Assembly: GCA_035500235.1 (NCBI GenBank)
Contig: DATJXK010000177.1
Span: forward strand, 1-62,999
Source of the DNA: Pseudomonadales bacterium
GTDB lineage: Bacteria; Verrucomicrobiota; Verrucomicrobiia; Limisphaerales; UBA11358
Length of the DNA stretch: 62,999 nucleotides
Direction: 5' to 3'
The notes under the pieces were generated by a model. The model saw only the letters and a program-made list of their open reading frames with translations. It ran no database searches and was not told the DNA's origin. This document shows positions 1-62,999 of the stretch, one piece after another. A program made the position numbers and the translations under genes. The first letter of the stretch is position 1; every line of letters starts with the position of its first letter.

Positions 1-1615
1 AAAAGCCATTCATCCCCGGCGAGATAATGGTATTATGTTCAAGCACGATATTGGTGCTGGTGGAAAAGCCCACGCCATCGTAGAGAGCATCAATAATCGT
101 GTTCGAAGCGATGTAAGCATTTTCAACGATTCCGACGCCCTGGCTATCGCCGCCATTGCCAATCATCATGCCCTGTTGTTGCTGGCTGTATCCGTTACCG
201 CCGCAGCGCAAGATAACATTTCCTATCACCGTGGCGGATAAAAGGTCCGAGCCATTAACACCAAACCGCATGACGCCGAGCCCCATATACCGCGCCGTGT
301 CCTCAAGCAGATTGTCTTTGACCACATCGTTGACGCCGCCGTAAATGCCGATGCCTTTGCCACCCCATGCGTCAATAGCCGTATTATTGACGTAAGTGAT
401 GTTGCTCATGATAGTGTAATAATAAGTGGTCGAACCGAATACGTTTTTATAGACCGAGTTGATGGCCATGGCATCATCTCCGGTACCCCTGACAAAATTA
501 TTGGAATAGGTGAGGTTCATGCCGATTCCATTATCGCTTTGCACATTGTTGAAGTTACCGCCATCAGCCCACGTGCTTAAAGTCCGGCAATTTTCGGCGA
601 TGCCATTGACGCCAGCGCACCAGAAGGACGATGTGGTATGCTGAATCCAAACATTGTTGACGATCCAATTGGTGCCACTGAAGTCCACCGCCCCGTTGTT
701 ATTGGCCCCGTCACGGCTCCAGGAATTGCAATCCAACAGAACATTGGAAAGCGTGCAGGAAACGGCATTGATAATATTGGCGACACCTTGAGTATTGTTT
801 GCCGCGGTCATCCGGCAAATCGTGCTGTACCACATGCCGGCGCCTTCAATCGTTACGCCGGTGGCGTTGATCCCGCCATTGATAGCGCTGATATACCACG
901 TGCCGGAAGGTATCCACACAATCTTTTTCTGCGATTGAGCCATATTGCAACAATTGTTGATGGCGGAGGTGTTGTCGAAATTAGGATTGTTCGGTATGGC
1001 GCCATAACTGGCAATGGAAAGAGAATTGGCGGGCTGCGTGGGCGCCGCAGGAGGGTTTTCGAAATCAACCACATCGATGTAATAAAACGACGCGGTATTA
1101 GATGAATCCATTTGAAAATGAATCGTACTACCGGAAGCGATGGCTGCTCCCGAGACGAAAGCGTGCGTATCGTTCCAGAACCCGCGTGGGTCACCATCGG
1201 CGGGATTTTTGTCGATCTGGCCGTTGTAATTCGTGCCTTCGTAACAATAATTCTGTTTCGAATTCACGCTAAAGGCCTGGCGAAATACGCCATCAACGTA
1301 TAAGTCAATCGTGTTACTGATTCCTCCACCGTTGGGAGCGTCCGGGATACATGACCTAAGGTTGATAGCGGTGATATTGATACCGGTATTGTTGGTCCAT
1401 TGCACATATTGGCCGGTGCCGGTTAAGGCCACGAAGGAATGGCCTGACGCTTCAAGTTCAGGACTGGAGAACGGCGTTACAGGTGCGTTCGTCAGGTAAC
1501 AGACAACTGCGCCGCCACCGAGGTAACCGTTTTCAGCTTCATAGCTGATAAACGGCGTCGTAGCACCCACGGATGCGCTGACTTTTAGGGATGCCATTGA
1601 AAAAAGCATCGCCAT
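1..1615 (-). CDS. Secreted right-handed beta-helix glycosidase, 3' end cut by the window edge (GH87-like alpha-1,3-glucanase/mycodextranase suspected; family uncertain)
   Basis: Absent from the ORF track because it runs off the left edge. My reverse-strand translation from the ATG at 1615-1613 stays open to position 1: MAMLFSMASLKVSASVGATTPFISYEAENGYLGGGAVV..IDLYVDGVFRQAF..NNFVRGTGDDAMAINS..GNVILRCGGNGYS. It has a short signal peptide and an N-terminal jelly-roll-like module. This is followed by repeated N/G/I-rich turns and a GDDA(M/I)AI motif typical of parallel beta-helix hydrolases. Confidence 0.7.
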   Translation of the reverse strand, partial: MAMLFSMASLKVSASVGATTPFISYEAENGYLGGGAVVCYLTNAPVTPFSSPELEASGHSFVALTGTGQYVQWTNNTGINITAINLRSCIPDAPNGGGISNTIDLYVDGVFRQAFSVNSKQNYCYEGTNYNGQIDKNPADGDPRGFWNDTHAFVSGAAIASGSTIHFQMDSSNTASFYYIDVVDFENPPAAPTQPANSLSIASYGAIPNNPNFDNTSAINNCCNMAQSQKKIVWIPSGTWYISAINGGINATGVTIEGAGMWYSTICRMTAANNTQGVANIINAVSCTLSNVLLDCNSWSRDGANNNGAVDFSGTNWIVNNVWIQHTTSSFWCAGVNGIAENCRTLSTWADGGNFNNVQSDNGIGMNLTYSNNFVRGTGDDAMAINSVYKNVFGSTTYYYTIMSNITYVNNTAIDAWGGKGIGIYGGVNDVVKDNLLEDTARYMGLGVMRFGVNGSDLLSATVIGNVILRCGGNGYSQQQQGMMIGNGGDSQGVGIVENAYIASNTIIDALYDGVGFSTSTNIVLEHNTIISPGMNGF

Positions 1616-1722
1616 TAACGGGCATAAAGAGAGAGTGGTTTTAAAAATTCTCAAGAGCTTCGGGAGTTAATTTTGGAGGTTCAGCTTATGAACAAACGTA
1701 GCACGTTTTAACCATTACGCAT

Positions 1723-1742
1723 CATCCCCGAAAGCGGGGATG
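1723..1742. promoter_or_regulatory. ATCCCC-loop-GGGGAT hairpin, copy A (CATCCCCG AAAG CGGGGATG)
   Basis: Perfect 8-bp inverted repeat. It lies 9 nt after the kinase stop (1752) and 107 nt upstream of the beta-helix glycosidase ATG (1615). There is no U-tract. Confidence 0.6.
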
Positions 1743-1751
1743 GCCGATTTA

Positions 1752-3446
1752 TCAAGCGGCAACAGGTTGCGGCTTAATGAATAGCTGCAGGCGGACCGTT
1801 GTGCCCGCGCCGGGCTGACTCTCAATCACACTGCTTCCGCCGATACTTTCCAGGCGCAGCTTGATGTTTTTCAATCCGTTGCCCGCCGGGCTGTCGGCAG
1901 GAATAAAGCCGCGGCCATTGTCCTGAACAGAAATGGTGAGAAACATTTTCTCAAACGTAATCCGAACGATAACTTCCGTGGCCTTGGCGTGTTTGATAAT
2001 ATTGTTTAACGATTCTTTGACGGCCAGGGTGATGTTATGCCGGATTTGACTGGAGACTTGAATGTCTTTGGGCAAGTCCTGGATGTCCAGGCGACAACCC
2101 AGTCCCGCCTGCTCGCATAACTGGTTTAGCATTTGGCACAAATAATTTCCCAGCGCATCGAGATTATCGTTTTCCGGATTTACGGCCCAAACCGTTTCAT
2201 AAAGCGCCGAGATCAAGTCGCGGGACATCTGGGAGATCTGGTCAAAGTCTGTCCGGGCTTTTTCCGGCAAGGATTGATTCCGATGGGCCATGGCGCTTAA
2301 CAGAGAAATCTGGGTGACGCGCGCGCCCAAATCATCGTGGATGTCATGGGCGATGCGGAGGCGTTCCTGTTCAAGGGCGCGTTGATTTCTAAGGTGCAAC
2401 ATTTCGCGGCGGGTCCTTTGCCAAACAATATATCGCATGATGGACATGATGATGAGGACAACCACCAAGGCAATGGCGCCAGAAAACCAGGGCTTCTTCC
2501 AATACGGTTCAGGGACAATAACGGCAAGCTGGGCATCAATGCCGGTGGGAACTCCCATGGCCGAGGTTTCTTGAACGTGAAATTGATAGGTGCCAAAGGG
2601 CAAAGAGTTATAGTAAGCCGCACCGACGGATCCCATGCCAATGCTATACATTTCATTCCACTCGACTACCAGATGATCGCCGGGAACCACTTTAGGGGCG
2701 AACTCCATGATATTATGCCATTCGGCGTGGCAGAACGGGTCGTTGTCCAGAATGCCAAATGCTGTCGTGGCGGGGTCTTTTCCTACTTCAACAATTTTGG
2801 CCATGCTGGGATGGGTCCCATCATGAATCCATCCTTCCGGCTGATAATTATCCGGATATTCCTTTTGAGCGGAATCAAAGGGAGAACGAAGGATCACTTC
2901 CGGCACACCATCTGCATGAACCCGGGAAACAACGAGATTATCGACGACGTACATGCCAACCGTGGCCGGGCCGCCGGCTGAGGAGATGACAATAAAAATC
3001 CGCGAAGCGAGGGGCGGGACAACGACTGTTTCGCGGCGGTGGGTAAGGAGGGAGGTTTTCAAACTCCCGTCCCAGCCGGGACTGTCGCCGCTGACAGTAA
3101 AAATGCTTTGGTTTACCTGGTCGCCTGCGTCATTGTAAAAACGAATGGTTAAATTCATTTCCCCGCCGACCTGCTGCCAGTTGTTATCGTAACCATCCAT
3201 CTTGTACCGCAAACGGATGGGAGCGCGGCCGGTATTGGCCGGTGGTCCGAAATTAAAAGAAATCGATTTAGGAAAAAGGCCGAGATCTACCTTGCCGCCG
3301 TTGATGGGAACGGGTTTGCCGTCAACTACCACTGCTTGAACCGTCAGGGGATTGCTATCAGAACTGCCAGCAGAATTTCCCGTTATGGGAAAAAAGCCAA
3401 TCTGGAGGAGAAAGACGGCCAGGACTGACGTTCTAAAACATTTCAT
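1752..3446 (-). CDS. Orphan sensor histidine kinase (Y_Y_Y-like extracytoplasmic domain, HisKA_3 + HATPase_c)
   Basis: 564 aa, ATG at 3446. N-terminal TM segment, then a sensor domain with IRLRYKMDGYDNNWQ (Y_Y_Y-like) and a second TM (AIALVVVLIIMSIMRYIVW). H-box RIAHDIHDDLGARV. ATPase boxes NNIIKHAKA, DNGRGF and GNGLKNI. No response regulator is adjacent. Confidence 0.85.
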   Translation of the reverse strand: MKCFRTSVLAVFLLQIGFFPITGNSAGSSDSNPLTVQAVVVDGKPVPINGGKVDLGLFPKSISFNFGPPANTGRAPIRLRYKMDGYDNNWQQVGGEMNLTIRFYNDAGDQVNQSIFTVSGDSPGWDGSLKTSLLTHRRETVVVPPLASRIFIVISSAGGPATVGMYVVDNLVVSRVHADGVPEVILRSPFDSAQKEYPDNYQPEGWIHDGTHPSMAKIVEVGKDPATTAFGILDNDPFCHAEWHNIMEFAPKVVPGDHLVVEWNEMYSIGMGSVGAAYYNSLPFGTYQFHVQETSAMGVPTGIDAQLAVIVPEPYWKKPWFSGAIALVVVLIIMSIMRYIVWQRTRREMLHLRNQRALEQERLRIAHDIHDDLGARVTQISLLSAMAHRNQSLPEKARTDFDQISQMSRDLISALYETVWAVNPENDNLDALGNYLCQMLNQLCEQAGLGCRLDIQDLPKDIQVSSQIRHNITLAVKESLNNIIKHAKATEVIVRITFEKMFLTISVQDNGRGFIPADSPAGNGLKNIKLRLESIGGSSVIESQPGAGTTVRLQLFIKPQPVAA

Positions 3447-3572
3447 TCTATTTCATCAATGTGGGCCGGGAATTTTCCGGCGCCACACGAGGGATACCAT
3501 CGAAAGGCTGGATTTTTTGTCACCACATTGCAACTTCATTTGTGGGGCAAGAATCATCGCAACCCATTTGCG

Positions 3573-5219
3573 TTATAGTGACCTGACACGGTAGAAACGG
3601 GCCGGATAGTTGGTCCACTGGTAATCAATGAAATGAAATGTTCCGTTGACAATACCGCCATTGGTAATCGCGTTCGTCTCCAGCGAAATCCAGTCTGGAT
3701 AAATCAAGTCTGTCGTAGCATCGACAATAAAAGGCCAATCAGCCCCGCAAATATTAAATCCAAACTCGTTGGATTTGAAACCGAAGTTTGGGTCGACCTG
3801 GATCTGCGCGTTCCAAGGCGGAAGCGGAAGAGGCGTAAAAGAAATATAGTCCGGATTAACCCCTCCATTGCCTCCTGAAAAGATGACAATGTTTGTTGGC
3901 CCGGGCCCGAGAGGAATTGTGAGTGTCGAATCTCCGGCAAATGAGCTCCATCCGCCGGTATTGAGGGTATTAATATACGAATAATCCTGGCCATTCACGG
4001 TGATTCGCAATTTGGTGCCATCGCCCTGGGTGGCAAAATGAACATCCATTGAATTCAATCCGCCGTGGGGGCCGCCGTCGACAGTGTTCAATTCAAAAAA
4101 AGTATTGGTAGTTAGATGCATATTCTGCACGCACCAACCATCCCACGCGGCGCCATCCCGGGTGAAAATTGAGCCGTTGCCAACCGTGCCATTGGTGACG
4201 GCGTAAATAGTAGTGTTGGTTGTGGGCGACGGCACCGGGCCATTGGCCGGCGGCCCATTTGTGGTCTGGACGACAGTCAGGATATTGCCGTTGCTGTCGA
4301 AGTTAAGCAGGTCAACGCAAATAGAACGCAAGCAACCGTTATCGGAAATGGCCTGGTTGTGATAGAACTGATACCATTGGCCGTGGAATTCCACAGCCGA
4401 GCCCTGGCTGGTGCTGCACCCGGTGGAAGACAGATAGACGCCTTTCGATGTCCACGGCCCCATCACATTGGTAGAGACGGCATATTCCAGTTGATTGAAG
4501 TTGGGGCTATTATCGGCGTAAGTGAGATAGTATAAATTGTTTCGCTTGAATACCCACGTACCTTCGTGGAAATCATTGAGGTTCGTGACAGCCTGGGGCG
4601 TTCCACTGATCGAAATCATATCCGGGTTCAGTTTGGCAACGGTGCAATTCCCGCCGCCGCCATAAAACAAATATGCCTGGCCATCGGTATCGACAAACAC
4701 ATCGGGATCAATCATCGAAAAACCGCCCTCGCCCTGGATATAATTCGTGAGCGGCGTGAAATCCCGGCCGGGGCTTAGACTGGTGGCGACGCCGATTCTC
4801 CAGGTGTTGTTCCAATTGGCATCGCTGGGATCGCTGGGATGCGGAAAATAGAAATAATATTTTCCGTTGGCATAGGCGCAATCCGGCGCCCACATAAACC
4901 CGCCGGGCGGGCCGCTCCAAGCCACCTGACTGGAGCGTAAAATCTCTCCCTCGTCACGCCAGTGAACCATGTCCGCCGTGGAAAAGACATGATAACGGTC
5001 CATCAAATTGCAGCCTTGCGGCGGGTCAATGTCGCGCGATGGATAAACATATAACCGTCCATCCGACCACACATGCGCGGCAGGGTCCGCGGTATAAATG
5101 CTGGTAATAAATGGGTTGCCGCCAAAACAGGTCATCGCCGTGGACGTTATCACAACCGATATGAGCAAAAGAGAGAGAGACTTTAACCTGGAACGATGAG
5201 TGTGGTGACTATTTAACAT
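3573..5219 (-). CDS. GH43 glycoside hydrolase (xylosidase/arabinofuranosidase type) with CBM6-like module and C-terminal FYRV domain
   Basis: 548 aa with a signal peptide. GH43 propeller motifs: YTADPAAHVWSDGRLYVYPS, MWAPDCAY, IDPDVFVDTDGQAYLFYGG and HEGTWVFK. Sugar-binding-like module: LRITVNGQDYSY..GGWSSF. The last 82 aa (3573-3821) end in ARFYRVRSL. Confidence 0.85.
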   Translation of the reverse strand: MLNSHHTHRSRLKSLSLLLISVVITSTAMTCFGGNPFITSIYTADPAAHVWSDGRLYVYPSRDIDPPQGCNLMDRYHVFSTADMVHWRDEGEILRSSQVAWSGPPGGFMWAPDCAYANGKYYFYFPHPSDPSDANWNNTWRIGVATSLSPGRDFTPLTNYIQGEGGFSMIDPDVFVDTDGQAYLFYGGGGNCTVAKLNPDMISISGTPQAVTNLNDFHEGTWVFKRNNLYYLTYADNSPNFNQLEYAVSTNVMGPWTSKGVYLSSTGCSTSQGSAVEFHGQWYQFYHNQAISDNGCLRSICVDLLNFDSNGNILTVVQTTNGPPANGPVPSPTTNTTIYAVTNGTVGNGSIFTRDGAAWDGWCVQNMHLTTNTFFELNTVDGGPHGGLNSMDVHFATQGDGTKLRITVNGQDYSYINTLNTGGWSSFAGDSTLTIPLGPGPTNIVIFSGGNGGVNPDYISFTPLPLPPWNAQIQVDPNFGFKSNEFGFNICGADWPFIVDATTDLIYPDWISLETNAITNGGIVNGTFHFIDYQWTNYPARFYRVRSL

Positions 5220-5324
5220 ACGCTTGGTAGCTACAGGGATAAATGAGGTGGTGGCGTGATCGCGTGGCGGAATGTGGACAATTATTAATCGTAAAAGTTT
5301 AATTGGTTATCACCGTTAGCGGTA

Positions 5325-5340
5325 TCCCCGAAAACGGGGA
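5325..5340. promoter_or_regulatory. ATCCCC-loop-GGGGAT hairpin, copy B (TCCCCG AAAA CGGGGA)
   Basis: 6-bp stem in the divergent region between the GH43 start (5219, 105 nt away) and the GH3 start (5392, 51 nt away). Confidence 0.55.
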
Positions 5341-5391
5341 CTGAGAATGAGTTGAGCTTCGGACAATGGCTTTGGTATTTTTTGCAAAATT

Positions 5392-8073
5392 ATGAACCCA
5401 CCCAATAGCGAATTAAACCGGAGGAAATTCATTTCGACCCTGACTACAGCCACGGGCTTTCTGGCGTTTGGCCTGGGTTCGGCTACTTCTATCACACTGG
5501 CGGACGAGAACGGAATACGTGCGACGGGCAAGAGAATCGGAATATCCAATGAAGCGTTCAAAAAGGCACGGCAACGCGCCGAGAAACTGGCCGGGCAAAT
5601 GACGCTGGACGAAAAAATCAGCCAACTGGGGGCACAGGCTCCCGCCATCGACCGATTAAATGTGCCGGGATATAATTACTATACTGGCGAAGCGCTACAC
5701 GGTTTGCTGCGGAGCGCACCGGTGACTTCTTTTCCCGTACCGCTGGCATTGGCAGCATCGTGGAATCCTGAACTTTTTCTCAAGGTTTATACGGTCGTCT
5801 CGGACGAAGCGCGGGCTTACGACAACCGCGACAAGAACGGGTTAAGCTATTATTCGCCGATAACACTCAACCTGCATCGCGACCCGCGCTGGGGACGTTG
5901 TTGCGAAGCGCCGGGAGAAGATCCCTGCCTGGCAGCAACCGTTGGGGTGCAGGTGATACGCGGCATGCAGGGCGATAATCCAGATTACCTTAAGACCACG
6001 GCCTGCTCGAAACATTTTGTCTGTAATAACACGGACAACGACCGTACGTCGGTTTCCGCGCCGGTGGATCCCCGCAGTTTTTGGGAATACTATACCCGCG
6101 CCGAGTGCGCCATGGTATTGGAAGCAGACGTGTTTTCGGTGATGGGCGCTTACAACGCGATGAATGGGATTCCCTGTTGTGCCAATCCTTTTTTGCTGAC
6201 GGACCTTTTGCGAAGCCGCTGGGGATTTCGCGGCTACGTGACGTCTGATTGCGATGCCATAGACAATATCTATGACCCGCATCATTATGCCGCGAGCCTG
6301 CCGATCGCATCGGCCATGGCCGTCGAGGCCGGCTGCGATTTAAATTGCGGCGGGACATTGCAAGCGAACCTGAAGGAAGCGGTGGACCAGGAATTAATCG
6401 GCGAGGAAGAGATCACGACGTCCGTGGTTCGGCTTATGACGGTACGTTATTTAATGGGACTCTTTGATGCTCCGGCCAAAGTTCCGTACACCCAGATTCC
6501 CTTCGCAGTGGTGGATTCGGAAGCGCATCGCGCGCTGGCGCTGGAAGCGTCCCGGCAATCGCTGGTGCTACTGAAAAACGAGTCGCAATTTTTGCCGTTG
6601 GACAAGACAGTTATAAAGAAAATTGCCGTTGTTGGCCCGCTGGCCGGGCTTTGCCAACTGGGCGGATACAGCGGTGCGCCGATCGTGCGCGTATCTCCTT
6701 ATGAAGGGATTGCCAATCATCTGGGCGTCGAGGTGTTTAGCCCGAATGTTTCGGCGGCGAAAAAAGTCGCCACAAGCGATAACATCCGCCTGGAATCTTC
6801 CTCAGAAGGGGAATCGAACCTGGGTTTCATCGAGAACAATGCGTGGGCGGAATTTCCGAAAATGAATTTCAACGGCAAGACCGCGTTCGAAGCGCGGGTG
6901 TCGAGCTACTCGAACGGCGGGCGTATTGAAGTCCACCTAGACTCGTTGGATGGACCGCTGGCCTGCACCCTGACTGTGCCGCATACGGGCGAATGGCAGA
7001 ACTGGACGAACGTCACTGCGCCGCTTGAGAATATCAGCGGCGAGCATTCTGTTTTTATGCGGTTTCTCGGAGGTGATGGATGGCTTTTGAACGTGGAACG
7101 GTTCCAACTCAATCCCGTTGTTCAGCCGGCGCCGCAACCGGGCCGCCCGCAGGTTATCTTCGCGCAAGGATGTTCTGCGACGGGGAAAAAGGACGATAAA
7201 ATGTTCCAGGAAGCCGTGGATGCGGCGCGGGGCGCGGATGTGGTCGTGCTGGTTTGTGGCGTCACTGAAGACGTGGATCGCGAAGGAGTTGATCGTGAGA
7301 AGCTTGGGTTGTCCGGCGTGCAGCCGGAACTGGTCCAGGCGGTTTATGCCGCCAATCCAAAGACTATTTTGGTCGTCTCCAGCAATAATACCGTGGCCAT
7401 CGAATGGGAGCAGCAAAACCTGCCGGCGATCCTGTGCGCCATTTGCGCCGGACAATCGCAAGGCACAGCAATCGCTGAAGTTCTGTTTGGGGATTACAAC
7501 CCGGGCGGTAAATTGCCGTGCACCTGGTATCGTTCGGAAGAACAGTTGCCCCCTGATCACGATTACGACATCCATAAGGGACGAACCTACATGTATTTTG
7601 GCGGCGACCCGCTGTATCCCTTTGGTCATGGCCTCAGCTATACGACGTTCGCTTTGAGCCAGCTTCAGTTGGATGGCGCGACGCTTGAGCCGGATGGCAA
7701 GGTCAATGTCTCGGCGACTGTCGCCAATACGGGAAACCGCGCGGGGGCTGAAGTGGTCCAGCTTTACATCACGCCACCGGCATCGCCGGTGAAACGGCCC
7801 ATCAAACAACTGGTTGGTTTTCAGCGGGTGGAATTGCAGCCGGGTGAACAAAAGAAGATCACCTTTGAAGTGCCGTTTACCGAGCCGGCGTTTTGGTACT
7901 GGGATGATGGCGCCCGGAAATTTGCCTGTCAGCCGGGCGTGGCCAAAGTGCTGATTGGCAATTCGTCCGCTAATATTTCGTTGAACGGGGAACTTACGTT
8001 ACAGGCAGCGGAGGCAGCGCCGTCGGGGCCGGAAATGCTCCAGACGGTGGCGGTGAAATCGAGTGTCGCCTAA
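5392..8073 (+). CDS. GH3 beta-glucosidase/beta-xylosidase with twin-arginine signal and an inserted CBM6-like module
   Basis: 893 aa. Tat motif NRRKFISTL. GH3 motifs KHFVCNN and GYVTSDCDAI (nucleophile Asp). Insertion at about 6784-7146: RIEVHLDSLDGPLACTLTVPHTGEWQNWTNV..FMRFLGG. Fn3-like tail: VQLYITPP..VGFQRVEL. Confidence 0.9.
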   Translation: MNPPNSELNRRKFISTLTTATGFLAFGLGSATSITLADENGIRATGKRIGISNEAFKKARQRAEKLAGQMTLDEKISQLGAQAPAIDRLNVPGYNYYTGEALHGLLRSAPVTSFPVPLALAASWNPELFLKVYTVVSDEARAYDNRDKNGLSYYSPITLNLHRDPRWGRCCEAPGEDPCLAATVGVQVIRGMQGDNPDYLKTTACSKHFVCNNTDNDRTSVSAPVDPRSFWEYYTRAECAMVLEADVFSVMGAYNAMNGIPCCANPFLLTDLLRSRWGFRGYVTSDCDAIDNIYDPHHYAASLPIASAMAVEAGCDLNCGGTLQANLKEAVDQELIGEEEITTSVVRLMTVRYLMGLFDAPAKVPYTQIPFAVVDSEAHRALALEASRQSLVLLKNESQFLPLDKTVIKKIAVVGPLAGLCQLGGYSGAPIVRVSPYEGIANHLGVEVFSPNVSAAKKVATSDNIRLESSSEGESNLGFIENNAWAEFPKMNFNGKTAFEARVSSYSNGGRIEVHLDSLDGPLACTLTVPHTGEWQNWTNVTAPLENISGEHSVFMRFLGGDGWLLNVERFQLNPVVQPAPQPGRPQVIFAQGCSATGKKDDKMFQEAVDAARGADVVVLVCGVTEDVDREGVDREKLGLSGVQPELVQAVYAANPKTILVVSSNNTVAIEWEQQNLPAILCAICAGQSQGTAIAEVLFGDYNPGGKLPCTWYRSEEQLPPDHDYDIHKGRTYMYFGGDPLYPFGHGLSYTTFALSQLQLDGATLEPDGKVNVSATVANTGNRAGAEVVQLYITPPASPVKRPIKQLVGFQRVELQPGEQKKITFEVPFTEPAFWYWDDGARKFACQPGVAKVLIGNSSANISLNGELTLQAAEAAPSGPEMLQTVAVKSSVA

Positions 8074-8189
8074 GGACCGGCGTAGCGGGGGCTCATATTT
8101 GTGGCACTCTGCCGAAGCGCCGCTACGATCCGTCCTCGCCGAGGGTACAGTGTGGCAGGCGAGGATGAGAATGAGCATGACGATGATCT

Positions 8190-8480
8190 GCCCCAGGGGG
8201 GACCCCTTCCGTAGGCTTCCAAAGATCGGTTTATAGTTGATGGTTGAGAGTTGAGTGTAAGGGGAAAGTTTGATGACTGCAAAACTTGCGGGCAGGGCGC
8301 CTGCCCTACATCCCCGCCCCCCTTCCATAGGCTTCCGCAGCCTTCCGGAACATCAAATTACAAGGGTTTTTGCATTAGGCAAAGGTAGGTTGAGCGCGAT
8401 CTCCGAGCGTGCCGCCCCACCCCCGGGGGGTCTTGCTTAGGCTTGCATAGCCTTGCCTAGGGTTGCCTGGGCTTGCACGC
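8190..8480. repeat. Cluster of degenerate GC-rich short repeats (CCCC..CTTCCRTAGGCTTCC / CTTGCTTAGGCTTGC units) and the GGGCAGG-GCG-CCTGCCC hairpin
   Basis: Copies lie at 8203-8220, 8317-8348 and 8431-8478, with a hairpin at 8290-8306. No credible ORF is present. Confidence 0.5.
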
Positions 8481-8612
8481 GTTTGCCACCCACACGAAAG
8501 GAAAAAATGATTCTTTTTTTCTGAAAAACCCTTTAAAAGGTTTGAGAAGGCTTTAGAAGCCTTCGGTTCGAAAGGTGGACGAACTGATTTGTTCTCACCC
8601 CTCACCCTTGAT

Positions 8613-8637
8613 CCCTCTCCCCGTTGAGGGGAGAGGG
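8613..8637. repeat. GC-rich palindromic element CCCTCTCCCC GTTGA GGGGAGAGGG
   Basis: Perfect 10-bp stem in the gene-free region. Its left arm begins ATCCCTC, like hairpin copies G and H. Confidence 0.5.
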
Positions 8638-8818
8638 TGACCCTTCTTGGCCAAAGGCGCTACGAAGGACAGGCGAGAGACACGCGTGTCATGCCTGTTC
8701 CACTATATGTCAAAGAACGCAACGGGTATTTTACCACGGAACGTTTAGGTCGGAAGAGAAACTTGACTCCTAGTTGTTCACGCATTTTGTTTGTATTCCA
8801 TGGCAAATAAAATAAAAA

Positions 8819-8935
8819 GTCCCGGAGGGGACGGCAGAACCAGGTGTTTCTTTCGTCCCTGTGGTGACTCGAACGGTTTGGCTGGACCTTTCCCCAGCAC
8901 TAAAGTGCTGGGCTATTTTCAATTGTCCCTATGAT
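8819..8935. repeat. REP-like composite element (GTCCC GGAG GGGAC .. CCCAGCAC TAAA GTGCTGGG CTATTTTCAATTGTCCCT)
   Basis: Two perfect small palindromes lie at 8819-8832 and 8893-8912. From memory, the GTGCTGGGCTATTTTC..GTCCCT arrangement resembles intergenic repeat elements common in Planctomycetota/Verrucomicrobiota genomes. Only one copy is in this window. Confidence 0.4.
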
Positions 8936-9075
8936 CGACGACCGCGACGCATGCAACTGTAGTTCAAACCTCCCTGGCTTTTTAAGAATGGCTTCTGGAA
9001 CAGGGTGTTACCAGAGCTGGTGATCTTTTGCCTTAACCTATTCGCTCGCTGGGCGGAAGGCCCGGCGACCGCAGA

Positions 9076-10011
9076 TCATTTGTTGTAATACGTGGCGTGG
9101 GAAAAGAGCCACGCACTGTCGGAACCGGCATTGCCATTGATCTTTAAATACGAATTGTGCCAGGGGTGAAGCGACACGTGGCCGTCGGCAAAGGCGAAGG
9201 ACGTGGCAGCACCATGATTGGCCGCCGGCCGGTCCCCAATGGTTTGTCCCTGGCCATTTGGCCCGGGGGTACCGGAAAGTCCGAAGACGAGAAAGAAGCC
9301 GTCGTTCAAGCTCAGCGGATTTTCGTCCAAAAAGGTGAAACAATCCGAAGCACTTAAGCCTCCCCGGAAATCACTGTATTTTCTGAAGATGGCAAACGCG
9401 CCACTGCCGACTTCAGACGCATAATCCTTCGATTCAAAAAGTGTCGTGCCGCAGTAACCATTTTCGGAACAGGAACGGACGCGATGCTGATGCGAAACAG
9501 GGTCGATACCCAAAACATCCGCAGGGCAGACATAACTGCCGGGGGTTTTCATATAAGGCCCGATCGAGCCATTGATGGTTTTGCCGGAGACCGGATCCAC
9601 CGGCGGCCCAATGCCCAGAAGCGCAAGGTTGGTAGAAGCCCCAGCGGGGTCGTCTGTGGGACTGGATGATCCGTTTATAGTTCCCATGTAACCAGCCACC
9701 CAGTTCGGATCACTTCTGCCTAAGCCGATGGGATCAGGGCTGGGATAAACGATGCCACCGGACAGGAGACCTTTATGGCCTTCATTTCCAGGCAGTGCGT
9801 CACTGTTATCGCCCGCATAAATGATACTGGCGGTCTGCAATTGCTTCATGTTGTTGAGGCAATAGGTCGCTTTGGCGCGTTGCATGGCCTGCTGCAGGAC
9901 CGGCAAAAGGATCGCGGCCAGAATGGCGATAATGGCAATGACAACCAGCAATTCAATCAGAGTGAATGCGCCCCTGCGAACCCGGCGATGACTGACAAAT
10001 AATAACTTCAT
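9076..10011 (-). CDS. Prepilin-type N-terminal cleavage/methylation protein of the H-X9-DG (DUF1559-like) family, pseudopilin 1
   Basis: ATG at 10011 gives [47 protein letters not shown]. The track start at 10017 is GTG. The C-terminus has [15 protein letters not shown], which is H-X9-DG. It lies 27 nt downstream of a 15-bp hairpin that follows the giant lectin gene. Confidence 0.9.
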
Positions 10012-10038
10012 AATCACTGACTACTATTTTCTAACGAG

Positions 10039-10072
10039 CTTCTTTGGCAGCCGGAAACGGCTGCCAAAGAAG
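10039..10072 (-). terminator. Intercistronic stem-loop between giant lectin 1 and pseudopilin 1 (attenuator/processing/stability element; not a canonical terminator)
   Basis: CTTCTTTGGCAGCCG GAAA CGGCTGCCAAAGAAG forms a perfect 15-bp stem with a GAAA tetraloop. It lies 18 nt after the stop at 10091 and 27 nt before the ATG at 10011. No U-tract follows on the minus strand. Confidence 0.55.
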
Positions 10073-10090
10073 TATCAACCACGGTCGTTC

Positions 10091-13000
10091 TTATTGGTGA
10101 ATCTGCACCAGATAGAAGCGATGGTTTACAGAGAGCGGATCGCTCACGGTCTGCACAGTATTATTACCGCTGATGGACGCGCCCAAAGGTGTCCACGCCG
10201 GATCCATCAGGTTATTTTTGTATTCGACCTGATAGGTCCATCCGGTCTGAGCAAAGAATGACAAGTGAAAGCTGCCGCCGCTAACACTCGTGGTGACATA
10301 GGGAGAGGGCGACGTGGGGGTCAAGAGGAGGAAGTTGACGTTCACTTCCTGTTCGCCGTTGACCGTGGTGCCTTGCAATTGCAGCGTCTGTTGATTGCCA
10401 GTCAGCGTGACTTTGGCAGGATTGCCATTGGCATCGTTGAGCATGACCCACTCGTAACTGGACCAACCCCCTAATGGGATGGAGAAGGTGCCCAGGGCGC
10501 GGGTGGTCTGAGACGGGGTTTGGTAACCGGCGGTCAGGATAGCGAGTCCGGCGTGAGTAGGCGCGGCGCCTTCAGCAAACCGTCCGATGACATTGTAAGT
10601 GCCCGCTGGATAATGGCGGGTATAATTGGCCCAGGAATCCTGGCCGAAGGAGCCCATGGCGTAATCGGTACCGGACGCGAATTGGGCCCTGGGCAAATCA
10701 CCCGAGGTTTGGTCGGGGAAATTGATGCCATTATTCGGGCGGTAAGCGTAAGGCCGGGAGAACGCATTGGGATCGGCTTCCAGCATATCGACGCCGGCCG
10801 TGCTTCCGAGATTGGCATAAGCATCAACCGAGTTATCGAAGAACTGGCCAGTAACTCCGCCACTGGTATAGTCGTAATCTTCGCCTTCCAACTGATAATC
10901 AGAAGCGCTGAAGGTGGCGAAGGAGTTGGTGTAAGCTGTGGTGCCCACGGAATCCGTCAGCACGACAATAGCGGTGTAGAGCTGATTCGTTGGAATTGCG
11001 CAGCTCACAGTAGAAGCAAACGCAGAGCCGCTAATGGTCAAACCGGACTGCTTCACGCCATTCAAATACAGCGAGATATTACCGGCAGTAAAGCCGACCG
11101 AAGAATTCGCCGTGAAACTCACGGTATTCGACGGCTGGAACATAGCGGTGCCATCCGGGCTGAAGTTGCTGACAAATGGCGGCGGATTATTATTCAGGTT
11201 GGCCGGCACGAGCATGTAGAAGTTCAGGTTACAACCTGCGTTGATAAACGACATTCTCAAGGTCTGCAGCACGTTGTTGGTACCGGCAAAGCGGGCGGGA
11301 TAACCGCCAGAATTCATGACCGGGCTCCAGGTGTATTTTTGCCAGTTACCCGTGGCGGGCGCGTTAAAGGTGCCCAATTGCGACAGGGTTTGATTGGCTG
11401 ATCCGTAACCACTGGTGACCAGGCTAAAGCTGCCGGCATTGGCCGTGGCATTACCGTTACCATTCGCGGACCGGACATAGATATTATATACTCCGGCGGG
11501 ATAATGCCGGGTGTAATTTCCCCATTGGCCACCCGAGGTAAAGCCAATGTCGAAGTCGATAAACGGAAGGTCGTCAATGGGATTGGTGGTATTGAGGTAA
11601 GACAGGCGAGGAATATCGCCATTGGGTTCAGTATTGAGGTTGGCGTCATCGCCGACAGTTCCACGGCTGTAGGAATTATGGCCCGGCCCACCCTGGCAGT
11701 ATGAATCGATATTTTCCACTCCGTTGTAGCCAAAATAAGCATTGGTTTGCGGATTATCGAAATAGCCACCGCCATTGTAGTCCCAATCTTCGGCTTCCCA
11801 TGTGTAATAGTTGGGATTAATGGTATCAAACGAAAGGGTGGCTGTGCTGCCATTGTTGGCACCGTCCGTGATAAGGAAGGTGAGCGAATAAACGGCATCT
11901 GTGGTCAACAGGAAGCTGACGCTTTTGTTGGTTGAATTTCCGGTGACAGTCAACCCGCTGGAGGGGGTGAGCGTTTGAGAGAAAGCGCCTCCCGTAAGGC
12001 TGTTTCCCTGGACTTCGACAACGATGTTGTTAACGCCGTTGCTGGAGATAACAGAACAATTAAAGGTGTTCGTTTGCTGGAATTGATAGGTACCATCGGG
12101 GAATTCGTTAGTTACGTAACCCGCACCGACCGGGGGAATATTGGTATTGAGCGGGAGCAACATGAAGAAGTTTTCATTACAATTTCCGCCATCAATGGTC
12201 ATGCGCAAGGTTGACGCGGTACCATCATTGGGAACGGTCAGCACCGCGGGACTGCCGGTGCTATCCACAAGAGAGTACCAACCGTAAGTCTGCCAGCCGG
12301 TCGATTTGACGGAATAGTAGTAAGGCCCCGAGTTGGCAAACGAAGCGGTACCAGCGACGACGGAGATATCACCGGCGTTGCTTTGGGGGCCGTTGCCGTC
12401 AGCGGCGCGCACGAATACGTTGTACTGCCCGGGAGGATAGTGGCGGGTATAGTTACCCCAGTTACCACCGTTATTGAAACCGAGATCGTAATCTGATTTG
12501 CCCGAACCCATGTAGGGCAAGCGCGGAACATCACCGGCGCCTTCGGTCTCCAAACCTTGAGGGCGATAGTCTGAGTTTCCTTGTCCGGGAGAAGTGTTGT
12601 TGTAATCCACTCCTGAGGTGGAGGCCTTGCCGGCGTAAGCATTGGTTTGAGGATTATCCACGAACAACCCGGCGATGCTATTGCTGGTAAAATCGAAATC
12701 TTCCGCTTCCCAGGTGTAGGCCGGCGAAATGGTGTCAAAGGAAAGGTTGTTGGTGGTGGAAGCGCTATTGATATCCGTCACGATAATCTGAGCGGCATAG
12801 AGCGTGTTGGTGATTAACGGAGCGGTAACATTTTGATTATTGGCGTTGCCGGTAATGGTCAACCCGCTGGAACTGGTCAGCGTTTGTGGAAAACCCTGCA
12901 CGCCAAACACGGTGGTGGGCGTGAGCTTTACGGAAACGTTGGCGATGCCAGCCGAGGACGCAGCGGTGAACGTCAGTGTTTTGGAATATTGGAACTGGTA

Positions 13001-13135
13001 TGAGCCGTTGGGAAATGCTCCTGAGATAGTTGGCTGAGCAATAGCACTCTGACCGAAGAAGGCCAGGGCTGCCACGAGGCCTACTGAGGATGCAAAGGAT
13101 TTCATTTGCGAAATAAATGGATGGTTCTTTTTCAT
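10091..13135 (-). CDS. Giant secreted non-catalytic protein: 3 x (Ig-like + CBM6/35-like module) + C-terminal FY.. domain
   Basis: 1014 aa with a signal peptide (SVGLVAALAFFGQSAIAQ). Three tandem ~300-aa modules lie at about nt 13033-12146, 12145-11198 and 11197-10316. Each has WEAEDFDF / WEAEDWDY / LEGEDYDY and W(G/A)NYTRHYP(P/A)G.YN(V/I). The 69-aa tail (10091-10300) ends in NHRFYLVQIHQ. Confidence 0.85.
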   Translation of the reverse strand: MKKNHPFISQMKSFASSVGLVAALAFFGQSAIAQPTISGAFPNGSYQFQYSKTLTFTAASSAGIANVSVKLTPTTVFGVQGFPQTLTSSSGLTITGNANNQNVTAPLITNTLYAAQIIVTDINSASTTNNLSFDTISPAYTWEAEDFDFTSNSIAGLFVDNPQTNAYAGKASTSGVDYNNTSPGQGNSDYRPQGLETEGAGDVPRLPYMGSGKSDYDLGFNNGGNWGNYTRHYPPGQYNVFVRAADGNGPQSNAGDISVVAGTASFANSGPYYYSVKSTGWQTYGWYSLVDSTGSPAVLTVPNDGTASTLRMTIDGGNCNENFFMLLPLNTNIPPVGAGYVTNEFPDGTYQFQQTNTFNCSVISSNGVNNIVVEVQGNSLTGGAFSQTLTPSSGLTVTGNSTNKSVSFLLTTDAVYSLTFLITDGANNGSTATLSFDTINPNYYTWEAEDWDYNGGGYFDNPQTNAYFGYNGVENIDSYCQGGPGHNSYSRGTVGDDANLNTEPNGDIPRLSYLNTTNPIDDLPFIDFDIGFTSGGQWGNYTRHYPAGVYNIYVRSANGNGNATANAGSFSLVTSGYGSANQTLSQLGTFNAPATGNWQKYTWSPVMNSGGYPARFAGTNNVLQTLRMSFINAGCNLNFYMLVPANLNNNPPPFVSNFSPDGTAMFQPSNTVSFTANSSVGFTAGNISLYLNGVKQSGLTISGSAFASTVSCAIPTNQLYTAIVVLTDSVGTTAYTNSFATFSASDYQLEGEDYDYTSGGVTGQFFDNSVDAYANLGSTAGVDMLEADPNAFSRPYAYRPNNGINFPDQTSGDLPRAQFASGTDYAMGSFGQDSWANYTRHYPAGTYNVIGRFAEGAAPTHAGLAILTAGYQTPSQTTRALGTFSIPLGGWSSYEWVMLNDANGNPAKVTLTGNQQTLQLQGTTVNGEQEVNVNFLLLTPTSPSPYVTTSVSGGSFHLSFFAQTGWTYQVEYKNNLMDPAWTPLGASISGNNTVQTVSDPLSVNHRFYLVQIHQ

Positions 13136-13188
13136 GGGTTGTTAGGCTGTTTCGAGTTTTAAAATAGCACTGTGCCCCTGTAAGAAAC

Positions 13189-13208
13189 TATCCCCGAAAG
13201 CGGGGATA
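13189..13208. promoter_or_regulatory. ATCCCC-loop-GGGGAT hairpin, copy C (TATCCCCG AAAG CGGGGATA)
   Basis: Perfect 8-bp stem, 53 nt upstream of the giant lectin ATG (13135). It is about 260 nt from the previous gene's stop, so it is not a 3'-end element. Confidence 0.6.
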
Positions 13209-13285
13209 TTATCACTTGACATTCTAAAGGACCTATTTAAGCCGCGAAACACGAGCGGGAGAGTCTCTATTTTAGACTTCAATTT

Positions 13286-13309
13286 CAGCACCCAAGGGGC
13301 TGTTTTTTT
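13286..13309 (+). terminator. Orphan plus-strand terminator-like hairpin + T7 tract
   Basis: CAGCACCC AA GGGGCTG forms a 6-bp stem with one bulge, followed by TTTTTTT. It lies in an intergenic region flanked only by minus-strand genes. Confidence 0.3.
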
Positions 13310-13470
13310 CCAACCACAACTATCGCACGCCTGCCAACTTAAACATAACGATAAGAACAGCTTGCACTATTTAATAAACAACTTACGGCGATTAGAGAAC
13401 CGCAGGAATCATGGCAATGACTACTTCCTTGCATAGATTCTCCAGGGCAACAAGTCGCATGAAACGATAT

Positions 13471-15192
13471 TTAGGGCGCGAGGCGGGAGGTCGTCACGGT
13501 ATGAGTTACTCCACTATCATTGCAGGCATCCACCGTGAAATAATATACCACGCCAGTATTCAATGAGTTAATGTTGGCCTCCGTGGCGTGGTATATCTGG
13601 TAGTTATTGTATAAACGATCCGGCGCTATGCCGTAGCGAACGATGTAGAAATCAGCCCCGGTTGATGGACTCCAGGCAACAATTGCTTTTCGTCCGTCGC
13701 CCGGCTTGCGTTGCACCGTAAAAGTTTGAACCGGCGCCGGCGCATGCCCGAGGCCATTGCCGAAAATTCGGAAACCACTGACAGAAAAAAACGCCTGCGC
13801 GGGGCAATGGACATTTACAAGCCGGAGATATCGGGCCCGGACGGGATGATCCAACGGCTCATAGTCGTTCGGCGCATCGCGATGATTATCGCTGCGATCT
13901 AATATTTTGTTCCATTTCACTCCATCGCTCGAAGCTTCGACATAGTATTGATACGCATCGTCCCGCAATTTGCCATGAGCTTGCGCGCCCTGGTCGGCAA
14001 AATTAATTTGAATCGCGTCAACGTCGCAAATTTTTCCCAAGTCTACCTTTAGCCACTCGCCTGCGTTACCTGTTTTGGCCGACCACCAGGTTTGGATATT
14101 TTCATCGAAGGCATTAGTCGCCGAAAAACCAGCAAGTTCGGATGAAGCTTCAGCTTTTTTGTCATATGACAACAACATCCAGCCGGTGGCATTTTCATTC
14201 GGACCGGAATTTTTGGCGCCGGGCAGAAACTGCGGATAATCGCCGAGGCCGGTATTGCAATACATCTGGCCATCGTCAGTGAAACCGACGGGAAACAAAC
14301 CAATACGACGCTCAAACATGTGGCGCACAGAAATAACCATCGTCACGACACGCCACCAGTTGCTCTGCGCGTCCTGAAAGGTTCCGCTATGGCCCGCGCC
14401 AGTGACGAATCCCGTGGGCTTTTGAGAAAAAGGACTGTAGGGGGCATACGTGAACGGCCCTTTAGGCGTAGTGCCAACGAAGATGCCATCGGCGTAGCTA
14501 TGAAATTGGGTGCCCGGCGCGGCATACTGGAGGTAATACTTTCCACCGTGTTTGGTCATCCATGCGCCTTCGATCCAGCTATCCCCTGCTCCATCGTTTT
14601 CGTTGCCGGGAACTTCCCAGCCTCGATGAGGGGGATCGCAATTCAGGCAAACGAGGGGTTGGCCAATCTCTTTGAATTGATGCGCGGGATCCAATTCGAC
14701 GACGTTGATGCCTCCATTGGCGCTGCAACCGTAATAAATGTAAACGCGGCTGTCGTCATCCTGGAACAAGTCCGGGTCGGGATAGGAATTCAGGTCGCCC
14801 ACCTTAATCCATTTTCCTGAATAAGGATCTTCGGCGCAATAAATCGCCCGGGTATTAAAGGCGGTATAGTACAATTGGCCGTTGATGACGGCCGGGGCGG
14901 GCGCGTAGTCTTCGATGGGCAACTGGCCTCCCTCCACAAAGGTCCAATGGCAAAAATCTTTTGAATGCCAATAACCGCCGCTCTTGGAAGCGAACAGCCA
15001 GTATTCATCTTTATAACGCACGACGGCCGGATCGGCAGCTTCGCGCCGCACGGGATCGTCCAATTGAAAGCGGTAATCCAGGTCCAATGGATTACAATAT
15101 GTGCCGGGCAGATCGGCAGCAGGAGCGATGGAAATTCCGAAGAGGGTTATTATCCCGGCGAGGCAAGCTGACAATGCCTGGTTCAATGACAT
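13471..15192 (-). CDS. GH43 glycoside hydrolase with F5/8 type C (discoidin) and Fn3-like domains
   Basis: 573 aa with a signal peptide. GH43 motifs: EAADPAVVRYKDEYWLFAS and IEGAWMTKHGGKYYLQY. Discoidin-like module: NAFDENIQTWWSAKTGNAGEWLKVDLG..RYLRLVNV. Fn3-like tail. Confidence 0.85.
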   Translation of the reverse strand: MSLNQALSACLAGIITLFGISIAPAADLPGTYCNPLDLDYRFQLDDPVRREAADPAVVRYKDEYWLFASKSGGYWHSKDFCHWTFVEGGQLPIEDYAPAPAVINGQLYYTAFNTRAIYCAEDPYSGKWIKVGDLNSYPDPDLFQDDDSRVYIYYGCSANGGINVVELDPAHQFKEIGQPLVCLNCDPPHRGWEVPGNENDGAGDSWIEGAWMTKHGGKYYLQYAAPGTQFHSYADGIFVGTTPKGPFTYAPYSPFSQKPTGFVTGAGHSGTFQDAQSNWWRVVTMVISVRHMFERRIGLFPVGFTDDGQMYCNTGLGDYPQFLPGAKNSGPNENATGWMLLSYDKKAEASSELAGFSATNAFDENIQTWWSAKTGNAGEWLKVDLGKICDVDAIQINFADQGAQAHGKLRDDAYQYYVEASSDGVKWNKILDRSDNHRDAPNDYEPLDHPVRARYLRLVNVHCPAQAFFSVSGFRIFGNGLGHAPAPVQTFTVQRKPGDGRKAIVAWSPSTGADFYIVRYGIAPDRLYNNYQIYHATEANINSLNTGVVYYFTVDACNDSGVTHTVTTSRLAP

Positions 15193-15260
15193 ATTTTGAA
15201 AAGTGCGCCGCGAAACGGCGGCGGGAAATTGTCTGCTTAAGAGCCTAAAATGCCCAGCGA

Positions 15261-16535
15261 TTATTTATCGCTGGCGTTATTGGCAATGACAAACGGGTGG
15301 CTGCCGTGAGTAATGACGCGGGCTTTGCCGGTAAAAATATTATCGGAAACAACGGCGCGCCGGACATTTTCGCCCAATTCGACTTGCGGTTTGTTCTCCT
15401 GGAATTCGCAGCCGCGAATGAGGATGGTGCCACCATCTCCCTGGATGGCCGCGCGGCCTTCTTTATTCCGGTCCCATTGCACAAAGGTACAATCGCCGAA
15501 GCCGACGGTACCGGTTCCGTCTAATTTGGCGATTTGATTGCAGGGGCCCCAAAAGGCGCAATTTTCAAAGCGAACGCTGCCGGAATTGTCCGCGCCGACC
15601 CGCACCATGGTCGGATCTGGGCCATGAAACGAGGTAAACTCGCCATTGGAAATGAGGAGGCCGAACGGGGCGCTGTCCTCAACATCCACGGAGGTAAAGC
15701 AATCGTCGGCGCCGATGCCCAAGAAATTGCCGTTGCACATGCCGGTGCCGGATTTGACGAATTTATAGCCGATGTTGTAGCCGTAACAGAAGGTGTTGAA
15801 GACGTACTGCCAATCGCTGCGGGCAAAAATGAACGCTTCACCATGTTCCTGCTGCCAATGGAAAAGCCCGGGACGCACGCTCCACCAGGGGTTAAAATGG
15901 ACGTCCTCGATCCGGCCGATGTCGTAGATTTCATCCACAAAAATACCACGCCGCAGCGGCTGGCCCTGGACGTCGCGAATCAAATGGCGTTCGTTATCGG
16001 AGGCATCAATGCCGTTGTAGGGGTTGAGGAGTTCGACGTCCAGCACGGCGGGGTTTTTGCCGCGCATGGCAATGGCCCACGGATAGGGCTTGGGCTCGTC
16101 ATCAGAAATTTGGTTGGGATAGAAAATGACGATGCCCTTTAAGGTACTGTTATCATGCAGGGTGATGAACGGGGCGCCATCCTCGTGGCCTTCGTTTTCC
16201 GTGACTAAAAAAGTCGTGCCGCCATCCACGGGTTTGGAAGCGCCGTGGTCACGATAGCCGTTGTGGGCAGGGACGGATTCCCAAATGCCTTTGAGGGTCA
16301 CTGCGCGGGGCAAATCAAGGTGGCCGGCAAAAAAATAGTTGCCGCCTGGGGCGTAAACGATTCCCCCGCCCGCCTGCGACGCTGCGTCCAGCGCCTTTTG
16401 GAATGCCGCCGTATCATCCGTCTTACCGTCGGCTTTAGCCCCAAAATCGAGGACGGAATAGACTTCTGAATCCGGGGCAGCGGACACGAACGCCGCGAGC
16501 CCAAACGTTAAAAAAAGAATCAGACTTTTCTTCAT
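15261..16535 (-). CDS. Secreted parallel beta-helix glycosidase (Pectate_lyase_3-type, GH55/GH28-like)
   Basis: ATG at 16535 gives the signal peptide MKKSLILFLTFGLAAFVSA. The track start at 16580 is further upstream. The N-terminus YSVLDFGAKADGKTDDTAAFQKALDAA..GGIVYAPGGNY is the classic Pectate_lyase_3 opening, followed by beta-helix-like repeats. Confidence 0.7.
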   Translation of the reverse strand: MKKSLILFLTFGLAAFVSAAPDSEVYSVLDFGAKADGKTDDTAAFQKALDAASQAGGGIVYAPGGNYFFAGHLDLPRAVTLKGIWESVPAHNGYRDHGASKPVDGGTTFLVTENEGHEDGAPFITLHDNSTLKGIVIFYPNQISDDEPKPYPWAIAMRGKNPAVLDVELLNPYNGIDASDNERHLIRDVQGQPLRRGIFVDEIYDIGRIEDVHFNPWWSVRPGLFHWQQEHGEAFIFARSDWQYVFNTFCYGYNIGYKFVKSGTGMCNGNFLGIGADDCFTSVDVEDSAPFGLLISNGEFTSFHGPDPTMVRVGADNSGSVRFENCAFWGPCNQIAKLDGTGTVGFGDCTFVQWDRNKEGRAAIQGDGGTILIRGCEFQENKPQVELGENVRRAVVSDNIFTGKARVITHGSHPFVIANNASDK

Positions 16536-16655
16536 TCGACTATCTTCCCATGCCAAGTAAAACCTGGATTTTTGGCCCATTTAAATTTCCGCTGAAACGT
16601 TTCATGTGATTATGCCACAGGTTATTAATATACAAATAAATGATTTCTTCGGGCA

Positions 16656-16671
16656 TCCCCGAAATCGGGGA
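16656..16671. promoter_or_regulatory. ATCCCC-loop-GGGGAT hairpin, copy D (TCCCCG AAAT CGGGGA)
   Basis: 6-bp stem, 10 nt after the GH3 stop (16682) and 120 nt upstream of the beta-helix glycosidase ATG (16535). Confidence 0.55.
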
Positions 16672-16681
16672 GCCGTGAAAT

Positions 16682-18931
16682 TTATTTTAAAACGAATTTC
16701 GTGGAAAGAGCGGCGTCGGAACTTCCGCCGACGCTGACGGTAAATTCGCCCGGTTCGACCTGCCACTCCTGGCTGGCGCCCCAAACGGCCAGTTCCCTGC
16801 GGGGAACCTGGAGGGTGATGGATTGCTTTTCCCCTGCCTTCAAATGGACCCGGGAAAATGCCTTAAGCGCTTCAACCGGCGTGGCCACGCTGGCGGTGGT
16901 TTCCCGCACATACACTTGCGCCACTTCGTCGCCATCGCGTTGGCCGGTATTCGTCAGATCAAACGACACGGACAGGTCGTTGGTGCCTCCCGGGGCTGAG
17001 ACATTCAGATGGCTGTATTTGAAGGTCGTGTAACTCAATCCATACCCAAAGACAAACTGCGGTGAGTCATCGCCATTGATGTAATTGCTATTCTTCGAAG
17101 GAAAGTGATTGTAGAAAACTGGCAACTGGCCAACGTTTTTCGGAAAGGTCACGGGCAACCGTCCGGCGGGGTTGTTGTCGCCAAACAGGGTTTCCGCGAT
17201 GGCGCGTCCGCCGAATTCGCCGGGATACCATGCCTCCAGGATGGCAGACACATTTTTCGCCGCCCACGGAATGGTCAGCGCCCGGCCATTTTGCAGAACC
17301 AGTACGACAGGCACGCCGGTTTTAACCACGGCTTCCAAAAGCTCTTCCTGGTTCCCGGGAAGGTTTAAGTCCGAGCGATCAAAGCCTTCGCCGGAAATGC
17401 CCTTCTTCTCGCCCAACGCCAGGATGACAACATCGGACTTTTTGGCCAATGCGACGGCACTTTTAATATCATCGCCGTCGGAAAAAGAGACTTTGGTTTC
17501 CGGTGAGACGATTTTTTGAATTTGCTGGAACACGCCAAATTCAGGGCCCTCTTTAGCGACATCCGCGTAGTCGCCGAGGCGTGTCGTATTACCGTTTGGG
17601 CCGATGACGGCAATTTGGCGCACATTTTTCTTTAGGGGCAAAAGGTGGTTTTCATTTTTTAACAGGCACATGGACTGGCGGGCGACTGCGAGTGAAAGGT
17701 CCAAGTGATCAGGCGACCGGCGAACCGATTCATCCAAATTCGTATCGACGAATGGATGGTCAAAGAGCCCGAGGAGAAATTTCACGCGAAGGATACGCGC
17801 CACGGCGGCATCCAACGCAGCCTCTGTGACTTGGCCATTCTTTACGCCGTTAATAATGGCGTTTTGAAATACGTCGTGGCCGAAATCGTAGAACTGCATA
17901 TCCACGCCGGAATTGAGCGCCAGGCAGGCGGCGTCAGCAGGTGTGGCGGCGACATGATGGGTATCATAAAGCCGGCGGATGGCGCCGAGGTCAGACAGAA
18001 CAAATCCTTGAAATCCCCATTCGTCCTTGAGGACTTTCTGGAGCAGCCAGGGATTGGCGGTACAGGGCACACCGTCAATGTCATGATAGGCAGCCATGAC
18101 GCCCATTGCGTGGCCTTCACGAATGGCCGGCTCAAACGACTTGAGCATGACGGTGCGGACTTCCCGCTCGCCAGCGTGAACCGGTGAAGTGTTCAGTCCG
18201 CTTTCCGGCGAACCATGCCCGGCGAAGTGCTTTGGCTCGGCGATGCAATTATGATCCGAAGCCAGGGAATCGCCTTGCATGCCTTCGACGTAATTCAGGC
18301 CGAGTTGGCCGGATAAAAAAGGGTCTTCTCCAAAATCTTCTTCCACACGGCCCCAGCGCGGGTCGCGCGCGACATCCAGGACGGGCGCCAGAATCATGTC
18401 CACGCCATCGGCCCGGGCCTCGGCGGCAATGGCTGCGCCGGTTTTTTTGGCCAAATCCACATTCCAGGTGGTGGCCAGGTTGACGCTTTGGGGGAAAACG
18501 GTTTGGTCGTATCCCATGTAACCGTGCAAACCTTCTTCGATGAAAAGCGCAGGAATGCCCAGGCGATTCGATTTAATCACCCAGGCCTGGATGGCGTTGT
18601 ATAATTGCGGCTGCGGATAAAGGTCGTGGATAGATCCAACGCCGAGGTTGCCAAGAACGTGTTCCGCATTTTTGGGATCAAAAGCGGCACCCGGTTTAGC
18701 ATGGGTATCATCGCGCCGTTGGCTGGCCGCCAGGAAGTCACTGGAACCGGAATACATGTCCAATTGCCGCACCTTCTCTTCAATCGTCATGCGGCCCAAC
18801 AAATCCTGAACCCGCTGGTCAACGGGTAGATTGGAATTTTGATAGGGTGCATTGGGAGTTTGGGCGTTGGATATTTTATTAAAGAAAATAAACGCAAAAA
18901 CGACCGACACGCATACTAATTTATTCTTCAT
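16682..18931 (-). CDS. GH3 beta-glucosidase (BglX-like)
   Basis: ATG at 18931 (MKNKLVCVSVVFAFIFFNKISNA). Motifs: LGIPALFIEEGLHG, KHFAGHG and GFVLSDLGAI (nucleophile Asp). Fn3-like C-terminus: VAQVYVRE..LKAFSRVHL. Confidence 0.9.
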   Translation of the reverse strand: MKNKLVCVSVVFAFIFFNKISNAQTPNAPYQNSNLPVDQRVQDLLGRMTIEEKVRQLDMYSGSSDFLAASQRRDDTHAKPGAAFDPKNAEHVLGNLGVGSIHDLYPQPQLYNAIQAWVIKSNRLGIPALFIEEGLHGYMGYDQTVFPQSVNLATTWNVDLAKKTGAAIAAEARADGVDMILAPVLDVARDPRWGRVEEDFGEDPFLSGQLGLNYVEGMQGDSLASDHNCIAEPKHFAGHGSPESGLNTSPVHAGEREVRTVMLKSFEPAIREGHAMGVMAAYHDIDGVPCTANPWLLQKVLKDEWGFQGFVLSDLGAIRRLYDTHHVAATPADAACLALNSGVDMQFYDFGHDVFQNAIINGVKNGQVTEAALDAAVARILRVKFLLGLFDHPFVDTNLDESVRRSPDHLDLSLAVARQSMCLLKNENHLLPLKKNVRQIAVIGPNGNTTRLGDYADVAKEGPEFGVFQQIQKIVSPETKVSFSDGDDIKSAVALAKKSDVVILALGEKKGISGEGFDRSDLNLPGNQEELLEAVVKTGVPVVLVLQNGRALTIPWAAKNVSAILEAWYPGEFGGRAIAETLFGDNNPAGRLPVTFPKNVGQLPVFYNHFPSKNSNYINGDDSPQFVFGYGLSYTTFKYSHLNVSAPGGTNDLSVSFDLTNTGQRDGDEVAQVYVRETTASVATPVEALKAFSRVHLKAGEKQSITLQVPRRELAVWGASQEWQVEPGEFTVSVGGSSDAALSTKFVLK

Positions 18932-19028
18932 ACAAATCTTGATAGCCGCCATTGGCCCCAAATAAAACAATCTCTGCCAGCAATATCAATCCGCGCCTGC
19001 AAGCAATGATAAATAAAGTGGTTTGCAC

Positions 19029-21278
19029 TTAGTGCTGAGGCACATTGGATGCCTCAAATTGCTGTGGGTCGACAGACATGGCAGAAGGAGGGAACGTAGC
19101 CGGGTCTGAACCGAGTTTCTTATTCGGCGTATTTCCCATTTGAAGTTCCAGTGTGCCGCCGTTCGCCAAATCCGCGTGCCGGAACCAAACCTGATCCTGC
19201 GGCTTGCCATCCAAGCGAATGCTTTGGATGTATTTGTTGTCGCTGGAATTATCACGGCAGACAATGGAAAACTTTTTGCCGTTATGCAAATGGATGGTGA
19301 CCCGGTCAAAAACCGGGCTGCAAATATTGTAAACCGGGACGCCGGGAGTGACCGGGTAGAATCCCATCATCGAAAACACAACAAAGGAACTCATGCCGCC
19401 CCCATCTTCGTCTCCCGGCATCCCCAACGTGGTATCCGTGAACCACGTATTCAACAACATGCGAACCCGTTTTTGGGTTTTCCAGGGCGCTCCCACATAA
19501 TCGTAGATGTAGGGGATATGCAGGCTGGGCTCGTTGCCCATGGAGAATTGGCCGACCATGCCGGTCGAATCCGGAAACTTGGCAAAATATTCGTATTTGC
19601 TCCGGCCAATGCCCGTTCGATAGAACCCGTCCAATTTGGCTTCAGCCTTTTCTGGGCCGCCCATTAAAACAATCAATCCCTGCAGGTCGTGTTGAACATC
19701 CCAGTCGTAGGTATAATCATTATTTTCGGTAGTATAATCACGTCCGCCCTGCCCGCCGGACCAGCCGGGGTCAAACGGCTCAATCCAATTTCCCGATGAG
19801 TCCTTCGGCCACATATGATTTTCGCCCTGGCGAAACAAATTTTTGTAGTCGGCTGAACGTTTTAGGAAGAATTGGTAGTCGGCATCGTTACCAAGATCAC
19901 GCGCGATTTGCGCCGTGCACCAGTCATCGTAGCTCTGCGCCAGGGTAACTGAGATGGCCTGACGCCGTTCGCGCGGATGTACCTGGGGGACAGTTTCAGT
20001 TTCCCCGGGATGCAGGGCGGGCATATAACCATTTTCGTTCAGGAAATCATCGAGGGAACATTTTGGGCCCCGGCGCCAGGGCAGCCAGGTACCTTCGACA
20101 GAGTTTTTGCGTATGCCGGCATAGGCGGTGGTGAGGTCGAAATTGGTAATGCCTTTGCTCCAGACATCCGCAGTCCACGCTGCAAACGGATTGCCCGTCA
20201 TACATTCATGATTGCCCCAGAGCACGGCAAATTCCGGCATCCATCCTGATTGTTCATACATTCGCACGTAAGATTGGATCTTATCTCCTTCCATTTCGGG
20301 ATTCAGGATGGTTTGCAACGGCTCCAAAGCCCGATACGTATCCCAAAGCCAGTTATCTACATAAAAAGGGGTGTTATCCTGTTGCACTTTGTGATCAAAG
20401 GCGCTGTAGTATTGTCCATCCTCGGTGATGCAGACCATTCGTTCATAGCAGCGATATAACGAAGTATAAAAAATCCGTTTCTGGTCGGGCGTGCCTCCTT
20501 CGACTTCTATTTGGCCGAGGGTTTCGCTCCAGCGGTCGCGAGCGTTTCGCTTAATTTTATCAAAATTCCATGTGGAAATTTCCTCTGCCAAATTCTTTTT
20601 GGCCTGGGCAACGCTGATAAAGGAAATGCCGTAACGAAATTCCAATACTTTTTGAGGTTCCCGCGTGGTGATGGTCAGTTGTTTACCGGCGTCGCAGGTG
20701 CTAGTTTTGATCTCAACCGGCGCGCTAAATTCTCCGTACACGTAGGCGTGCATGACGCCGGGCGTGATATCGCTTTGGCTGGTGATATCTTCGACGCCGG
20801 AAATAGTGCCATCAGCATTTCCTGACATACTGCCGCCCTGGCGGTTGGCCAGCAGCACAATAGCTTTGCCGGAAGGAAACGTGAAACGGAAATAACCGCT
20901 ATGCGCCGCCGGTGTGAATTCCGTTTGAACCAGCGAATTGTCAAACCGGACTGAATAGTAGTAAGGAGTTTCAACTTCCTGGTCATAGGCCTGGGGACTG
21001 TTCCATGCGTTCGTGGAATCGTTGCCGGGCATTAACCAAAACAGTTCGCCTAAACGGTGGGAAATAATCGTGAGCGGGAATGAATGGATCTGGTCGTCCA
21101 ATTGGTCATTCCTCACCGGATAAACCCGCACCATGCTATTGGGCAATGAGACGGTGGGCTTGGTGGGTTCAAGCAGCATCCCCTGCCCGCCCATGCTTGG
21201 GTCAACGTATTCCAACTGGGCATGGGCAACGCCAGCCCAACCGGCAATCAAAAGGAAAAACCAAATTCGTTTCTTCAT
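19029..21278 (-). CDS. GH92 alpha-mannosidase
   Basis: 749 aa with a signal peptide. GH92 signatures: GNEPSLHIPYIYDYVGAPWKTQ and GMPGDEDGGGMSSFVVFSMMGFYP. Confidence 0.9.
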   Translation of the reverse strand: MKKRIWFFLLIAGWAGVAHAQLEYVDPSMGGQGMLLEPTKPTVSLPNSMVRVYPVRNDQLDDQIHSFPLTIISHRLGELFWLMPGNDSTNAWNSPQAYDQEVETPYYYSVRFDNSLVQTEFTPAAHSGYFRFTFPSGKAIVLLANRQGGSMSGNADGTISGVEDITSQSDITPGVMHAYVYGEFSAPVEIKTSTCDAGKQLTITTREPQKVLEFRYGISFISVAQAKKNLAEEISTWNFDKIKRNARDRWSETLGQIEVEGGTPDQKRIFYTSLYRCYERMVCITEDGQYYSAFDHKVQQDNTPFYVDNWLWDTYRALEPLQTILNPEMEGDKIQSYVRMYEQSGWMPEFAVLWGNHECMTGNPFAAWTADVWSKGITNFDLTTAYAGIRKNSVEGTWLPWRRGPKCSLDDFLNENGYMPALHPGETETVPQVHPRERRQAISVTLAQSYDDWCTAQIARDLGNDADYQFFLKRSADYKNLFRQGENHMWPKDSSGNWIEPFDPGWSGGQGGRDYTTENNDYTYDWDVQHDLQGLIVLMGGPEKAEAKLDGFYRTGIGRSKYEYFAKFPDSTGMVGQFSMGNEPSLHIPYIYDYVGAPWKTQKRVRMLLNTWFTDTTLGMPGDEDGGGMSSFVVFSMMGFYPVTPGVPVYNICSPVFDRVTIHLHNGKKFSIVCRDNSSDNKYIQSIRLDGKPQDQVWFRHADLANGGTLELQMGNTPNKKLGSDPATFPPSAMSVDPQQFEASNVPQH

Positions 21279-21370
21279 TTTTTAAAGTAGATAGCAGGAC
21301 GTGATAATTCTGTTCCGATGATGCGCAATTGATATTCCCAGCCAAGCTAACTGGCCCAAAAATCGGCACA

Positions 21371-21388
21371 ATCCCCGTTTTGGGGGAT
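21371..21388. promoter_or_regulatory. ATCCCC-loop-GGGGAT hairpin, copy E (ATCCCC GTTTTG GGGGAT)
   Basis: 6-bp stem with a 6-nt loop, 92 nt upstream of the GH92 ATG (21278). Confidence 0.55.
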
Positions 21389-21459
21389 ACTTCCTTTTTG
21401 GGAAACCGGCCAGCGTCCGGGCCGTTACGAGAACCTTAGCATTAAGATTTTGCGGTTGG

Positions 21460-22407
21460 TCAGGGATTTAAAGTCCGAACGATAAAATCATCCAGAACCT
21501 TATCAAAGCCCGGGCCGCCGGGAAACGCGTGTCCACCGTTGGGGGTCATCCAATAAGTAACATCCGCACCCTGTTCTTTAAGCTTTTCATAAAGTTCTTT
21601 GCCCTCCAGCCCAGGAACAATGGGGTCTTTTTCTCCGTCACAAATGAGCAACGATGCAACATCCTTCCGCACGTGCCCGACGGGACACATCTGTGTGTAC
21701 AAAGCCTCATGCGCGGCCGTGTCGGGGACAATACCGTGAAAGAGGACGCGAAAATGCGGGCGGGCGTCGTTGGAAATATGGCCATCCGCTCCCCGGAAGG
21801 AAACCTGCCCCGCGCTATTCGTGATGAGGTCGCTCGGTCCCTCATTCCAAAACCGCATAAAATCCGTGGGCGGAATGTAGCTAAAGCTGCCGGAGACCCG
21901 GGCACTGACTCCCTGCAGGCCCGGCGTCGGACCGCCATCATCAAAATCCTCCGGCACCATCGCTGCCATTAAACTCAAATGTCCCCCTGCCGACCCTCCG
22001 CAAACGTCAATGCGATCGGGATCAATGTTGAATCGCTGTGCATTCTTGCGGAGGAAACGAATGGCGTTACGGCAATCGCGAATGTTTTCAGGAAATCCGC
22101 CTTCTGTGCCCAGGCGATAGCGTATCGAGAAAATGGCGATGCCATGCCGCATAAATATCTGCCATCCGCCGACGCCTTCGGGTTGCGACGCGGCATCGCC
22201 GGCAGACCACCAGCCTCCATGAATTTCAACCATGGCTGGGACCGGGTTGGTGGCACCCACGGGCAAAAAAGCATTCAAGGTCAGCAGCTTTCCATCCACC
22301 TTGCAATAAGGAATGTTTAATTCTGTTTTATAATCCCCGGCCCGGGCAGCCACTGAGGCTGCGACCAGCAGACAAGTAACACACATTTTAAGCAACGTGG
22401 ACTTCAT
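21460..22407 (-). CDS. Secreted alpha/beta-hydrolase (carbohydrate esterase/lipase-like)
   Basis: ATG at 22407 (MKSTLLKMCVTCLLVAASVAARA). The track start at 22464 overlaps the shared hairpin. Oxyanion-type motif EIHGGWW and nucleophile elbow GGSAGGH (GxSxG). Confidence 0.8.
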   Translation of the reverse strand: MKSTLLKMCVTCLLVAASVAARAGDYKTELNIPYCKVDGKLLTLNAFLPVGATNPVPAMVEIHGGWWSAGDAASQPEGVGGWQIFMRHGIAIFSIRYRLGTEGGFPENIRDCRNAIRFLRKNAQRFNIDPDRIDVCGGSAGGHLSLMAAMVPEDFDDGGPTPGLQGVSARVSGSFSYIPPTDFMRFWNEGPSDLITNSAGQVSFRGADGHISNDARPHFRVLFHGIVPDTAAHEALYTQMCPVGHVRKDVASLLICDGEKDPIVPGLEGKELYEKLKEQGADVTYWMTPNGGHAFPGGPGFDKVLDDFIVRTLNP

Positions 22408-22440
22408 GCATGCATTGATACGTTCAAGGGGACGGGTCGT

Positions 22441-22462
22441 GCATCCCCAAAAGCGGGGATGC
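22441..22462. promoter_or_regulatory. ATCCCC-loop-GGGGAT hairpin, copy F (GCATCCCC AAAAGC GGGGATGC)
   Basis: 8-bp stem in the divergent region between the esterase ATG (22407, 33 nt away) and the DUF5703 ATG (22523, 60 nt away). Confidence 0.6.
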
Positions 22463-22478
22463 AAGGCAGAGCGAAAAA

Positions 22479-22492
22479 GGCACTATAGTGCC
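22479..22492. promoter_or_regulatory. Perfect 14-nt palindrome GGCACTATAGTGCC followed by ACAA
   Basis: Lies 30 nt upstream of the DUF5703 ATG. GGCAC-N5-TGCCACAA resembles the GGCAT-N5-GGCCACAA core of the 26-nt box. Confidence 0.35.
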
Positions 22493-22522
22493 ACAATATT
22501 CTACCAACAATTTCTTTTACCC

Positions 22523-24838
22523 ATGGCTAAATTGATTTCTCATTCTGCAAAGATATTTCTTTTCGCGTTTCTTTGTTTGGCGAGTTGCTTTGATGTGCCG
22601 GGGAGTTCTGACATGGGGAGCCGCCTGGCTTCGTCAAATAATGTTACCTGGGCGACATTGGGAAAAGATGAAAACGATTCGATGCCGATTGGCAACGGGG
22701 ATCTGGCCGCCAATGTCTGGACGGAGCAGAACGGCGATTTGGTGGTGCTCGTGGCTAAATCCGACGCCTGGACCGAGACCGGCAAACTGGTGAAACTTGG
22801 CCGAGTGCGGATAAAACTGGATCCCAACCCTTTTATTGGCGCCGCAGATTTTTTGCAGACATTAAAACTCGAAAGTGGATGTATCGAGATTCAAAAAGGG
22901 GATAACCTCGTCCGTATTTGGGTGGATGCGAATCATCCAGTCATGCACGTAGAAGGCCACCTGGCGCTGCCTACCACCTTGCAAGCCCATCTCGAACTTT
23001 GGCGCACCAATGTTAATCCATCTTCGGCGCCCTCACCCCAACGCGGCGGTCTATTTGAATTTGGCGGACATACCCTGCCCATTGATTTTGAGCCGGACAC
23101 CGTTCTTCCACCGGACAGGGACAGCCTCACCTGGTACCATTATAATGCTGCCAGTATTTATCCCACGATTTTACAACAGGAACATTTGGACTCACTTTTG
23201 GCTAAATATCCCGATCCTTACTTGCACCGTTGTTTTGGAGCAACGATTGCGGGGCCGAGACTAATTTCCAGTGACGCTCATACTTTGAGATCTTCTTCCC
23301 CTGACAAATACATTCACCTGGATTTGTATGCTCTTACCGAAAAGAACACCTCTCCGCAAACGTGGGAACGTGATTTAAGAACGTCGGCGGCTAAAATTCG
23401 CCGCATCAATTTGCGGACAGCATGGACCCAGCACCAGCAATGGTGGGACGAATTTTGGAATCGCAGTTGGATCCAGGTGGCAGGTTCGCCGGACGCGGCC
23501 AAGGTTTCCCAGGGATACGCGATGCAACGTTATATGATGGGCTGTTCTTCACGCGGCCCGCAGCCCGTCAAATTTAACGGGGGTCTTTTTACCGTTGGTC
23601 GCGACATGCCTGACAATGAAGATTCCACTCCAGGCAACCATAATCCTGATTTTCGCGCCTGGGGCAGTTGCTATTGGAACCAAAACAATCGCCTGCTTTA
23701 CTGGCCGCTGATTGCGACCGGCGATGAAGATTTGTTGCAGCCGTGGTACCAGATGTATTTGGATGCCCTGCCGCTGGCGGAAGACCGCACCCGGCTTTAT
23801 TACCATCACGGGGGCGCGGCCTTTATTGAAACGATGTATTATTGGGGCCTGCCAAACCTGAATGATTTTGGCTGGGACAATCCATCGAATCAATTGGCCA
23901 GTGAATGGATGCGCTATCATGTCCAGGGCGGAGTTGAAGTCGTAGCGCAAATGCTGGACAGCTATGATGATACGCAAGACTCTGACTTTGCGCGCCGCAA
24001 ACTGGTTCCCTTTGCCGCGGCGATCGTGGACTACTATGACCAGCACTGGCCGCGTGATGTGGACGGGAAAATCTGGATGTCCCCTACCCAATCTTTGGAA
24101 ACGTATCAACGGGACGCCGCCAATCCGACACCGGACATCGCCGGCCTGGAAGACGTGCTTCCGCGTTTACTGGCGCTTCCGCTTAAATTTAGTTCTCCAG
24201 AACAGCGCAGTGTTTGGACCAATGTGCTCCGTGATTTGCCGCTCATCACCATGGGCAAAACATCGCAAGGTAAACTGCCGCGCACGGGCGCAGGGGATCC
24301 AGATGGGACGCCGATTATTTTTCCGGCTGAAAAATTCGGCGAGACCCGCAATGCGGAGAATCCCCAACTATACGTGGCTTTCCCCTATCGTTTGTACGGC
24401 GTCGGCAAGCCGGGGCTCGACCTGGCAAGGGAGACTTACGCGGCCCGGCTTTTTCCATTTGTCACCTGCTGGGGACAGGATGGCACGCAGGCGGCCGCCC
24501 TGGGCCTGACGGCCAAGGCGAAGTCAGTAGCGATTAGCGAATTTACTGATTATGGGAACGAGCGGTTTCGCTGGTTTTGGAAAGCGGGCGGCGATTGGAT
24601 TCCAGACCTCGACAACGGAGGCAGCGGCATGATCACACTGCAACTCATGCTTATGCAATGTGACGGAAAACGCATCCTTCTTTTGCCCGCGTGGCCTGCG
24701 GATTGGACGGCGGATTTTAAGTTGAACGCGCCCTATAAAACCACGGTGGAAGGGCATGTCGAAAACGGGCGTGTCTCTCAATTGAAAGTAACTCCGTCAT
24801 CGCGAACGAAAGACGTCGTCATTATGCCGGTGCAATAG
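22523..24838 (+). CDS. DUF5703 / GH95-like putative glycoside hydrolase
   Basis: ATG at 22523 gives MAKLISHSAKIFLFAFLCLASC, a lipoprotein-like signal. The track start at 22397 would overlap the divergent esterase gene. The N-terminal MPIGNGDLAANVWTE..VLVAKSDAW resembles the GH95/GH65-type N-domain, followed by a helical-barrel-like region. Confidence 0.65.
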   Translation: MAKLISHSAKIFLFAFLCLASCFDVPGSSDMGSRLASSNNVTWATLGKDENDSMPIGNGDLAANVWTEQNGDLVVLVAKSDAWTETGKLVKLGRVRIKLDPNPFIGAADFLQTLKLESGCIEIQKGDNLVRIWVDANHPVMHVEGHLALPTTLQAHLELWRTNVNPSSAPSPQRGGLFEFGGHTLPIDFEPDTVLPPDRDSLTWYHYNAASIYPTILQQEHLDSLLAKYPDPYLHRCFGATIAGPRLISSDAHTLRSSSPDKYIHLDLYALTEKNTSPQTWERDLRTSAAKIRRINLRTAWTQHQQWWDEFWNRSWIQVAGSPDAAKVSQGYAMQRYMMGCSSRGPQPVKFNGGLFTVGRDMPDNEDSTPGNHNPDFRAWGSCYWNQNNRLLYWPLIATGDEDLLQPWYQMYLDALPLAEDRTRLYYHHGGAAFIETMYYWGLPNLNDFGWDNPSNQLASEWMRYHVQGGVEVVAQMLDSYDDTQDSDFARRKLVPFAAAIVDYYDQHWPRDVDGKIWMSPTQSLETYQRDAANPTPDIAGLEDVLPRLLALPLKFSSPEQRSVWTNVLRDLPLITMGKTSQGKLPRTGAGDPDGTPIIFPAEKFGETRNAENPQLYVAFPYRLYGVGKPGLDLARETYAARLFPFVTCWGQDGTQAAALGLTAKAKSVAISEFTDYGNERFRWFWKAGGDWIPDLDNGGSGMITLQLMLMQCDGKRILLLPAWPADWTADFKLNAPYKTTVEGHVENGRVSQLKVTPSSRTKDVVIMPVQ

Positions 24839-24847
24839 ATGCAATTC

Positions 24848-27001
24848 TTACGGTGAACGATCTATCTTGGACAATTGACCATCCTTGTATGGTTTCAACG
24901 AATGGCTTGGAGTTCCTGTTGAAATCGTTGCAGTGCTGACAGGCGCATGCCAGACGAGTGAATCCTTCACGGATGTTTTGCCTTTATTACCAACGGCCAT
25001 AATCTCGTTTTTTCCCGGGGACAACGTCAACGGCCAGGTAAAAATGCAATTAGTGCTCGTCACTGTTCCCTGGGATTTGCCATTGAGGAAAAGTTCCACC
25101 GAATCGCAATTGGCATAGGCTTTAGCCATCACGCTATCGGTCAGGCGATTGGTAAAAGTATGGCCGGTAATGTAAACCATGGGATTCGTCGTCCAATTGG
25201 CCTTATAAAAATAGAACGCATCCTTGCGCGTCTTGCGGTCATAGGTCACAAGGCCTTTATCATTGCGGCCCGGGGTATCGCCTTCATTACGGCCGGCCAC
25301 AGCAAAATCAAACATCGTCCATTCGAATTTGCACCACAGGAACGGCCGCGCCTGCATCTGCTGCCAATGAATTTCGTGGTAGAGGTTCTCGTATTCTTCC
25401 GGATGATAATGGCTTTTGTTTTCGGGTTCGGTCACGGGGTTCTCGCTGTGCTGCATAACGCTGCCACCGGCGCCGTACTCACTCACACCAATGCAATGCG
25501 TGGGATAGTTGGAATGGATATTGTCCGCCCACGGACCAAACTCGCCCAGCTTGCCATTGTACCAGCCGAAGTATTTATTAATGGCATTCAATTCTGTACG
25601 CCAATTGGATGGCTCATCGTCGCTCGCGTTAGCGGCAGAAACGGTAAAGCGAGTGGGATCCTCCTGCGCGGCGAGTTGCGCCAGTTCAGTGACGAGTTTT
25701 ACCGGCTTGGGACCAGGCCTTAAAGTGATTTCATTGAACACGCCCCAGCAGACCACGGATGGATGGTTATAGCGCTGATGGATGAGTTCAGTGAGTTGTT
25801 GCTTGGCGCTCGCATAAAAGGCGGGAGATTCGGTGATGCGATTGATCAACGGGATTTCGCTCCAAACAACAATTCCATATTGGTCGGCAAGCTGATACTC
25901 GTAATCGTTGTGCTCATAGTGGGACATGCGGACGGCGGTGGCCCCAATTTCTCTCAGCAACTTGAAGTTTGTTTCTCGCTCCGCGTCCGATACGGCCCAG
26001 CCGTGATTGGGCCAATCCTGGTGCATGCTGACGCCGTGAAGGTCGTAGTGGCAGCCGTTGAGGAAAAAGCCTTTGTTCGGATCCACACTGAAATAACGAA
26101 AGCCCAACCGCTGGGTGATAACGTCCACAACTTTTGAGCCGCGACATAATTCAACATGTGTTTGATATAAATACGGATCGGCGAGGCCATTCCACAGATG
26201 AGGATTGGGGATAGTCGTGGCGGCGATGATGTTTGAGGCCGATTGCGGGGGGAGAGTCGCGATGTTCGTGAGAACGGCGACAATTTTTTTGTCAGCGTCG
26301 GTGACGATGCTACGGACCATGATGGATTGCGCGGCCGCCGTCGAGTTCGAGATCACGGCGGTGACTTGAAGCTGCGCGGAATTGGAGCTGACATCGGTCG
26401 TTTTTAAATAGACTCCTGAGGAACTATAGTTCAGCGGCGAGATTTGCACGGGATCGGTGACCAACAGATGAACATCGCGATAGAGGCCGCCAAAAAAGGT
26501 AAAATCAGCGTCAAGCGGAGGGATGTTGGTGTTGACGGCATTGCTGACTTTGACCGCAATGACGTTGTCCTTGCCAGGATGAAGATAAGGAGTGGCATCA
26601 TAAGTAAATGCCGAAAAACCGCCCTGATGCTCGCCTAAAAAACTGCCATTGATGTAAACGTCCGTGACAAGGAATGCCCCGTCAAATTTGAGGAACAAAT
26701 GACGGTCCCGCTCGCTCCGGCTCACGGAAAGGTGTTTTCGATACCAGCCAATACCGCGGTAATAATTCGTATTACCTTCCTGGCCGTCATAATTATTCCA
26801 GGTATGCGGCAGGTTCAATTTGGTCCATGAGGCATCGTCAAAGGACGCGTCTTGCGCGCCGGCGACGTCCTGCCGGATGAATTTCCAGCCGGAATCCAAA
26901 TTTACATCCTGCCGGTTACCTTTGGCCGGATGATAATTCTGCGCGACCACCGGCATCGCCAGGAGCGTAAGGAGAACGGTTGCCAGATAAATTCGAATCA
27001 T
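24848..27001 (-). CDS. GH2 glycoside hydrolase (beta-galactosidase/beta-glucuronidase family)
   Basis: ATG at 27001 (MIRIYLATVLLTLLAMPVVAQ). Alternative starts are at 27028 and 27049. Motifs: NLPHTWN, RMSHYEHNDYEYQLADQYGIVVWSEIP, NHPSVVCWGVFNE and SEYGAGG. Confidence 0.9.
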   Translation of the reverse strand: MIRIYLATVLLTLLAMPVVAQNYHPAKGNRQDVNLDSGWKFIRQDVAGAQDASFDDASWTKLNLPHTWNNYDGQEGNTNYYRGIGWYRKHLSVSRSERDRHLFLKFDGAFLVTDVYINGSFLGEHQGGFSAFTYDATPYLHPGKDNVIAVKVSNAVNTNIPPLDADFTFFGGLYRDVHLLVTDPVQISPLNYSSSGVYLKTTDVSSNSAQLQVTAVISNSTAAAQSIMVRSIVTDADKKIVAVLTNIATLPPQSASNIIAATTIPNPHLWNGLADPYLYQTHVELCRGSKVVDVITQRLGFRYFSVDPNKGFFLNGCHYDLHGVSMHQDWPNHGWAVSDAERETNFKLLREIGATAVRMSHYEHNDYEYQLADQYGIVVWSEIPLINRITESPAFYASAKQQLTELIHQRYNHPSVVCWGVFNEITLRPGPKPVKLVTELAQLAAQEDPTRFTVSAANASDDEPSNWRTELNAINKYFGWYNGKLGEFGPWADNIHSNYPTHCIGVSEYGAGGSVMQHSENPVTEPENKSHYHPEEYENLYHEIHWQQMQARPFLWCKFEWTMFDFAVAGRNEGDTPGRNDKGLVTYDRKTRKDAFYFYKANWTTNPMVYITGHTFTNRLTDSVMAKAYANCDSVELFLNGKSQGTVTSTNCIFTWPLTLSPGKNEIMAVGNKGKTSVKDSLVWHAPVSTATISTGTPSHSLKPYKDGQLSKIDRSP

Positions 27002-27076
27002 GCCTTTCAAATGAAATATGCGGCCCATATCAGGGACAGTTTTTGACATAAGATAAATACGCCAAGATGTTTATAC

Positions 27077-27094
27077 ATCCCTCTTTCGAGGGGT
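27077..27094. promoter_or_regulatory. Hairpin copy G, compensatory variant (ATCCCTC TTTC GAGGGGT)
   Basis: 7-bp stem including one G-U pair. It abuts the response-regulator stop codon (27095) and lies 75 nt upstream of the GH2 ATG (27001). Relative to copies A-F, both arms changed together: CCCCG/CGGGG became CCCTC/GAGGG. Confidence 0.55.
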
Positions 27095-27748
27095 TCATAT
27101 AAGAGATTTGGAACGTCCCTGGAGATGGATGATCCCGCGCTGGATGGCCGTGGTGACCGCTTCAGTGCGGTCGGCGACCTGGAGCTTTCCAAGGATATTT
27201 TTTAAATGATCTTTTACGGTGTGTTCGGAAATGTTCAAGGTATCGGCGATTTCCTTGTTGGCGCGGCCCTTGGCCAGCTCGTTTAACACATCCACTTCGC
27301 GGGAGGTCAATTGCTCGCGAATTTTTCGCAACTCAAGCTGGCTGGCGACGTCCTTGGGAATCCAATTTTGGCCGGCGGCAACAGTGCGGAGCGCGGGGAC
27401 TAATTTATCACCGGTCGTATTTTTCAAGACATATCCCTGGGCGCCTGCCTGGAGCGCGCGGTAAATATCTTCGTCTCCATCAAACGCGCTCAAAACCAAA
27501 ATACGCGCGTCGGGAAATTCAACACGGATTTCGCCGATGGTTTGGATTCCGCCTTTGCCAGGCATTCTTAAATCGAGCAAAAGTAAATCGGGACGGTGGC
27601 GGGTAAACAACGTGAGGGCTTCATTGCCGTCCGCCGCTTCGGCAACGACTTCCATGTCGGCCTCGGTATTCACGAGCGCCGTCAACCCCATGCGAACGAT
27701 GTAGTGGTCGTCCGCGATCAATATTCGAATTTTATCTGATTTTTTCAC
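27095..27748 (-). CDS. NarL/FixJ-family response regulator (REC + LuxR-type HTH)
   Basis: 217 aa with a GTG start at 27748. The start overlaps the kinase stop by 4 nt (GTGA). REC motifs: ILIADDH and LLLLDLRMPG. HTH: LTSREVDVLNELAKGRANKEIADTLNISEHTVKDHLKNILGKL. Confidence 0.92.
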   Translation of the reverse strand: MKKSDKIRILIADDHYIVRMGLTALVNTEADMEVVAEAADGNEALTLFTRHRPDLLLLDLRMPGKGGIQTIGEIRVEFPDARILVLSAFDGDEDIYRALQAGAQGYVLKNTTGDKLVPALRTVAAGQNWIPKDVASQLELRKIREQLTSREVDVLNELAKGRANKEIADTLNISEHTVKDHLKNILGKLQVADRTEAVTTAIQRGIIHLQGRSKSLI

Positions 27749-30009
27749 GCGATGGTAGAAGCATCCTGACTGGTGGCTGCCTGAAGTTCCAGGTCCGAGT
27801 GCAACGGAATATTCACCCGAACCAGGGTTCCTTTTCCGGGCTGGCTGGAAACAGTAAACTGGCCGCCAATGCGTTTGGCGCGCTCAGACATCCCCAGCAG
27901 GCCGAAGTGACCTTCGTTGGGACCGACGGCGGTTTCGCGATCAAACCCAACGCCATTGTCTTTGACCTGCAGGCTTACCTGTTTCCGTTCGAATTGCAGT
28001 TCCATATCCACATCAGTAGCCCGGGAGTGCTTGATGATATTGGCGAGGGCTTCCTGGCCGATGCGGAGGAGATTTTCTTCCACGACTTCCGGAAGCGCCT
28101 GCGGTTCGCCCCGGGTTTCAAGCCGGACTTTGATATCGGTGCCGCAAGTGATTTGCCGCGAGCCTTCCGCCAAGGCGCTGGACAAATCGAATTGCTCCAG
28201 GGCGCGGCTGCGCAGGTCCCAAACGGAGCGACGGACTTCTATTTGGCCGCGGGCCATCATGCTGCGCGCCAGTTCCAGATGATGCAGCGAATTATCCGGC
28301 TTGCGATCATGCAGTTTGGAGGCGGTATCCAACTGCAAGGCGATGCCGGTGAGGGTTTGTTCGACCGTATCGTGCAGTTCCTGTGCCAGGCGGGTTCGTT
28401 CCGTCAAAACGGCTTTGAACTGCACTTCGGATTCTTTACGGGCGGTAATCTCAAATTTTAATTGTTCTGTCCGCTCTTTGACGCGCAGTTCGAGATCGTC
28501 GTGCGCCTGTTGAAGGGCGGTTTGCGCTTTTTCCCGGTCGCGAATGGCAAAATTTAACGCGGCATTCTTTCGTGAAAGGATCAGCGTCCAGCTCACAATG
28601 ATAAACAACGCCGAACTCAGGATAAGAAAACCAATTAAAAGGCGATGGGGGGTAAGCCAGCTAGGCTTTTTTAGGACAACTACATCATCGGCATCAGGAA
28701 TAAGGATCTGCAACGATTGCAATTTGCCGGCATTGTCAATTTGGGTGAGGGCGATTCCATTTACCTTCACCGTGCTGCCGATGGCGAGGCTGGCCAATTG
28801 CGCCTGGCCGGGAGCATTTTCCGCAACAGCCGTGTAGGTGAAATTGCTGCTTTGCAATACCAGCACTGTTCGTCCGGGCGTGGTGGCCGTGCCGGCGTTG
28901 ACAGTCAGGTCAATGAGGCTGCCGGAAATAGAAACATAGGTGGCGTGGTAAAGACCGTTTTCCACGTCCTGAGCCGTAGCCGGCTGAGGCTGCATGGGGA
29001 CAGGCTCCTGCTGGGACCTTTCGATAATGGCATCCTGCAAAACGGGAAGATAATTCTCAAAACTCAAAAAGCCCACGGCGTCCACAACATCGCCCGGGTT
29101 CAGCTCGGTTCGTTGGCGTGTTTGCACCTGGAGGCCGAATGTTCCATTTTGCAGAAAAACACGCTCACCCGGCTGTTGAAAGACCACGACGCCGTGAACA
29201 TGGACCCGTTGGGCCAGGGAATTGTCCGGACGAAACTGGGCCAGCTTATTGAGCGGGACAACCGGGCGATCAAAGGGATTGATTGATTCGGGTTTTTCAA
29301 TGACCAGGTCCGACGAATTGGGAATATAAATTTCCACGGCGATCAACTGGCGCAGGGAGCGATTGTGTGCTTCCGCCGCCGTGCCGCGGACCAACGCCTG
29401 CGCGCCGATGAGGGCTTTTGGTTCGAATCCTGAAGCCGAAGGCAGGAATGCACGGAAGCGGTAGCCGCCGCTGGCCATATCCAGCGTCAGCCGGCCGCCA
29501 TCCAGGCGGGCGTCACGAATGATTCCCGAAATTTCTATTCTCTGGCTGTCCTCGGCGCCGGACATCAATTGTTCGATGGAAACAGGTTTGGCGAGTGGCA
29601 AGGGACCTTTTTTTAAAATATGCACGGTAGGCGCGGTCACTGTAGGGGCGAATGCACCGGCGTAGGTGATTCCGGAAATTTCCACTACATCGCCCGGGTC
29701 CACGTGAAGGCCGTTGATATTGTCTACGAATACGCCGCCGGTGGAATCCTGGAAGAAAAAGCGGCCTTTCAAAACAGGATCGGAAGCGGTGACTACGCCG
29801 GTGACATGGACTTTCAACATGCGCGAGGCCTGTTCGGCGGGCAACGAAATGACATCGGCGGCGTTGGTCAAAACGGGGACGGCTGGCTGGGCAAAAACGG
29901 GAGCAGCAAAAAACAGGAGACAAAAACAAAAGCCCCGAAACAGCGCCGGGCAGAAACCGGCGTCCAAGGCAGAAACGCTCAAACTTTTATGCCTGTTGAT
30001 AATCTTCAC
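27745..30009 (-). CDS. Sensor histidine kinase (large periplasmic domain, HisKA_3 + HATPase_c), partner of the NarL-type regulator
   Basis: 754 aa. The first codon at 30009 is GTG, so the exact start is uncertain. A ~440-aa extracytoplasmic region carries repeated OB-like segments (VHVTGVVT..PGDVVEISG and VHVHGVVV..PGDVVDAVG), followed by a TM and a coiled coil. H-box RLAQELHDTVEQ. ATPase boxes ANIIKHSRA, DNGVGF and GHFGLLGM. Confidence 0.88.
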   Translation of the reverse strand: MKIINRHKSLSVSALDAGFCPALFRGFCFCLLFFAAPVFAQPAVPVLTNAADVISLPAEQASRMLKVHVTGVVTASDPVLKGRFFFQDSTGGVFVDNINGLHVDPGDVVEISGITYAGAFAPTVTAPTVHILKKGPLPLAKPVSIEQLMSGAEDSQRIEISGIIRDARLDGGRLTLDMASGGYRFRAFLPSASGFEPKALIGAQALVRGTAAEAHNRSLRQLIAVEIYIPNSSDLVIEKPESINPFDRPVVPLNKLAQFRPDNSLAQRVHVHGVVVFQQPGERVFLQNGTFGLQVQTRQRTELNPGDVVDAVGFLSFENYLPVLQDAIIERSQQEPVPMQPQPATAQDVENGLYHATYVSISGSLIDLTVNAGTATTPGRTVLVLQSSNFTYTAVAENAPGQAQLASLAIGSTVKVNGIALTQIDNAGKLQSLQILIPDADDVVVLKKPSWLTPHRLLIGFLILSSALFIIVSWTLILSRKNAALNFAIRDREKAQTALQQAHDDLELRVKERTEQLKFEITARKESEVQFKAVLTERTRLAQELHDTVEQTLTGIALQLDTASKLHDRKPDNSLHHLELARSMMARGQIEVRRSVWDLRSRALEQFDLSSALAEGSRQITCGTDIKVRLETRGEPQALPEVVEENLLRIGQEALANIIKHSRATDVDMELQFERKQVSLQVKDNGVGFDRETAVGPNEGHFGLLGMSERAKRIGGQFTVSSQPGKGTLVRVNIPLHSDLELQAATSQDASTIA

Positions 30010-30094
30010 GATAATTTATTGGTTGGTGAGCGTCAACCGATAGAAGAAAGACCCGGCGCTTCCGGCCGTACCGACTTCGTCGCAAAAATAGACG

Positions 30095-31105
30095 TTATGG
30101 AAATTGAAGATTGCGGGTCTGCACGGAACTATTCGCCGACTGCAAGGTCGCTGTCCCGTTTGCGCCCGCAGATGCCGTCGTGTCATGAGTTGTTTTATTT
30201 TCGTCTGTGGTGGAAACCGAGCCTGCGGGAGCAGACGGATCCACTGTCTGGCCATAAACGCGCACATATTTTATTTGCATGTCACCGGGAAAAACGGTGG
30301 TCTCATCCGGATTACCGCCAAAATTACCCCCGATGGCGAGGTTCATGATAATATAAAATGGCTGGTTAAAGGGAGCCGGATAGGGATTGTGCTCATGAGA
30401 ATTCTCCTGGCTCGCGCTCCACCAGTTCGTTTGGGTTTCGTAGAGATGGTTATCCACATACCAGGAGATGGCATTAGTGCTCCATTCAACGGCGTAAAGA
30501 TGAAAATTTCCGACCGAATCACCCGAAGGAAAAGTGAACCCGGGGTTGTGTGATTCGGCGTTGTGCGGAGAAACCCCTCCGAAATGGATCGTACCAAAAA
30601 TCTTTTCCGGCTCAACGCCTTTGTTTTCCATGACATCAATCTCGCCGGAGGCGGCCCATCGCCCATAGACTGCCTCTTCAGGCATCATCCAAAGAGCGGG
30701 CCAGTAGCCCTTGCCCTGGGGCAGCCGCGCGTAAAATTCAAAGCGTCCGTATTTTTGGCTGAAAAGGCCGCGGGTCTTCAATTTTGCCGACGTATAATTT
30801 TGGCCCTTAAAATCCTCTTTGCGCGCGACAATATGAAGCATGCCGTCGGCGACATAAACGTTTTCCGGACGGCTGGTATAATATTCCAATTCCCGATTGC
30901 CCCATCCCCCGTTACCGTTGCCGCTGTCGAAAATCCAATTGTTAGTATTAATCGTGTTGCCGCTGAAATCATCACTCCACAGCAGTTGCCAGCCGGCCCG
31001 GGCCGGCTCCATGCCGGCGATGAGAATGCCTGCAGCCATACATCCTAACATCACAAGATGAATCGGGAATGAAGTGCGCTGCCACCATGAAAGTCTGATT
31101 GCCAT
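30095..31105 (-). CDS. GH16 endo-beta-1,3(4)-glucanase (laminarinase-like)
   Basis: ATG at 31105 (MAIRLSWWQRTSFPIHLVMLGCMAAGILIAG). The track start at 31141 is TTG. Motifs: GNGGWGNRELEYYT and WPALWMMP. Catalytic motif GEIDVMENKG (ExDxxE). Confidence 0.9.
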   Translation of the reverse strand: MAIRLSWWQRTSFPIHLVMLGCMAAGILIAGMEPARAGWQLLWSDDFSGNTINTNNWIFDSGNGNGGWGNRELEYYTSRPENVYVADGMLHIVARKEDFKGQNYTSAKLKTRGLFSQKYGRFEFYARLPQGKGYWPALWMMPEEAVYGRWAASGEIDVMENKGVEPEKIFGTIHFGGVSPHNAESHNPGFTFPSGDSVGNFHLYAVEWSTNAISWYVDNHLYETQTNWWSASQENSHEHNPYPAPFNQPFYIIMNLAIGGNFGGNPDETTVFPGDMQIKYVRVYGQTVDPSAPAGSVSTTDENKTTHDTTASAGANGTATLQSANSSVQTRNLQFP

Positions 31106-31179
31106 TTTTAACTCATTCCCTCCGTCTCCTTTTGGATTCAACGCTTAAAAATACTGGTTATAGTTTTGCGCCAATTTAG

Positions 31180-31995
31180 CTACGGTGATGGCATCAGCGA
31201 ATTCATTCGCTGCAACATGAGCGCAGGGAAATCCCGGCTATCCTGATAGAAATAGATATTCCTGTCCCCATCTGTCTGCCACGAAGTGATCAGACGCATT
31301 TTCGCAATGGGTTCCCATGATGCCGAACCATCGACAAACGATTCATTGCCGCCATCGGGATACATCGAACGGGCGCTGTGATGTTGCGGCAGGTTCACGT
31401 AACATTGCGGATTGCCATAATCCTGCGATACCGGCATGCCCCATCCATTTAATCCTTTCATGACGGCATCCGCGGAAAAGACCCACCATGGTTTGGATTG
31501 GCTCATTTTTCGAGGACTGTTGCCCCAACACCCGCTTGATTCAACCGGATTCACCCAATTGGTATCGCCGCCGAAATATTGGTAGCCTATATTCCATTCA
31601 GTAAAAGCCGGCGCATAGTTGGGAAGGGTCGGCCGTTCCGGGCAACTCCAAACGGTTGGTGCATTGGTGGGCACTCTCAAACCGATGGAACTCAAGCCAG
31701 CGGCATCGCTTATGTTGAGGTCCAGTTGCACAAACGGGAGTTTAGGCCCACTGGTTCCAGAGGTGTTAGCGCGACAAGTAAGAACTAAATCGTTATTATC
31801 GCCAGAATAAATGATCATTCCTGTGGCGAGCTGTTTGGTGTTGCTTAAGCATTCAATACGGAGAGCCCGTTCTTTAGCGGAAGAGAGAACAGGCAATAGA
31901 ATAGCGGCCAAAATGGCGATGATGGCAATGACGACCAATAACTCAATCAAGGTGAAAGCGCGGCGTCTTTCATTTTGTGTTCCGGATATATTCAT
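31180..31995 (-). CDS. Prepilin-type N-terminal methylation-domain protein, divergent H-X9-DG family member, pseudopilin 2
   Basis: ATG at 31995 (cat at 31993-31995) gives [44 protein letters not shown]. The track start at 32118 would overlap the upstream gene. The C-terminal motif is degenerate: [13 protein letters not shown], which is Y-X9-DG instead of H-X9-DG. Confidence 0.85.
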
Positions 31996-32026
31996 CTTTG
32001 CTGGTATCTCAAATATCTTTGGTTTC

Positions 32027-32054
32027 GCCGTCGCCCCTCTTTCAGGGCGACGGC
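32027..32054 (-). terminator. Intercistronic stem-loop between giant lectin 2 and pseudopilin 2
   Basis: GCCGTCGCCC CTCTTTCA GGGCGACGGC forms a perfect 10-bp stem. It lies 23 nt after the stop at 32078 and 31 nt before the ATG at 31995. The geometry matches 10039-10072, and there is no U-tract. Confidence 0.5.
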
Positions 32055-32077
32055 ATTGACACATCCCTGGCTGTCGA

Positions 32078-35000
32078 TTATTGGACAGACAAGAGATAGA
32101 AGCGGTGGTTTTGACCAAGGCCGTCGCTCACTGACTGCGTCAGGCCGGTGCCGTTGACCGTGGTTCCCAGCGGCGTCCAGGCAGGATCGTTCAGATCATT
32201 CTTATAAGACACAGCGTATTTGAACCCGGTTTGCGTGGGGAACGAGAGGACAACATTGGTTCCTACGACGGATGATCCCAATTTTACGGTGCCAGCCGGC
32301 ACGAGCATGAAGAAGTTCACACGTTCGAAGCCGTCACCCGTGACCTGCAACGTCTGAATCCCGCTGATAGGAAGCTGGATGTGTGTGCCGGTGTTAGTAT
32401 TCATTAGCGGGGCATATTGATACGAGCCGTAGCTGTTGCCCATGGCCTGGAAGTAACCAATGACGTTCGTAGTTTGCGTCGAAGTACCAGCACCACTGGT
32501 TACCTGAGCACATTGGAACGTGATATTGCTGGTACCGCCGGCTGAAAGCCGGGCATAGACATAGTAATTGCCGGCAGGGAATGTGTGGGTGTAGTTGATC
32601 CAGGCGGTATTCGTCAGGTTGAAGATTTCATAGTCCTGGATATAGGGATTGGCTTGCTGCACCTGCGCATTGGCCGTCCTCGCCCGTTGCGCATCCGCAG
32701 TCACTTGAATGGGAACTATGTTATTGAGGTTCTGGGCGCTCGTGCGGTACACCGCCGGAACGGGGAGCACGTTCAGATTGATGAATTGCGAAGAATAGTC
32801 GATGTCCAAATCACCAGTCTGACCATAATAACTGTTCGTGGCCGGAGCGGAAGTGGGTACCGGACTATCAATATAGCGCAGGTTGCTGTTATTCGGGTCA
32901 GGGCTATTGGCCGGGTCGAAGTCAAAGTCTTCGGCCTCCCAAGTGAAGTTGGTCGAATTGAAGGTATCAAAGCTCACCGTGGTGGTATGCACCTGATTAT
33001 TATTGTCGGTGACAGTAATAACGGCGGTGTAGGAGGAGTTAGGTTGCAGGCCGGGATAGCTGACATTCCAGCTTCCAGAATTACCACTGAAGACCAAGCC
33101 TGATGAAACGTTGACGCCGTTGAGGGTCACTTGAACGTTGGTCGTATTGATGCCGTACGTCGGGCTGCTGGCAACAAACGACAGAGCATTGGTGCCCTGC
33201 TCCAGTAATGAGCCATCGGGATAAACCGAGTCCACGCGCGCCTGGTCGGTACGAGCATTCAACAACATGTAGAAGTTGACGTTGAGACCGTATGCCGCGC
33301 CATTGGGCGTTTCCGTTTGGTTGAAGACCAAATGCGTATCACGGAGAGTATTGGTGCCATTGAGGCTCAATTGCGCCACATTGCCGAAACGGTCTATCAA
33401 CGGGGCATAGAAGTATGATGAATAGCCGCCGCTGGAGGGAATGGCGTAGGTACCAAGGTGCTGGGTGATTTGATTGGAGGTACCCCAGCCACCAACAACC
33501 TGGGAGAACGATGAATAGAGATTGCCCAGGTTAGCGCCGGAAGCGACGCGAGCATACAGGTTATACGTACCCGAAGGCCAGGTGCGGGTATATTGTTCCC
33601 AATGGCCGGCACCGAGGAAGCCGACATTGTAGTCCAGCGTGCCAGAACCGAATTGCCGGCGGGCGGCATCGGTGACAGGCGCAGTAGCGCACGGGTCGTT
33701 GGTGCGGTAGTTCGACATGGTGGCCCCGGCGAATCCGGCCTGGATGGGAGATTGTCCGTTCAATGGGGTGTTATTGCCCGATTCGTCGATGAGAATGTCG
33801 CCCACTTGTCCTTCATAGCTGTTAGCAGCAGGGGTTCTGGGCGGTGTGGGCACTGAATTATCAATAAAGCGATGACCTGTGCCGTTGGGAATCGGACTAA
33901 ACGCAGGATCAAAGTCAAAGGCTTCCGCTTCAAATTGGAAAACAGGATTCCAGGTATCAATGCTCAACTGCGCATTGGCACTGTTGCCGTTATTATCTGT
34001 TACCTGAATGGCCACATTATAGCTTTGGTTCAACTGCAATGTAGGATAGCTGACATTCCACGTCGTCGGGCCGCCGCTGAAGACGAGACCAGAGGAGACG
34101 TTTGTGCCATTAAGGGTCATTTGGATATTGGCGGTGTTGATGTTCGCCGATGAAACGGCGGTAAAGACCAATTTATTGGTCGCTTCAAAGAGGAACGCGC
34201 CATCCGGATAAATACCGGTGATGGCAGGCACGTTGGGATTCACCGGCACGAACATAAAGAAGTTCGCGTTGGCACCGCCGCCAGTAGTCGCACGGAAAGT
34301 AGCCACGCCACCTGCGCCGCCGTTGATTGTGACTTGCGCCAAAGCGCCGCCCTGTCGCAACGGCACCCATTGGAAGCCACCGTTTCCGGTGAAGGTGAAT
34401 TGTCCGACGCGGGACAACGTCTGGTTCAGCGTGCCCTGCCCCGCGGTGACCTGGTCAAAGCTCACGGTAGAACCGCTGGAGGTAGAAAGGCGGGCGTAGA
34501 CATTGTAACTACCCGGCGGGAAAGTCTTGGTATAATTCTGCCATTCGGCGCTCGACCAGTTGCCGACCATGTGACTCGGCACCACGCCGTTGCCAAATCG
34601 CGTGGGCGAGGGCAATTCGCCCGTTGATAACGGAGTCTGCACATTCAATCCAGTGCCATCATCGAAGCGATAAGCATTGAGCTGGTTATCGCCAGTGGAT
34701 TGGCCTTTGTGCGCGTCAACGCCTTCAGTGTAACCATTGCCAAAATAACTATTCGGGTCGCCAGGTACGTTGGTGTAATCCGGGTTGTCAAGGAACATGC
34801 CGTTCGTGAAATCGAATTCTTCGGCTTTGACAATAAAGTTGGTGGGGCTAAACGTGTCGAATGTCACCGTGGCAGAACCAACGAGGCCGAGCGCATCGCT
34901 CGCCGTCATCACCGCGGTCTCGATGGTTTGCTGCGGGAGGCTGTTGTAGTACACCGTCACGTTGGTCGAGCCGGTACCGTTGGTCACATAGGTGCAGGAC

Positions 35001-36094
35001 GAAGAAACGTCTATGTTATTTAGTTTGAGATCGATATTCGTCAGGCCAAATCCGCTGGGAGCGATAGCGGTAAATACGAATTTATTTGTCGCCTGCAGGA
35101 GCGACGTGCCATCTGGATAGGGCCCGCTGATAGAGGGTATCTTGGGAGCAATGGTTTGGCGAATGCCTTCGACGAAGCTCAGCTTGTTTGTCGCGATGCC
35201 TTTATAGAAACGAAAATCCTCCATCCAGCCGTCAAATCCGCGAGCGCCTTTGTAATTTCGATTGCCGACGACGAGCGTGGTGGGATTGCCAAAGGTCTCG
35301 ACCAAGCCGGGAGCAGCAAACTGATTTTGGAGGGCCGCCGCCGCCGTGTCTGAACCGGTATATTGATAGATGTTTGTCCCGTCGTAAACCCAGGCCACAA
35401 AATACCATTTATTAGTGGTGAGATCGCTGGCGTACGTGGTGGTCAGAGTGCCGCCGGCCGTGCTCCCGATGGCGAAAATAAATTGATTCGCCTGCTGGAA
35501 TTTCACGCCGATGGAATTAGCGCTGCCGTCATTCGCGCCCGGCGAGCCTCCCGCGCTCAGCACAAAAGGCCGGGGAAGCACAAAACCAGAGCCGCTCGGC
35601 GCTTTCACCGGCTGGTTAAACCAGAAGGTCACGATGAAATTTGAAACGCTGCCAAAAGCCAGTGCGGGATCTCCTAAATCAGCCGCAGAATTGGCGGCGT
35701 TGGCAGTCGTCGGCGGATTCGGCGCGTTGGCCGGCTGGCTTCCCCCGGCTCCGTTAGTCATGCACAACGTCGCCATCCCGGTCACCAACCCATTTACTCC
35801 CGACCCGGCGGCGCCCTGGAAATCAGTACTCGCACCGGCAGCATTGTATGCGCTCAGGTTGACACTGATGCCCCCGAGCGTTGTGGAGCTAGGGAAGCTC
35901 GTCGTCGCCGTGCCCGGTGCATTGGTAAGGGGGAAAAACAGCAAGTTAACCGGTTGAGCCAGCGCCAGCGTGCTCATCAGGAGGCCGCAAAAAATCAGTG
36001 CGGCCAGCAGCTTCCCGAGGACGGTTTTAAACCATTCATTACTAGACAGAAATGAATGACGGATATCTGAAGAATCAATGGGATCGGTTCTCAT
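32078..36094 (-). CDS. Giant secreted non-catalytic protein: LamG + 3 x (Ig-like + CBM6/35-like module) + C-terminal FY.. domain (paralogue of 10091-13135)
   Basis: 1338 aa with a signal anchor ([18 protein letters not shown]). N-terminal LamG: [27 protein letters not shown]. Three modules carry KAEEFDF / FEAEAFDF / WEAEDFDF and W(Q/E/I)(N/Q)YT(K/R/H)T(F/W)P.G.Y(N/Y)(V/L)YAR. The 69-aa tail (32078-32287) ends in [10 protein letters not shown] and aligns with the tail of 10091-13135. Confidence 0.85.
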
Positions 36095-36244
36095 ACAGGC
36101 GTTTGGGTTGGCAGTTAGGCTAAATGACTATGAACTTAGGGCTATCGTTAGTTGTTCTGTAATTTCTATTGGCGGCACTTAATGGGCCGGTCTGCGTATT
36201 TCAGGCTATGAAAAGAACCTAGCAGCACGGCCTAAGTGTAAGCA

Positions 36245-36260
36245 TCCCTCTTTCGAGGGG
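36245..36260. promoter_or_regulatory. Hairpin copy H, compensatory variant (TCCCTC TTTC GAGGGG), overlapping a second GGGGG-TTTT-CCCCC hairpin
   Basis: It lies in the divergent region between the giant lectin 2 ATG (36094) and the dehydrogenase ATG (36420). The G-run at 36057..62 cannot pair both ways: bases 36057-36062 can pair with CCCTC (36046-50) or with CCCCC (36067-71), i.e. coordinates 36257-36262 versus 36246-36250 or 36267-36271. Confidence 0.5.
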
Positions 36261-36419
36261 GGTTTTCCCCCAATGACACCCAGCCTTGGGCAAGATAAAA
36301 CCAACTTTGGAGAGGACGAGTGTCCGGCGGGTGAAGGACCAGGATTTATCGCAAAAATTACTATTTGCTTTTTGAACCGCTTGTTCCATTTTCAAACTGA
36401 AACGAATTCAAAAAAAATT

Positions 36420-37304
36420 ATGTCGCAAAAAATTGGCTTTGTCGGCGTCGGACGCATGGGCGCAAACATGGCGCGTCGCTTACAGGAAACCGGATTTGTG
36501 ATCAGCGCGGTTTTTGATGTGAATGAAGAGGCGGCCAAATCACTGGCCAAAGAATTAAACTGCACCGCCGCGACTGATTTGAAGGCCGTTACCGCACTTT
36601 CTGAAATCGTCATTACAGTGGTCAGTGACGACAAGGCCATGAAGAAAATTTTCACGGGCGGCCTATTGACGCGAGCGAAGGGAAAATTATTCATCAACTG
36701 CGCCACGGTCACGCCCGCGATTCATGTCTGGACGGAACAAAAATGCGAAGCGAAAGGCGCAAGCTCGCTCGAAGCGTGCATGGCGTCCAGCATCACACAG
36801 GCGCGCAATGGTTCCCTGTATCTCATGTGCGGCGGCAAACCGGAGGTGTTTGAGCGCGCGAAACCGATTTTGGAAAAAATGAGCAGTGCGCTGCGTTACA
36901 TCGGCCCGGCAGGCCAGGCGGCACAGGTCAAAGCGCTGGTGAATATGGTGATGAACGCGAACACTGCCGCCCTGGCGGAAGGCCTGGGCCTGGGCGCGGC
37001 GCTCAGCCTGGATTTGACAATGTTGCGCGAAGTATTTTCGCAAACCGGCGCGCGTTCCGGCGTGCTGCAAACAGACGGCGAGGACATGCAAAATCGCGAA
37101 CACTCCTGTTTCTTTTCCGCGGCGCACGCAGCGAAAGATTCCGGCATCGCCCTGAAACTGGCGAAGGATCTCAATTTGAATTTGCCCCTGGCCGCCGCGA
37201 CAAAGAAGCAATATGACCGGATGATTCAACTTGGCCTCGGCGAATTGGATAAATCAGGTATCGCCGAACTGACGTTCAAAGGCCGCAAAGGCGTCATCAG
37301 TTAA
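36420..37304 (+). CDS. NAD(P)-dependent oxidoreductase, 3-hydroxyisobutyrate/6-phosphogluconate dehydrogenase-like (HIBADH family)
   Basis: ATG at 36420 gives MSQKIGFVGVGRMGANMARRL, a Rossmann GxGxxG motif. The track start at 36273 adds 49 non-homologous residues. This is the only clearly cytoplasmic metabolic enzyme in the window. Confidence 0.8.
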   Translation: MSQKIGFVGVGRMGANMARRLQETGFVISAVFDVNEEAAKSLAKELNCTAATDLKAVTALSEIVITVVSDDKAMKKIFTGGLLTRAKGKLFINCATVTPAIHVWTEQKCEAKGASSLEACMASSITQARNGSLYLMCGGKPEVFERAKPILEKMSSALRYIGPAGQAAQVKALVNMVMNANTAALAEGLGLGAALSLDLTMLREVFSQTGARSGVLQTDGEDMQNREHSCFFSAAHAAKDSGIALKLAKDLNLNLPLAAATKKQYDRMIQLGLGELDKSGIAELTFKGRKGVIS

Positions 37305-37305
37305 T

Positions 37306-38367
37306 TCATTGGCTTGCATCAACGGCCTGGAGAATTTCATAGGAAGAAATGCAGTCCCAAGAATGAAAATTGGAGCCTGGTGGACTGGGATGCCGCCATT
37401 GGCACCAGGATAAATTATCCACGGAGCGCCTCATTTTCCACGCGGCCGCGGCATTGAGTTGCAGCCAGGGTTCATATGAACGCTGCAAATTATGGCTCTT
37501 GATGAACTTGGTCATCCAACGGCAAAATATAGCATTAAATCCTGAGTTGTTACCGGCGATGCCGTACTCGGGAAGAATTCCATTGGTCGTCAATCGTCTC
37601 ATGGTGAAATTTGCGGCCAGGATGGCGTCATTCGTTTGCTCGAGAAGATTTGCCTCGCCGATAAATGTGCCCTGATTGTAGGTGCTGGACCACCGGCTGA
37701 TTACACCGTTGGTTGCAATATTATCGTAAACGACGCCGGACTTCGGATTAAATAAAACGGCGCGTTCCCAGGAATAGATATTGCGAGCCTTGTCCAAATA
37801 ATTGGTATCGCCGCTCATTTGATAAAGAAGACAGGCGGCGATAGCTGCCGGCCCATTGACACAGGCATTTTTGGATGCGTTGGCGGTGGTCCAATATAAA
37901 CCGCCACCAAGCTGGCTGTCCCAGGCGCGGGCGTAACAGGCGTCAAAATTTTTCCTGGCTATAACGCAATAGTTACTTTCCCCGATGTCCTGACCGCCAC
38001 GCGCAAACGCGATGACGGCCCACATGATGTCATCATTATAAATATTCGAATCTCCCCATGCCGGCCCGTAGGTAGTCAGGAAGCCATTGAGTAAATGAGT
38101 GATTTGCATCCGGCAAACCGCGTTGGACTTCCATTCATATGCATCAATCACGCATTCAATCTCCTCCGCCCGCTCCCAAAAATGCGGGAGGCCACCCGCT
38201 TGGGTATCTTTGAAATATCCGTTCGTTCCCGCCTGATAATAAAACGCGGAATTAAAGGAAGTGAGAATCGTGTCGGAATCTTTGAGGGTGAAGGCATGCG
38301 CTGAAAATTCCACCATCAGTATGAGCAACGAAACGAATAAACAAACCAGGTATCTGTTTCGATGCAT
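37306..38367 (-). CDS. GH76 alpha-1,6-mannanase
   Basis: 353 aa with a signal peptide. Motifs: FWERAEEIECVIDAYE, YNDDIMWAVIAFARG and GGLYWTTANASKNACVNGPAAIAA. Confidence 0.85.
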   Translation of the reverse strand: MHRNRYLVCLFVSLLILMVEFSAHAFTLKDSDTILTSFNSAFYYQAGTNGYFKDTQAGGLPHFWERAEEIECVIDAYEWKSNAVCRMQITHLLNGFLTTYGPAWGDSNIYNDDIMWAVIAFARGGQDIGESNYCVIARKNFDACYARAWDSQLGGGLYWTTANASKNACVNGPAAIAACLLYQMSGDTNYLDKARNIYSWERAVLFNPKSGVVYDNIATNGVISRWSSTYNQGTFIGEANLLEQTNDAILAANFTMRRLTTNGILPEYGIAGNNSGFNAIFCRWMTKFIKSHNLQRSYEPWLQLNAAAAWKMRRSVDNLSWCQWRHPSPPGSNFHSWDCISSYEILQAVDASQ

Positions 38368-38385
38368 GCCGAGGTTACTTTATAG

Positions 38386-39801
38386 CTAACCCAACAAGGT
38401 GGGATTTTCGTTATAAACTTTGAGAACAAATTCACCGAACATGGTATTGGCCCAGGCAAACCATGAGCGGGTAAATTTTTGCGAATCATCTTTATCGAAT
38501 GATTCATGCATGAAGCCGGTGCCGGCGTGGGTATGTTGAAGCGTGTTCAGGCAATGCCGAATTTCAGCATCATCGGTACTGGTCATGCCTTGCATCATCA
38601 ACCCAAGTGGCCAGACCATATTGGGACCGCTGTGTGGGCCGCCGAGCCCCTCAGCCGCGCTGCCCTTGAAGTAATAGGGATTCTGCGGGGAGAGCGCCCA
38701 GTTCCGTGTATTTTGGTATAACGTTTCGTTGCGATTTAAGGCGCCCAGGTACGAAAGCGAAATGAGGTTCGGAACATTCGCATCGTCCATGCAATTAATT
38801 TTACCGTAACCATCCACTTCGAAAGCGTAGCCCGAGCCGCCCTGAGGCAATTTGACTACGGCATATTGCCTCAAGGCTGCTTCCACCTCCCGGGCCAAGG
38901 CGCGGCATTGTGCCGCAGAATCTTTATCCTCATGAATTTGATCCAGCATCTCCGCCGCCTGACGCAGGCTGACCACCGCAAAAAAATTGGAAGGCACTAA
39001 TAATGGATAGAGCGTGGCGTCGTCGCTGGGCCGAAACATGGAAAAAATCAAGCCCACCGGCCTGGCAGGATTGCCGTATCCATCCCCAGCCAGTGTATCG
39101 GACGGGGTATCGGTATGGCGCTGGAAATGATAGGGACCGTGGCCGTCTTTCCGTTGTTGTTCGCGAAACGTCTGCAACGTGAGTAACACGGCTTCCCGCC
39201 AGTGACTGTCAAAGGGCGAAGGATCTTGCGTGGCCTTCCAGTAACCATGCGCCAGCCGGATGGGATAACAAAGCGAATCCACTTCCCATTTCCGTTCATG
39301 GACTCCGGGTTTCATTTCCGTGGCATCGGTTTTCCACGGGCTGATTTTATTCGGGTCCTTGTAGAAAGCGTTCGCGTACGGATCCAATAAGATGCACCTC
39401 GTCTGACGGCGAATGACACCGGCAATCAATTGCTGCAATTGCGGGTCCTCCTTCATCAACGGCAGATAAGGCCAGACCTGGGCTGAGCTATCGCGCAACC
39501 ACATCGCGTCAATATCCCCGGTAATGACGTACGTGTCAGGCTTACCATCAACAATCTGGAAATCCACAGTCGTATCCAGGGTGTTGGGAAAACAATTCCC
39601 AAACATCCACGCCAGTTCTTTATTGCCAATGGAAGACTGGACGTGCTGGATAGTTTTTTCGACTGCAGCGCTTTTAAATTTTCGCTTTGGTTCTGGAACC
39701 CTGACGATGGGGAAGGCCGGTTGATCAGCAAAACTTACGCGGCCAAGAACCACGCCCGCTGTAATCAAAGACGTGCTTTGAATGAATTGTCTCCGGTTCA
39801 T
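38386..39801 (-). CDS. GH125 exo-alpha-1,6-mannosidase (DUF1237 family)
   Basis: 471 aa. Tat-like signal MNRRQFIQSTSLITAGVVLG. Signature motif ITGDIDAMWLRDSSAQVWPYLP. Confidence 0.88.
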   Translation of the reverse strand: MNRRQFIQSTSLITAGVVLGRVSFADQPAFPIVRVPEPKRKFKSAAVEKTIQHVQSSIGNKELAWMFGNCFPNTLDTTVDFQIVDGKPDTYVITGDIDAMWLRDSSAQVWPYLPLMKEDPQLQQLIAGVIRRQTRCILLDPYANAFYKDPNKISPWKTDATEMKPGVHERKWEVDSLCYPIRLAHGYWKATQDPSPFDSHWREAVLLTLQTFREQQRKDGHGPYHFQRHTDTPSDTLAGDGYGNPARPVGLIFSMFRPSDDATLYPLLVPSNFFAVVSLRQAAEMLDQIHEDKDSAAQCRALAREVEAALRQYAVVKLPQGGSGYAFEVDGYGKINCMDDANVPNLISLSYLGALNRNETLYQNTRNWALSPQNPYYFKGSAAEGLGGPHSGPNMVWPLGLMMQGMTSTDDAEIRHCLNTLQHTHAGTGFMHESFDKDDSQKFTRSWFAWANTMFGEFVLKVYNENPTLLG

Positions 39802-39819
39802 AGCATTCCTGCCTGAAAA

Positions 39820-40995
39820 TCATTCCGTGCTAAACTGGTAAAGGATGGTGTTGTGATAAGTCTCGCCGGGGTGCAAAACGGTGGAAGGAAAATTATCATG
39901 ATTCGGCGAATCAGGATAATGCTGGGGTTCCATGACAAAGGCGCCGCGATGCGGGTAGGACTGGCCGTTTTTGCCGATAATGGTGCCGTCCAAGAAATTG
40001 CCGGAATAAAACTGCAGCCCGGGTTCAGTGGACCAAATTTCAAAAACGCGGCCGGTCGCGGGATCTGTCACCCGGGCATCCAGCGCGAGATCGCCCATCT
40101 TATGGTTGACCACCCAATTGTGATCATAACCGCCGCCATATTTTAACTGTTCATTATCGTCACTGATGCGCGCGCCAATCGCCGTCGGTGTGCGGAAATC
40201 AAACGGCGTCCCGGTAACGGGGGCCAGTTCGCCGGTGGGAATGAGCGTGCCGTCCACTGGCGTGTAGGCATCGGCATCAATATAAACAATATGGCTCAGA
40301 ACATCGCCCTCCCCTGCCAGGTTAAAATAAGAATGCGCGGTCAGATTGATAATGGTGTCTTTGTCGGTCGTCGCCTTGAATGACAGGCTCAACGCATCCT
40401 TTTCAGAAAACAAAGTATAGGTCGCGGTTACCTGTAAATTCCCGGGGTAACCTTCTTCACCATCTTTGCTAAGATAACTTAACTGCAATTCCGGTCCTTT
40501 GGGGCCGACTTCCGCTTTGACAACTTTCCAAACAACTTTATCAAACCCTTTGATGCCGCCATGCAATGAATTGGGCACGTTGTTCGTGGCCAGCGTATAT
40601 TCCCCGCCGTCCAGGGTAAAATGCCCCTTGGCAATGCGGTTGCCATAACGGCCAATCAGCGCGCCAAAATAGGGGCTGTTCGTCAGGTAACCATCCAATG
40701 TGTCATAGCCAAGAACCACATCACCCAATTGCCCCTTCTTGTCCGGTACTTTGAGCGACTGGATAATTCCGCCGTACGTCATGATTCGCACTTCCATGCC
40801 GCTGGCGTTACGCAACGTGTAAATCTCTACCGGCGTGCCATCAGGCGTTGTCCCGAACGGCTCATTGGTAATTCCAGCCACACCGGAGGAATCCACCGGC
40901 GATTTGGTTGAACAACCAGTCATAACTATTGCTGTTGCCAGCATAGCCAGCGTAGGAATTTTGCCGAGTAATGATTTCATAGTTAGAGCCTTCAT
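39820..40995 (-). CDS. galM: Aldose 1-epimerase (mutarotase), lipoprotein-type signal
   Basis: ATG at 40995 (MKALTMKSLLGKIPTLAMLATAIVMTGCS). The track start at 41073 overlaps the upstream gene. Motifs: NSLHGGIKGFDKVVW, NLTAHSYFNL and MEPQHYPDSPNH. Confidence 0.88.
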   Translation of the reverse strand: MKALTMKSLLGKIPTLAMLATAIVMTGCSTKSPVDSSGVAGITNEPFGTTPDGTPVEIYTLRNASGMEVRIMTYGGIIQSLKVPDKKGQLGDVVLGYDTLDGYLTNSPYFGALIGRYGNRIAKGHFTLDGGEYTLATNNVPNSLHGGIKGFDKVVWKVVKAEVGPKGPELQLSYLSKDGEEGYPGNLQVTATYTLFSEKDALSLSFKATTDKDTIINLTAHSYFNLAGEGDVLSHIVYIDADAYTPVDGTLIPTGELAPVTGTPFDFRTPTAIGARISDDNEQLKYGGGYDHNWVVNHKMGDLALDARVTDPATGRVFEIWSTEPGLQFYSGNFLDGTIIGKNGQSYPHRGAFVMEPQHYPDSPNHDNFPSTVLHPGETYHNTILYQFSTE

Positions 40996-41029
40996 TTTGT
41001 TGCTTGGTTTTGGGTCAAAATTTTCCGGG

Positions 41030-43204
41030 TTAAAGCACGACCGACAGTGTTTGGGGTTGCGCAATGTTTTCAAATCGAATCCAAAGCAGCTTATCTTTGG
41101 GAGAATAAGTAAAATCTTCCAGTTTTTTCCCGTCCAAAGTCACGGCTTGCGGAGCCGCAGACAATCTCAACAGTACAATTCCAGGCGTTTCGCCAACGCC
41201 ATTAACCGTGAAAGTGATTTGATGAGGGGTTTGTTCCTTTACCAGCGTCCGGCAGGCGGAGGCCAGGAACGGTGTGGGATTATTCGTCACGGCATCCAGG
41301 TCGAGCAAAAATTCGCGAGTGCCCGGAGTAATGGAAACTTTTGTCAGCACGCACAATTCCGGGTCAAAAAGATCCACGTAATGCCCGGTCAGAACGCGGG
41401 GGTCGCCACCGATGGATTCATCCAATCCCGAAGCAATAACGTAAGGCCCACGACGAAGTAAAAGGTAGTTGGTCTCGCGCCACGGCAGGCCGATTTTGTC
41501 TGCCGCGGAATGGGCGGTATTCACAATCCGGTCGGCGCCATCCTTACTCAAGGAAAAATCAACGGGGCGGTCCTTCAACCAGATAAGGCCGCCTTTACCG
41601 ATGCGATTAAATGTTTCCGGAGCGATGGAATTATCCAGTCCAAGCAATCCAAAAAGATGCTCACGGGGCGTGGCATAATGATTGCCATTGCTGTTCCACC
41701 ATTCGTGAACGTTCAGATAAGGGTCGGCATCATTGTCACAAAAAACCAGCACGCCGCCCTGCTTCACCCAATCCACCAATGGCGGGTGAACTTCCGGTGA
41801 CAATGGCTTTTGGCCGTCGTAGCTCAAAAAAAGAACATGAAATCCATCGAGATAATGTGGAATGGTCACATTTTCGAGTTGGACAGGAGTAGCCGAAATA
41901 CCGTGCATGACCAGGGGCATCGCCAGGCCGTAAACATTGCCTAAGTACGGGTCACTGGGTGTCGGCTCACCACGTTGAAACATCAGTGAATCGCTGACCA
42001 AAACTCCGATGCCGGTCGTGCCACAATCCCACGCAACATGAGGTTGCTTCATGTCGTTCAGTGTATTGAAGACAGTTTGTAATTCTGTGGCGTACGCCGG
42101 TGGAATGGGATTCCGTTCTTCAGGCGGAGCCGAGCGCGGATATCGTCCGCCGAAAACGCGCTCGGGCCAAGGAGCCACTTCGAACCGCGACACGTCCGGC
42201 TGAAACAGGGAAGCGGTCAGAGTGGATTCCCAATTCCTGCGGTAATCTGCCCAATCGTAATTCGGATTATCTTCAATCGGATCATTTAAATACCAGACGG
42301 AACGGCCCGTGGAGCGAACCAAATTTTGCATGGCGCCATATTCTAAGAAGGCCGTTTCAAATGTTCGTGAATGCACTTCGCCCTGATAACGATTCGGCTC
42401 GCGCGAGGTGCCGGTCCAAACCTGGGCAATATAACCGTTGCAACCATTGAGCAGAGCCAAACTGGATTCGGGACTTACGATGCACCACTGGGCGTAGTTC
42501 AGCAGACTATGCGTCGGCACAAAGCATTGGACATCGCGTCCGGTCTGCCGATTGTAATCCTGCACAAAGTCGAAGACCTGCTGCAACGCCCGGCGATAGA
42601 GAAAATATTTTAACTTACCGGTGCGCCAGCGGGCATCCACTGAACTATGCGGCGGCGCCCAGTCATCGCCATAATAATTATGCCATTCGCGTTTGAAACC
42701 ATCCTCGTAGCCAGCCCGATCCCAAAATTCCGGTTCTTCCAAATAAATCGCTTCCGCACCAGAGTCCAGAGCGCGCTTAACTCCGACGCAAAGAAATTTC
42801 CCGTAGTTTATCCCGGGGCACATATAATATACGTCGCCGCCGTGACCAATTTTATTGCCATTGCGGTCCGTTTGCGCTTCGTCCTCATGATTGGTCCCGT
42901 CAAAGCGGCCATACAGATAATCCTGGTATTCGCCCCACGCCACCCCGGTCATCACCTGAATATGGTAGCCGTGATCCCGCCACGTTTCGATACGTACGGG
43001 CAAATTGGTATCGATGCCATAAACAATCGAGACATCCGAAGCCAAATTACCCTGCGGGGTCCACGGCTTGCCGGTTTGAAAACAGGTGTTTTCGACGGGC
43101 TGGTTTGTACCCGCAGAAGAAGGCACGGGATCTTCAGCGCAAACCCGAAGAGTCAAAGCGAGCAAAAGGGTTACGCAGATAGATTTGTTTGGGATAGATA
43201 ACAT
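41030..43204 (-). CDS. Secreted protein of unknown family, possible TIM-barrel glycoside-hydrolase-like enzyme
   Basis: 724 aa with a signal peptide (ICVTLLLALTLRVCA). I recognise no family signature. Features compatible with a (beta/alpha)8 glycosidase: AIYLEEPEFW and NGYIAQVWTG. The C-terminal part (VLVFCDNDADPY) resembles the amidotransferase-like domain of GH42-type enzymes. It sits inside the mannan operon. Confidence 0.4.
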   Translation of the reverse strand: MLSIPNKSICVTLLLALTLRVCAEDPVPSSAGTNQPVENTCFQTGKPWTPQGNLASDVSIVYGIDTNLPVRIETWRDHGYHIQVMTGVAWGEYQDYLYGRFDGTNHEDEAQTDRNGNKIGHGGDVYYMCPGINYGKFLCVGVKRALDSGAEAIYLEEPEFWDRAGYEDGFKREWHNYYGDDWAPPHSSVDARWRTGKLKYFLYRRALQQVFDFVQDYNRQTGRDVQCFVPTHSLLNYAQWCIVSPESSLALLNGCNGYIAQVWTGTSREPNRYQGEVHSRTFETAFLEYGAMQNLVRSTGRSVWYLNDPIEDNPNYDWADYRRNWESTLTASLFQPDVSRFEVAPWPERVFGGRYPRSAPPEERNPIPPAYATELQTVFNTLNDMKQPHVAWDCGTTGIGVLVSDSLMFQRGEPTPSDPYLGNVYGLAMPLVMHGISATPVQLENVTIPHYLDGFHVLFLSYDGQKPLSPEVHPPLVDWVKQGGVLVFCDNDADPYLNVHEWWNSNGNHYATPREHLFGLLGLDNSIAPETFNRIGKGGLIWLKDRPVDFSLSKDGADRIVNTAHSAADKIGLPWRETNYLLLRRGPYVIASGLDESIGGDPRVLTGHYVDLFDPELCVLTKVSITPGTREFLLDLDAVTNNPTPFLASACRTLVKEQTPHQITFTVNGVGETPGIVLLRLSAAPQAVTLDGKKLEDFTYSPKDKLLWIRFENIAQPQTLSVVL

Positions 43205-43208
43205 TCGC

Positions 43209-45764
43209 TTAATTGGCGTTGGCGTCGGTTTCGTCCGCCATCAGGTTTGAATAGCTCGAAATAGACTGGTCGCGATCGGTACAGAAATCGCGCACGCCAA
43301 TCATGCCCCCGGAAAAATGATCGTCAGAAACATCAATCGCCGGCTGGCTGGCACCATCGACAAAAACTTTAAGGTGCGATCCGACCGCGACAATTTTCAG
43401 GTGATAAAATTTATTCGCAGTAATCGGCATCGGGACGTTACTGATTTCGTGCCAGCCGTTGTCGGTATACCCAAACTCCAATTGCGCGCTTTGGGCGTTG
43501 ATACCGACATAATAACCACAATAAGCGTCCGCACCGATGTCCGGTTTGCTGACGCGAAAAATTAGGCCGGCGTTGCCTTGCGGCCCTACCAGGACATTGC
43601 CTTCGTAAGTAAAATTAGTGAACGTAGCTGCCCCCATGGCAATAGCCTTCGGACCGTTGGACGAGCCGGGCACAGTACTCAAAACGCCGTTACGCACCGA
43701 CCAATTTCCGCCAAAGGTCGTCCAGCGCGAACACCATGCCGGGTCAAAATTCTCAGTGAAGGCGCCCAGTGAAGGGGAAATTCCCAAATAGGGAAACCAA
43801 CTCAGGCGCATATGTTGAGAACCAAACGGCACGAGCGTAACGCTCTCCAAAGGATTCGTCGAAGCGACCGGGCTAAGAGGCGGCTCGAAGGCATGCGTGC
43901 CGCGCCAGCCAATCGTCCAATCGGGCAACTGTCGCGCCCGGGCCAGCAATCCAACCGAAGGCTGCGCAGGGTCGAACGGGTTTGATGGCATCGTGGCGAA
44001 ATTTGTGAATGTTAAGTCGGCGGCCGGGTCATCGGGGTTCAATTGCAGGGCATAGTCCCAGGGCGTCGTGGAATGCACTTCAAATTCGTCGAAGCCCAAG
44101 CCATGCGGGTCGGGTGTGCGCACCGTCCATTTTTCACCGATGCGCAACGAATAGACGAGCGGCCCGCGATTGATCGCCACAGACCGGCTTGGCCCCACAA
44201 ACGTTTGAATGGGCATCGGCAAATCTATGATGACCGAATCGCCATCGGCCCACTTGCGCTTAACCCGAAAGAATGACCCGGCGGAAACGCCCGACTGCGC
44301 TGCACCGTTAATAGAAATGGTTGCATTGCTGCACCATCCCGGGATGCGGAGTACGAGCGGAAATATCACGGGCTGGCTAACTGAGATATGCAATCGTACG
44401 TGCTGTTCAAATGGGTAATCCGTGTCTTCGGTAATTTGCACCTGGCTCCCCCCTGCCGTGGCGTTCACAACCACAGGACCATAAGCCATCAGTCCCAATC
44501 CTCCATCCATGGTGGCTGCCCAGGAATTTTGGATAAATTTTGGCCAACCCATATGGAAGTTATAGCGGCAGCAGGGATAACCGGAATAGGGACCCGGAAG
44601 TGTGCCGTTGGCATAATCTTCTTCGAACCCATGACCGCCATAAATGGCGATGACATTATTGGGCACCGTATAATATTGGATCCCCTTAATATTATTCGCC
44701 AGGGCTGCGGGCAACGCATTAAAGGCAATGGTTTCCAAACGGTCCGCCAACAAGGCATCTCCGGTGATGCGCACAGAAGTTTCCAGGCTAAGCATGGCTT
44801 CCACGATAGCGCATAATTCCACGCCCTGGATGCTGGCATCGCCTGAAATCATTTCCGTGCCGCTGTTAATGCCAAAAGAGAGCGCATTCTCGCGCATGAG
44901 ATTATCAATGCCAAGAGAGACAGACTTTTCATCGCCGGCCTGTTCCGAAAGCTGGTAGAAAACGGCCGGCATTTTAAGCGCCTCTTCAATATTAACATTG
45001 TGCTTGGGCTGAAAATCCTTGCCGTAAAAAACGAAGTTGTTGCTCGTAAAAATGTCAGGCCAATTATAAGCCTGCTGATGCAACAACTGAACGAGGGTGA
45101 GTAGGTTCGTATCACCGTTCCGATTATACAGCCAGAGCGCTACGTCCATTTCATCGCCAGCACGCGCCTTGGCCCAATCATTCAACGGGTGCGATGGAAG
45201 GTTGCTGAGCATATAGTGAAAATAATTGCCCAACACTACCGGCACGCGCTTGTCTCCAGTGGCTTCGTAATAATCCCTTAACGCGTAGGTGGCAATCATG
45301 CGCGGCCACCAATCATCGTTTGAATCCGGGCCGATGTAGCCATCCACGCGTTGATGGTCCAGCAGCCAGTCCATCCACTTCTGGGCTTTCTGCTTCAGCC
45401 CTTCATCGTTCAACGTATACGCCAGCGCTATCAGCCCTTTATAATAATATGGTCCGCGTTCCCAATTCTCCCCGGTGCCTCCAAGCCAGGCGCTATTTGT
45501 CCCAAGGTCATTGGCGTAGAGCATCTCCGCATTGCCGGTCAGGCCATCGCGCTGCAATTCGCATTGTTTGAGAAGCCAGCCACGCGGACGAACACTGCCC
45601 AAAGGAAGGGCCACAAAGGGGGTTGCCAAAAGCGGCTGGCGATTGGTGACAATATCCGTGGGCGGAAGGTTGGTGGCGGACGGAACTTCAGGCAAAGCAG
45701 CCTGCAAACTCCAAACCTGCGTGGCCAAAATCGCCGAAGCAATAACCTTGATGGTTTCTCTCAC
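43209..45764 (-). CDS. DUF1680 (GH127/GH146-like beta-L-arabinofuranosidase family) fused to a C-terminal DUF1080/LamG-like domain
   Basis: DUF1680-type motifs: WERGPYYYKG and YSGYPCCRYNFHMGWPKF. Tail: FGGNWSVRNGVL..GLIFRVS..FYHLKIVAVGSHLKVFVDG. The track start at 45842 is TTG and overlaps the upstream gene by 73 nt. A GTG at 45764, 5 nt after the upstream stop, gives (M)RETIKVIASAILATQVWSLQA. The start is therefore uncertain. Confidence 0.8.
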   Translation of the reverse strand: MRETIKVIASAILATQVWSLQAALPEVPSATNLPPTDIVTNRQPLLATPFVALPLGSVRPRGWLLKQCELQRDGLTGNAEMLYANDLGTNSAWLGGTGENWERGPYYYKGLIALAYTLNDEGLKQKAQKWMDWLLDHQRVDGYIGPDSNDDWWPRMIATYALRDYYEATGDKRVPVVLGNYFHYMLSNLPSHPLNDWAKARAGDEMDVALWLYNRNGDTNLLTLVQLLHQQAYNWPDIFTSNNFVFYGKDFQPKHNVNIEEALKMPAVFYQLSEQAGDEKSVSLGIDNLMRENALSFGINSGTEMISGDASIQGVELCAIVEAMLSLETSVRITGDALLADRLETIAFNALPAALANNIKGIQYYTVPNNVIAIYGGHGFEEDYANGTLPGPYSGYPCCRYNFHMGWPKFIQNSWAATMDGGLGLMAYGPVVVNATAGGSQVQITEDTDYPFEQHVRLHISVSQPVIFPLVLRIPGWCSNATISINGAAQSGVSAGSFFRVKRKWADGDSVIIDLPMPIQTFVGPSRSVAINRGPLVYSLRIGEKWTVRTPDPHGLGFDEFEVHSTTPWDYALQLNPDDPAADLTFTNFATMPSNPFDPAQPSVGLLARARQLPDWTIGWRGTHAFEPPLSPVASTNPLESVTLVPFGSQHMRLSWFPYLGISPSLGAFTENFDPAWCSRWTTFGGNWSVRNGVLSTVPGSSNGPKAIAMGAATFTNFTYEGNVLVGPQGNAGLIFRVSKPDIGADAYCGYYVGINAQSAQLEFGYTDNGWHEISNVPMPITANKFYHLKIVAVGSHLKVFVDGASQPAIDVSDDHFSGGMIGVRDFCTDRDQSISSYSNLMADETDANAN

Positions 45765-45769
45765 GCAGG

Positions 45770-48361
45770 TTAGTTGGTTTGGGCATCTTGAACGTCCACC
45801 AGTCCAAAGTCGATATATTGTCCCCCCGTGGTTTGATGACAATGGACTGCAATCACATTTTTGCCGGGTTTAAGCGCCGCTTTGGCTTCCGGGGTTAAAG
45901 GAAAGGTGTCGTAGTTAACAATAAATCCGTTGACCCGCAAGGCCAGCACGCCATTGATATAGACTTCGGCATCTTCGTCGTGATGCAACCAGGCTTGCAG
46001 GTCATCGTAGGTAGCCGGGGTCCAATTGAATTCACGGCGCAGCCAAATGTCGTCGGTCCGCCAAACGGTGCCGATCACAGCGCCCGGCGTTCCGCGCGTG
46101 CCAAATCCGCTCTTACCCTGTTTCCATGAGGAATCATCAAAGCCCGGTTTCATCCAGTCGTCCTCCGGCGCGGCCATAGTATAACTCCACGTAGCCGGTT
46201 GTCGGTCGGCTGCGGGAAGAACTACATTTATTTTGGCCATGCCAGGAAGCGCAGCCCATTTCGATGCCCTAGTTTGGTCTTGCGCGGTGTACTTTTGCCA
46301 GTCTGGTTTGTCATAAAGCATCTGGAGGAAAACTCCGCCCACAACCGGTCGCGCATCAAACCCAACCTTGCGCGCGGTTTTGGTTTGATACCAGTCCGAC
46401 ATAGGCGTGCGGTCGCTAGTCGCATTTAGATAAGCAACGACCAGATTAACCAGGTCTGCAAAATCCTGGCGATTTTGGGTCAGGGTCGCTGTCCACAAGG
46501 TCCAGTCCAATTTCGTGTAGGTTTCGCGGTCGTCCAGCGGAAGGCCATATTGATTCTCCCTTGTTTTATAAAAACTTATTTCTTTTTCCGCGACGGCGGG
46601 AGGAAATAAATTCAATCCCAGGATTCGGTCCCAAACCAAATTGTATTTCTGGCTCCAAGTGCCAGCCTTGTTGAAAGCCAGGCGAAAATGGTCGCCATCA
46701 TCCGCCTCAGTCGCCCATCGCTGGGCATATTGGCACGCCAACTGCGAATATTCCGCGGCTTCGGCGGTATCGCCCCGCATCTCACATAATTTCGCGTAGG
46801 CGCCAAGTGCGCAGATCGTTTTGGCAGAGAGATTCACATTATGCGCCAAATGTCCGGCGAAATCGTCAGTACAAAGCTGGTTCTCAGGATCAAACCCTTT
46901 ATCTTTCAAGTAATTCGCCCATTGTTGAAGTACCGTCCAATAGGAATTGGCAAAGTTCGCGTTGCCTTCCATCTCTGCCACCGCGCAGAACAGCAAAAGC
47001 AAATTGCCGCTCTCCTCGACCGGCATCTGATCTGTCGCGCTCGTCTCGCCTCCGCCATAAACCTGGCCGTTGGCCTGCGGATATGTTCCAAGATCGTGGG
47101 GCGCGAACGGAAATTTCCAGCGGTCGCTCGCGGCATAGTTCATGAAAGGAACCATGAATGATTTCGCCAGCGTGGGTCCGAACAACAGAAATTGCGGCGA
47201 CATCGGATAAAACACGTCGGACGTACAGATGCAACCGTTCGAATGGTTTTCTTTGCAAAAGAACATGGGCTGACCATTATCATCAGCCACAAATGTTCCA
47301 GCGGCAAAACATTGCCGATAGGCGAGCGCGGCCAATTCCGCATAATTTTCGCCACCGGCCTTGCGCAAATCATTCATCAATTCGTTGTCGAATGACGCAC
47401 AACGTTTCTGCAACGATGGGTAATCTTTGGCTGCCGCCTGCAGCAGGTCTGCCGCCTGCCAGCCATTGCGGCGCCAGTACGGGCGCAAATTGTGCCTCAT
47501 GTATTGAATCGAATACAGGTCGTCGTAAGCCAGGATTAAATGGCAGGACACGGGCTTTTTCCGGACCGAACCCAAATTGGCGGCAAAGGCAATCACCGTA
47601 TCGTTACGATCGTTGTGTTGAAGCGATGCCGTATCGGCCGGAGCGGGCAGATCGCCGTTCCCCATGAATTGGCTCTCGGTGGCATTTTCGGAATTAGCGG
47701 TGAGGTCGGCCCGTTCACTGTCCGGTACAGCCACATAAAAGTAGCCCCAGTCTATCCGCACATCGTCTCCTTTTTCCACTAACACAGGTTGTTCGACCGT
47801 GCCCACACTCCATGCTTTGACTTTGGCCGAATCCGCTTTTTGAAAATTAACGGCCTGTTTGGGCACATTGACGGCGATTTCCGAGCTGGCATCAAAATAA
47901 ACCGAGACGTCATGGGCCTTACCATCCGTAGACTGCGCCTGCCAGGTCAAGTAAGTAACAGGCCGGGATACCAGATCCACGTTGCCCGGCAAATCAGCCG
48001 TCATAAACGTCAAGGTCAATTGTATGCCGGCATCATCAAAAGTGTAAATCGTCCGCGTCGGCAGGACGGTGAGGCTGGATTGTGAAAGAGCGGGTAGATT
48101 CTGGGGCGATGCTCCCATTACACGAAAAGTCTTCCCGTCAATTCGCACCAGGCTGGTCAGGCGTTGCGGCTTGCCCGTCCAATGAGTCGTGTCCGTGTCC
48201 GTCAATTTATCCGCCGCTGACCAAATGCTGAAATAAGGATCGCAAGCTACGAGCGGCACTGCCGGAGGCCGGAATGTCTTTGCATTCACGCTGGTTGCCA
48301 TGCTGATGAACAGTATCCATGAAGCCCATCTGAAGCGGTGTCGTAAAAAAGTTTTAAACAT
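45770..48361 (-). CDS. DUF4965/DUF5127 glutaminase-A-like putative glycoside hydrolase with C-terminal jelly-roll sugar-binding domain
   Basis: 863 aa with a signal peptide. The N-terminus FRPPAVPLVACDPYFSIWSAADKLTD..WTGKPQ is typical of the DUF4964/5127/4965 architecture. C-terminus: DDSSWKQGKSGFG..IWLRREF. Confidence 0.8.
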   Translation of the reverse strand: MFKTFLRHRFRWASWILFISMATSVNAKTFRPPAVPLVACDPYFSIWSAADKLTDTDTTHWTGKPQRLTSLVRIDGKTFRVMGASPQNLPALSQSSLTVLPTRTIYTFDDAGIQLTLTFMTADLPGNVDLVSRPVTYLTWQAQSTDGKAHDVSVYFDASSEIAVNVPKQAVNFQKADSAKVKAWSVGTVEQPVLVEKGDDVRIDWGYFYVAVPDSERADLTANSENATESQFMGNGDLPAPADTASLQHNDRNDTVIAFAANLGSVRKKPVSCHLILAYDDLYSIQYMRHNLRPYWRRNGWQAADLLQAAAKDYPSLQKRCASFDNELMNDLRKAGGENYAELAALAYRQCFAAGTFVADDNGQPMFFCKENHSNGCICTSDVFYPMSPQFLLFGPTLAKSFMVPFMNYAASDRWKFPFAPHDLGTYPQANGQVYGGGETSATDQMPVEESGNLLLLFCAVAEMEGNANFANSYWTVLQQWANYLKDKGFDPENQLCTDDFAGHLAHNVNLSAKTICALGAYAKLCEMRGDTAEAAEYSQLACQYAQRWATEADDGDHFRLAFNKAGTWSQKYNLVWDRILGLNLFPPAVAEKEISFYKTRENQYGLPLDDRETYTKLDWTLWTATLTQNRQDFADLVNLVVAYLNATSDRTPMSDWYQTKTARKVGFDARPVVGGVFLQMLYDKPDWQKYTAQDQTRASKWAALPGMAKINVVLPAADRQPATWSYTMAAPEDDWMKPGFDDSSWKQGKSGFGTRGTPGAVIGTVWRTDDIWLRREFNWTPATYDDLQAWLHHDEDAEVYINGVLALRVNGFIVNYDTFPLTPEAKAALKPGKNVIAVHCHQTTGGQYIDFGLVDVQDAQTN

Positions 48362-48403
48362 AAAAAGAAAGATAAGAAAGCCTGAACTATTATTCCCGGA
48401 GCG

Positions 48404-49300
48404 TTATTGCTCCATGGGACCGGAACCGGGAAGCCAAGATACCGTCCAGGTTACTTCTGTATGAGGATTGTTATCATTGTTCCAACGCGCACGCCACATC
48501 ATATTGTTGGGATCAATCACATCATTTCGGTGCGGGGATTCCACATGCCCATCCGCAAACACGATGTCGGTATTAAAGCTATGCCGGTTGCAGGGAACCT
48601 GCGGGTGCCAGGTTGGATCTTGTGTCGTAGTCCAGGAAGTCGGAGGAGTGGTGTTGGCGCTGTACATAATTTGGCCGGAGGGCGTGTCAGAGCGAACATC
48701 GGCGACGACGATCATGTCGGAAGGATGGCGCACGATGATTTCTTTGACTGGCGGAGTTCCAACGTCTCCTCCCATTCCCAGAACCGTGGCCCAGCCCATA
48801 TTTAATCCCCAGTCATTCCAACCATATGAAAAACGAGTTCCATTCAAGCCGGGGTCACCAGTAAGAATACCAAATTGATCCAGTTTGCCATTTTCACCAA
48901 TCACGGATTTGACGGTCGTGTTGGCTACATTATCCCAGGCACTTTGCGGAAGGGCGGCGGGGCAATAGAAGGCCTTCCGGCCGCCGGTATAATTCAGAAG
49001 GCGCGGTTGCCACACATAATAGGCCGACGCATTATTGGGTTTGCTGAGACAACTGGGATACACTCCGTTAAAATCACTGGGATACATGGAAATGGCGAGG
49101 CCAATCTCGCGCAGGTTATTAATACAGGAAGTTTGTTGGCCACGCTTTTTGGCCTGATTTAAAACGGGCAACAAAATGGCGGCCAAAATGGCGATAATGG
49201 CGATAACCACAAGCAGCTCAATGAGCGTAAAGCCGCCCGCCCTTTTCCGATTAGAAAACGGATACTGTCCAGAATGAAATCTATTCCCTTGCACGTTCAT
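48404..49300 (-). CDS. Prepilin-type N-terminal cleavage/methylation protein of the H-X9-DG family, pseudopilin 3 (first gene of the mannan operon)
   Basis: 298 aa. Canonical G|FTLIE site: [39 protein letters not shown]-terminal [16 protein letters not shown] is H-X9-DG. Only 42 nt separate it from the next gene. Confidence 0.9.
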
Positions 49301-49420
49301 TTTTCGTCAAATAACACGACCAGATAATTCTCTCCGAAACGGCAAAATAATATTGCAGGCGGCAGTGCCTTGATGGCTTGTTTCATGGTCTTGATTGAAC
49401 CTAGTTCCAGTGACTTTATT

Positions 49421-49446
49421 TGTCATGTGGCATGAAATGGCCACAA
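49421..49446. promoter_or_regulatory. Conserved 26-nt box, copy 1 (TGTCATGTGGCATGAAATGGCCACAA)
   Basis: Differs at one position from 56669-56694. It contains the inverted repeat TGTGGC-N8-GCCACA. It lies 120 nt from the pseudopilin 3 ATG (49300) and 52 nt from the TPR gene ATG (49499). Confidence 0.5.
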
Positions 49447-49498
49447 ACACGAAGGGGAATTACTGTTAAGGTAAGAGCCTCTAAGCTATAAATCCCAC

Positions 49499-52012
49499 AT
49501 GAAACCCGGCCCCAAAAAGAGGTCCGCGAAGCAGACGAATGGGCAAAAAGGTATACGAAGGAAAAATTCACCTTCTCTTAGCCCGGGCAAATTGTGGTTT
49601 TTTCGGTCGTTGCTAATTGTTGGCGTGCCCATCGCTTTTTTAGGGACGACAGAATTATCATTGCGACTGGCGGGTTTCGGTTACCCTACTGCGTTCCTAT
49701 TGCCATCACAACGTGATGACCAAAAAGTACTTGTGCAGAACAATCAATTTGGCTGGCGCTTTTTTGGCGCGGCCATGGCCCGCATACCGGAATCGATTTG
49801 TGTTCCTAAAGCCAAAGATCCGGACACGGTTCGCATCATCGTTTTTGGCGAATCAGCCGCCCAGGGCGACCCACAGCCAGATTTCGGATTACCAAGGATG
49901 TTGCAGGCGATGCTGGAACTGCGCTATCCGGACACGCACTTTGAAGTCATTAATGCGGCGATGGTGGCAATTAACTCCAACGTGATTCTTCCCATAGCCC
50001 GTGATTGCGCCAAAGCAGACGGGGACATTTGGGTCATCTATATGGGAAATAACGAAGTAGTTGGACCCTATGGCGCCGGCACAGTCTTTGGTCAACAGAC
50101 TCCACCGCTTTCACTCATTCGGACGGACCTGGCACTGAAATCCACACGCGTCGGGCAACTTATCAGTGGACTCGTGAGCGGAATTCATAAATCGCGTTCG
50201 GACCAAACTCAATGGGGTGGCATGGAAATGTTCTTGAACCAACAGGTAGCGGCTGATGATCCGCGCATGCAGACCGTCTATAACCACTTTTCTAAAAATC
50301 TCTCGGATATTATAAGCACGGGAAGGCACAGCGGCGCAAGAATCGTCGTCAGTACTGTGGCGGTCAATTTGAGGGACTGTGCGCCATTTGCCTCAGAACA
50401 TCGCCCAGGATTGAGTGACAGTGACAAAAATAAATGGGAATCGCTTTATGCAAACGGCGTCGCGGCGCAAACCGCCGGCCATCTGGAAGAGGCGGCTGAT
50501 ATCTTTCGAGAAGCTGCGCAGATAGACAGTGATTTTGCCGAGCTCCGCTTTCGCCAGGGTTGTTGCGCGCTGGCTTTGGGTAAAAACGCCGAGGCGCAAC
50601 AGCAGTTCATTGCCGCCCGTGATTTGGATACCTTACGTTTTCGGTGTGACAGCCAACTCAATGACTCAATCAGGCGCATCGTTTCGGGTTATGGCGACCC
50701 GCAAATAGTCCTGGCGGATGCAGAACGGTCTTTTGCCGGGCAGAGTCCGGACGGTTTACCTGGAGATAATTTATTCTACGAGCATGTTCATCCGAATTTC
50801 GATGGTAATTATTTGCTGGCCCTGACTTTGGCGCCTAAGGTGGAAAGCCTGTTACCAAAAAAGGTCACAGTCCAAGCGCCAGCGAGCCGCGACTGGCCAT
50901 CGGAAGCCGCTTGCGCCCGACGCCTGGCATGGTCCACCTGGGATGAAGAGGCGGCTTTGGCGGATATTTTTTCCCGAATGACGAAGCCACCTTTCAGTGG
51001 CCAAATGAATCACGAAGAAGAACTCGATAAAACGAAAGCTGCATTGGAACATTTAATCCCGGCGACTGAACCTCCCGGTATTCAGAATGCCGAAAATGTT
51101 TGCGAACAGGCGTTGAATTTAGCTCCAGACGACCCGGTAGTGCGGGAGCGGTTGGCTGTACTCGAGCAATTGTCCGGGAATATGAATGACGCAACGGTTA
51201 ATGCGCAAAAAGTTGCCGAAATTCTTCCCAGCAGTTCGGAGGACTGGTCGCAACTGGGAACGATCCTAGCCGAGCAACACCGATATGACGACGCGGTAGC
51301 GGCGTTCCGCAACGCGATCCAATGGGAATCCGAATCGGTATGGGCGTTTAAAAATCTCGCACAGTCGTTGAATGATTTGGGACAGCCCGGACAGGCGATC
51401 ACCGAATACAAGCGTGCCCTGGCTATCAACCCGCATTTTGGACCGGCATGGCTTGGCCTGGGCCAAATTTACGAGAAGATGGGAGACAAGGTTAAAGCCG
51501 AAGACTGTTACCAAAAAGCCCTGTCAAACCGGGTCCAAAACGGCCCTGAACTGAAGACACTCGCACAATTTTGTGCCAGTCGCGGCTGGTATGAGGCGGC
51601 GGCGACAAACTATGAGGATGCGATAACGCTAAGTCCCGGGAATGCGCGACTCTATGTGGAGGCGGGACAAAATCTCGAAGCTTTGAACCGTCATGCGGAT
51701 GCTGAGAAGCTATTTGCGGAAGCAGTTAGACTATCGCCGGATTTAGAAGAAGCGCATTTTCTTTATGGCCTCGAACTCGGGCGAGACGGCAATGCCGCCG
51801 GAGCAGCCGAACAATTTCGCGAAGCCGTGCGAATCATGCCCGGTTTGGCTGAAGCACGCCTGAACCTGGGAGTCGCGCTCGAAAACGAAGGAAAATATTC
51901 CGAAGCCCTGGCTCAATTTGAGACCGTACTGGAACAAAACCCATCAAACGCGATGGCCGCAAGTCACGTAAGCGCATTACGGCAAAAACTTTCACTGCCG
52001 CTGTCTCGTTGA
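49499..52012 (+). CDS. Membrane-anchored SGNH/GDSL-like hydrolase domain fused to TPR repeats
   Basis: 837 aa with a basic N-terminus and one TM (LWFFRSLLIVGVPIAFLG). SGNH-like blocks: IIVFGESAAQGD, WVIYMGNNE and FYEHVHPN. The C-terminal half is made of TPR repeats: AWLGLGQIYEKMGDKVKAEDCYQKAL and others. Confidence 0.7.
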   Translation: MKPGPKKRSAKQTNGQKGIRRKNSPSLSPGKLWFFRSLLIVGVPIAFLGTTELSLRLAGFGYPTAFLLPSQRDDQKVLVQNNQFGWRFFGAAMARIPESICVPKAKDPDTVRIIVFGESAAQGDPQPDFGLPRMLQAMLELRYPDTHFEVINAAMVAINSNVILPIARDCAKADGDIWVIYMGNNEVVGPYGAGTVFGQQTPPLSLIRTDLALKSTRVGQLISGLVSGIHKSRSDQTQWGGMEMFLNQQVAADDPRMQTVYNHFSKNLSDIISTGRHSGARIVVSTVAVNLRDCAPFASEHRPGLSDSDKNKWESLYANGVAAQTAGHLEEAADIFREAAQIDSDFAELRFRQGCCALALGKNAEAQQQFIAARDLDTLRFRCDSQLNDSIRRIVSGYGDPQIVLADAERSFAGQSPDGLPGDNLFYEHVHPNFDGNYLLALTLAPKVESLLPKKVTVQAPASRDWPSEAACARRLAWSTWDEEAALADIFSRMTKPPFSGQMNHEEELDKTKAALEHLIPATEPPGIQNAENVCEQALNLAPDDPVVRERLAVLEQLSGNMNDATVNAQKVAEILPSSSEDWSQLGTILAEQHRYDDAVAAFRNAIQWESESVWAFKNLAQSLNDLGQPGQAITEYKRALAINPHFGPAWLGLGQIYEKMGDKVKAEDCYQKALSNRVQNGPELKTLAQFCASRGWYEAAATNYEDAITLSPGNARLYVEAGQNLEALNRHADAEKLFAEAVRLSPDLEEAHFLYGLELGRDGNAAGAAEQFREAVRIMPGLAEARLNLGVALENEGKYSEALAQFETVLEQNPSNAMAASHVSALRQKLSLPLSR

Positions 52013-52157
52013 TGACATCGCCGGTGCCAGGCCAAAATCCTGAATCCCATTGGCGGGCCAACGCAACGTTTGTGCTTCTCTAAATTGACGATGATTCCCC
52101 TCCCCTAAATTTCGGCCCCATTAATCACGACCGCACCAGCTAATAAATAAAAGAAAA

Positions 52158-52190
52158 AGCCGGAGCCAAACTGGCCCCCGGCTTTCTTGA
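52158..52190. terminator. Candidate bidirectional terminator between the convergent TPR and LamG-giant genes
   Basis: AGCCGGAGCC AAACT GGCCCCCGGCT forms an imperfect GC-rich stem. It is flanked by AAAAGAAAAA on the left and TTCTT on the right, in the 199-nt gap between the stops at 52012 and 52212. Confidence 0.45.
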
Positions 52191-52211
52191 GCGAATCCTA
52201 TGAAGATTGCT

Positions 52212-55200
52212 TTATGGGCTAACCAATAGCTTGAAGAACGCGGCTTTGTTCGTTGCCGGTATGGTGTAAGGCGACGTGGCCGTGCTGTTCGTGGTCCACG
52301 GGCCCAGTATGTTCGTTGATTGCAGAAGGGTTCCCGTCTGCCAGTTAAGCACAATGTTGTTCCCTGATGCCTTCGCAATTTGAATCAACTGCGGGCCTAA
52401 GACGTAGGTCCCGTTATAGAGACCCTGCACTTGAGCCCCGGTGAAGGACTGGTTAAAGATAGCCACGTGGGCAATGTTTGCCGCAGGCAACAATCTCTGT
52501 GTTCCGTAATCAGGCGCACCGCCAATCCATACGTCAAGGTTATCGCCCGGAGGAGGTGTGGCGATTGTATTACTGGCCACCAGCGCGCCGTCCACATAGA
52601 GCAAGCCGTTGTTGGGCTGACTGGTATTTCCCGTGTAGGTATAGACCAGCATGTGCCAGTTATCGTCATTGATATTGGCGCTGGTCGGAGCGGTGGCATC
52701 AGCCTGACTGGAGCCGGAATTACCAGCGGCCAAGCCGTCGCCAGGAGCGCCGTTTTGGGTAATCGCCAGACGCCATGACTGATCACCGTGGCCAACAACT
52801 CCGCCGAATTGTGCAGCGGTTTCCTGTTGTACCCAGGCGGTTATTGTAACCGGGCCGGTGATATTCAAATTTCCTTCAGGAATATCCACGATTGCCGAGA
52901 GGAAGCCGGCGGAGAGACTCGAACCGCCGAAGAACGACTGCGATGGACCAGGATTCCCGAGGCTGAAGCTCGAACCCGTAATGGAAGTGGTGGTGTAGGT
53001 TCCATTATCTGCACCCACTACATCGTACGCAGTCGTGCCATCAGTTTCCTGCAGAGGCCAGTAGGCAATTGGGCCATATTGCAACACGGCTTGTTCATAA
53101 GTAGTGGCAGCGATAACAGAAACGACAAGTTGCGAACTCAGGACGCTTCCATCCAGGTTACTGACCAGAACTGTGTAAGTGCCCGCGCTAGTCGGCTGCA
53201 CGTTAGGAATCATCAAGGTTGGATTAGATGACGTGCTAATGGGTGTCGTACCATTGTTGAAGAACCACCGGTAGACGAAGGGCGAGGTGCCGACATTGGC
53301 CACGGTGGCGGTCAAAGTTGCGCCTTGCAGGAACGTATCACTGGCTGCCGGCTGTTGCGTTATGATCGGCGGGCTGGTGGGCACGCTGATGGTTGAGCTG
53401 GCTCCGGTGGTTCCGTTGAGCGTTGCGCTAATGGTGGCGCTACCCGTGCCAACAGCGGTCACCAGGCCGCTGCTGCTTACTTTCAGGATGTTGGTGTTGC
53501 TGCTGGTCCAATTGGTAACTGAGCCAGTGATATTTACCCCTGAGGCGTCAGCAAAGTTGCCGGTGGCGCTGGCTGGCTGGCTCAGGCCCTGGACCATGGT
53601 ATTATTGGTGACTGAGACGCTGATAGAAGTCGGCGTCAAGTTGGTGACCACGACACCGGCGCCAGCGGCGGCACTGATCTCAAGATACAAGGGTGACTGA
53701 GCACCGTCCCAGATACGGAACTCATAAATGGTGCCCTGGAATTGCGTATCACCGTAGGTGTCGTTACCCAGCCAATTTTGTGAGGTGCCGGCCGGCGCCC
53801 CAATAGTACCGGGAATATAAGTGGCATCCGGATATACCTGGGTGCCGCTCACATTGCCATTGGTATAAATATTGGCTGTTAAGTTGCCGACATTAAAGGT
53901 AAAGGCCGTATATACTTTCTGGCCTGAGGGGAACAGGTTACCTGTAATCGTATCAATTTCATTGCCATGAGGCGTGATGGCGACATCAAGGTTCAGGATA
54001 CCTCGCTGCGGGAATGGGCACATCTCGAAGTTATGGTTGCCGTCATTGGCGAAATCCCAAACCGTCGCCCACTCCTGGGCCGTATTTTGAGTCACCCAGC
54101 ATTCCACTGTTAGCGACGTGGTATTGGTCAGTATCCCTGTGGGGAAGGCTACGTAGCCGGAGAACCCGCCGCCGCCGCCACCAGGCAAAGTAAGCCCATT
54201 ATTAATGCTCGCAGCCGTGCCGCCATTCGGACCAATGATTGTGCCATTAGCATGACCGACAGAATCCGAGGCATCACTGACGAAGCTGTAACGATGCAGC
54301 AAAACAGCCTGGGCGACGTTTAATGTCGCGGAAGCATTGGTGGTTCCCAGATTATTGGAAATCAGGACTGAATAAGTTCCGGAATTGGTCAGGGCAACGT
54401 TGTTCAAAACAAGCGTCGTATTAGTAGCCCCGGAAATGGGATTGCCGTCGAAGCTCCACTGGTAATTCAAATTCCCGCCCAGTCCCATGGTAGAGAAAGT
54501 GACATTATTGTCGTTGACGGCGGCCGTAACATTTGCGGGCTTCAGCGTGAAGACAGGCGGAGTGGAGGCAACTGTAATCGTGGCGCTGGTTGCGGTCACG
54601 CCGCTGACCGTGGCGCTCACGGTGGCGGTACCGCCGTTGACGCCGGTGATCAAACCGCTGCTGCTGACGGTGAGAACGTTCGGATTGCTGCTGACCCAAT
54701 TGGTGGCGCCGCCAGTCACATCGACGCTGGAAACCTGGATGAAGTTGGCCGTCACGGTGGCCTGCTGTGTTCCGGAGCCAATCATGCTGGTCGTCGTCAA
54801 ACCAATGTTGAGCAATGTCGGGACCGTGTTGGTAATAATGACCGAGGGACCGGCAGCCGCCGCAGCCGCTTCATAAACCGCTGACAAGGCGCCGTTCCAA
54901 ATGCGAAACTCATAGACGGTGCCTTGATACTGGTTATCCGGGAACGGATCCTGCCCGAAGACGTTGTTAGCAGTGCCTGCCGCACCACCAAATGAGCCAG
55001 GGATGTAGGTACGGTTGGGGAAACTTTGGGTGGCGAGGAGTTTTCCGTTATCATAAAGGGCGCTCTTTAACGCCGAACTGTCAAAAACGAAGGAAACGTA
55101 TTGTTCCGAATTGGTCGGGAAATGGATGCCTGAAACCGTGTCGATTTCGCCGCCATTGGGTGATACCGCGAATTCCAAATTACCATTGTCACGGCCCGGC

Positions 55201-56549
55201 AAGGGGATTAAGCCGATGTTCTGGCTTTGGCTATTTCCAAAGTTGAAAATTTGACCCCAGGTATTCCCGTTATTTTGCAGGGTCCAGCATTCGATAGTGA
55301 GCGACGTGGTATTAGTCAGGATTCCCGCCGGCAATGTCACGTAACCGGAGTGACCGGGGCCTCCACCACCGGGCAATACCAGGCCATTGGCAATAGTCGC
55401 ATTAGTGCCTCCGTTGGGCGCCACTAAGGTGCCATTCGCGCCTCCGACGGAATCGGAAGCATCACTAACAAAACTGTAGCGGTGTACCAGTGTTGGGGGG
55501 GCTGTAACGAATACAGTAGAACTGGTTGCGGTAACACCATGCACGGTAGCTCGAACGGTGGCAGTACCAAGACCAACGGCCGTGATCACGCCACTGCTGT
55601 TGACCTGGACAACGCCAGGGTTGCTGCTGACCCAATTGGTGGCCTCGATGTTGGCGTTAAAAATATTCGTGGTTGTCGCCGCGAGAGTAACGTCAACTGT
55701 GCCCTGGGCAGAACCCGAAAGCACCAAATTGGTGGAATCAAATGCGAGGACGGCAGAAGAGGGAGTAAAGTTGGAAACAACATTTGTAGAACCGGCTACG
55801 TCATCAACGGCGATCTGGAATGAATCGAGAGTTCCGTTGTAGATGCGGAATTCATAAATAGTACCCTGCCATTGCGGATCCGGCCAGGGATCCTGCCCGA
55901 TAAAACAGGTAGAAAAATTCTGAACCCCGGGCGTATAGGCGCTGCTGGGAACGGTGGCGCTGGCAATCACACTCTGCCCCTCCCAAATCGTGTCCACTAA
56001 ATTGGTAGAATTATACGTTACCGTAAAGTGAGTTTCGGTCCCGGGCATACCGATGCCGCTCTGAGAATCCGTTTCATTGTTATTCAACCTCAAAGCCTGT
56101 TCGAGATTGTTATTATTATTTTGACCGTCGGAAATAAATGCCCAATAGCTGGGTGTGCCACTATTGAAACTCCAGGTTTCGGCCCAGGTATTGGCGGCGC
56201 TTTGAGACGCCCAGAATTCTACCGTAACATTGGTGGTGGTGTTTAGAATCCCACCGGGCAGCGTGACGAAACCGGAGAAACCGGGACCGCCGCCACCGGC
56301 CAAGGTCAGGCCGTTACTGAACTTGACCGCAGTTCCGCCGCTGGGCGCCACCACTGAGCCATTGGCTGTACCCACCGAATCGGAAGCATCACTGACGAAG
56401 CTATACCGGTGTTGAAGGGTTTGCGCAGAAAGCACGGAAGGCATCGCCAATAACGACAAGCCTAACATTGCTTTGGCCGCCGAGTGAATAAGTCCACGGC
56501 GGGTAAAGATTGCGCTGTTAATTGGGTTCATAACGATGGGAGTTTTCAT
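52212..56549 (-). CDS. Giant secreted LamG/Big_2/Ig-repeat protein (4 LamG, 3 Big_2, 2 Ig-like) with C-terminal FFKL domain
   Basis: 1445 aa with a signal peptide. LamG modules open with HRYSFVSDASDSVG at aa 47, 356 and 752. A fourth LamG starts at about aa 1150 (YWPLQETDGTTAYDVVG). Big_2 modules: NWVSSNP.V..V.SSG.IT.V..GTATV.AT. Ig-like modules: Y.W.F.G..I..A....L....V....G.Y. The 59-aa tail (52212-52391) ends in AAFFKLLVSP. Confidence 0.85.
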   Translation of the reverse strand: MKTPIVMNPINSAIFTRRGLIHSAAKAMLGLSLLAMPSVLSAQTLQHRYSFVSDASDSVGTANGSVVAPSGGTAVKFSNGLTLAGGGGPGFSGFVTLPGGILNTTTNVTVEFWASQSAANTWAETWSFNSGTPSYWAFISDGQNNNNNLEQALRLNNNETDSQSGIGMPGTETHFTVTYNSTNLVDTIWEGQSVIASATVPSSAYTPGVQNFSTCFIGQDPWPDPQWQGTIYEFRIYNGTLDSFQIAVDDVAGSTNVVSNFTPSSAVLAFDSTNLVLSGSAQGTVDVTLAATTTNIFNANIEATNWVSSNPGVVQVNSSGVITAVGLGTATVRATVHGVTATSSTVFVTAPPTLVHRYSFVSDASDSVGGANGTLVAPNGGTNATIANGLVLPGGGGPGHSGYVTLPAGILTNTTSLTIECWTLQNNGNTWGQIFNFGNSQSQNIGLIPLPGRDNGNLEFAVSPNGGEIDTVSGIHFPTNSEQYVSFVFDSSALKSALYDNGKLLATQSFPNRTYIPGSFGGAAGTANNVFGQDPFPDNQYQGTVYEFRIWNGALSAVYEAAAAAAGPSVIITNTVPTLLNIGLTTTSMIGSGTQQATVTANFIQVSSVDVTGGATNWVSSNPNVLTVSSSGLITGVNGGTATVSATVSGVTATSATITVASTPPVFTLKPANVTAAVNDNNVTFSTMGLGGNLNYQWSFDGNPISGATNTTLVLNNVALTNSGTYSVLISNNLGTTNASATLNVAQAVLLHRYSFVSDASDSVGHANGTIIGPNGGTAASINNGLTLPGGGGGGFSGYVAFPTGILTNTTSLTVECWVTQNTAQEWATVWDFANDGNHNFEMCPFPQRGILNLDVAITPHGNEIDTITGNLFPSGQKVYTAFTFNVGNLTANIYTNGNVSGTQVYPDATYIPGTIGAPAGTSQNWLGNDTYGDTQFQGTIYEFRIWDGAQSPLYLEISAAAGAGVVVTNLTPTSISVSVTNNTMVQGLSQPASATGNFADASGVNITGSVTNWTSSNTNILKVSSSGLVTAVGTGSATISATLNGTTGASSTISVPTSPPIITQQPAASDTFLQGATLTATVANVGTSPFVYRWFFNNGTTPISTSSNPTLMIPNVQPTSAGTYTVLVSNLDGSVLSSQLVVSVIAATTYEQAVLQYGPIAYWPLQETDGTTAYDVVGADNGTYTTTSITGSSFSLGNPGPSQSFFGGSSLSAGFLSAIVDIPEGNLNITGPVTITAWVQQETAAQFGGVVGHGDQSWRLAITQNGAPGDGLAAGNSGSSQADATAPTSANINDDNWHMLVYTYTGNTSQPNNGLLYVDGALVASNTIATPPPGDNLDVWIGGAPDYGTQRLLPAANIAHVAIFNQSFTGAQVQGLYNGTYVLGPQLIQIAKASGNNIVLNWQTGTLLQSTNILGPWTTNSTATSPYTIPATNKAAFFKLLVSP

Positions 56550-56668
56550 TCAATTTGATGGCAGCGTTTCGAATTCAAACAGTCAGGGTCCAAACGGGCA
56601 GATTCTACGTGCATATTGCATCGCTGAAATGATGGACATGATTTGACTATAGGCCTCAGTCGAAAAAG

Positions 56669-56694
56669 TGTCATGTGGCATGAAGTGGCCACAA
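56669..56694. promoter_or_regulatory. Conserved 26-nt box, copy 2 (TGTCATGTGGCATGAAGTGGCCACAA)
   Basis: Matches 49421-49446 at 25 of 26 positions. It lies 119 nt from the LamG giant ATG (56549), upstream of or within the 5' end of the DUF1680-LamG gene. Confidence 0.5.
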
Positions 56695-56810
56695 GGCATA
56701 AACCAAAGTTATGTTATTATCTTCAACGAGTTAATTTCACCTTGAAAGATACCGCTGATATGCCGGATCGATTCTTTAGCACTTATAGAAACAATCTTAC
56801 TCTCTCTAAG

Positions 56811-59800
56811 ATGTTGCTCCGCCGGACGTTGCTTCCGGCTGGTTTTAAAATAGGGAAAGGAAAGTTGTGCTCTATACCTTCTGCGACAGTCAGGAGGAGG
56901 AACGTTAGGCTGTTGAGAGAATTAATTTTTTTACCACTTATAGGATTTTTTCTTTTTAACTGCCACGCCGATACGGTGACTGATTTAACGAATATCCAGG
57001 CCGGGGCATATGGAGGACTTTATGTGGGGAACCGCGCGCCATTGGCGCCCAGTCCGTTGCTGCGCCTGCCACCGGGGAGTATTCAACCGCAAGGCTGGTT
57101 ATATACGATGCTGGAAAACCAGAGAAACGGATTGAATGGATTACAGGAGGAGATTTCGCCATTTCTTCAATTCCCAACCAGTGACTGGACGACGCCGAAC
57201 GGCTCAGGCTCAACACAGGGCTGGGAGCGCGTGCCTTATTGGCTGCGCGGTTACATTGACATGGGCTACAGCCTGCAGGATGCCATGGTAATCAGTAATG
57301 CCACGCGATGGATCCAGGGAGTGATGGTTTCAGAACGGACGAATGGGTATTTCGGTCCGGCGCAGGATTATGGAGATTCGAGTACAACCTCTGACCTGGG
57401 AATGAATGCACCGGACCTATGGCCCAATATGCCCATGCTCGATGCATTGCGCTCTTACTATGAGTACACCAGCGATACGAACGCCCTCAATTTGGTTGAA
57501 AATTATTGCAGGTGGGAAAATACGCTTCCCTCCTCGGATTTTAACAATGGCTATTGGCCGATGATGCGGATGGGAGACAATATCGAATCAGTCTATTGGC
57601 TCTACAACCGGATCGGACAATCCTGGCTATTGAATTTGGCGACCAATATGTATGCGAATATGGCGCGGTGGGATTCTCCAGGCACATTGCCGAACTGGCA
57701 TAATGTGAATATCGCGGAAGGGTTTCGCGCGCCGACGGTTTTTTGGCAACAATCCGGTAATCCGGCGCACTTGCAGTTTGCCGAGGCGAATTATCAAACG
57801 GTCATGAGCCAATACGGCCAGGTGCCGGGCGGGGGCTTTGGTGGTGATGAAATTTGCCGCACTTATTATTACGGACCGCAGCAGGGATTCGAGACCTGCG
57901 GCATCGTGGAGTTTATGCGGAGCTTTGAAATTCTCACGCGCATCACCGGCAATCCGGTGTGGGCCGAACGATGCGAAGACCTGGCAGCCAACACTCTGCC
58001 GGCGGCAATGCGCACGAATATGATGTCGCTCCACTATTTGACCGCGCCGAACCAGCCTGAATTGGATGACGAAGCGAAGGCGCCGGATATCAATAACGGA
58101 GGAGGACCGTGGTTTTCGCAAAGTCCGTCTGAGCCTAATTACTGGTGCTGCGAACATAATCATGGAATGGGCTGGCCGTATTTTTGCGAAGAAACGTGGC
58201 TGGCAACGTGGGACAACGGCCTGTGTGCTTCGCTGTATGCGCCAACGACAGTTACGGCGCGTGTTGGCGACGGCAGCACTGTGAGTGTGGCGGAGACTAC
58301 CACTTACCCTTTCAGTGGAACGGTGCAGTTGGATGTGACAGCAACGAACAGTGTCAATTTTCCCCTCTATGTGCGCGTGCCGCAATGGTGCTCAAATAAT
58401 TGGATCCAGGTTAACGGCCAGACAGTCGCGACCAACAGCCGGACAAGTTCTTATGTTTGTATTCAGCGCACGTGGACAAACGGCGACCAGGTGGTACTAA
58501 ATTTCACGCGCCAGATTACGCTGCGAACTTGGGCGACGAATAACAATTGCGTCTCGGTCAACTATGGCCCGCTAACGTTTTCACTACAAATCCCGGAAAA
58601 CTGGCAACCCTACGGCAATAATGGAGTGCCCTGGACAGAATATCAGATTTATCCGGGGGCGAACTGGAATTACGGCCTCGAGATAAATGCGACCAATCCC
58701 GCGGCATCGTTTACCGTCGTGACGAATCCCGGACCGCTGGCCGCCAATCCGTTTTCATTACAGACCACACCAATAGAATTGCAGGTACAAGCGCGACAAA
58801 TTCCAGCCTGGACACTCGATAATTTGTATGACGCGGGGACGGTTTGGCCCAGCCCGATTTATAGCACGCAGCCGGTACAGACGGTTACGCTGGTGCCGAT
58901 GGGCGCGGCGCGCTTGCGCATTTCCGCTTTTCCTACTGTTACCACAAACTCCGCCGCGACGCATTGGGGCGCACCTTATGCGCCAAGTGCTTCATACGTC
59001 AATTCCTCTGATACAGTTTCAGCGATGAATTTTGGTTTAAATCCGACCAACTCCAGCGAACAAATGACGCGCATGACATGGTGGAATCACGAAGGGACGA
59101 CGGAGTGGGTACAAGCGTCGTTCAATGGTTTGAGCCAGGTTAGCCAGATGTCTGTCTATTGGTATGATGACGTGCCCACTGGCGGCGGTTGCAATCTACC
59201 GCAGTCATGGTGGGTGGAATATCTGGCAGGTACAAATTGGGTGACAGCCACCGGCGCCAGCAGTTATGGCGTGGCGGCAAACACATTCAACACGGTGACG
59301 TTTGATCCAGTCACGACGACAGCGGTGCGCTTATATGTTCAACTACAGAAGGGATATTCCGGCGGCATTCTGGCATGGCAGGTTCCGGCGAATCCGGTAA
59401 CGTCGCTGGCGCTGCGTTATTCGTTGCACGGCAATCTGGCCGACACGGCCTCCGGCCAAACGGGCAACCTCTACGGCGGAACGTTTGTGCCCGACCGCTT
59501 TGGTAAGGCTGGTAATGCATTGCAATTTAATGGGACCAGCACAAATTACGCGACCATACCGCGTCCTAACTGGATGGATTGGAGTATTGCCTTTTGGGTC
59601 AAGACAACGGCAACCGGCGGGAGTTCTTCACCGTCAGGATACAGCAGTGCGGGCAAATTTGGCGGGTCATTGTATCTCGACGGCAATACAACCCTAAAGC
59701 CGTTGTCAGGTTTTCCTGTCGGCGTGCCAACGGGAAGCAATGCCTACAGTATTGCGGTATGGGAAAAGGCTGACGCCGGTTGCCCAAATAACGGCGGCTT

Positions 59801-61157
59801 TGTCGGCTGGGGCAATGAGGGCACCAGTGAAGCCAATAACCTCCGGCTAAACGGCGCCAACAGCGTAAATAATTATTGGTGGGCCAATGATTTTGTCGTA
59901 AGCGGGCTTACGGTTAATCCGATGGATGGCAACTGGCACTCTATCGTGGCCACCTGGAATGGCACGACCAGGACCATTTATGTGGATGGTGCTGTTGGCG
60001 GGTCGCAGACTCCGGGAGCGCCGAATGTGATGGGTTTAAATTTTGTCGTCGGCGCCACCATCGGCGACGCGAACTTCAAAGGATGGATGGAAAACCTGCT
60101 GATCACGACCAATGCCCTGACGCCATCGCAAGTTTCGACTTACCAAAACAACGGGCCGATGCCCGCAGGCTCAGTGGCTTACTGGCAATTTAATAATGCA
60201 ACTAACCTGGGCGCTGACAGCAGCGGCCAGGGAAACACCTTGGCTATTGGCAACCTGAGCGGTCAATGGTACCAGGGTGAGGGTTTAGTGGATGGCGATG
60301 TTTCCGGAACGGCGGATGATTTTGGCGTTTCACTGTTAGGCAATCAGGCTGCTTTTGGCGTGGGAAATCCTGATACGACCATTACATCAACATCGGCGAT
60401 TAATGACGGGCAATGGCATCACATCACAGCGACGCGCAGCGCATATACCGGCCAAATGCAACTCTATGTGGATGGCACGCTACAGGCAACTGCCGTCGGC
60501 CCGTATGGACCAAAAATCGCATCCCCGTCGCTTTGCCTCGGCGCTATCAATTCGGGCGGAGGGTACTTCAACGGCGCGATTAGTGATGTGCAAATTTTTA
60601 ACCGCGTTTTAAGTGCACCGGAGATTTCCGTCGTGATGAACCAGGCGCTCGTGCTGAATGCTTTGGGCGTCACTAATCTTATAGCCGGGCAAACCTTGAC
60701 GTTTTCGAATTCCGCGGCGGATCCTTATGCACCGCCCAGGACGATCGGCTGGAGCGTGGGAGGCGTTCCCGCGGGCATCACCATCAATCCAGTTACCGGG
60801 GTGCTGACGTGGCGGCCTACTATCGCGCAATCGCCAGCCACCTATTCATTTTTTATAACGGCGACTGACAATGGCTCTCCCGCGCTTAGCGCCGTCCAAT
60901 ATCCCTTGGTGACCGTGCTCACTCCTTCAGAGCCTCAAATTCTATTCCCGGACTTTGCGGGTGGATTTTTTACGTTCAGTATTAATGGAAATCCCGGGCC
61001 TGATTATTATATTGATTCGACAACGAACCTTGGCCCAACGGCAGTGTGGCTGCCATTATTCACGAATAGTGCCCCTGCTTCGCTTCCGTTTGTTTGGACT
61101 GATTTAATTAACCCCAACATCCCCCGGCAATTTTATCGTGTCCGTCTTGGCCCTTAA
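56811..61157 (+). CDS. DUF1680 (GH127/146-like) enzyme fused to a discoidin-like domain, LamG domains, a cadherin-like Ig domain and a C-terminal FYRV domain
   Basis: The end at 61157 is firm, but the start is ambiguous. Candidates are TTG 56643 (track), ATG 56673, ATG 56760, ATG 56811 and TTG 56913. The last is preceded by AGGAGGAGG at 56892-56900. Signal peptide LLRELIFLPLIGFFLFNCHA. DUF1680 motifs: WERVPYWLRGY and YWCCEHNHGMGWPYF. LamG segments: WSIAFWVKT, WHSIVATWNG..IYVDG and WHHITATR..LYVDG. Ig-like domain: GITINPVTGVLTWRP. The tail (60936-61157) ends in RQFYRVRLGP. Confidence 0.8.
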   Translation: MLLRRTLLPAGFKIGKGKLCSIPSATVRRRNVRLLRELIFLPLIGFFLFNCHADTVTDLTNIQAGAYGGLYVGNRAPLAPSPLLRLPPGSIQPQGWLYTMLENQRNGLNGLQEEISPFLQFPTSDWTTPNGSGSTQGWERVPYWLRGYIDMGYSLQDAMVISNATRWIQGVMVSERTNGYFGPAQDYGDSSTTSDLGMNAPDLWPNMPMLDALRSYYEYTSDTNALNLVENYCRWENTLPSSDFNNGYWPMMRMGDNIESVYWLYNRIGQSWLLNLATNMYANMARWDSPGTLPNWHNVNIAEGFRAPTVFWQQSGNPAHLQFAEANYQTVMSQYGQVPGGGFGGDEICRTYYYGPQQGFETCGIVEFMRSFEILTRITGNPVWAERCEDLAANTLPAAMRTNMMSLHYLTAPNQPELDDEAKAPDINNGGGPWFSQSPSEPNYWCCEHNHGMGWPYFCEETWLATWDNGLCASLYAPTTVTARVGDGSTVSVAETTTYPFSGTVQLDVTATNSVNFPLYVRVPQWCSNNWIQVNGQTVATNSRTSSYVCIQRTWTNGDQVVLNFTRQITLRTWATNNNCVSVNYGPLTFSLQIPENWQPYGNNGVPWTEYQIYPGANWNYGLEINATNPAASFTVVTNPGPLAANPFSLQTTPIELQVQARQIPAWTLDNLYDAGTVWPSPIYSTQPVQTVTLVPMGAARLRISAFPTVTTNSAATHWGAPYAPSASYVNSSDTVSAMNFGLNPTNSSEQMTRMTWWNHEGTTEWVQASFNGLSQVSQMSVYWYDDVPTGGGCNLPQSWWVEYLAGTNWVTATGASSYGVAANTFNTVTFDPVTTTAVRLYVQLQKGYSGGILAWQVPANPVTSLALRYSLHGNLADTASGQTGNLYGGTFVPDRFGKAGNALQFNGTSTNYATIPRPNWMDWSIAFWVKTTATGGSSSPSGYSSAGKFGGSLYLDGNTTLKPLSGFPVGVPTGSNAYSIAVWEKADAGCPNNGGFVGWGNEGTSEANNLRLNGANSVNNYWWANDFVVSGLTVNPMDGNWHSIVATWNGTTRTIYVDGAVGGSQTPGAPNVMGLNFVVGATIGDANFKGWMENLLITTNALTPSQVSTYQNNGPMPAGSVAYWQFNNATNLGADSSGQGNTLAIGNLSGQWYQGEGLVDGDVSGTADDFGVSLLGNQAAFGVGNPDTTITSTSAINDGQWHHITATRSAYTGQMQLYVDGTLQATAVGPYGPKIASPSLCLGAINSGGGYFNGAISDVQIFNRVLSAPEISVVMNQALVLNALGVTNLIAGQTLTFSNSAADPYAPPRTIGWSVGGVPAGITINPVTGVLTWRPTIAQSPATYSFFITATDNGSPALSAVQYPLVTVLTPSEPQILFPDFAGGFFTFSINGNPGPDYYIDSTTNLGPTAVWLPLFTNSAPASLPFVWTDLINPNIPRQFYRVRLGP

Positions 61158-61176
61158 ACACGGCGGCCATCACTTC

Positions 61177-62999
61177 TTACGGATTGACCAGAACCTTGAA
61201 GAACTGCACCGCATTGGTCGCGGGAACGGTATAAGGTGAAACCGCCAGTGTATTTGTCGTCCATGGTCCGGTGACAGTCGGGGCTTGCAGTAAAACTCCC
61301 GCAGGCCAGGTCAATAGGATGTTTGCCCCGGCATGTTGGGCATTCAAATTTACCACGCCCGCGTAAATGCCCGAATAAAGATCCTGCACCTGTGCCGCCG
61401 TCAAAGCCTGCGAATAAACGGCGGCGTGGGCAATCCTGGCATTGATTAACCGCGCTGTTCCATAATCGGGTGAGCCGCCAATCCAGGCATCAAGATTATT
61501 ACCCGAAGGAATTGCGGTTATAGTGTTATTGGCCACGAGCACACCATCCAGGTAAAGGGAACCGTTATTTGGCTGGCTCACTACTCCCGTGTAAGTATAA
61601 GCAAGCATGTGCCAACTGCCGTTATTCATTCCCACGGCGCTGGTCGCGTCCACGGGCACGTTACCATCATTGGCTCCCGGCTCGCCACTGGGATTGATGC
61701 TCATGCGCCACGAATAATCTCCCCGGCCAAATACTCCCGCAAAATTAGGAATCGATACAGCATTCACCCATGCCACAATGGTGATTGCGCCAGTGATATT
61801 GAACGGTCCTTGAGGAATATCCACGTAACCGGAGGATCCATCCAATAACACGGAACGGCTCATCGCGCCGAAAATGGAATTGGTCGACCCGGCCTGGGCC
61901 AAGGTATAGCCACCCACATACGTACCATCATTACCGCCAACGATGTCATGCGCTGTAGTTCCACTGGTCTCATTCAACGGCCAATAAGCCATGGGGTTTA
62001 ACGAAAGCAGTGACTGTTGGTAGGTATTGGGAAGAATTATCATCAGATTTAGCGCCGAACTCACTGCTGACCCGTACTGGTTGCTAACGGTGCAAGTATA
62101 GCTGCCGGCCTGCGCAGTTTGCAGGTTGGTAACGATTAGAGTTGGCGACGCTGAAGTGCTAATAGGATTGGCCCCGCTGTTGAAATACCATCGGTAGACA
62201 AAAGGCGGGGTACCAATATTAGCCACATTGGCGGTCAACGTCGCTCCTGCCAGCAACGTTTCTGAAGCTTGCGGTTCTTGCGTAATGGTTGGCCCGCTCG
62301 CCGTCACAGTGATGGCAGCGCTGGTTCCCGTTACACCGTTCAGTGTTGCGCTCACCGTGGCGCTGCCCGTGTTAACCACTGTCACAGAGCCAAAATTATT
62401 CACGGTGAGAATATTTGGATTGCTGCTGGTCCAATTGGTGACGAAGCCGGTGACCGTTACACCTGAAACATTCTGAAATGCTCCCGTCACTGCCACTGGT
62501 TCGCTGAGGCCGGCGGGCATCGAATAATTCGTCACTGTCACCGTCAATGACACTGGCGTTAAATTCGTTTCCACGTAAGCGGGCCCAGCCGCCGCGCTGA
62601 CCGCGAGATACAAAGGTGAAACCACGCCGTTCCATATCCGAAGCTCATAAAGCGTCCCAGAAAACTGGTCATCACCGTACACATCATTTCCCAGCATATT
62701 CTCGGTCGTTCCGCCAGCGCCCCCGATCAAGCCCGGAGTATAACTTGCGCCCGGGAACACTTGTGAAGCCACCAGGTTTCCGTTCAGATAGAGATTACCC
62801 GTCAAATTTCCGTAGTTAAATGTCGTGCAAACATATTGCTCGGAATTATTCGGGAACAAAACGGATGATTGCAGGTCCACCTCACCGCCGTTTGGTGTAA
62901 ACGCCACCTCCATATTGTTATTATTATTCACCGGATACGGTATCAGCGCAAAATTTTGACTGCCGCTGCTGCCAAAATCCCAAATCTCCGCCCAGTTAT
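61177..62999 (-). CDS. LamG/Big_2/Ig-repeat protein, paralogue of 52212-56549, 5' end beyond the window
   Basis: The track starts it at an internal Met (62931). The frame stays open to 62999 (..NWAEIWDFGSSGSQNFALIPYPVNNNNNMEVAFTPNGGEVD). This aligns with EWATVWDFANDGNHNFEMCPFP..LDVAITPHGNEID of the paralogue. By eye, more than half of the residues are identical over the aligned C-terminal ~600 aa. The tail (61177-61353) ends in VQFFKVLVNP. Confidence 0.85.
   Translation of the reverse strand, partial: NWAEIWDFGSSGSQNFALIPYPVNNNNNMEVAFTPNGGEVDLQSSVLFPNNSEQYVCTTFNYGNLTGNLYLNGNLVASQVFPGASYTPGLIGGAGGTTENMLGNDVYGDDQFSGTLYELRIWNGVVSPLYLAVSAAAGPAYVETNLTPVSLTVTVTNYSMPAGLSEPVAVTGAFQNVSGVTVTGFVTNWTSSNPNILTVNNFGSVTVVNTGSATVSATLNGVTGTSAAITVTASGPTITQEPQASETLLAGATLTANVANIGTPPFVYRWYFNSGANPISTSASPTLIVTNLQTAQAGSYTCTVSNQYGSAVSSALNLMIILPNTYQQSLLSLNPMAYWPLNETSGTTAHDIVGGNDGTYVGGYTLAQAGSTNSIFGAMSRSVLLDGSSGYVDIPQGPFNITGAITIVAWVNAVSIPNFAGVFGRGDYSWRMSINPSGEPGANDGNVPVDATSAVGMNNGSWHMLAYTYTGVVSQPNNGSLYLDGVLVANNTITAIPSGNNLDAWIGGSPDYGTARLINARIAHAAVYSQALTAAQVQDLYSGIYAGVVNLNAQHAGANILLTWPAGVLLQAPTVTGPWTTNTLAVSPYTVPATNAVQFFKVLVNP

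Follow-up and report, generated by a model that had tools for sequence, protein, structure and literature searches.

Eight short palindromes of the type ATCCCC-loop-GGGGAT are scattered over the stretch of DNA analysed here (62,999 nt, hereafter the window), and the question is whether they act as DNA, as RNA, or not at all. The initial annotation, which had noticed them, left three options: operators of a dimeric regulator, hairpins in 5' untranslated regions, or REP-type elements. The first is strongly supported: the copies keep a fixed spacing to a -10-like hexamer, are linked to NarL-type regulators, co-vary with the regulators' recognition helix, and are conserved in orthologous CAZyme promoters. 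We consider it quite probable that the copies are operators of NarL-type response regulators, placed in promoters of glycan genes, where they would serve to turn on enzymes of fungal cell-wall degradation in an uncultured Verrucomicrobium from soil.

A pattern search of the window recovered all eight copies (Table 1) and confirmed that each lies in intergenic DNA, ahead of a start codon, with no copy inside a gene. The strict pattern of the initial annotation had 3 matches in the window, against 0.02 expected, and the core TCCCYN6RGGGR, for which chance predicts 1.12 sites, had 8 (14 strand matches), a number reached in none of 100 shuffles. In addition, the minus-strand gene that precedes copy A, D or G has its stop codon 1-11 nt before the copy (for D this is the GH3 stop, at about 10 nt), a point on which the initial annotation was silent. 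G and H are identical over 17 nt, so that they count as one variant type in the window and not as two independent compensatory events. Neither the motif strings nor promoter motifs of Verrucomicrobia led to any relevant paper in a search of the literature.

Table 1. Palindrome copies with their -10-like hexamers and predicted targets, and neighbouring genes of the window.
Feature	Position	18-bp operator	Strand	Sequence or domains	-10-like hexamer	Predicted target
GH87-type alpha-1,3-glucanase gene, N-terminal 538 aa	1..1615, continuing past window start		-	PF22815 CatAgl_D1
Copy A	1723-1742	1724..1741	-	CATCCCCG-AAAG-CGGGGATG; canonical dyad ATCCCCGAAAGCGGGGAT	TACGTT 1695-1700 (minus); transcription start expected at about 1688	GH87-type alpha-1,3-glucanase gene (start about 1615, about 105 nt from A)
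HK1, sensor histidine kinase	1752..3446		-	Y_Y_Y, HisKA_3, HATPase_c
Copy B	5325-5340	5324..5341	-	TCCCCG-AAAA-CGGGGA; canonical dyad	TAAACT 5296-5301 (minus)	GH43 (3573-5219); HK1 downstream probably included
Copy C	13189-13208	13190..13207	-	TATCCCCG-AAAG-CGGGGATA; canonical dyad, 18-mer identical to A	TATTTT 13161-13166 (minus)	1014-aa "lectin 1" gene (10091-13135) and the following N_methyl gene
Copy D	16656-16671	16655..16672	-	TCCCCG-AAAT-CGGGGA; canonical dyad	TATATT 16627-16632 (minus)	PF12708 beta-helix enzyme (15261-16580)
Copy E	21371-21388		-	ATCCCC-GTTTTG-GGGGAT; ATCCCCGTTTTGGGGGAT	TAGCTT 21344-21349 (minus)	GH92 (19029-21278)
Copy F	22440-22463	22443..22460	.	TGCATCCCC-AAAAGC-GGGGATGCA; ATCCCCAAAAGCGGGGAT; divergent region	TATAGT 22484-22489 (plus), towards DUF5703/GH95-like; on the other side TATCAA 22415-22420 (minus), towards esterase (start about 22407)	DUF5703/GH95-like (start about 22613), plus side
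Copy G	27078-27093	27077..27094	-	TCCCTC-TTTC-GAGGGG; read towards promoter, CCCCTCGAAAGAGGGAT	TATCTT 27050-27055 (minus)	GH2 (24848 to about 27001/27049)
RR2, NarL/GerE response regulator	27095..27748		-	Pfam Response_reg + GerE; recognition helix SEHTVKDHLKNIL
HK2, HisKA_3 histidine kinase paired with RR2	27745..29967		-
Copy H	36245-36260	36244..36261	-	16-mer identical to G; same dialect	TAGGTT 36216-36221 (minus)	Operon lectin 2 - N_methyl - GH16 - HK2 - RR2 (36094 down to 27095)

In all eight sites of the window, 22-24 nt separate the core from a TAnnnT hexamer, which is always on a start-codon side: on the minus strand, as their genes, for seven of them, and on the plus side for F. The same measure was made in a set of relatives, consisting of 80 metagenome loci (612 kb) fetched by homology to HK1 (1752-3446) alone. 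There, we counted 68 palindromes of the form TCCCC-N6-GGGGA whose centre is A/T-rich (shuffles: 0.2), and TAnnnT is found 37 times at offset 23 and 14 times at offset 24, compared to about 1-2 times at other offsets. An offset of 23 +/- 1 is thus seen for 56 of the 80 sites in relatives, whereas 24 of the 80 have no TAnnnT at offset 21-25, some having nATnnT instead. In a position matrix of these HK1-locus sites, both arms are information-rich and the spacer to TAnnnT is information-free, with no -35 consensus between core and hexamer. Outside Verrucomicrobia, the same 18-mer shows no offset-23 peak (19/100 sites versus 15/25, among the matches listed). TAnnnT would be the -10 element, from which we placed the transcription starts; as it begins 22-24 bp beyond the end of the core, the dyad centre would fall at about -43.5 (range -42.5 to -44.5). 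Generic promoter and terminator scans of positions 1-38000 did no better than shuffles.

Distances to start codons (30-152 nt) were uninformative until the -10 spacing emerged. A sigma-54-type reading (TGG-N9-TGC) of the flanks of A and C, weighed by eye, was dropped as its spacing is wrong.

This geometry bears directly on whether the copies act as transcribed RNA hairpins, either as 5'-UTR stabilisers or processing sites, or as terminators devoid of U-tract or 3'-end protectors of the upstream cistron. All copies fold stably (-9 to -17 kcal/mol, z-scores -2 to -5), pairing is kept in symmetric arm variants, and the position of A, D and G just past a stop codon would suit a 3'-end role. However, a site that precedes the -10-like hexamer by 22-24 nt is outside the transcript to be controlled, which leaves the 5'-UTR option unsupported. 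Moreover, core positions 6 and 11, the inner pair, are often unpaired in relatives (e.g. TCCCCTAAAACGGGGA), in about 20% of sites and without compensation, in searches whose patterns favoured symmetric arms; and the exact sequence, beyond pairing, is kept across genomes of 40-60% protein identity. Among 55 intergenic sites, 28 are in divergent, 24 in tandem and only 3 in convergent regions. Crude "genic" calls for 23 of 82 sites in relatives are unreliable, because the ORF picker over-extends in GC-rich DNA, and several of these sites plainly precede HK genes. In the position matrix the stem is not followed by a T-run, no Rfam match was found at the gathering threshold over the whole window, and the window's real intercistronic hairpins, at 10039-10072 and 32027-32054, are built on long, unique stems. 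One relative, L201, has no site after RR2, where the next gene is convergent and none follows in the same direction. Plain terminators, already set aside for lack of a U-tract, are rejected on this ground too, and by the terminator scan, which was not above shuffles. Altogether we hold an RNA hairpin to be very unlikely as the primary function; a secondary RNA role on read-through transcripts may exist.

Two further features bear on the RNA option. An A-rich as opposed to a T-rich centre could be a sign of strandedness, and hence of RNA. In 69 of 91 sites the T-tract of the centre faces the -10, and in 22, including E, G and H, it is reversed, but loop orientation is no argument for RNA, since it is inherited in orthologous promoters. 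As for the arm changes of G and H, read as compensatory in the initial annotation, dyad symmetry is indeed kept; RNA pairing as its cause does not stand, and a second operator dialect would account for it instead.

If the copies are operators, which protein reads them? The gene at 1752-3446, first taken for an enzyme, encodes according to Pfam a Y_Y_Y/HisKA_3 histidine kinase, HK1. Its orthologues are 36-70% identical, their loci carry the canonical site, and in most relatives the next gene encodes a NarL/GerE regulator with Pfam Response_reg and GerE domains. Sites in these loci stand upstream of HK, g467-HK-RR and inverted RR genes, and dozens of loci show a link between the motif and HK-RR genes. 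The link also appears in the reverse direction: at least six Verrucomicrobia MAG loci fetched by the 18-mer only contain an HK1 orthologue (47-58% identity) and, after it, a NarL/GerE regulator. In this contig scan, about 21 of 118 loci were from Verrucomicrobia, an enrichment, and many unrelated phyla were returned as well, e.g. nine Sphingomonas loci (both among the matches listed). The motif is kept in orthologous CAZyme promoters; for instance, the core of site F is identical upstream of the DUF5703 orthologues in two relatives (L122, L134). A partner regulator of HK1 is absent from the window and from the closest relative, L120. Copies A-F likely match the operator of HK1's usual NarL-type partner, which would be encoded outside the window.

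The regulator at 27095-27748, RR2, noted in the initial annotation to end exactly at copy G, is a likely binder for G and H only; A-F appear to belong to a different NarL-type regulator. The stop codon of RR2 abuts site G, and the G/H dialect (CCCCTCGAAAGAGGGAT) recurs beside HK2-RR2 orthologues in four relatives (L200, with two sites, L201, L204 and L205), with a 22-nt spacing to TAnnnT. No canonical site was found in those HK2-RR2 loci, and no G/H-type site in the HK1 loci. Over about 140 kb of HK2 loci, canonical sites number zero, including in L203, which comes from the same MAG as L035, a locus with two of them.

The absence of canonical sites from the HK2 loci speaks against another reading, in which the copies are dispersed repeats of REP or MITE type, devoid of regulatory function and propagated through recombination or a RAYT-type transposase. 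Such elements are, like the copies, short GC-rich intergenic palindromes present in many copies, and the identical 18-mers of A and C and 17-mers of G and H would fit. Yet the flanks and the 23-nt spacer are unconserved in sequence while the distance to TAnnnT is fixed, the sites are on the promoter side and nearly absent from convergent 3' regions, and even distant MAGs keep the element in orthologous promoters. A single two-component system and regulator family accompanies it and co-varies with it in the recognition helix, and the same 16-18-mer is present in MAGs whose HK proteins are 36-70% identical, so that it is not species-specific. Pfam scans of the window revealed no transposase nearby. 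The REP option thus finds no support, and we judge a mobile repeat extremely improbable.

An occupant other than a NarL-type regulator is a further alternative, on which the recognition helix bears. The canonical TCCCC..GGGGA accompanies regulators with helix ETVRTYVKNIC. In four relatives (L152, L159, L162, L163), TCCTC..GAGGA goes with TTVR, that is, a change from E to T together with C to T at half-site position 4 (CCCC to CCTC); this may represent two events, as L162 is not the closest relative of the three others. In two more (L146, L157), TACCC..GGGTA goes with HAKNIC, a change from V to A together with C to A at half-site position 2 (CCCC to ACCC). Finally, the RR2 paralogue accompanies the CG to TC dialect. 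Few evolutionary events underlie this co-variation, which is seen in a minimum of two or three lineages and, besides, in the RR2 dialect. By alignment, the co-varying residues are equivalent to NarL S185 and V191, and not to K188, V189 and K192 of helix alpha-9, which read bases in NarL (PMC10853779).

An alternative-sigma upstream element, or the operator of an unlinked dimeric repressor, would also explain a fixed -10 spacing without -35 element, as would any occupant of the -35 region, and the regulator for A-F is not in the window. Dyad symmetry is unexpected of a sigma -35 element, however, and both the linkage to HK-RR genes, seen in dozens of loci, and the helix/half-site co-variation speak for the NarL-type regulators; besides, NarL itself acts from such a position, its 7-2-7 site at E. 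coli yeaR being centred at -43.5 (PMC10853779). We view another factor as a very unlikely reader of the sites.

Under the preferred reading, operators of NarL-type regulators, each copy would be an 18-bp dyad-symmetric DNA element, aTCCCCG-nTTT-CGGGGAT, a 7-4-7 inverted repeat bound by a dimer of a NarL/FixJ-family regulator (REC and GerE helix-turn-helix). An HK1-type kinase of the periplasm (Y_Y_Y/HisKA_3) would sense a glycan-derived signal and phosphorylate the regulator, and the operator-bound dimer would recruit RNA polymerase, the geometry being that of an activator-dependent promoter, as for NarL at yeaR. Activation rather than repression, the pairing of regulators with dialects and the nature of the signal are what we infer from this layout. 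The canonical copies A-F would answer to an HK1-type system whose regulator is encoded elsewhere, and G and H (CCCCTC-GAAA-GAGGGAT) to the HK2-RR2 system (27095-29967). As H lies upstream of the operon that contains HK2 and RR2, the latter system would autoregulate its lectin-GH16-HK2-RR2 operon, in addition to controlling GH2.

The NarL heptamer is TACYYMT, and the best PDB matches of the regulators are VraR, NarL, DesR and DevR. The resemblance to NarL promoters (yeaR, ogt) lies in the REC and GerE/LuxR helix-turn-helix architecture, in the inverted repeat of two C-rich heptamers with one dimer site per promoter, and in a site abutting the -35 region, its centre being placed here from the -10-like hexamers. 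Unlike in NarL, the half-sites (ATCCCCG or CCCCTC) are 4 bp apart instead of 2, the sensor is a Y_Y_Y-type periplasmic kinase and not NarX/NarQ, the regulon consists of CAZymes instead of nitrate respiration, and protein identity is low, scores of 136-169 bits staying under the NCBIfam NarL cut-off of 250. Dimeric GerE-type helix-turn-helix proteins likewise bind 18-20-bp dyads over or beside the -35 in the case of LuxR/TraR (lux/tra box, about -42.5), of ComA (6-4-6 box, with a 4-bp spacer as here) and of DosR/DevR, but the half-sites, signals (acyl-homoserine lactones, peptides, hypoxia) and phyla differ. The hybrid two-component systems (HTCS) of Bacteroides, which govern polysaccharide utilisation loci, share the periplasmic Y_Y_Y sensor, the adjacent glycoside-hydrolase loci and a regulator gene embedded in the locus; they are single polypeptides with an AraC-type output, whereas a HisKA_3 kinase and a separate NarL-type regulator are found here. 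Also in contrast to Bacteroides polysaccharide utilisation loci, SusC/SusD are absent, and there are N_methyl (prepilin-like) and lectin genes of the sort usual in PVC bacteria. The type of switch is thus known already, and most likely had not been described for this Verrucomicrobia lineage.

Verrucomicrobia are abundant glycan degraders of soil and freshwater, mostly uncultured, and to our knowledge almost nothing is known of the transcriptional control of their large CAZyme repertoires. The promoter model (operator, 23 bp, TAnnnT) offers a regulon rule that can be scanned for in any Limisphaerales-type MAG and predicts co-induced enzymes. The three operator variants with their matching helix changes form a natural series for the DNA-recognition rules of the NarL/FixJ family. 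More tentatively, the island may combine two paralogous NarL-type systems with distinct dialects, interleaved among genes for fungal cell-wall degradation, with a helix/half-site specificity code and an HK1 lacking an adjacent regulator. If so, six island promoters would need either cross-talk or a regulator whose gene lies elsewhere, and a specificity code for GerE-type helix-turn-helix domains could be read from natural co-variation.

The initial annotation assigned 11 genes to the copies; -10 geometry supports 8-9 transcription units. It lends no support to the dehydrogenase (36273) or to GH3-CBM6 (5392), towards which site B has no -10 at the right spacing on the plus side. In other genomes, targets of this regulon type are CAZymes as well (GH87, DUF5703/GH95-like, GH3, GH2), plus N_methyl proteins, the GH87-type gene being a conserved member in relatives. 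The predicted set of the window (GH87, GH92, GH43, GH2, GH16, DUF5703/GH95-like, lectin/N_methyl) points to fungal cell-wall polysaccharides. Two views of the window edge were rejected: copy A is not purely 3' of the 1752-3446 gene, given the GH87 start downstream, and positions 1-1722 are not non-coding, as they hold a gene running off the edge. The annotation gained from the analysis this missed GH87 gene and a corrected GH2 start.

All eight palindromes reported in the initial annotation (sites A to H) were located, and they share the core TCCCY-N6-RGGGR. This core is found at 8 sites of the window (14 strand matches) versus 1.12 expected from dinucleotide shuffles, none of which equals the observed count, and no copy is genic. 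Every copy lies 5' of a start codon, as had been claimed. At first sight site A had no downstream gene, but the start of the window was then recognised as coding: it has a stop-free translation from an ATG near 1615, matches large genes of related loci at 73-75% protein identity, and encodes an alpha-1,3-glucanase D1 domain. Since this gene runs off the window edge, it had been omitted from the ORF listing, and the region seemed non-coding. Pfam annotation and the genes called on an overlapping ENA contig place nearly all genes of 1-49 kb on the minus strand, so that three copies also lie 1-11 nt past a stop codon, namely that of the histidine kinase gene HK1 (site A), of GH3 (site D) and of the regulator gene RR2 (site G).

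Sites, predicted target units and associated genes in the window; target units were assigned by the side carrying the -10 hexamer
Feature	Position	Strand	Assignment	Basis
Site A	1723		GH87-type alpha-1,3-glucanase	-10 side
Site B	5325		GH43, probably also HK1	-10 side
Site C	13189		1014-aa lectin-like protein + N_methyl partner	-10 side
Site D	16656		PF12708 beta-helix enzyme	-10 side
Site E	21371		GH92	-10 side
Site F	22441		DUF5703/GH95-like; possibly esterase via TATCAA	-10 side
Site G	27077		GH2	-10 side
Site H	36245		lectin 2 operon	-10 side
Edge gene	1-1615, off window start	minus	GH87-type alpha-1,3-glucanase, N-terminal 538 aa	PF22815 + homology
HK1	1752-3446	minus	histidine kinase	
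RR2	27095-27748	minus	response regulator, partner of HK2	
HK2	27745-29967	minus	histidine kinase	

An exact scan for the 18-mer ATCCCCGAAANCGGGGAT, with one genome per species, gave at least 118 loci, several of which hold 2-4 copies inside 8 kb; among the matches listed, at least about 21 are from Verrucomicrobia. Six of the listed loci, selected by the 18-mer alone, encode HK1 orthologues (47-58% identity) with a NarL/GerE response regulator next in order. These regulators (RR1-type) share 65-92% identity among themselves, but only 32-36% with RR2. To remove ascertainment bias, a second set of 80 metagenome loci (612 kb) was fetched via homology to the HK1-orthologue alignment. It contains 68 occurrences of TCCCC-N6-GGGGA with an A/T-rich centre, versus 0.2 in shuffles, and the regulator comes after the kinase in almost every case. 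Sites are found 5' of the kinase gene or of a conserved 467-aa gene heading the operon, 5' of an inverted regulator gene, past the regulator before the next gene, and, in one subclade, between kinase and regulator. Flanking genes are divergent at 28 sites, tandem at 24 and convergent at only 3. Neither in the window nor in the closest relative, L120 (70% identity), is HK1 adjacent to a response regulator; in nearly all other orthologous loci, a NarL-type regulator follows the kinase immediately. In this clade, the RR1-type regulator was either lost or moved. The kinase-regulator system is also present on the complete MAG chromosomes OY969416.1 and OY760937.1.

The 467-aa protein (L083:4661-6061, L104:6315-7715, L133, L142, L147 and others) heads or adjoins the kinase-regulator operon, with the operator upstream in many MAGs. 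It matches no Pfam family above threshold (a weak GH99-like match reaches 21.7 bits) and has no homologue in the window. At least nine Sphingomonas genomes (L014, L015, L016, L034, L067, L076, L090, L100, L113) also have the 18-mer, its centre mostly being GGTTTC or GAAACC; there it is probably unrelated to the verrucomicrobial system. A contig from an uncultured Clostridia MAG (L009) has six TCCCCG-N4-CGGGGA-like palindromes inside 6 kb, a separate clustered repeat.

The placement of the sites relative to a promoter-like hexamer is constrained. For all eight window copies, TAnnnT starts 22-24 nt past the core, on the gene-start side. In the 80 HK1 loci it lies at offset 23 in 37 cases and at offset 24 in 14, versus 1-2 at each of the remaining offsets between 0 and 59; in 56/80 sites, one or both sides carry it. 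The 18-mer of non-verrucomicrobial genomes, taken as a control, showed no offset peak: among the matches listed, TAnnnT was at 22-24 in 19/100 sites, versus 15/25 in Verrucomicrobia. The position matrix of 62 sites at offset 23 reads aTCCCCG.TTTcGGGGAT-N22-TAnnnT, with a nearly information-free spacer, no -35 hexamer and no T-run 3' of the stem. That the elements are REP-type repeats is extremely unlikely: the placement is wrong, the spacing is fixed though the spacer is unconserved, and the element is conserved across genomes and linked to a regulator.

With TAnnnT taken as a -10 box that begins at -12, the 16-bp core would span about -51 to -36, centred at -43.5, and the dyad centres of the eight window sites would fall between -42.5 and -44.5. 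This is the same position as at E. coli yeaR, which is activated from a single NarL 7-2-7 site at -43.5 (PMC10853779). From this position and the missing -35 hexamer, we infer activation rather than repression. The predicted transcription starts lie 6-8 nt past the hexamers, at 1688, 5289, 13154, 16620, 21337, 22496, 27043 and 36209 for sites A to H in order. In the subclade with a site between kinase and regulator, the hexamer at offset 23 is nATnnT. There (L165, L166, L167, L171, L192), the operator lies about 36 nt past the kinase stop and the regulator starts about 25-30 nt beyond the hexamer, a layout which suggests an internal autoregulated promoter of the regulator gene.

Where HK1 loci lack the canonical core, the orthologous positions carry symmetric variants, TCCTC-N6-GAGGA in six (L145, L152, L153, L159, L162, L163) and TACCC-N6-GGGTA in two (L146, L157), and these go with changes in the recognition helix of the regulator. 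This helix is ETVRTYVKNIC in canonical loci and ETVR(T/A)HAKNIC in TACCC loci, and has TTVR in 4/4 of the TCCTC loci having a regulator sequence. The switch to TTVR may have occurred twice, as the L162 regulator resembles canonical regulators (70%) more than it does the remaining TTVR proteins (64-65%). Aligned to NarL, the changes affect the helix alpha-9 positions equivalent to S185 and V191, which adjoin, but do not coincide with, the base-contacting residues K188, V189 and K192 (PMC10853779). A dimeric protein with a changed helix would be expected to shift both half-sites together, giving a compensatory look without RNA. Of the two readings of the compensatory changes put forward initially, selection on structure or on dyad symmetry, the latter is favoured and RNA pairing is unneeded. 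It is improbable that some other factor occupies the -35 region, which would leave the helix co-variation unexplained.

The copies would fold well as RNA; still, a role as transcribed hairpins is very unlikely, since the inferred transcription start is downstream of them, mismatches are frequent in their inner pair, Rfam gives no match, and the genuine intercistronic hairpins of the window look different. Most likely, the element is a conserved cis-regulatory element, a predicted NarL/FixJ-family operator at an activator-dependent promoter. The kind is known, whereas its definition in uncultured Verrucomicrobia and their CAZyme islands is new; a literature search with motif strings and for Verrucomicrobia promoter motifs found no description of it.

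Sites G and H form a third dialect, reading CCCCTC-GAAA-GAGGGAT towards their -10 boxes, and flank the operon lectin 2 - N_methyl - GH16 - HK2 - RR2. H is the predicted promoter site of this operon and G that of GH2, the gene that follows. Many HK2 orthologues are labelled Verrucomicrobiia or Limisphaerales. In syntenic loci, a G/H-type site with 22-nt spacing to TAnnnT is found 5' of the lectin gene (L200, L201) and between RR2 and GH2 (L200, L204); L205 has such a site with a degenerate distal arm. No site is present past RR2 in L201, where the next gene is convergent, which argues against a terminator role. None of the seven HK2 loci has a canonical site, and the HK1 loci (612 kb) are free of G/H-type sites. 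The recognition helix of RR2, SEHTVKDHLKNIL, is conserved and unlike that of RR1. Given this mutual exclusion and distinct helix, RR2 is a good candidate regulator of G and H, though not of A-F. In the GH2 ORF, the first ATG (27049) is 5' of the inferred transcription start (~27043); a start at ATG 27001, preceded by GAAAGG and opening the signal-peptide-like sequence MIRIYLATVLLTLLAMPVVAQ, is more likely.

In place of the 11 genes initially listed downstream of the copies, the -10 sides point to GH87, GH43, the lectins, GH92, DUF5703, GH2 and the site D enzyme, the esterase being possible; GH3-CBM6 (5392) and the dehydrogenase (36273) are dropped, as no correctly spaced -10 box points towards either. 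In other MAGs, the canonical site is found 5' of GH87 orthologues and of GH3, GH2, N_methyl and CBM6 proteins, and DUF5703 orthologues are preceded by the very same TCCCCAAAAGCGGGGA as site F. Together with GH76, GH125, GH16 and GH127 in the rest of the island, the gene content is suggestive of fungal cell-wall glycans.

The hairpins at 10039-10072, 15205-15224 and 32027-32054 are unique, long and GC-rich, with stems of respectively 15, 7 and 10 bp and GAAA-like loops, in short intercistronic gaps; two of the three separate a lectin gene from the N_methyl gene after it. They are unrelated to the operator and are possibly mRNA-stabilising or attenuating structures. Finally, about 1 kb between convergent genes (8074-9075) has no convincing ORF, and no homology to the fetched loci was found. 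It contains repeats with a 10-nt period, e.g. CTTGCCTAGG x4.5 at 8432-8476, a palindrome with a 10-bp stem (8613-8637), and a sub-threshold match to the Rfam Acido-Lenti-1 RNA (8893-8924; 28.8 bits versus a gathering score of 37, E 2.7e-4) that resembles a hairpin followed by a T-tract.

Follow-up and report, generated by a model that had tools for sequence, protein, structure and literature searches.

A compact Fn3-like domain at the C-termini of exported Verrucomicrobiota enzymes and lectins, and its possible role in localisation

Results

Our analysis showed that six exported proteins that degrade or bind sugars, encoded in the window (the whole stretch of DNA analysed, a fragment of 62,999 nt from soil Verrucomicrobia), carry at their C-termini what sequence comparison identifies as homologous copies of one domain. 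Judged from profile alignments and predicted models, this tail domain belongs to the Fn3-type beta-sandwiches as a compact and divergent module, and the family is absent from Pfam and NCBIfam, i.e. uncatalogued. It is most likely not a classical linear, cleavable sorting peptide. We put at roughly 0.5 the probability that the tails are one Fn3-type module forming the folded end domain of exported multi-domain proteins, with the terminal copy serving localisation.

Six tails and their carriers

The tail domain is 57–72 aa long in the six proteins and occurs in three subtypes: a (about 70 aa, two lectins), c (about 68 aa, a GH43 and a GH127 protein) and b (about 57 aa, two LamG proteins). For each subtype HMM used below, only homologues from outside the window were taken, all of the same subtype. 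The GH43 enzyme (3573..5219, minus strand; Pfam Glyco_hydro_43, E 7e-38; signal peptide read in the translation) has a subtype-c tail (3576..3785, minus strand) ending in ...ARFYRVRSL, which matched the subtype-c HMM at E 2.7e-19 over HMM positions 3–67 of 68 and up to the last residues of the frame; its AlphaFold2 model is all-beta (pLDDT 77). Lectin 1 (10091..13135, minus strand), read in translation as a signal peptide and three repeats of an Ig-like + CBM-like unit (WEAEDFDF...), gave no sequence match in Pfam, NCBIfam or the PDB, and has 109 relatives in Verrucomicrobiia MAGs. Its subtype-a tail (10094..10306, minus strand; subtype-a HMM, E 6.8e-18) ends in ...HRFYLVQIHQ and was modelled by AlphaFold2 with pLDDT 96 and pTM 0.81, with strands predicted at residues 4–9, 12–19, 24–30, 50–57 and 64–70. 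Lectin 2 (32078..36094, minus strand) is paralogous to lectin 1 and has a LamG domain at its N-terminus (Pfam Laminin_G_3), and its subtype-a tail (32081..32293, minus strand; ending ...HRFYLLSVQ; subtype-a HMM, E 4.5e-18) is 49% identical to that of lectin 1.

The remaining three carriers lie in the second half of the window. A giant protein with four LamG domains, Big_2 and Ig domains (52212..56549, minus strand; Pfam) has a short subtype-b tail (52215..52385, minus strand; ending ...AAFFKLLVSP; subtype-b HMM, E 7e-30), as does its paralogue, a LamG/Ig protein (61177..62997, minus strand; Pfam) whose N-terminus is cut by the window edge and whose tail (61180..61350, minus strand; subtype-b HMM, E 2e-28) ends in ...VQFFKVLVNP. 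Between them, and the only carrier on the plus strand, is a GH127 (formerly DUF1680) protein with LamG and He_PIG domains (56643..61157; Pfam and translation; true start codon uncertain), in which the He_PIG Ig-like domain precedes a subtype-c tail (60954..61154, plus strand; ending ...RQFYRVRLGP; subtype-c HMM, E 3.8e-25). Each of the five complete carriers begins with a leader that resembles a signal peptide.

Translation thus reproduced the endings listed in an earlier note on this DNA, and its proposal of a common C-terminal domain, found on enzymes as well as lectins, agrees with the heterogeneous exported carriers seen here and with similarity above chance between the subtypes. For example, in the six-frame translation of the window the subtype-a HMM detected the GH127 tail (E 2.5e-5) and the subtype-c HMM the lectin 1 tail (E 1.1e-4); beyond the tails, the subtype HMMs matched nothing there below E 0.05, i.e. 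no further copy. Profile–profile comparison (hhalign) aligned a with c at 98% probability (E 2e-14) and b with a at 88% (E 3.5e-6), and b with c at just 54%. Some of the other between-subtype scores were weak, and the GH43 tail and the tail of the partial LamG protein gave no pairwise BLAST match. Two details of the proposal changed. With the tails removed, the lectins are still paralogues (E 1e-79), and so are the giant and the partial LamG protein (54% identity), so that the six carriers, described as unrelated, represent four independent families. The proposed sequence pattern fits only four of the six tails fully, since its 'G..Y.V.Y' element is missing from the two subtype-b tails.

Fold

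A profile of 86 tail copies (A3) compared with PDB sequences matched 3mpc, annotated as 'Fn3-like protein' (E 1.5e-5), the Fn3 region of 5g56 (E 1.2e-3) and FN3con (E 1.9e-3). AlphaFold2 run on a mixed tail alignment returned a confident common fold (pLDDT 96). Foldseek searches with the predicted model as query retrieved Fn3 and Ig folds, best of all Tencon and the Fn3 domains of IL-17R, the IFN-gamma receptor and integrin beta4, with probabilities of about 1.0 and TM-scores of 0.5–0.6 at E-values of merely 0.02–0.2. The predicted strand order is A-B-C-C'-E-F. The last modelled strand (residues 64–70 of 71) is the one bearing the [FY][FY][RK][VL] motif, which is the F strand of the fold; the same motif occurs in internal copies, and it is therefore not a terminal signal. 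The prediction includes no G strand, as the chain or repeat ends right after the F strand, and repeat periods of 71–72 aa with Pro/Gly linkers leave no space for it. Profile alignments to Fn3 chains likewise all stop at the F strand, with 14–28 target residues remaining. A complete seven-strand Fn3 domain (A-B-C-C'-E-F-G) was rejected, both the model and the HMM alignments ending at the F strand. Separately, both GH3 enzymes in the window end in another Fn3-like domain, a family-specific terminal beta-sandwich.

No Pfam model covered the tail domain in searches of the six tails at E <= 10 and of the 86 single copies at E <= 0.1, and no NCBIfam model did so at E <= 0.1. At these Pfam thresholds neither PF00041 (fn3) nor the PPC domain (PF04151) matched either set. 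Two of the 86 copies weakly matched AlcCBM31 or F5_F8_type_C (E > 0.01), and array proteins (see below) showed only scattered weak matches to Tissue_fac and fn3_SORL1.

Abundance and position

The tail family comprises 19,140 cluster representatives at E <= 1e-3. All named sources are Verrucomicrobiota, among which the Verrucomicrobiia of soil and peat show a great expansion of the family. We examined 1.37 Mb of related genomes (flanks of up to 10 kb from related MAGs), where counts come from syntenic, related regions and so are not independent, representing about 22 carrier families. In these loci 71 of 811 non-target genes (8.8%) have a terminal tail copy, and the domain ends 140 of the 154 carrier reading frames (91%); among the top database proteins, a C-terminal copy was present in 138 of 145 (95%). 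The carriers in the related loci, most of them glycoside hydrolases, lectins, LamG/Ig giants or LRR proteins, belong to at least 22 unrelated families. Their median length is large at 929 aa (vs 390 aa), and a crude predictor gives 77% of them a signal peptide vs 50% of other proteins. One small protein, P0032, consists solely of a signal peptide and a tail. At the same time, at least 15 other exported proteins of the window, including two with twin-arginine leaders, have no tail.

The domain is not, as the earlier note had it, always the last one. That description holds in the window and for most carriers elsewhere, but among the database proteins with the best scores, which have 418 copies in all, 280 copies occupy internal places in tandem arrays, these running to as many as 10 copies, and in one GH5-like family (13 orthologues) the domain lies between two other domains as a linker-type module. 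The refuting case set beforehand, a generic Fn3 domain as often internal as terminal, came true by half: the domain matches Fn3 and internal copies exist, but 91–95% of carriers end with it. Subtypes track carrier families, a occurring with lectins, b after LamG and c after He_PIG. Every complete lectin orthologue retains a tail-like end, and the lectin tails and their neighbouring module evolve at about equal rates (41% vs 36% identity).

A constrained chain end

Terminal copies stop at a nearly fixed place. In 107 of 144 the chain ends 3–4 residues past the motif, and in 129 of 144 (90%) the last residue is Pro or Gln, compared with 94 of 539 tail-less genes (17%); taking one representative per carrier family, 17 of 22 have a Pro/Gln end. 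This preference is absent from internal copies. Moreover, terminal copies resembled terminal copies of other proteins in 54 of 83 cases, which is above expectation from a pool that is 35% terminal. The fixed stop distance and the Pro/Gln end suggest selection on the free C-terminus, and the x-x-[PQ]-COOH end fits a function tied to the C-terminus, although the Pro/Gln cap could merely keep periplasmic proteases that attack C-termini away from a last strand that is hydrophobic and exposed.

Known sorting signals

We found no match to a known C-terminal sorting signal, as the earlier note had expected for PEP-CTERM, LPXTG and the T9SS CTD. PF18962 and TIGR04183 (T9SS CTD) gave no hit at permissive thresholds (Pfam E <= 10 for the tails and <= 0.1 for the 86 copies; NCBIfam E <= 0.1), no CTD structure appeared in the top 50 Foldseek matches of the tail model, and no T9SS component was seen among the Pfam-annotated genes of the 63 kb window. 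Direct reading of the six endings revealed neither the PEP motif, transmembrane segment and basic cluster of PEP-CTERM (TIGR02595; no NCBIfam match) nor the motif, hydrophobic segment and basic tail of LPXTG/sortase signals. A PEP-CTERM regular expression matched 0 of 124 tail proteins vs 17 of 513 others in the related loci. PEP-CTERM proteins are present in the same loci as tail carriers, for example at 14683–15459 of locus L042.

Pilin-like genes beside the lectins

Both lectin genes are followed directly downstream by a type IV pilin-like gene with a Pfam N_methyl match. The one next to lectin 1 (9076..10017, minus strand; DUF1559 / H-X9-DG type) has an N-terminal helix that matches PilA and GspG, while the one next to lectin 2 (31180..32118, minus strand) probably starts at the ATG at 31995. 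Lectin orthologues have orthologous pilins downstream, and a pilin-like gene lies directly downstream of 30 of 61 lectin homologues. On the other hand, such a gene was found beside only 5 of 36 other tail carriers, and several of these five may be lectin fragments; in the window, the four tail genes other than the lectins all lack a pilin-like neighbour. The link to pseudopilins raised earlier therefore holds for the lectins and is weak for other carriers; the conserved lectin–pilin gene pair belongs to the lectin family, not to the tail as such.

Discussion

From the placement and the terminus of the tail, a role in surface docking or export is plausible. In the model that we propose, the tail would be the folded end module of large multi-domain enzymes and lectins exported by way of signal peptides. 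After export to the periplasm, the terminal copy would dock non-covalently to a partner in the cell envelope or outer membrane, and this docking would serve to carry the protein across the outer membrane or else to keep it on that membrane. Its catalytic or lectin part might then point outward, and extra tandem copies could act as a stalk. The lack of tails on twin-arginine-leader and many other exported enzymes of the window speaks for localisation. Against it, subtypes follow carrier families, with no single common consensus such as a shared receptor might impose, and the arrays and the internal use in the GH5-like family are ordinary Fn3 behaviour. As no machinery was identified, we offer sorting or anchoring as a working proposal.

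The same observations also fit a somewhat less probable alternative, in which the tail would be a generic module, structural or binding, that plays no part in localisation. Such a beta-sandwich, stable and readily shuffled, would come last because C-terminal cassettes (LamG-tail, He_PIG-tail) are shuffled, and its Pro/Gln end would be a protease-resistant cap. Fn3-like modules are found in many glycoside hydrolases, where they provide stability, spacing or weak glycan/substrate contact, and the tail would do likewise. Its similarity to Fn3 in sequence and fold, the tandem and internal copies, the inheritance of subtypes along with the carrier family, the weak per-copy likeness to CBM31, F5/8-type C and Tissue_fac models, the lack of any machinery found and the presence in the window of other family-specific terminal beta-sandwiches with structural roles, such as the GH3 ends, all fit such a module. 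However, it is hard to see what a spacer would do at the end of a chain, where 91–95% of carriers have the domain, and the carriers span at least 22 unrelated families and some 9% of genes in the related loci; the precisely constrained chain end and the recognisable subset formed by terminal copies also speak against it. That the tails resemble one another by chance, or through the composition of beta-rich C-termini, is very improbable and, for subtypes a and c, already refuted (hhalign E 2e-14). The weak between-subtype BLAST scores and the 54% for b with c would point that way, but independent HMMs cross-detect the subtypes and match nothing else in the six-frame translation, thousands of database homologues have the same architecture, and the mixed alignment yields a confident predicted fold.

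Within the localisation idea falls a narrower one, which we regard as unlikely: a true outer-membrane translocation signal, either analogous to the T9SS CTD or recognised by an expanded type II/pseudopilin apparatus of Verrucomicrobiota, and possibly removed after transport. It would explain a beta-sandwich of about 70 aa at the very C-terminal end of diverse enzymes and adhesins exported by Sec, the constrained free end, the lack of tails on twin-arginine-leader and many other exported enzymes, which fits a periplasmic location of these, the architecture of P0032 (compare the small CTD-only T9SS proteins) and the genetic coupling of the lectins to pilin-like genes. Multi-copy arrays and internal occurrence, the missing similarity to T9SS CTD models and structures, and the loss of the pilin association in non-lectin carriers (0 of 4 in the window) argue against it, and T9SS is not known from Verrucomicrobiota. 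Returning to localisation by docking, its boldest form, which we find doubtful but worth stating, is that the tail serves as address label in a new Verrucomicrobiota surface-localisation pathway, as a functional counterpart of the Bacteroidota T9SS CTD. An outer-membrane or pilin-like partner would then recognise the exposed F-strand edge and x-x-[Pro/Gln]-COOH, perhaps through strand complementation. If so, about one gene in 11 in polysaccharide-utilisation islands would be marked for export or display, and the conserved lectin–pseudopilin pairs would be one visible case of coupling.

Comparison with known systems

PEP-CTERM shares with the tail a C-terminal position on exported proteins of the same Verrucomicrobiia genomes, but it is a linear signal, while the tail forms a soluble folded domain that has no PEP motif, transmembrane helix or basic cluster. 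The T9SS CTD is closer in kind, being likewise a small C-terminal beta-sandwich that is confined to its lineage and occurs there in great numbers, on many unrelated enzymes and adhesins exported by Sec. Unlike it, the tail occurs in a different phylum and also in multi-copy arrays and internally, and for this reason a single-copy, strictly extreme-C-terminal domain was rejected as a description despite the terminal copy in most carriers. With the donor-strand-completed Ig folds of chaperone-usher pilins the tail shares a predicted lack of the last (G) strand, leaving the F strand as an exposed edge; this likeness is purely structural: neither a donor strand nor a chaperone or usher was found, and copies inside arrays lack the G strand too.

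The PPC domain, a beta-sandwich of about 70 aa that diderm bacteria carry at the C-terminal end of secreted enzymes, sometimes in tandem and with a debated role in secretion or maturation, is similar in size, fold and placement; the tail is carried mainly by glycoside hydrolases, lectins, LamG/Ig giants and LRR proteins. The nearest relatives are the Fn3 modules of glycoside hydrolases and surface proteins (PF00041; Clostridium thermocellum 3MPC), with which the tail shares the B-strand Trp, the 'G..Y.V.Y' C strand and the '..D.....[FY]Y[RK]V' E–F segment, as well as, with bacterial Fn3 modules, occurrence in tandem and between modules of carbohydrate-active enzymes. In contrast to these, the tail is only 57–72 aa long, is predicted to lack the G strand, falls below detection by PF00041, and is overwhelmingly the last domain, with the free end x-x-[Pro/Gln].

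A shared tail in three subtypes

Translation of the six intervals on their respective strands (five carriers lie on the minus strand, the GH127 protein at 56643-61157 on the plus strand) reproduced the quoted endings of all six tails. Pairwise BLAST splits them into three subtypes: a, the tails of lectin 1 (10091-13135, minus strand) and lectin 2 (32078-36094, minus strand), which are 49% identical; c, the GH43 (3573-5219, minus strand) and GH127 tails (E = 3e-6); and b, the tails of the LamG giant and the partial LamG protein, which share 53% identity and are shorter by about 15 residues. To escape circularity, subtype HMMs were built from non-window homologues only and run against a six-frame translation of the window. 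The subtype-a HMM matched the GH127 tail (E = 2.5e-5) and the subtype-c HMM matched both lectin tails (E = 1e-4 and 3e-3), with no other match below E 0.05 to the subtype HMMs in that translation. In profile-profile comparison, a and c align with 98% probability (E = 2e-14), a and b with 88%, and b and c with 54%. The cross-detection by non-window HMMs and the profile-profile scores show that the homology is real, as the earlier note had proposed. For subtypes a and c a chance resemblance is ruled out, and for subtype b, a shortened relative without the 'G..Y.V.Y' element, it is unlikely. A short reading frame overlapping the 3' end of the GH16 gene (30016-30270, minus strand) ends in SFFYRLTLTNQ and was considered as a further tail; since no tail HMM matches it, we judged its motif to be a chance one.

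The two lectins remain paralogous once the tails are cut off, as do the two LamG proteins, so the window holds four independent carrier families and not six. Of the idea that the tail sits on six unrelated secreted proteins, the export part holds for the five complete carriers, all with leaders resembling signal peptides, while the count of families comes down to four. At least 15 further exported window proteins lack the tail, including a GH3 enzyme (5392-8073, plus strand) and a GH125 enzyme (38386-39801, minus strand) with twin-arginine-type leaders (RRKFIS... and NRRQFIQS...).

The window is a dense carbohydrate-active-enzyme island, encoding two GH43, two GH3 and two GH127 enzymes, GH92, GH2, GH16, GH76, GH125 and GH95-like enzymes, a glutaminase-A-like protein, an esterase, an aldose epimerase, two histidine kinases and a LuxR-type regulator. 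A 724-aa protein with a signal peptide and no Pfam match (41030-43204, minus strand) lies amid the glycoside hydrolase genes. The GH125 protein has an identical counterpart on a 44 kb ENA metagenome contig (ERZ27256576). Verrucomicrobiia of soil and peat play a major part in polysaccharide degradation.

An Fn3-like domain that appears to lack its last strand

No Pfam or NCBIfam family covers the domain, whether scanned as the six tails (E <= 10), within the full proteins or as 86 individual copies (E <= 0.1), and the Por_Secre_tail, PEP-CTERM and PPC models matched neither tails nor copies. A profile of 86 diverse copies (A3) did match solved Fn3 domains: the C. thermocellum Fn3-like protein 3mpc (E = 1.5e-5), the Fn3 region of 5g56 (E = 1e-3) and the consensus design FN3con (E = 2e-3). 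These alignments lay the tail segment '...D......RFYRV' onto the '...TD.....YYYxV' of the Fn3 E-F segment, which identifies the [FY][FY][RK][VL] motif as the F strand, and they end at the motif, leaving 14-28 target residues (FG loop and G strand) unaligned.

An AlphaFold2 model of the lectin 1 tail from the 86-copy alignment (pLDDT 96, pTM 0.81) has predicted strands at residues 4-9, 12-19, 24-30, 50-57 and 64-70, plus two short bridges, the final strand being the motif. It replaced a mediocre first model of the GH43 tail, based on a mixed alignment of little depth, for which pLDDT was 77 and Foldseek uninformative. Against the PDB, Foldseek placed the lectin 1 tail model with Fn3/Ig domains (Tencon, IL-17RA, the IFN-gamma receptor, integrin beta4, EMMPRIN) at TM-scores of 0.5-0.6 and weak E-values of 0.02-0.2; no T9SS CTD was among the top 50. 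Copies in tandem can recur every 71-72 residues, with Gly/Pro-rich linkers, so the predicted lack of a G strand would be a trait of the whole family, whether a copy is terminal or not. Sequence profiles place the tail among Fn3 domains and the predicted fold is consistent with this, the PF00041 model does not detect it and the seventh strand is apparently missing; the tail is best classed as an Fn3-like module.

Abundance and position

Exhaustive HMMER searching of 1.84 billion cluster representatives with profile A2 returned 870 proteins at E <= 1e-10 and 19,140 at E <= 1e-3, a total that may contain some LamG-only matches since A2 took in about 40 positions of the LamG domain preceding subtype b. 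All named members that we looked up belong to Verrucomicrobiota save one fragment labelled Haliangiales, a range based on few named cluster members and on MAG titles; word-indexed homologue searches gave short fragments or almost nothing. Copies were mapped in 145 newly retrieved proteins among the best 150 listed of the 19,140 matches. In this best-listed set, a copy ends within 12 residues of the C-terminus in 138 of the 145 proteins, and at least two of the other seven still end in the motif. At the same time, internal positions in tandem arrays (up to 10 copies) account for 280 of the 418 copies, and internal copies carry the same F-strand motif. Carrier types in the database comprise MBG, BspA-type LRR, PKD, Ig, fn3, LamG and proprotein-convertase P-domain proteins.

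Because multi-copy proteins are over-represented among top matches, we also examined a copy-number-independent sample of 78 related loci (1.37 Mb) from soil and peat Verrucomicrobiia, Limisphaerales and Pedosphaera MAGs, a few with plainly wrong bin labels; found with the whole of lectin 1, these loci are biased towards lectin synteny. They hold 154 tail-bearing reading frames, with a single copy in 153, and the tail is the last element in 140. Of the other 14 frames, 13 encode orthologues of a single GH5-like enzyme, in which the tail separates a CBM-like N-terminal part from the catalytic domain. In one of these (related locus L042, 12118-14169, plus strand; 12 orthologues elsewhere) the tail-like domain spans approximately residues 233-305 of about 683 and finishes ...CFYRAQIS, after which the chain runs on. 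The tail is therefore the last domain on the six window proteins and in 140 of the 154 related-locus frames, but not always, as the earlier note had it, given the tandem arrays and the GH5-like internal copies. The same counts bear on a concern raised there, a match to a generic Fn3 domain occurring internally as often as terminally: the profile matches Fn3 domains and the predicted fold agrees with them; in the related loci internal placement is the exception, but in the best-listed database proteins internal copies outnumber terminal ones.

A terminal copy is present on 71 of 811 non-target genes in the related loci (8.8%). Carriers there represent at least 22 families, have a median size of 929 aa (versus 390 aa) and, by a crude predictor, carry a signal peptide in 77% of cases (versus 50% of other genes). 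Every complete lectin orthologue retains the tail or a tail-like ending, and identity in the lectin tail (41%) and the adjoining CBM-like module (36%) points to about equal evolutionary rates. A 93-aa metagenome protein (P0032) has a subtype-b tail and a signal peptide as its only parts. A He_PIG-like Ig domain followed by a subtype-c tail forms a common C-terminal two-domain cassette on otherwise unrelated enzymes, for example on the GH127 protein (60630-61154, plus strand) and on another large secreted enzyme (L042 15636-17972, plus strand).

A constrained chain end

The chain stops three or four residues past the motif in 107 of 144 terminal copies. Pro or Gln closes the chain in 129 of the 144 (90%) versus 94 of 539 tail-less genes (17%), and still in 17 of 22 when each carrier family is represented once. 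Internal copies show no Gln/Pro preference at the equivalent positions, where Gly, Ser, Leu, Val or Pro occurs. In arrays, the terminal copy is closest to other proteins' terminal copies in 54 of 83 cases, more than expected from a 35% terminal pool, a figure to which residual protein homology may contribute. Five of the six window tails (chain ends at 3576, 10094, 32081, 52215, 61152-61154 and 61180) end in Pro or Gln. Among known sorting signals we found none that ends in this way, and on inspection a BamA beta-signal was rejected, the final residue being Pro/Gln and not aromatic. The Pro/Gln end may serve in recognition, or it may cap an exposed hydrophobic C-terminal strand against periplasmic C-terminal proteases.

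A conserved lectin-pilin gene pair

Each of the two lectin genes is directly followed by one of the window's three type IV-pilin-like genes (DUF1559 / H-X9-DG), forming units at 9076-13135 and 31180-36094 (both minus strand). These lectins contain CBM-like repeats with a WEAEDFDF... motif, for which there was no Pfam or PDB match. In the related loci, a pilin-like gene directly follows 30 of 61 tail-bearing lectin homologues, 5 of 36 other tail carriers (several of the five being short proteins, possibly lectin fragments) and 6 of 373 tail-less, non-lectin genes. The lectin and pilin genes are on the same strand with gaps of -41 to 127 nt, and each lectin and the pilin downstream of it are co-orthologous. 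In the window, a pilin gene adjoins none of the four non-lectin tail genes, so the association is a conserved lectin-pilin pair and not a property of the tail. The previously suggested link with pseudopilins survives for the lectin family; as a general tail-pseudopilin link, it was gone once lectin homologues were separated from other carriers. The pairing suggests that the lectin is displayed with, or handled by, the pilin-like protein.

Proposed role and significance

A terminal domain cannot be a spacer, and this, together with the many unrelated carriers and the constrained free end, leads us to favour a localisation role, to which we assign a probability of roughly one half. The terminal tail would dock, folded, onto an envelope partner, for outer-membrane passage or retention there, and additional copies would serve as a stalk. 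The main alternative, a serious one though short of even odds, is that the tail is an Fn3 module of the usual kind, structural or weakly binding, with no localisation role; the LamG-tail and He_PIG-tail combinations would then reflect cassette shuffling that happened to leave the tail terminal, and the Pro/Gln end would be a mere protease cap. A strict secretion signal of the T9SS-CTD kind, which is a special case of the localisation idea, could explain a terminal domain on exported proteins, but the tandem and internal copies, the absence of CTD similarity and the lack of an identified machinery make it improbable. Judged by its position, the tail is a reasonable, if unproven, candidate localisation module.

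The tail marks a large and easily recognised subset of exported proteins in soil and peat Verrucomicrobiia (about 9% of locus genes and some 19,000 database clusters) for which there is no curated model. Taken conservatively, a family definition would still help to annotate C-termini now labelled 'hypothetical', in the thousands. Should recognition underlie the terminal bias and the Pro/Gln end, the tail sequence could also be used to predict which Verrucomicrobiota proteins are extracellular or at the surface, and to find the machinery responsible.

Comparison with known systems

Literature on the motif, on Verrucomicrobia sorting signals and on DUF1559 contexts yielded no description of the tail, which we rate as a new, unannotated family within a known fold class. 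A regular-expression search found a PEP-CTERM ending on none of the tail carriers versus 17 other proteins in the same loci; a typical PEP-CTERM protein (L042 14683-15459, plus strand), ending ...VPEPETIAFAGIGLALLVVNRYRPSKALRG, shares its locus with tail proteins. The tail lies outside the T9SS CTD, PEP-CTERM, LPXTG and PPC families, since defining features of each were looked for and are absent, in agreement with the earlier assessment of the first three. From Fn3 modules it differs in escaping the PF00041 model and apparently in having no seventh strand, but it matches them by profile, and its predicted fold is consistent with theirs.

Follow-up and report, generated by a model that had tools for sequence, protein, structure and literature searches.

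A conserved lectin-hairpin-pilin cassette in carbohydrate-degradation loci of Verrucomicrobiia as a putative glycan-capture module

In a 62,999-nucleotide stretch of Verrucomicrobial DNA (contig DATJXK010000177.1; here, "the window"), two copies were found of a cassette in which a gene for a predicted glycan-binding protein (the lectin) is followed, across an RNA hairpin, by a gene for a type-IV-pilin-like protein (the pilin). The pair is conserved, its members co-diverge, the RNA between them is structured and carries a context-dependent U-tract, and the surroundings are rich in CAZyme genes. The reading that we favor, and to which we give about even credence, is that the cassette constitutes a glycan-capture module of CAZyme loci, in which an abundant lectin may be physically coupled to a sub-stoichiometric pilin-like partner.

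Three Ig-like and divergent CBM6 modules in an exported, non-catalytic protein

All features that the original prediction had assigned to the first cassette copy were found where it had placed them, on the minus strand (Table 1). The upstream open reading frame, its motifs (YTWEAEDFD and WGNYTRHYPxGxYN), and its internal identities agree with the proposed exported protein of 1,014 residues with three Ig-plus-CBM-type modules and no catalytic domain. The protein consists of three tandem modules of ~300 residues, each an Ig-like part followed by a CBM-like part; among modules, the Ig parts are 39 to 45% identical in pairwise comparison (41% between the second and the first) and the CBM parts 39 to 47%. 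The first CBM module starts with YTWEAEDFD and contains WGNYTRHYPPGQYN. Pfam and NCBIfam searches each returned no family and no catalytic domain for this lectin, and its signal peptide, as read from the translation, has no lipobox cysteine. The AF2 model is all-beta (pLDDT of 85.3), so that the anticipated objection of a missing beta-sandwich fails; residues 1 to 32, with a helix at 16 to 27, were modeled at a pLDDT of <50. Matches to Big_10, TcfC E-set, and Big_13 were seen in the Ig region of lectin homologues, more than 431 of which were found in Verrucomicrobiia.

The copy 1 lectin itself lies below Pfam CBM_6 detection and matches no Pfam CBM family, but 12 of 22 close homologues do match CBM_6 (best, 3.8e-10). 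A module profile (A4) hit only CBM6/35 structures in the PDB (best, 8zvk at 6.5e-7; then 5la2/2y8k at 4e-5, followed by 5fui, 1w9s, 1uxz, 2vzp, and 1gmm), and Foldseek, run on the lectin model, returned the CtXyl5A CBM6 (22% identity over 210 columns), B. ovatus SGBP-B, and Sas6. Within the window, the best non-self match of the module HMM was the Pfam-verified CBM_6 of a GH3 protein. In keeping with the CBM6/35-type assignment originally suggested, the modules are thus predicted, from homologues, profiles, and fold match, to be divergent CBM6 domains. With CBM6/CBM35 domains such as CtXyl5A CBM6 (5la2), BhCBM6 (1w9s), and ZgLamC CBM6 (5fui), they share the beta-sandwich fold, an N-terminal EAED-type motif, a "G-x-W-x-x-Y … G-x-Y-x-h-x-h-R" core, and a C-terminal N-x-N/D strand; they differ in a ~60-residue insertion after strand 1 (DNPQTNAY…YRP…GD.PR) and in standing alone, in triplicate with Ig spacers and with no enzyme attached.

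A non-catalytic, multi-domain Ig and CBM-like layout, encoded within a glycan-utilization locus beside enzymes and a sensor, is also that of the surface glycan-binding proteins (SGBPs) of Bacteroidota PULs (SusE/F-like; B. ovatus MLGUL SGBP-B, 6e57) and of Ruminococcus Sas6 (7uwu), to which the structural matches extend. Unlike these, the window lectin has no lipoprotein signal and no SusC/SusD, is accompanied by a pilin-like protein, and carries a Verrucomicrobial C-terminal domain. Between the two window lectins, this domain shows 55% identity, compared with 32 to 42% for the other domains, and an iterative HMM ties it to the C termini of other exported proteins of the window, encoded by 56643-61157, 3573-5219, 52212-56549, and 61177-62931. 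It occurs in secreted glycosidases of the same genome as well and presumably is a common sorting or anchoring signal.

Table 1. Features of the two cassette copies and flanking hairpins (positions within the window)
Feature	Position	Strand	Basis or remark
Terminator-like hairpin, canonical, with T-run (GTCCCCTCCGGGAC TTTTTATTTT)	8819..8832	(-)	~240 nt past pilin 1 stop
Prepilin-type pseudopilin gene, copy 1, H-X9-DG (DUF1559-like), 311 aa	9076..10011	(-)	N_methyl, 2e-7
H266-X9-D276-G277 motif, copy 1 pilin	9181..9216	(-)	47-sequence alignment A2
RNA hairpin, copy 1: perfect 15-bp stem, 4-nt loop, no U-tract	10039..10072	(-)	
Lectin gene, copy 1, 1014 aa; predicted exported, non-catalytic, trivalent glycan binder	10091..13135	(-)	ORF and translation
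C-terminal ~70-aa beta domain, end …HRFYLVQIHQ	10094..10303	(-)	candidate sorting/anchoring domain
CBM6-like module 3 (divergent), residues 745-942	10310..10903	(-)	module HMM, 4e-63; profile A4; identities
Ig-like domain 3, residues 652-744	10904..11182	(-)	model and identity comparison
CBM6-like module 2 (divergent), residues 441-650	11186..11815	(-)	module HMM, 4e-75; profile A4; identities
Ig-like domain 2, residues 338-440	11816..12124	(-)	model and identity comparison
CBM6-like module 1 (divergent), residues 138-332	12140..12724	(-)	module HMM, 1e-76; profile A4 vs PDB
Ig-like domain 1, residues 34-137	12725..13036	(-)	beta-sandwich in model; homologue domain matches
Sec-type signal peptide, residues 1-33, …GQSAIA/QPT	13037..13135	(-)	read from translation
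Terminator-like hairpin, upstream GH43 gene to lectin start	13189..13208	(-)	
Prepilin-type gene, copy 2, 271 aa	31180..31995	(-)	
Hairpin, copy 2: perfect 10-bp stem, 8-nt loop, no U-tract	32027..32054	(-)	
Lectin, copy 2, 1338 aa: N-terminal Laminin_G_3, 3 x (Ig + CBM6-like), C-terminal domain as copy 1	32078..36094	(-)	

A type-IV-pilin-like protein with a lineage-specific head

As originally predicted, the copy 1 downstream gene encodes a type-IV-pilin-like H-X9-DG protein. N_methyl was detected in all 47 homologues, in which F-T-L-I-E… and, according to alignment A2, H266-X9-D276-G277 are invariant. The AF2 model (pLDDT of 88.9) consists of an N-terminal helix of ~50 residues (18 to 68) and a head of ~240 residues, and its closest folds in the PDB are type IV pilins. 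With its class III signal peptide, a long helix after FTLIELLVV…, and H-X9-DG near the C terminus, the protein resembles the DUF1559/H-X9-DG proteins of Planctomycetes, Verrucomicrobia, and Lentisphaerae (PF07596 and TIGR04294), which form large paralogous families of unknown function. However, the cassette subfamily falls below the Pfam cutoff (DUF1559, 15.8 bits for copy 1), with an alignment over the first 40 profile positions only; TIGR04294 matches 1 of the 47 members; and, unlike the family at large, the subfamily has a defined conserved neighbor.

The second copy repeats the proposed order, the 10-bp hairpin, and the spacing (23 nt from lectin stop to hairpin and 31 nt from hairpin to pilin ATG, at position 31995), but its pilin lacks a strict H-X9-DG motif and has instead a variant with the longer spacer of its clade (…PPHR…FPAGGNEVFVDGSA…). 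The module HMM matches the copy 2 lectin at 1e-32 to 1e-37, the MFE fold of the hairpin has 12 pairs, and a GH16 gene lies 38 nt downstream of the pilin. No similarity was detectable between the pilin heads of copies 1 and 2. Since these heads are unrelated, the lectin-pilin interface, if any, cannot be the well-conserved C-terminal domain of the lectin.

A conserved hairpin that resembles a leaky terminator

The sequence confirms a perfect 15-bp hairpin, CTTCTTTGGCAGCCG-TTTC-CGGCTGCCAAAGAAG, 18 nt past the copy 1 lectin stop, with the pilin ATG (position 10011) 27 nt beyond it; it folds at a centroid energy of -27.9 kcal/mol (z = -4.4), which none of 200 shuffles equaled. Across cassettes, a hairpin at z<-2 was present in 38 of 45 cases, compared with 6 of 42 past the pilin stop, where it is not seen as a conserved feature, and 2 of 42 within coding sequence. 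Judging from the alignment, the RNA structure is conserved: compensatory changes are seen in 12 of 15 stem pairs and 94.8% of cells are paired (0 of 500 shuffles match). The excess of G-U over A-C pairs (~15 to 3) indicates that it is sense-strand RNA. Where lectin homologues have no pilin, the hairpin persists, usually with a T-tract (7 of 13, versus 2 of 40 where a pilin follows; p = 3e-4), so the cassette hairpin looks like a lectin terminator turned leaky.

We consider it very improbable that transcription ends fully at the hairpin, or that the latter is a regulator-bound DNA palindrome, leaving two separate genes with an independently expressed pilin. While its homology to the T-tract terminators of pilin-less lectin genes, its conserved core (CCGGCAGCCGG), and the presence of at least four Ts in the 8 nt after the stem in 11 of 40 cassettes would fit such a reading, T-tracts are significantly depleted where a pilin follows, hairpin and pilin ATG are separated by a median of 22 nt, and no promoter-like site was found between them. 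The G-U pairs and free compensatory changes, for their part, fit RNA and not a protein-binding DNA site. Clean termination with independent pilin expression, envisaged beforehand as a refutation, is thus disfavored at the sequence level. Of the two flanking hairpins (Table 1), the one past pilin 1 is likely the end of the two-gene unit, and the one upstream of the lectin likely shields the unit from upstream transcription.

Pairing and co-divergence in sugar loci

Adjacency was tabulated over 69 loci with lectin homologues from Limisphaerales/Pedosphaera MAGs (1.23 Mb). A prepilin ORF lies directly downstream on the same strand in 43 of them, and 9 such ORFs occur elsewhere in the 1.23 Mb (P ~6e-72). 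Lectin and pilin identities are correlated (r = 0.76; Mantel, 0 of 2000), the nearest lectin and nearest pilin relatives of each window cassette are found at the same loci, and the best homologues of both share common contigs. Adjacency is therefore far above chance and the two genes co-diverge, which removes the objection that an H-X9-DG gene adjoins such a gene merely by chance; the co-divergence could come from plain co-inheritance of neighbors. The pairing is not obligatory: 26 of the 69 homologues have no pilin inside 8 kb, and pilins that share ~50% identity with copy 1 are found beside other sugar genes without a lectin, one preceding an fn3+malectin protein and another flanked by a two-component system on one side and an SSF transporter with GH3 on the other.

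It is somewhat unlikely, in our estimate, that the two genes are neighbors by regulation only, i.e., that a CBM protein of the usual secreted or surface kind happens to sit beside an interchangeable T2SS pseudopilin paralogue without any specific relation; many such paralogues, scattered by Verrucomicrobia over their sugar-utilization loci, could, for example, boost or tune general secretion once a locus is induced. Both the pilin-less lectins and the lectin-less pilin relatives just described speak for this, as do the window's third H-X9-DG gene, which leads a glycosidase operon, and the size of the pilin family (at least 7,980 matches in our search and, in the literature, 67 to 68 paralogues per genome). 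However, two cassette lineages that diverged anciently have both kept the immediate downstream position, the spacing, and the modified terminator, and every lectin lineage retains its own pilin lineage, whereas one would expect generic paralogues to be exchanged between loci.

The cassettes in the window and in loci L079, L081, and L084 are surrounded by genes for GH3, GH43, GH92, GH16, GH31, GH35, and DUF5703/GH95-like proteins and for HisKA_3/LuxR two-component systems. Consistent with the reported lack of pilus and T2SS assembly genes, none of the window's 30 large ORFs matched secretin, T2SS/T4P ATPase, platform, or prepilin-peptidase families.

A proposed glycan-capture module

We propose that the cassette is a conserved two-gene transcription unit in CAZyme (polysaccharide-utilization) loci of soil and peat Verrucomicrobiia (Limisphaerales/Pedosphaera). 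The first gene would provide a Sec-exported, non-catalytic, multivalent glycan binder with three Ig-like spacers, each bearing a divergent CBM6, as a functional counterpart of the SGBPs of Bacteroidota PULs. Its 3' end would form a GC-rich, terminator-type RNA hairpin that has lost the U-tract where a pilin gene follows; since the U-tract is missing, most transcripts probably end or are stabilized there, yielding abundant lectin, while a fraction would read through into the second gene, which lies too close to the hairpin for a separate promoter to fit. The latter's product, with its class III signal, Glu5, long N-terminal helix, and large lineage-specific head, may be processed by prepilin peptidase and handled by a T2SS/T4P-type machine encoded elsewhere, and could serve its cognate lectin as a presenter, an anchor, or an export adaptor, carried in sub-stoichiometric amounts by the membrane or a pseudopilus. 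Together, the two would capture the polysaccharide degraded by the neighboring enzymes. Glycan specificity, location, stoichiometry, and any lectin-pilin contact are points that we infer.

A large-headed pilin gene beside a gene for an exported non-pilin protein is also found in the type IVb pairs CofB-CofJ and TcpB-TcpF, and the modular pilins PilB and PilC of Streptococcus sanguinis are fused to a lectin module; in these systems, the pilus machine exports or presents the partner protein for adhesion. All of them lie in complete pilus operons, whereas the assembly genes of the window cassette are elsewhere. A bolder reading, which we hold to be decidedly unlikely, makes the pilin a tip or adaptor that docks the lectin on a retractile T2SS/T4P-type fiber, such that polysaccharide is reeled through the secretin to the periplasm, much as competence pili reel in DNA. 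The pilin's assembly-compatible features (Glu5 and long helix), its large head, which recalls minor or tip pilins, and the multivalency of the lectin would suit such a role, and there are reported parallels in dextran-binding fibers and periplasmic uptake in Planctomycetes, the players of which are unknown (PMC5394234 and PMC12673574), and in Akkermansia, where glycan uptake depends on pili, and Pedosphaeraceae, which take up laminarin selfishly (PMC13174399). Still, there is no sign of retraction ATPases near the cassette, fiber and protein contact are conjectural, and the C-terminal domain of the lectin is common to ordinary enzymes, which points away from docking on a pilus and toward a sorting route of general use.

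Returning to the proposed capture module, we found no description of the specific lectin-hairpin-pilin cassette in the literature, but the original statement that no such system has been described should be softened, since related links between pilins and glycans have been reported. Pseudopilin paralogues occur in substrate-induced Verrucomicrobial CAZyme clusters, one of them alginate-induced (PMC13274419); glycan acquisition in Akkermansia depends on a pilus, MUL2 being a pilus-type system (PMC13174399); and Planctomycetes possess dextran-binding fibers (PMC5394234). As proposed here, pilin-type proteins of the MUL2 type IV-like pilus locus (amuc_1099-1102) and of Verruconatronum (pgaptmp_000050) have been linked to glycan acquisition or found to be co-induced with it. 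However, MUL2 lacks a CBM repeat protein and comprises PilM and a pilin of the archaeal type, the cluster in Verruconatronum is based on lyases, and neither report describes a lectin-hairpin-pilin unit. The Verru_Chthon cassette (TIGR02596-TIGR02600) is likewise Verrucomicrobial and combines a very large protein with prepilin-type proteins, but the window lectin matches no NCBIfam model, and the window pilin matches proteins C and D over the N-terminal helix only, far under the cutoff. With the lectin, a huge family of pilin-like proteins of unknown function may have its first concrete partner, and the cassette is a candidate for how soil Verrucomicrobia seize polysaccharides.

Conservation of the lectin-pilin pairing

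In both copies of the cassette, the gene for an exported, noncatalytic protein with three Ig-like and three CBM6-like modules (here called the lectin) is followed on the minus strand by a hairpin and by a gene encoding a prepilin-type protein (here called the pilin). This layout, originally read from the sequence alone, proved accurate for both copies when checked by ORF, fold, and family scans. The earlier statement that pilus and type II secretion (T2SS) assembly genes are missing was borne out as well: the family scan found no secretin, pilus/T2SS ATPase, platform protein, or prepilin peptidase among the window's 30 large ORFs.

Features of the two cassettes and of the domains shared with other window proteins
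Feature	Position	Strand	Basis or description
Copy 1 lectin ORF	10091-13135	minus	1014 aa; Sec-type signal peptide (…GQSAIA/QPT); no catalytic domain
Copy 1 hairpin	10039-10072	minus	Perfect 15-bp stem, 4-nt loop; 18 nt past lectin stop
Copy 1 pilin	ATG at 10011	minus	311 aa; ATG 27 nt past hairpin
Copy 2 lectin	32078-36094	minus	Order as in copy 1
Copy 2 hairpin	32027-32054	minus	Between lectin and pilin
Copy 2 pilin	31180-31995	minus	After hairpin
T-rich terminator after pilin 1	8819-8832	minus	Terminator scan
Terminator-like site before lectin	13189-13208	minus	Terminator scan
Lectin Ig-like domains	residues 34-137, 338-440, 652-744		AlphaFold2 model
Lectin ~200-residue sandwiches	residues 138-332, 441-650, 745-942		AlphaFold2 model
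Lectin C-terminal domain	70 residues		AlphaFold2 model
~70-aa C-terminal beta domain, lectins	10094-10303, 32081-32290	minus	Iterated HMM
~70-aa C-terminal beta domain, other proteins	3573-~3800, 52212-~52440, 61177-~61400	minus	Iterated HMM
~70-aa C-terminal beta domain, other protein	~60930-61157	plus	Iterated HMM

Lectin relatives were encoded at 78 genomic loci, 69 of which contained the complete gene and downstream DNA. In 43 of these 69, a prepilin-motif ORF directly followed the lectin gene on the same strand, with the motif 94 to 398 nt past the lectin stop, while the whole 1.23 Mb of loci held only nine other prepilin ORFs. Such adjacency is far more frequent than chance would give (P ~6e-72 at the background rate; 2e-38 at an assumed 5% rate). 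The top lectin homologues and the top pilin homologues shared contigs, and the pairwise identities of lectins and pilins were correlated (r = 0.76; Mantel test, 0/2000). Moreover, the nearest relatives of the copy 2 lectin and of the copy 2 pilin were found in the same loci (L060, L062, L078, L069, and L065). The cassette lineages are thus old and number at least two, each with a pilin of its own. Between the two window copies, the lectin domains are 32 to 42% identical and the C-terminal domain is 55% identical; the heads of the two pilins have no detectable similarity.

Twenty-six of the 69 lectin homologues had no pilin within 8 kb. Furthermore, when three pilins 49 to 57% identical to that of copy 1 were examined, one followed a lectin (locus L084) and two lay elsewhere (L082 and L083), that of L083 with a two-component system on one side and an SSF transporter plus GH3 on the other. 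It is between the co-divergence of the two genes and these unpaired occurrences that the main rival explanation has to be weighed, namely, that the pilin is a locus-embedded pseudopilin paralogue independent of the lectin; we consider this conceivable, if rather unlikely. In the L082 region 6001-9528, no CBM6 lectin precedes the pilin (50% identity to that of copy 1), and 120 nt downstream of the pilin lies a gene for an 826-aa fn3+malectin protein, a hint that the same pilin subfamily may also pair, with the gene order reversed, with glycan-binding proteins of other kinds.

The intergenic hairpin

The copy 1 hairpin has a centroid energy of -27.9 kcal/mol (z = -4.4), and none of 200 shuffled sequences folded as well. 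Across cassettes, the 85 nt past the lectin stop had a median energy of -33.9 kcal/mol, with z < -2 in 38 of 45, compared with a median of -20.6 kcal/mol and z < -2 in 6 of 42 for the 85 nt past the pilin stop and with z < -2 in 2 of 42 for segments inside coding sequence. By these controls, the hairpin is not something that gene ends have in general. In an alignment of 20 hairpins, all have the same 15-pair helix, and 12 of its pairs show compensatory double changes; 94.8% of the alignment cells are paired, versus at most 55% with the partners slid, and none of 500 shuffles reached any of the observed measures. G-U pairs are much commoner than A-C combinations (about 15 cells versus about 3), which points to a sense-strand RNA rather than to a DNA palindrome and disfavors a role as a DNA operator. 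The scans of the window against Rfam and for tRNAs returned nothing.

From the end of the hairpin to the pilin ATG, the median distance is 22 nt (40 nt or less in 35 of 39 cassettes), which leaves no room for a separate pilin promoter, and none was found there. In both copies, a stem is followed by a tail without the U-tract of an intrinsic terminator (CTCGTTAGAA in copy 1 and AAACCAAAGA in copy 2), and the terminator scan called neither hairpin. The homologous hairpin is also kept by lectin homologues without a pilin, and here a canonical T-tract follows it in 7 of 13 cases, versus 2 of 40 with a pilin (Fisher's exact test, P = 3e-4). On this comparison, we infer that the hairpin is the terminator hairpin of the lectin gene, minus its U-tract in cassettes. 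With the U-tract stripped, it would attenuate or stabilize rather than terminate, and on this arrangement a single promoter is predicted to give plenty of lectin but only a little pilin. That the pilin is instead a fully independent gene behind a true terminator is very unlikely.

The region of ~1 kb between a GH3 gene and pilin 1 (8074-9075) contains no ORF of at least 150 aa and has terminator-like hairpins on both strands (8893-8912, plus; 8819-8832, minus).

The lectin as a divergent CBM6 protein

At E ≤ 0.1, the copy 1 lectin matched no Pfam or NCBIfam family, and a direct search of its sequence against the PDB yielded noise (E > 0.9). The repeats, not displayed by self-BLAST, were compared by domain-wise alignment in its place and are 39 to 47% identical among themselves. 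An AlphaFold2 model based on a 55-sequence alignment (pLDDT 85.3) is all-beta. Among 22 close homologues, 12 matched Pfam CBM_6 (best, 3.8e-10), 9 matched Big_10, and 8 matched a TcfC E-set domain. When a profile of 24 modules (A4) was searched against all PDB sequences, the top matches were exclusively CBM6/35 entries (6.5e-7 to 4e-3), with 8zvk at 6.5e-7, CtXyl5A (5la2/2y8k) at 4e-5, and also ZgLamC CBM6 (5fui), BhCBM6 (1w9s), CmCBM6 (1uxz), a CBM35 (2vzp), and 1gmm; the alignments include the EAED opening as well as the G-W-x-Y…G-Y…R core. A Foldseek search with the whole 1014-aa model returned generic multi-Ig proteins for the most part, along with the CtXyl5A CBM6 (5la2; probability 1.0, 22% identity over 210 columns), Bacteroides ovatus SGBP-B, and a Ruminococcus Sas6 protein. 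Finally, the best non-self match of the module HMM in the window was the Pfam-verified CBM_6 within the GH3 protein encoded at 5392-8073.

Because homologue Pfam matches, profile matches in the PDB, Foldseek, and the module HMM agree, the modules are divergent CBM6 domains with a ~60-residue insertion, and carbohydrate binding is predicted. The CBM6/35 layout proposed from the sequence thus stands on homologues, profile-level homology (A4 against the PDB), and fold, but the window protein itself stays below the Pfam PF03422 threshold. The anticipated CBM6 beta-sandwich (jelly-roll) was recovered, the whole-protein model being placed on the CtXyl5A CBM6. In the module alignment, E8, Y30, and Y92 are invariant and N183/N185 nearly so, positions that we take to be the CBM6 cleft A ligand residues.

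Of 1.84 billion representatives searched, 1272 clusters at 50% identity belong to the lectin family (E ≤ 1e-3), and its named sources are all Verrucomicrobiia, Limisphaerales, or Pedosphaera metagenome-assembled genomes from soil and peat; the family is lineage restricted. Giant relatives of 2400 to 2800 aa with many more modules occur at loci L040, L043, L049, L050, L051, and L055 (and also L048), none with a downstream pilin or hairpin.

An iterated profile tied the C-terminal domain of the lectin to the ends of four further exported window proteins (two LamG/Ig proteins, a GH43, and a GH127/LamG protein) with E values of 9e-14 to 2e-4, a link that carries some risk of profile drift; the iterated profile alone gave this link, a single-round HMM finding no other window protein. 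The domain, for which Pfam has no model, ends in …W..L……(R)FYRV or FFKLLV in six exported proteins. It probably serves as a general signal for sorting or anchoring, perhaps a Verrucomicrobial one, and as such would not be a pilin-specific element.

The pilin

All 47 aligned pilin homologues (alignment A2) contain the prepilin cleavage/methylation motif, with F16-T-L-I-E20 invariant, and the copy 1 pilin matched N_methyl (2e-7) and TIGR02532 (28 bits; cutoff, 16.3), so that it has a class III signal peptide with Glu at +5. At position -1, the two lectin-linked window pilins carry Ala (…RRGA/FT… at 9967-9969 and …RRRA/FT… at 31954-31956, both minus strand), in contrast to the Gly of the family consensus and of a third window pilin. 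The AlphaFold2 model (pLDDT 88.9) has a long N-terminal helix (residues 18 to 68) and a mixed, beta-rich head of ~240 residues. The best Foldseek matches in the PDB were 1ay2 (probability, 0.96) and 2hi2 (probability, 0.82), at an E value of only 0.03; type IV pilins were matched solely through the helix, and the head had no PDB match. The solute-binding fold suggested by the Pfam name of PF07596 (SBP_bac_10) was rejected, as no such match to the pilin was returned.

Alignment A2 shows no variation at H266, D276, or G277. The earlier assignment as H-X9-DG proteins holds for copy 1 but not for copy 2, whose clade has a longer-spaced variant; the strict motif is present in 37 of 46 lectin-linked pilins. 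JGI annotates pilin relatives as H-X9-DG proteins. Formally, the pilin is a borderline member of PF07596 and TIGR04294: that of copy 1 scored 15.8 to 16 bits against a PF07596 gathering score of 23.3, over profile positions 1 to 40 only, 24 of 47 homologues matched PF07596 at E ≤ 0.1, and TIGR04294 matched 1 of 47. The Verru_Chthon cassette (TIGR02596 to TIGR02600) was rejected as an identity: the lectin has no NCBIfam match, and the pilin, matching by its helix only, scored below the cutoffs of protein D (26 versus 70 bits) and protein C (18 versus 256 bits).

No lectin gene lies upstream of the third prepilin-type H-X9-DG gene (48404-49300, minus; N_methyl; DUF1559, 23.5 bits). This gene is the first of a same-strand run encoding a DUF4964/DUF5127/GtaA-like protein, a GH127-like protein, a 724-aa protein, an aldose epimerase, GH125, and GH76, and is divergent from a gene for an 837-aa TPR protein (49499-52012). 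The 724-aa protein of this run (41030-43204, minus) has a signal peptide and no Pfam family.

Gene neighborhood

CAZyme genes are packed densely in the window, which contains two copies of GH43, GH3+CBM6, GH3, GH92, GH2, a GH95-like DUF5703 protein, an esterase, GH16, GH76, GH125, GH127-like genes, an aldose epimerase, and HisKA_3/LuxR two-component systems. Cassette relatives (L079, L081, and L084) likewise lie amid GH31, GH3, GH92, GH35, DUF5703, and sensor kinases of this type. No SusC, SusD, or TonB receptor family was found in the 30 window ORFs scanned, and the region is thus not a polysaccharide utilization locus (PUL) of the Bacteroidota type. At 19029-21278, 30095-31141, and 37306-39801, families associated with alpha-mannan (GH92, GH76, and GH125) occur with families associated with beta-glucan (GH16 and GH3), the GH16 having SKN1/KRE6-like similarity; as a guess, this mix might point to substrates of the fungal cell wall type, the region having the look of an island for the use of such glycans.

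A possible glycan-capture module

PVC bacteria (Planctomycetes, Verrucomicrobia, and their relatives) play a major part in polysaccharide degradation in soil, peat, water, and the gut, and to our knowledge the SusC/D machinery of Bacteroidota is absent from them. We propose that the cassette is a glycan-capture module of an abundant trivalent CBM6 protein and a substoichiometric pilin-like partner, a reading that has more support than its rivals but could equally well prove right or wrong. The exported lectin would capture glycan, the pilin-like partner would present, anchor, or aid export of the lectin, and the module would serve the neighboring enzymes. In role, the lectin would resemble the surface glycan-binding proteins of the SusE/F type that Bacteroidota have, although the window has no SusC/D. 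The nearest mechanistic analogues are the type IVb minor-pilin/secreted-protein pairs CofB-CofJ and TcpB-TcpF and, further, the lectin-bearing modular pilins of Streptococcus sanguinis.

The pilin falls among the H-X9-DG/DUF1559 proteins. PVC bacteria have tens to hundreds of such prepilin-like paralogues, of a function called unknown, with 68 in P. limnophila, two of them essential (PMC10632474). The molecules of PVC glycan capture and uptake are likewise still called unknown (PMC12673574). By a more far-reaching and quite improbable reading, such paralogues would act as adaptors or tip subunits, each for its own substrate, on one shared retractile fiber of the T2SS/T4P type, the pilin docking its cognate lectin, the fiber binding polysaccharide outside the cell, and retraction reeling it via the secretin into the periplasm. 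On this equally doubtful view, the cassette would be the clearest example of such a subunit, and the process would be a SusC/D-independent "selfish" uptake resembling the way in which competence pili take up DNA.

Under the names H-X9-DG, TIGR04294, and PF07596, the literature search gave nothing of relevance, and no description was found of a unit of CBM-repeat lectin, hairpin, and pilin. The original prediction that no such system had been described therefore holds for the unit itself, but related pilin and glycan systems have been reported: pseudopilin paralogues within a substrate-induced Verrucomicrobial lyase cluster (PMC13274419), a type IV-like pilus locus required for glycan acquisition in Akkermansiaceae (PMC13174399), and dextran-binding fibers of Planctomycetes (PMC5394234).

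The cassette is real, conserved, and previously undescribed, and it is made from known kinds of parts. It gives the H-X9-DG/DUF1559 family its first defined partner, a co-diverging CBM6-repeat lectin joined to it by a tuned terminator hairpin, and offers a tractable two-gene unit for two questions, the role of H-X9-DG pseudopilins and the way in which PVC bacteria seize polysaccharides. If the two proteins work together, they would amount to an alternative, built on a pilin, to the surface glycan-binding systems of PULs; if not, the cassette would still provide a new, well-characterized CBM6-repeat family and a clear case of terminator remodeling upon gene gain or loss.
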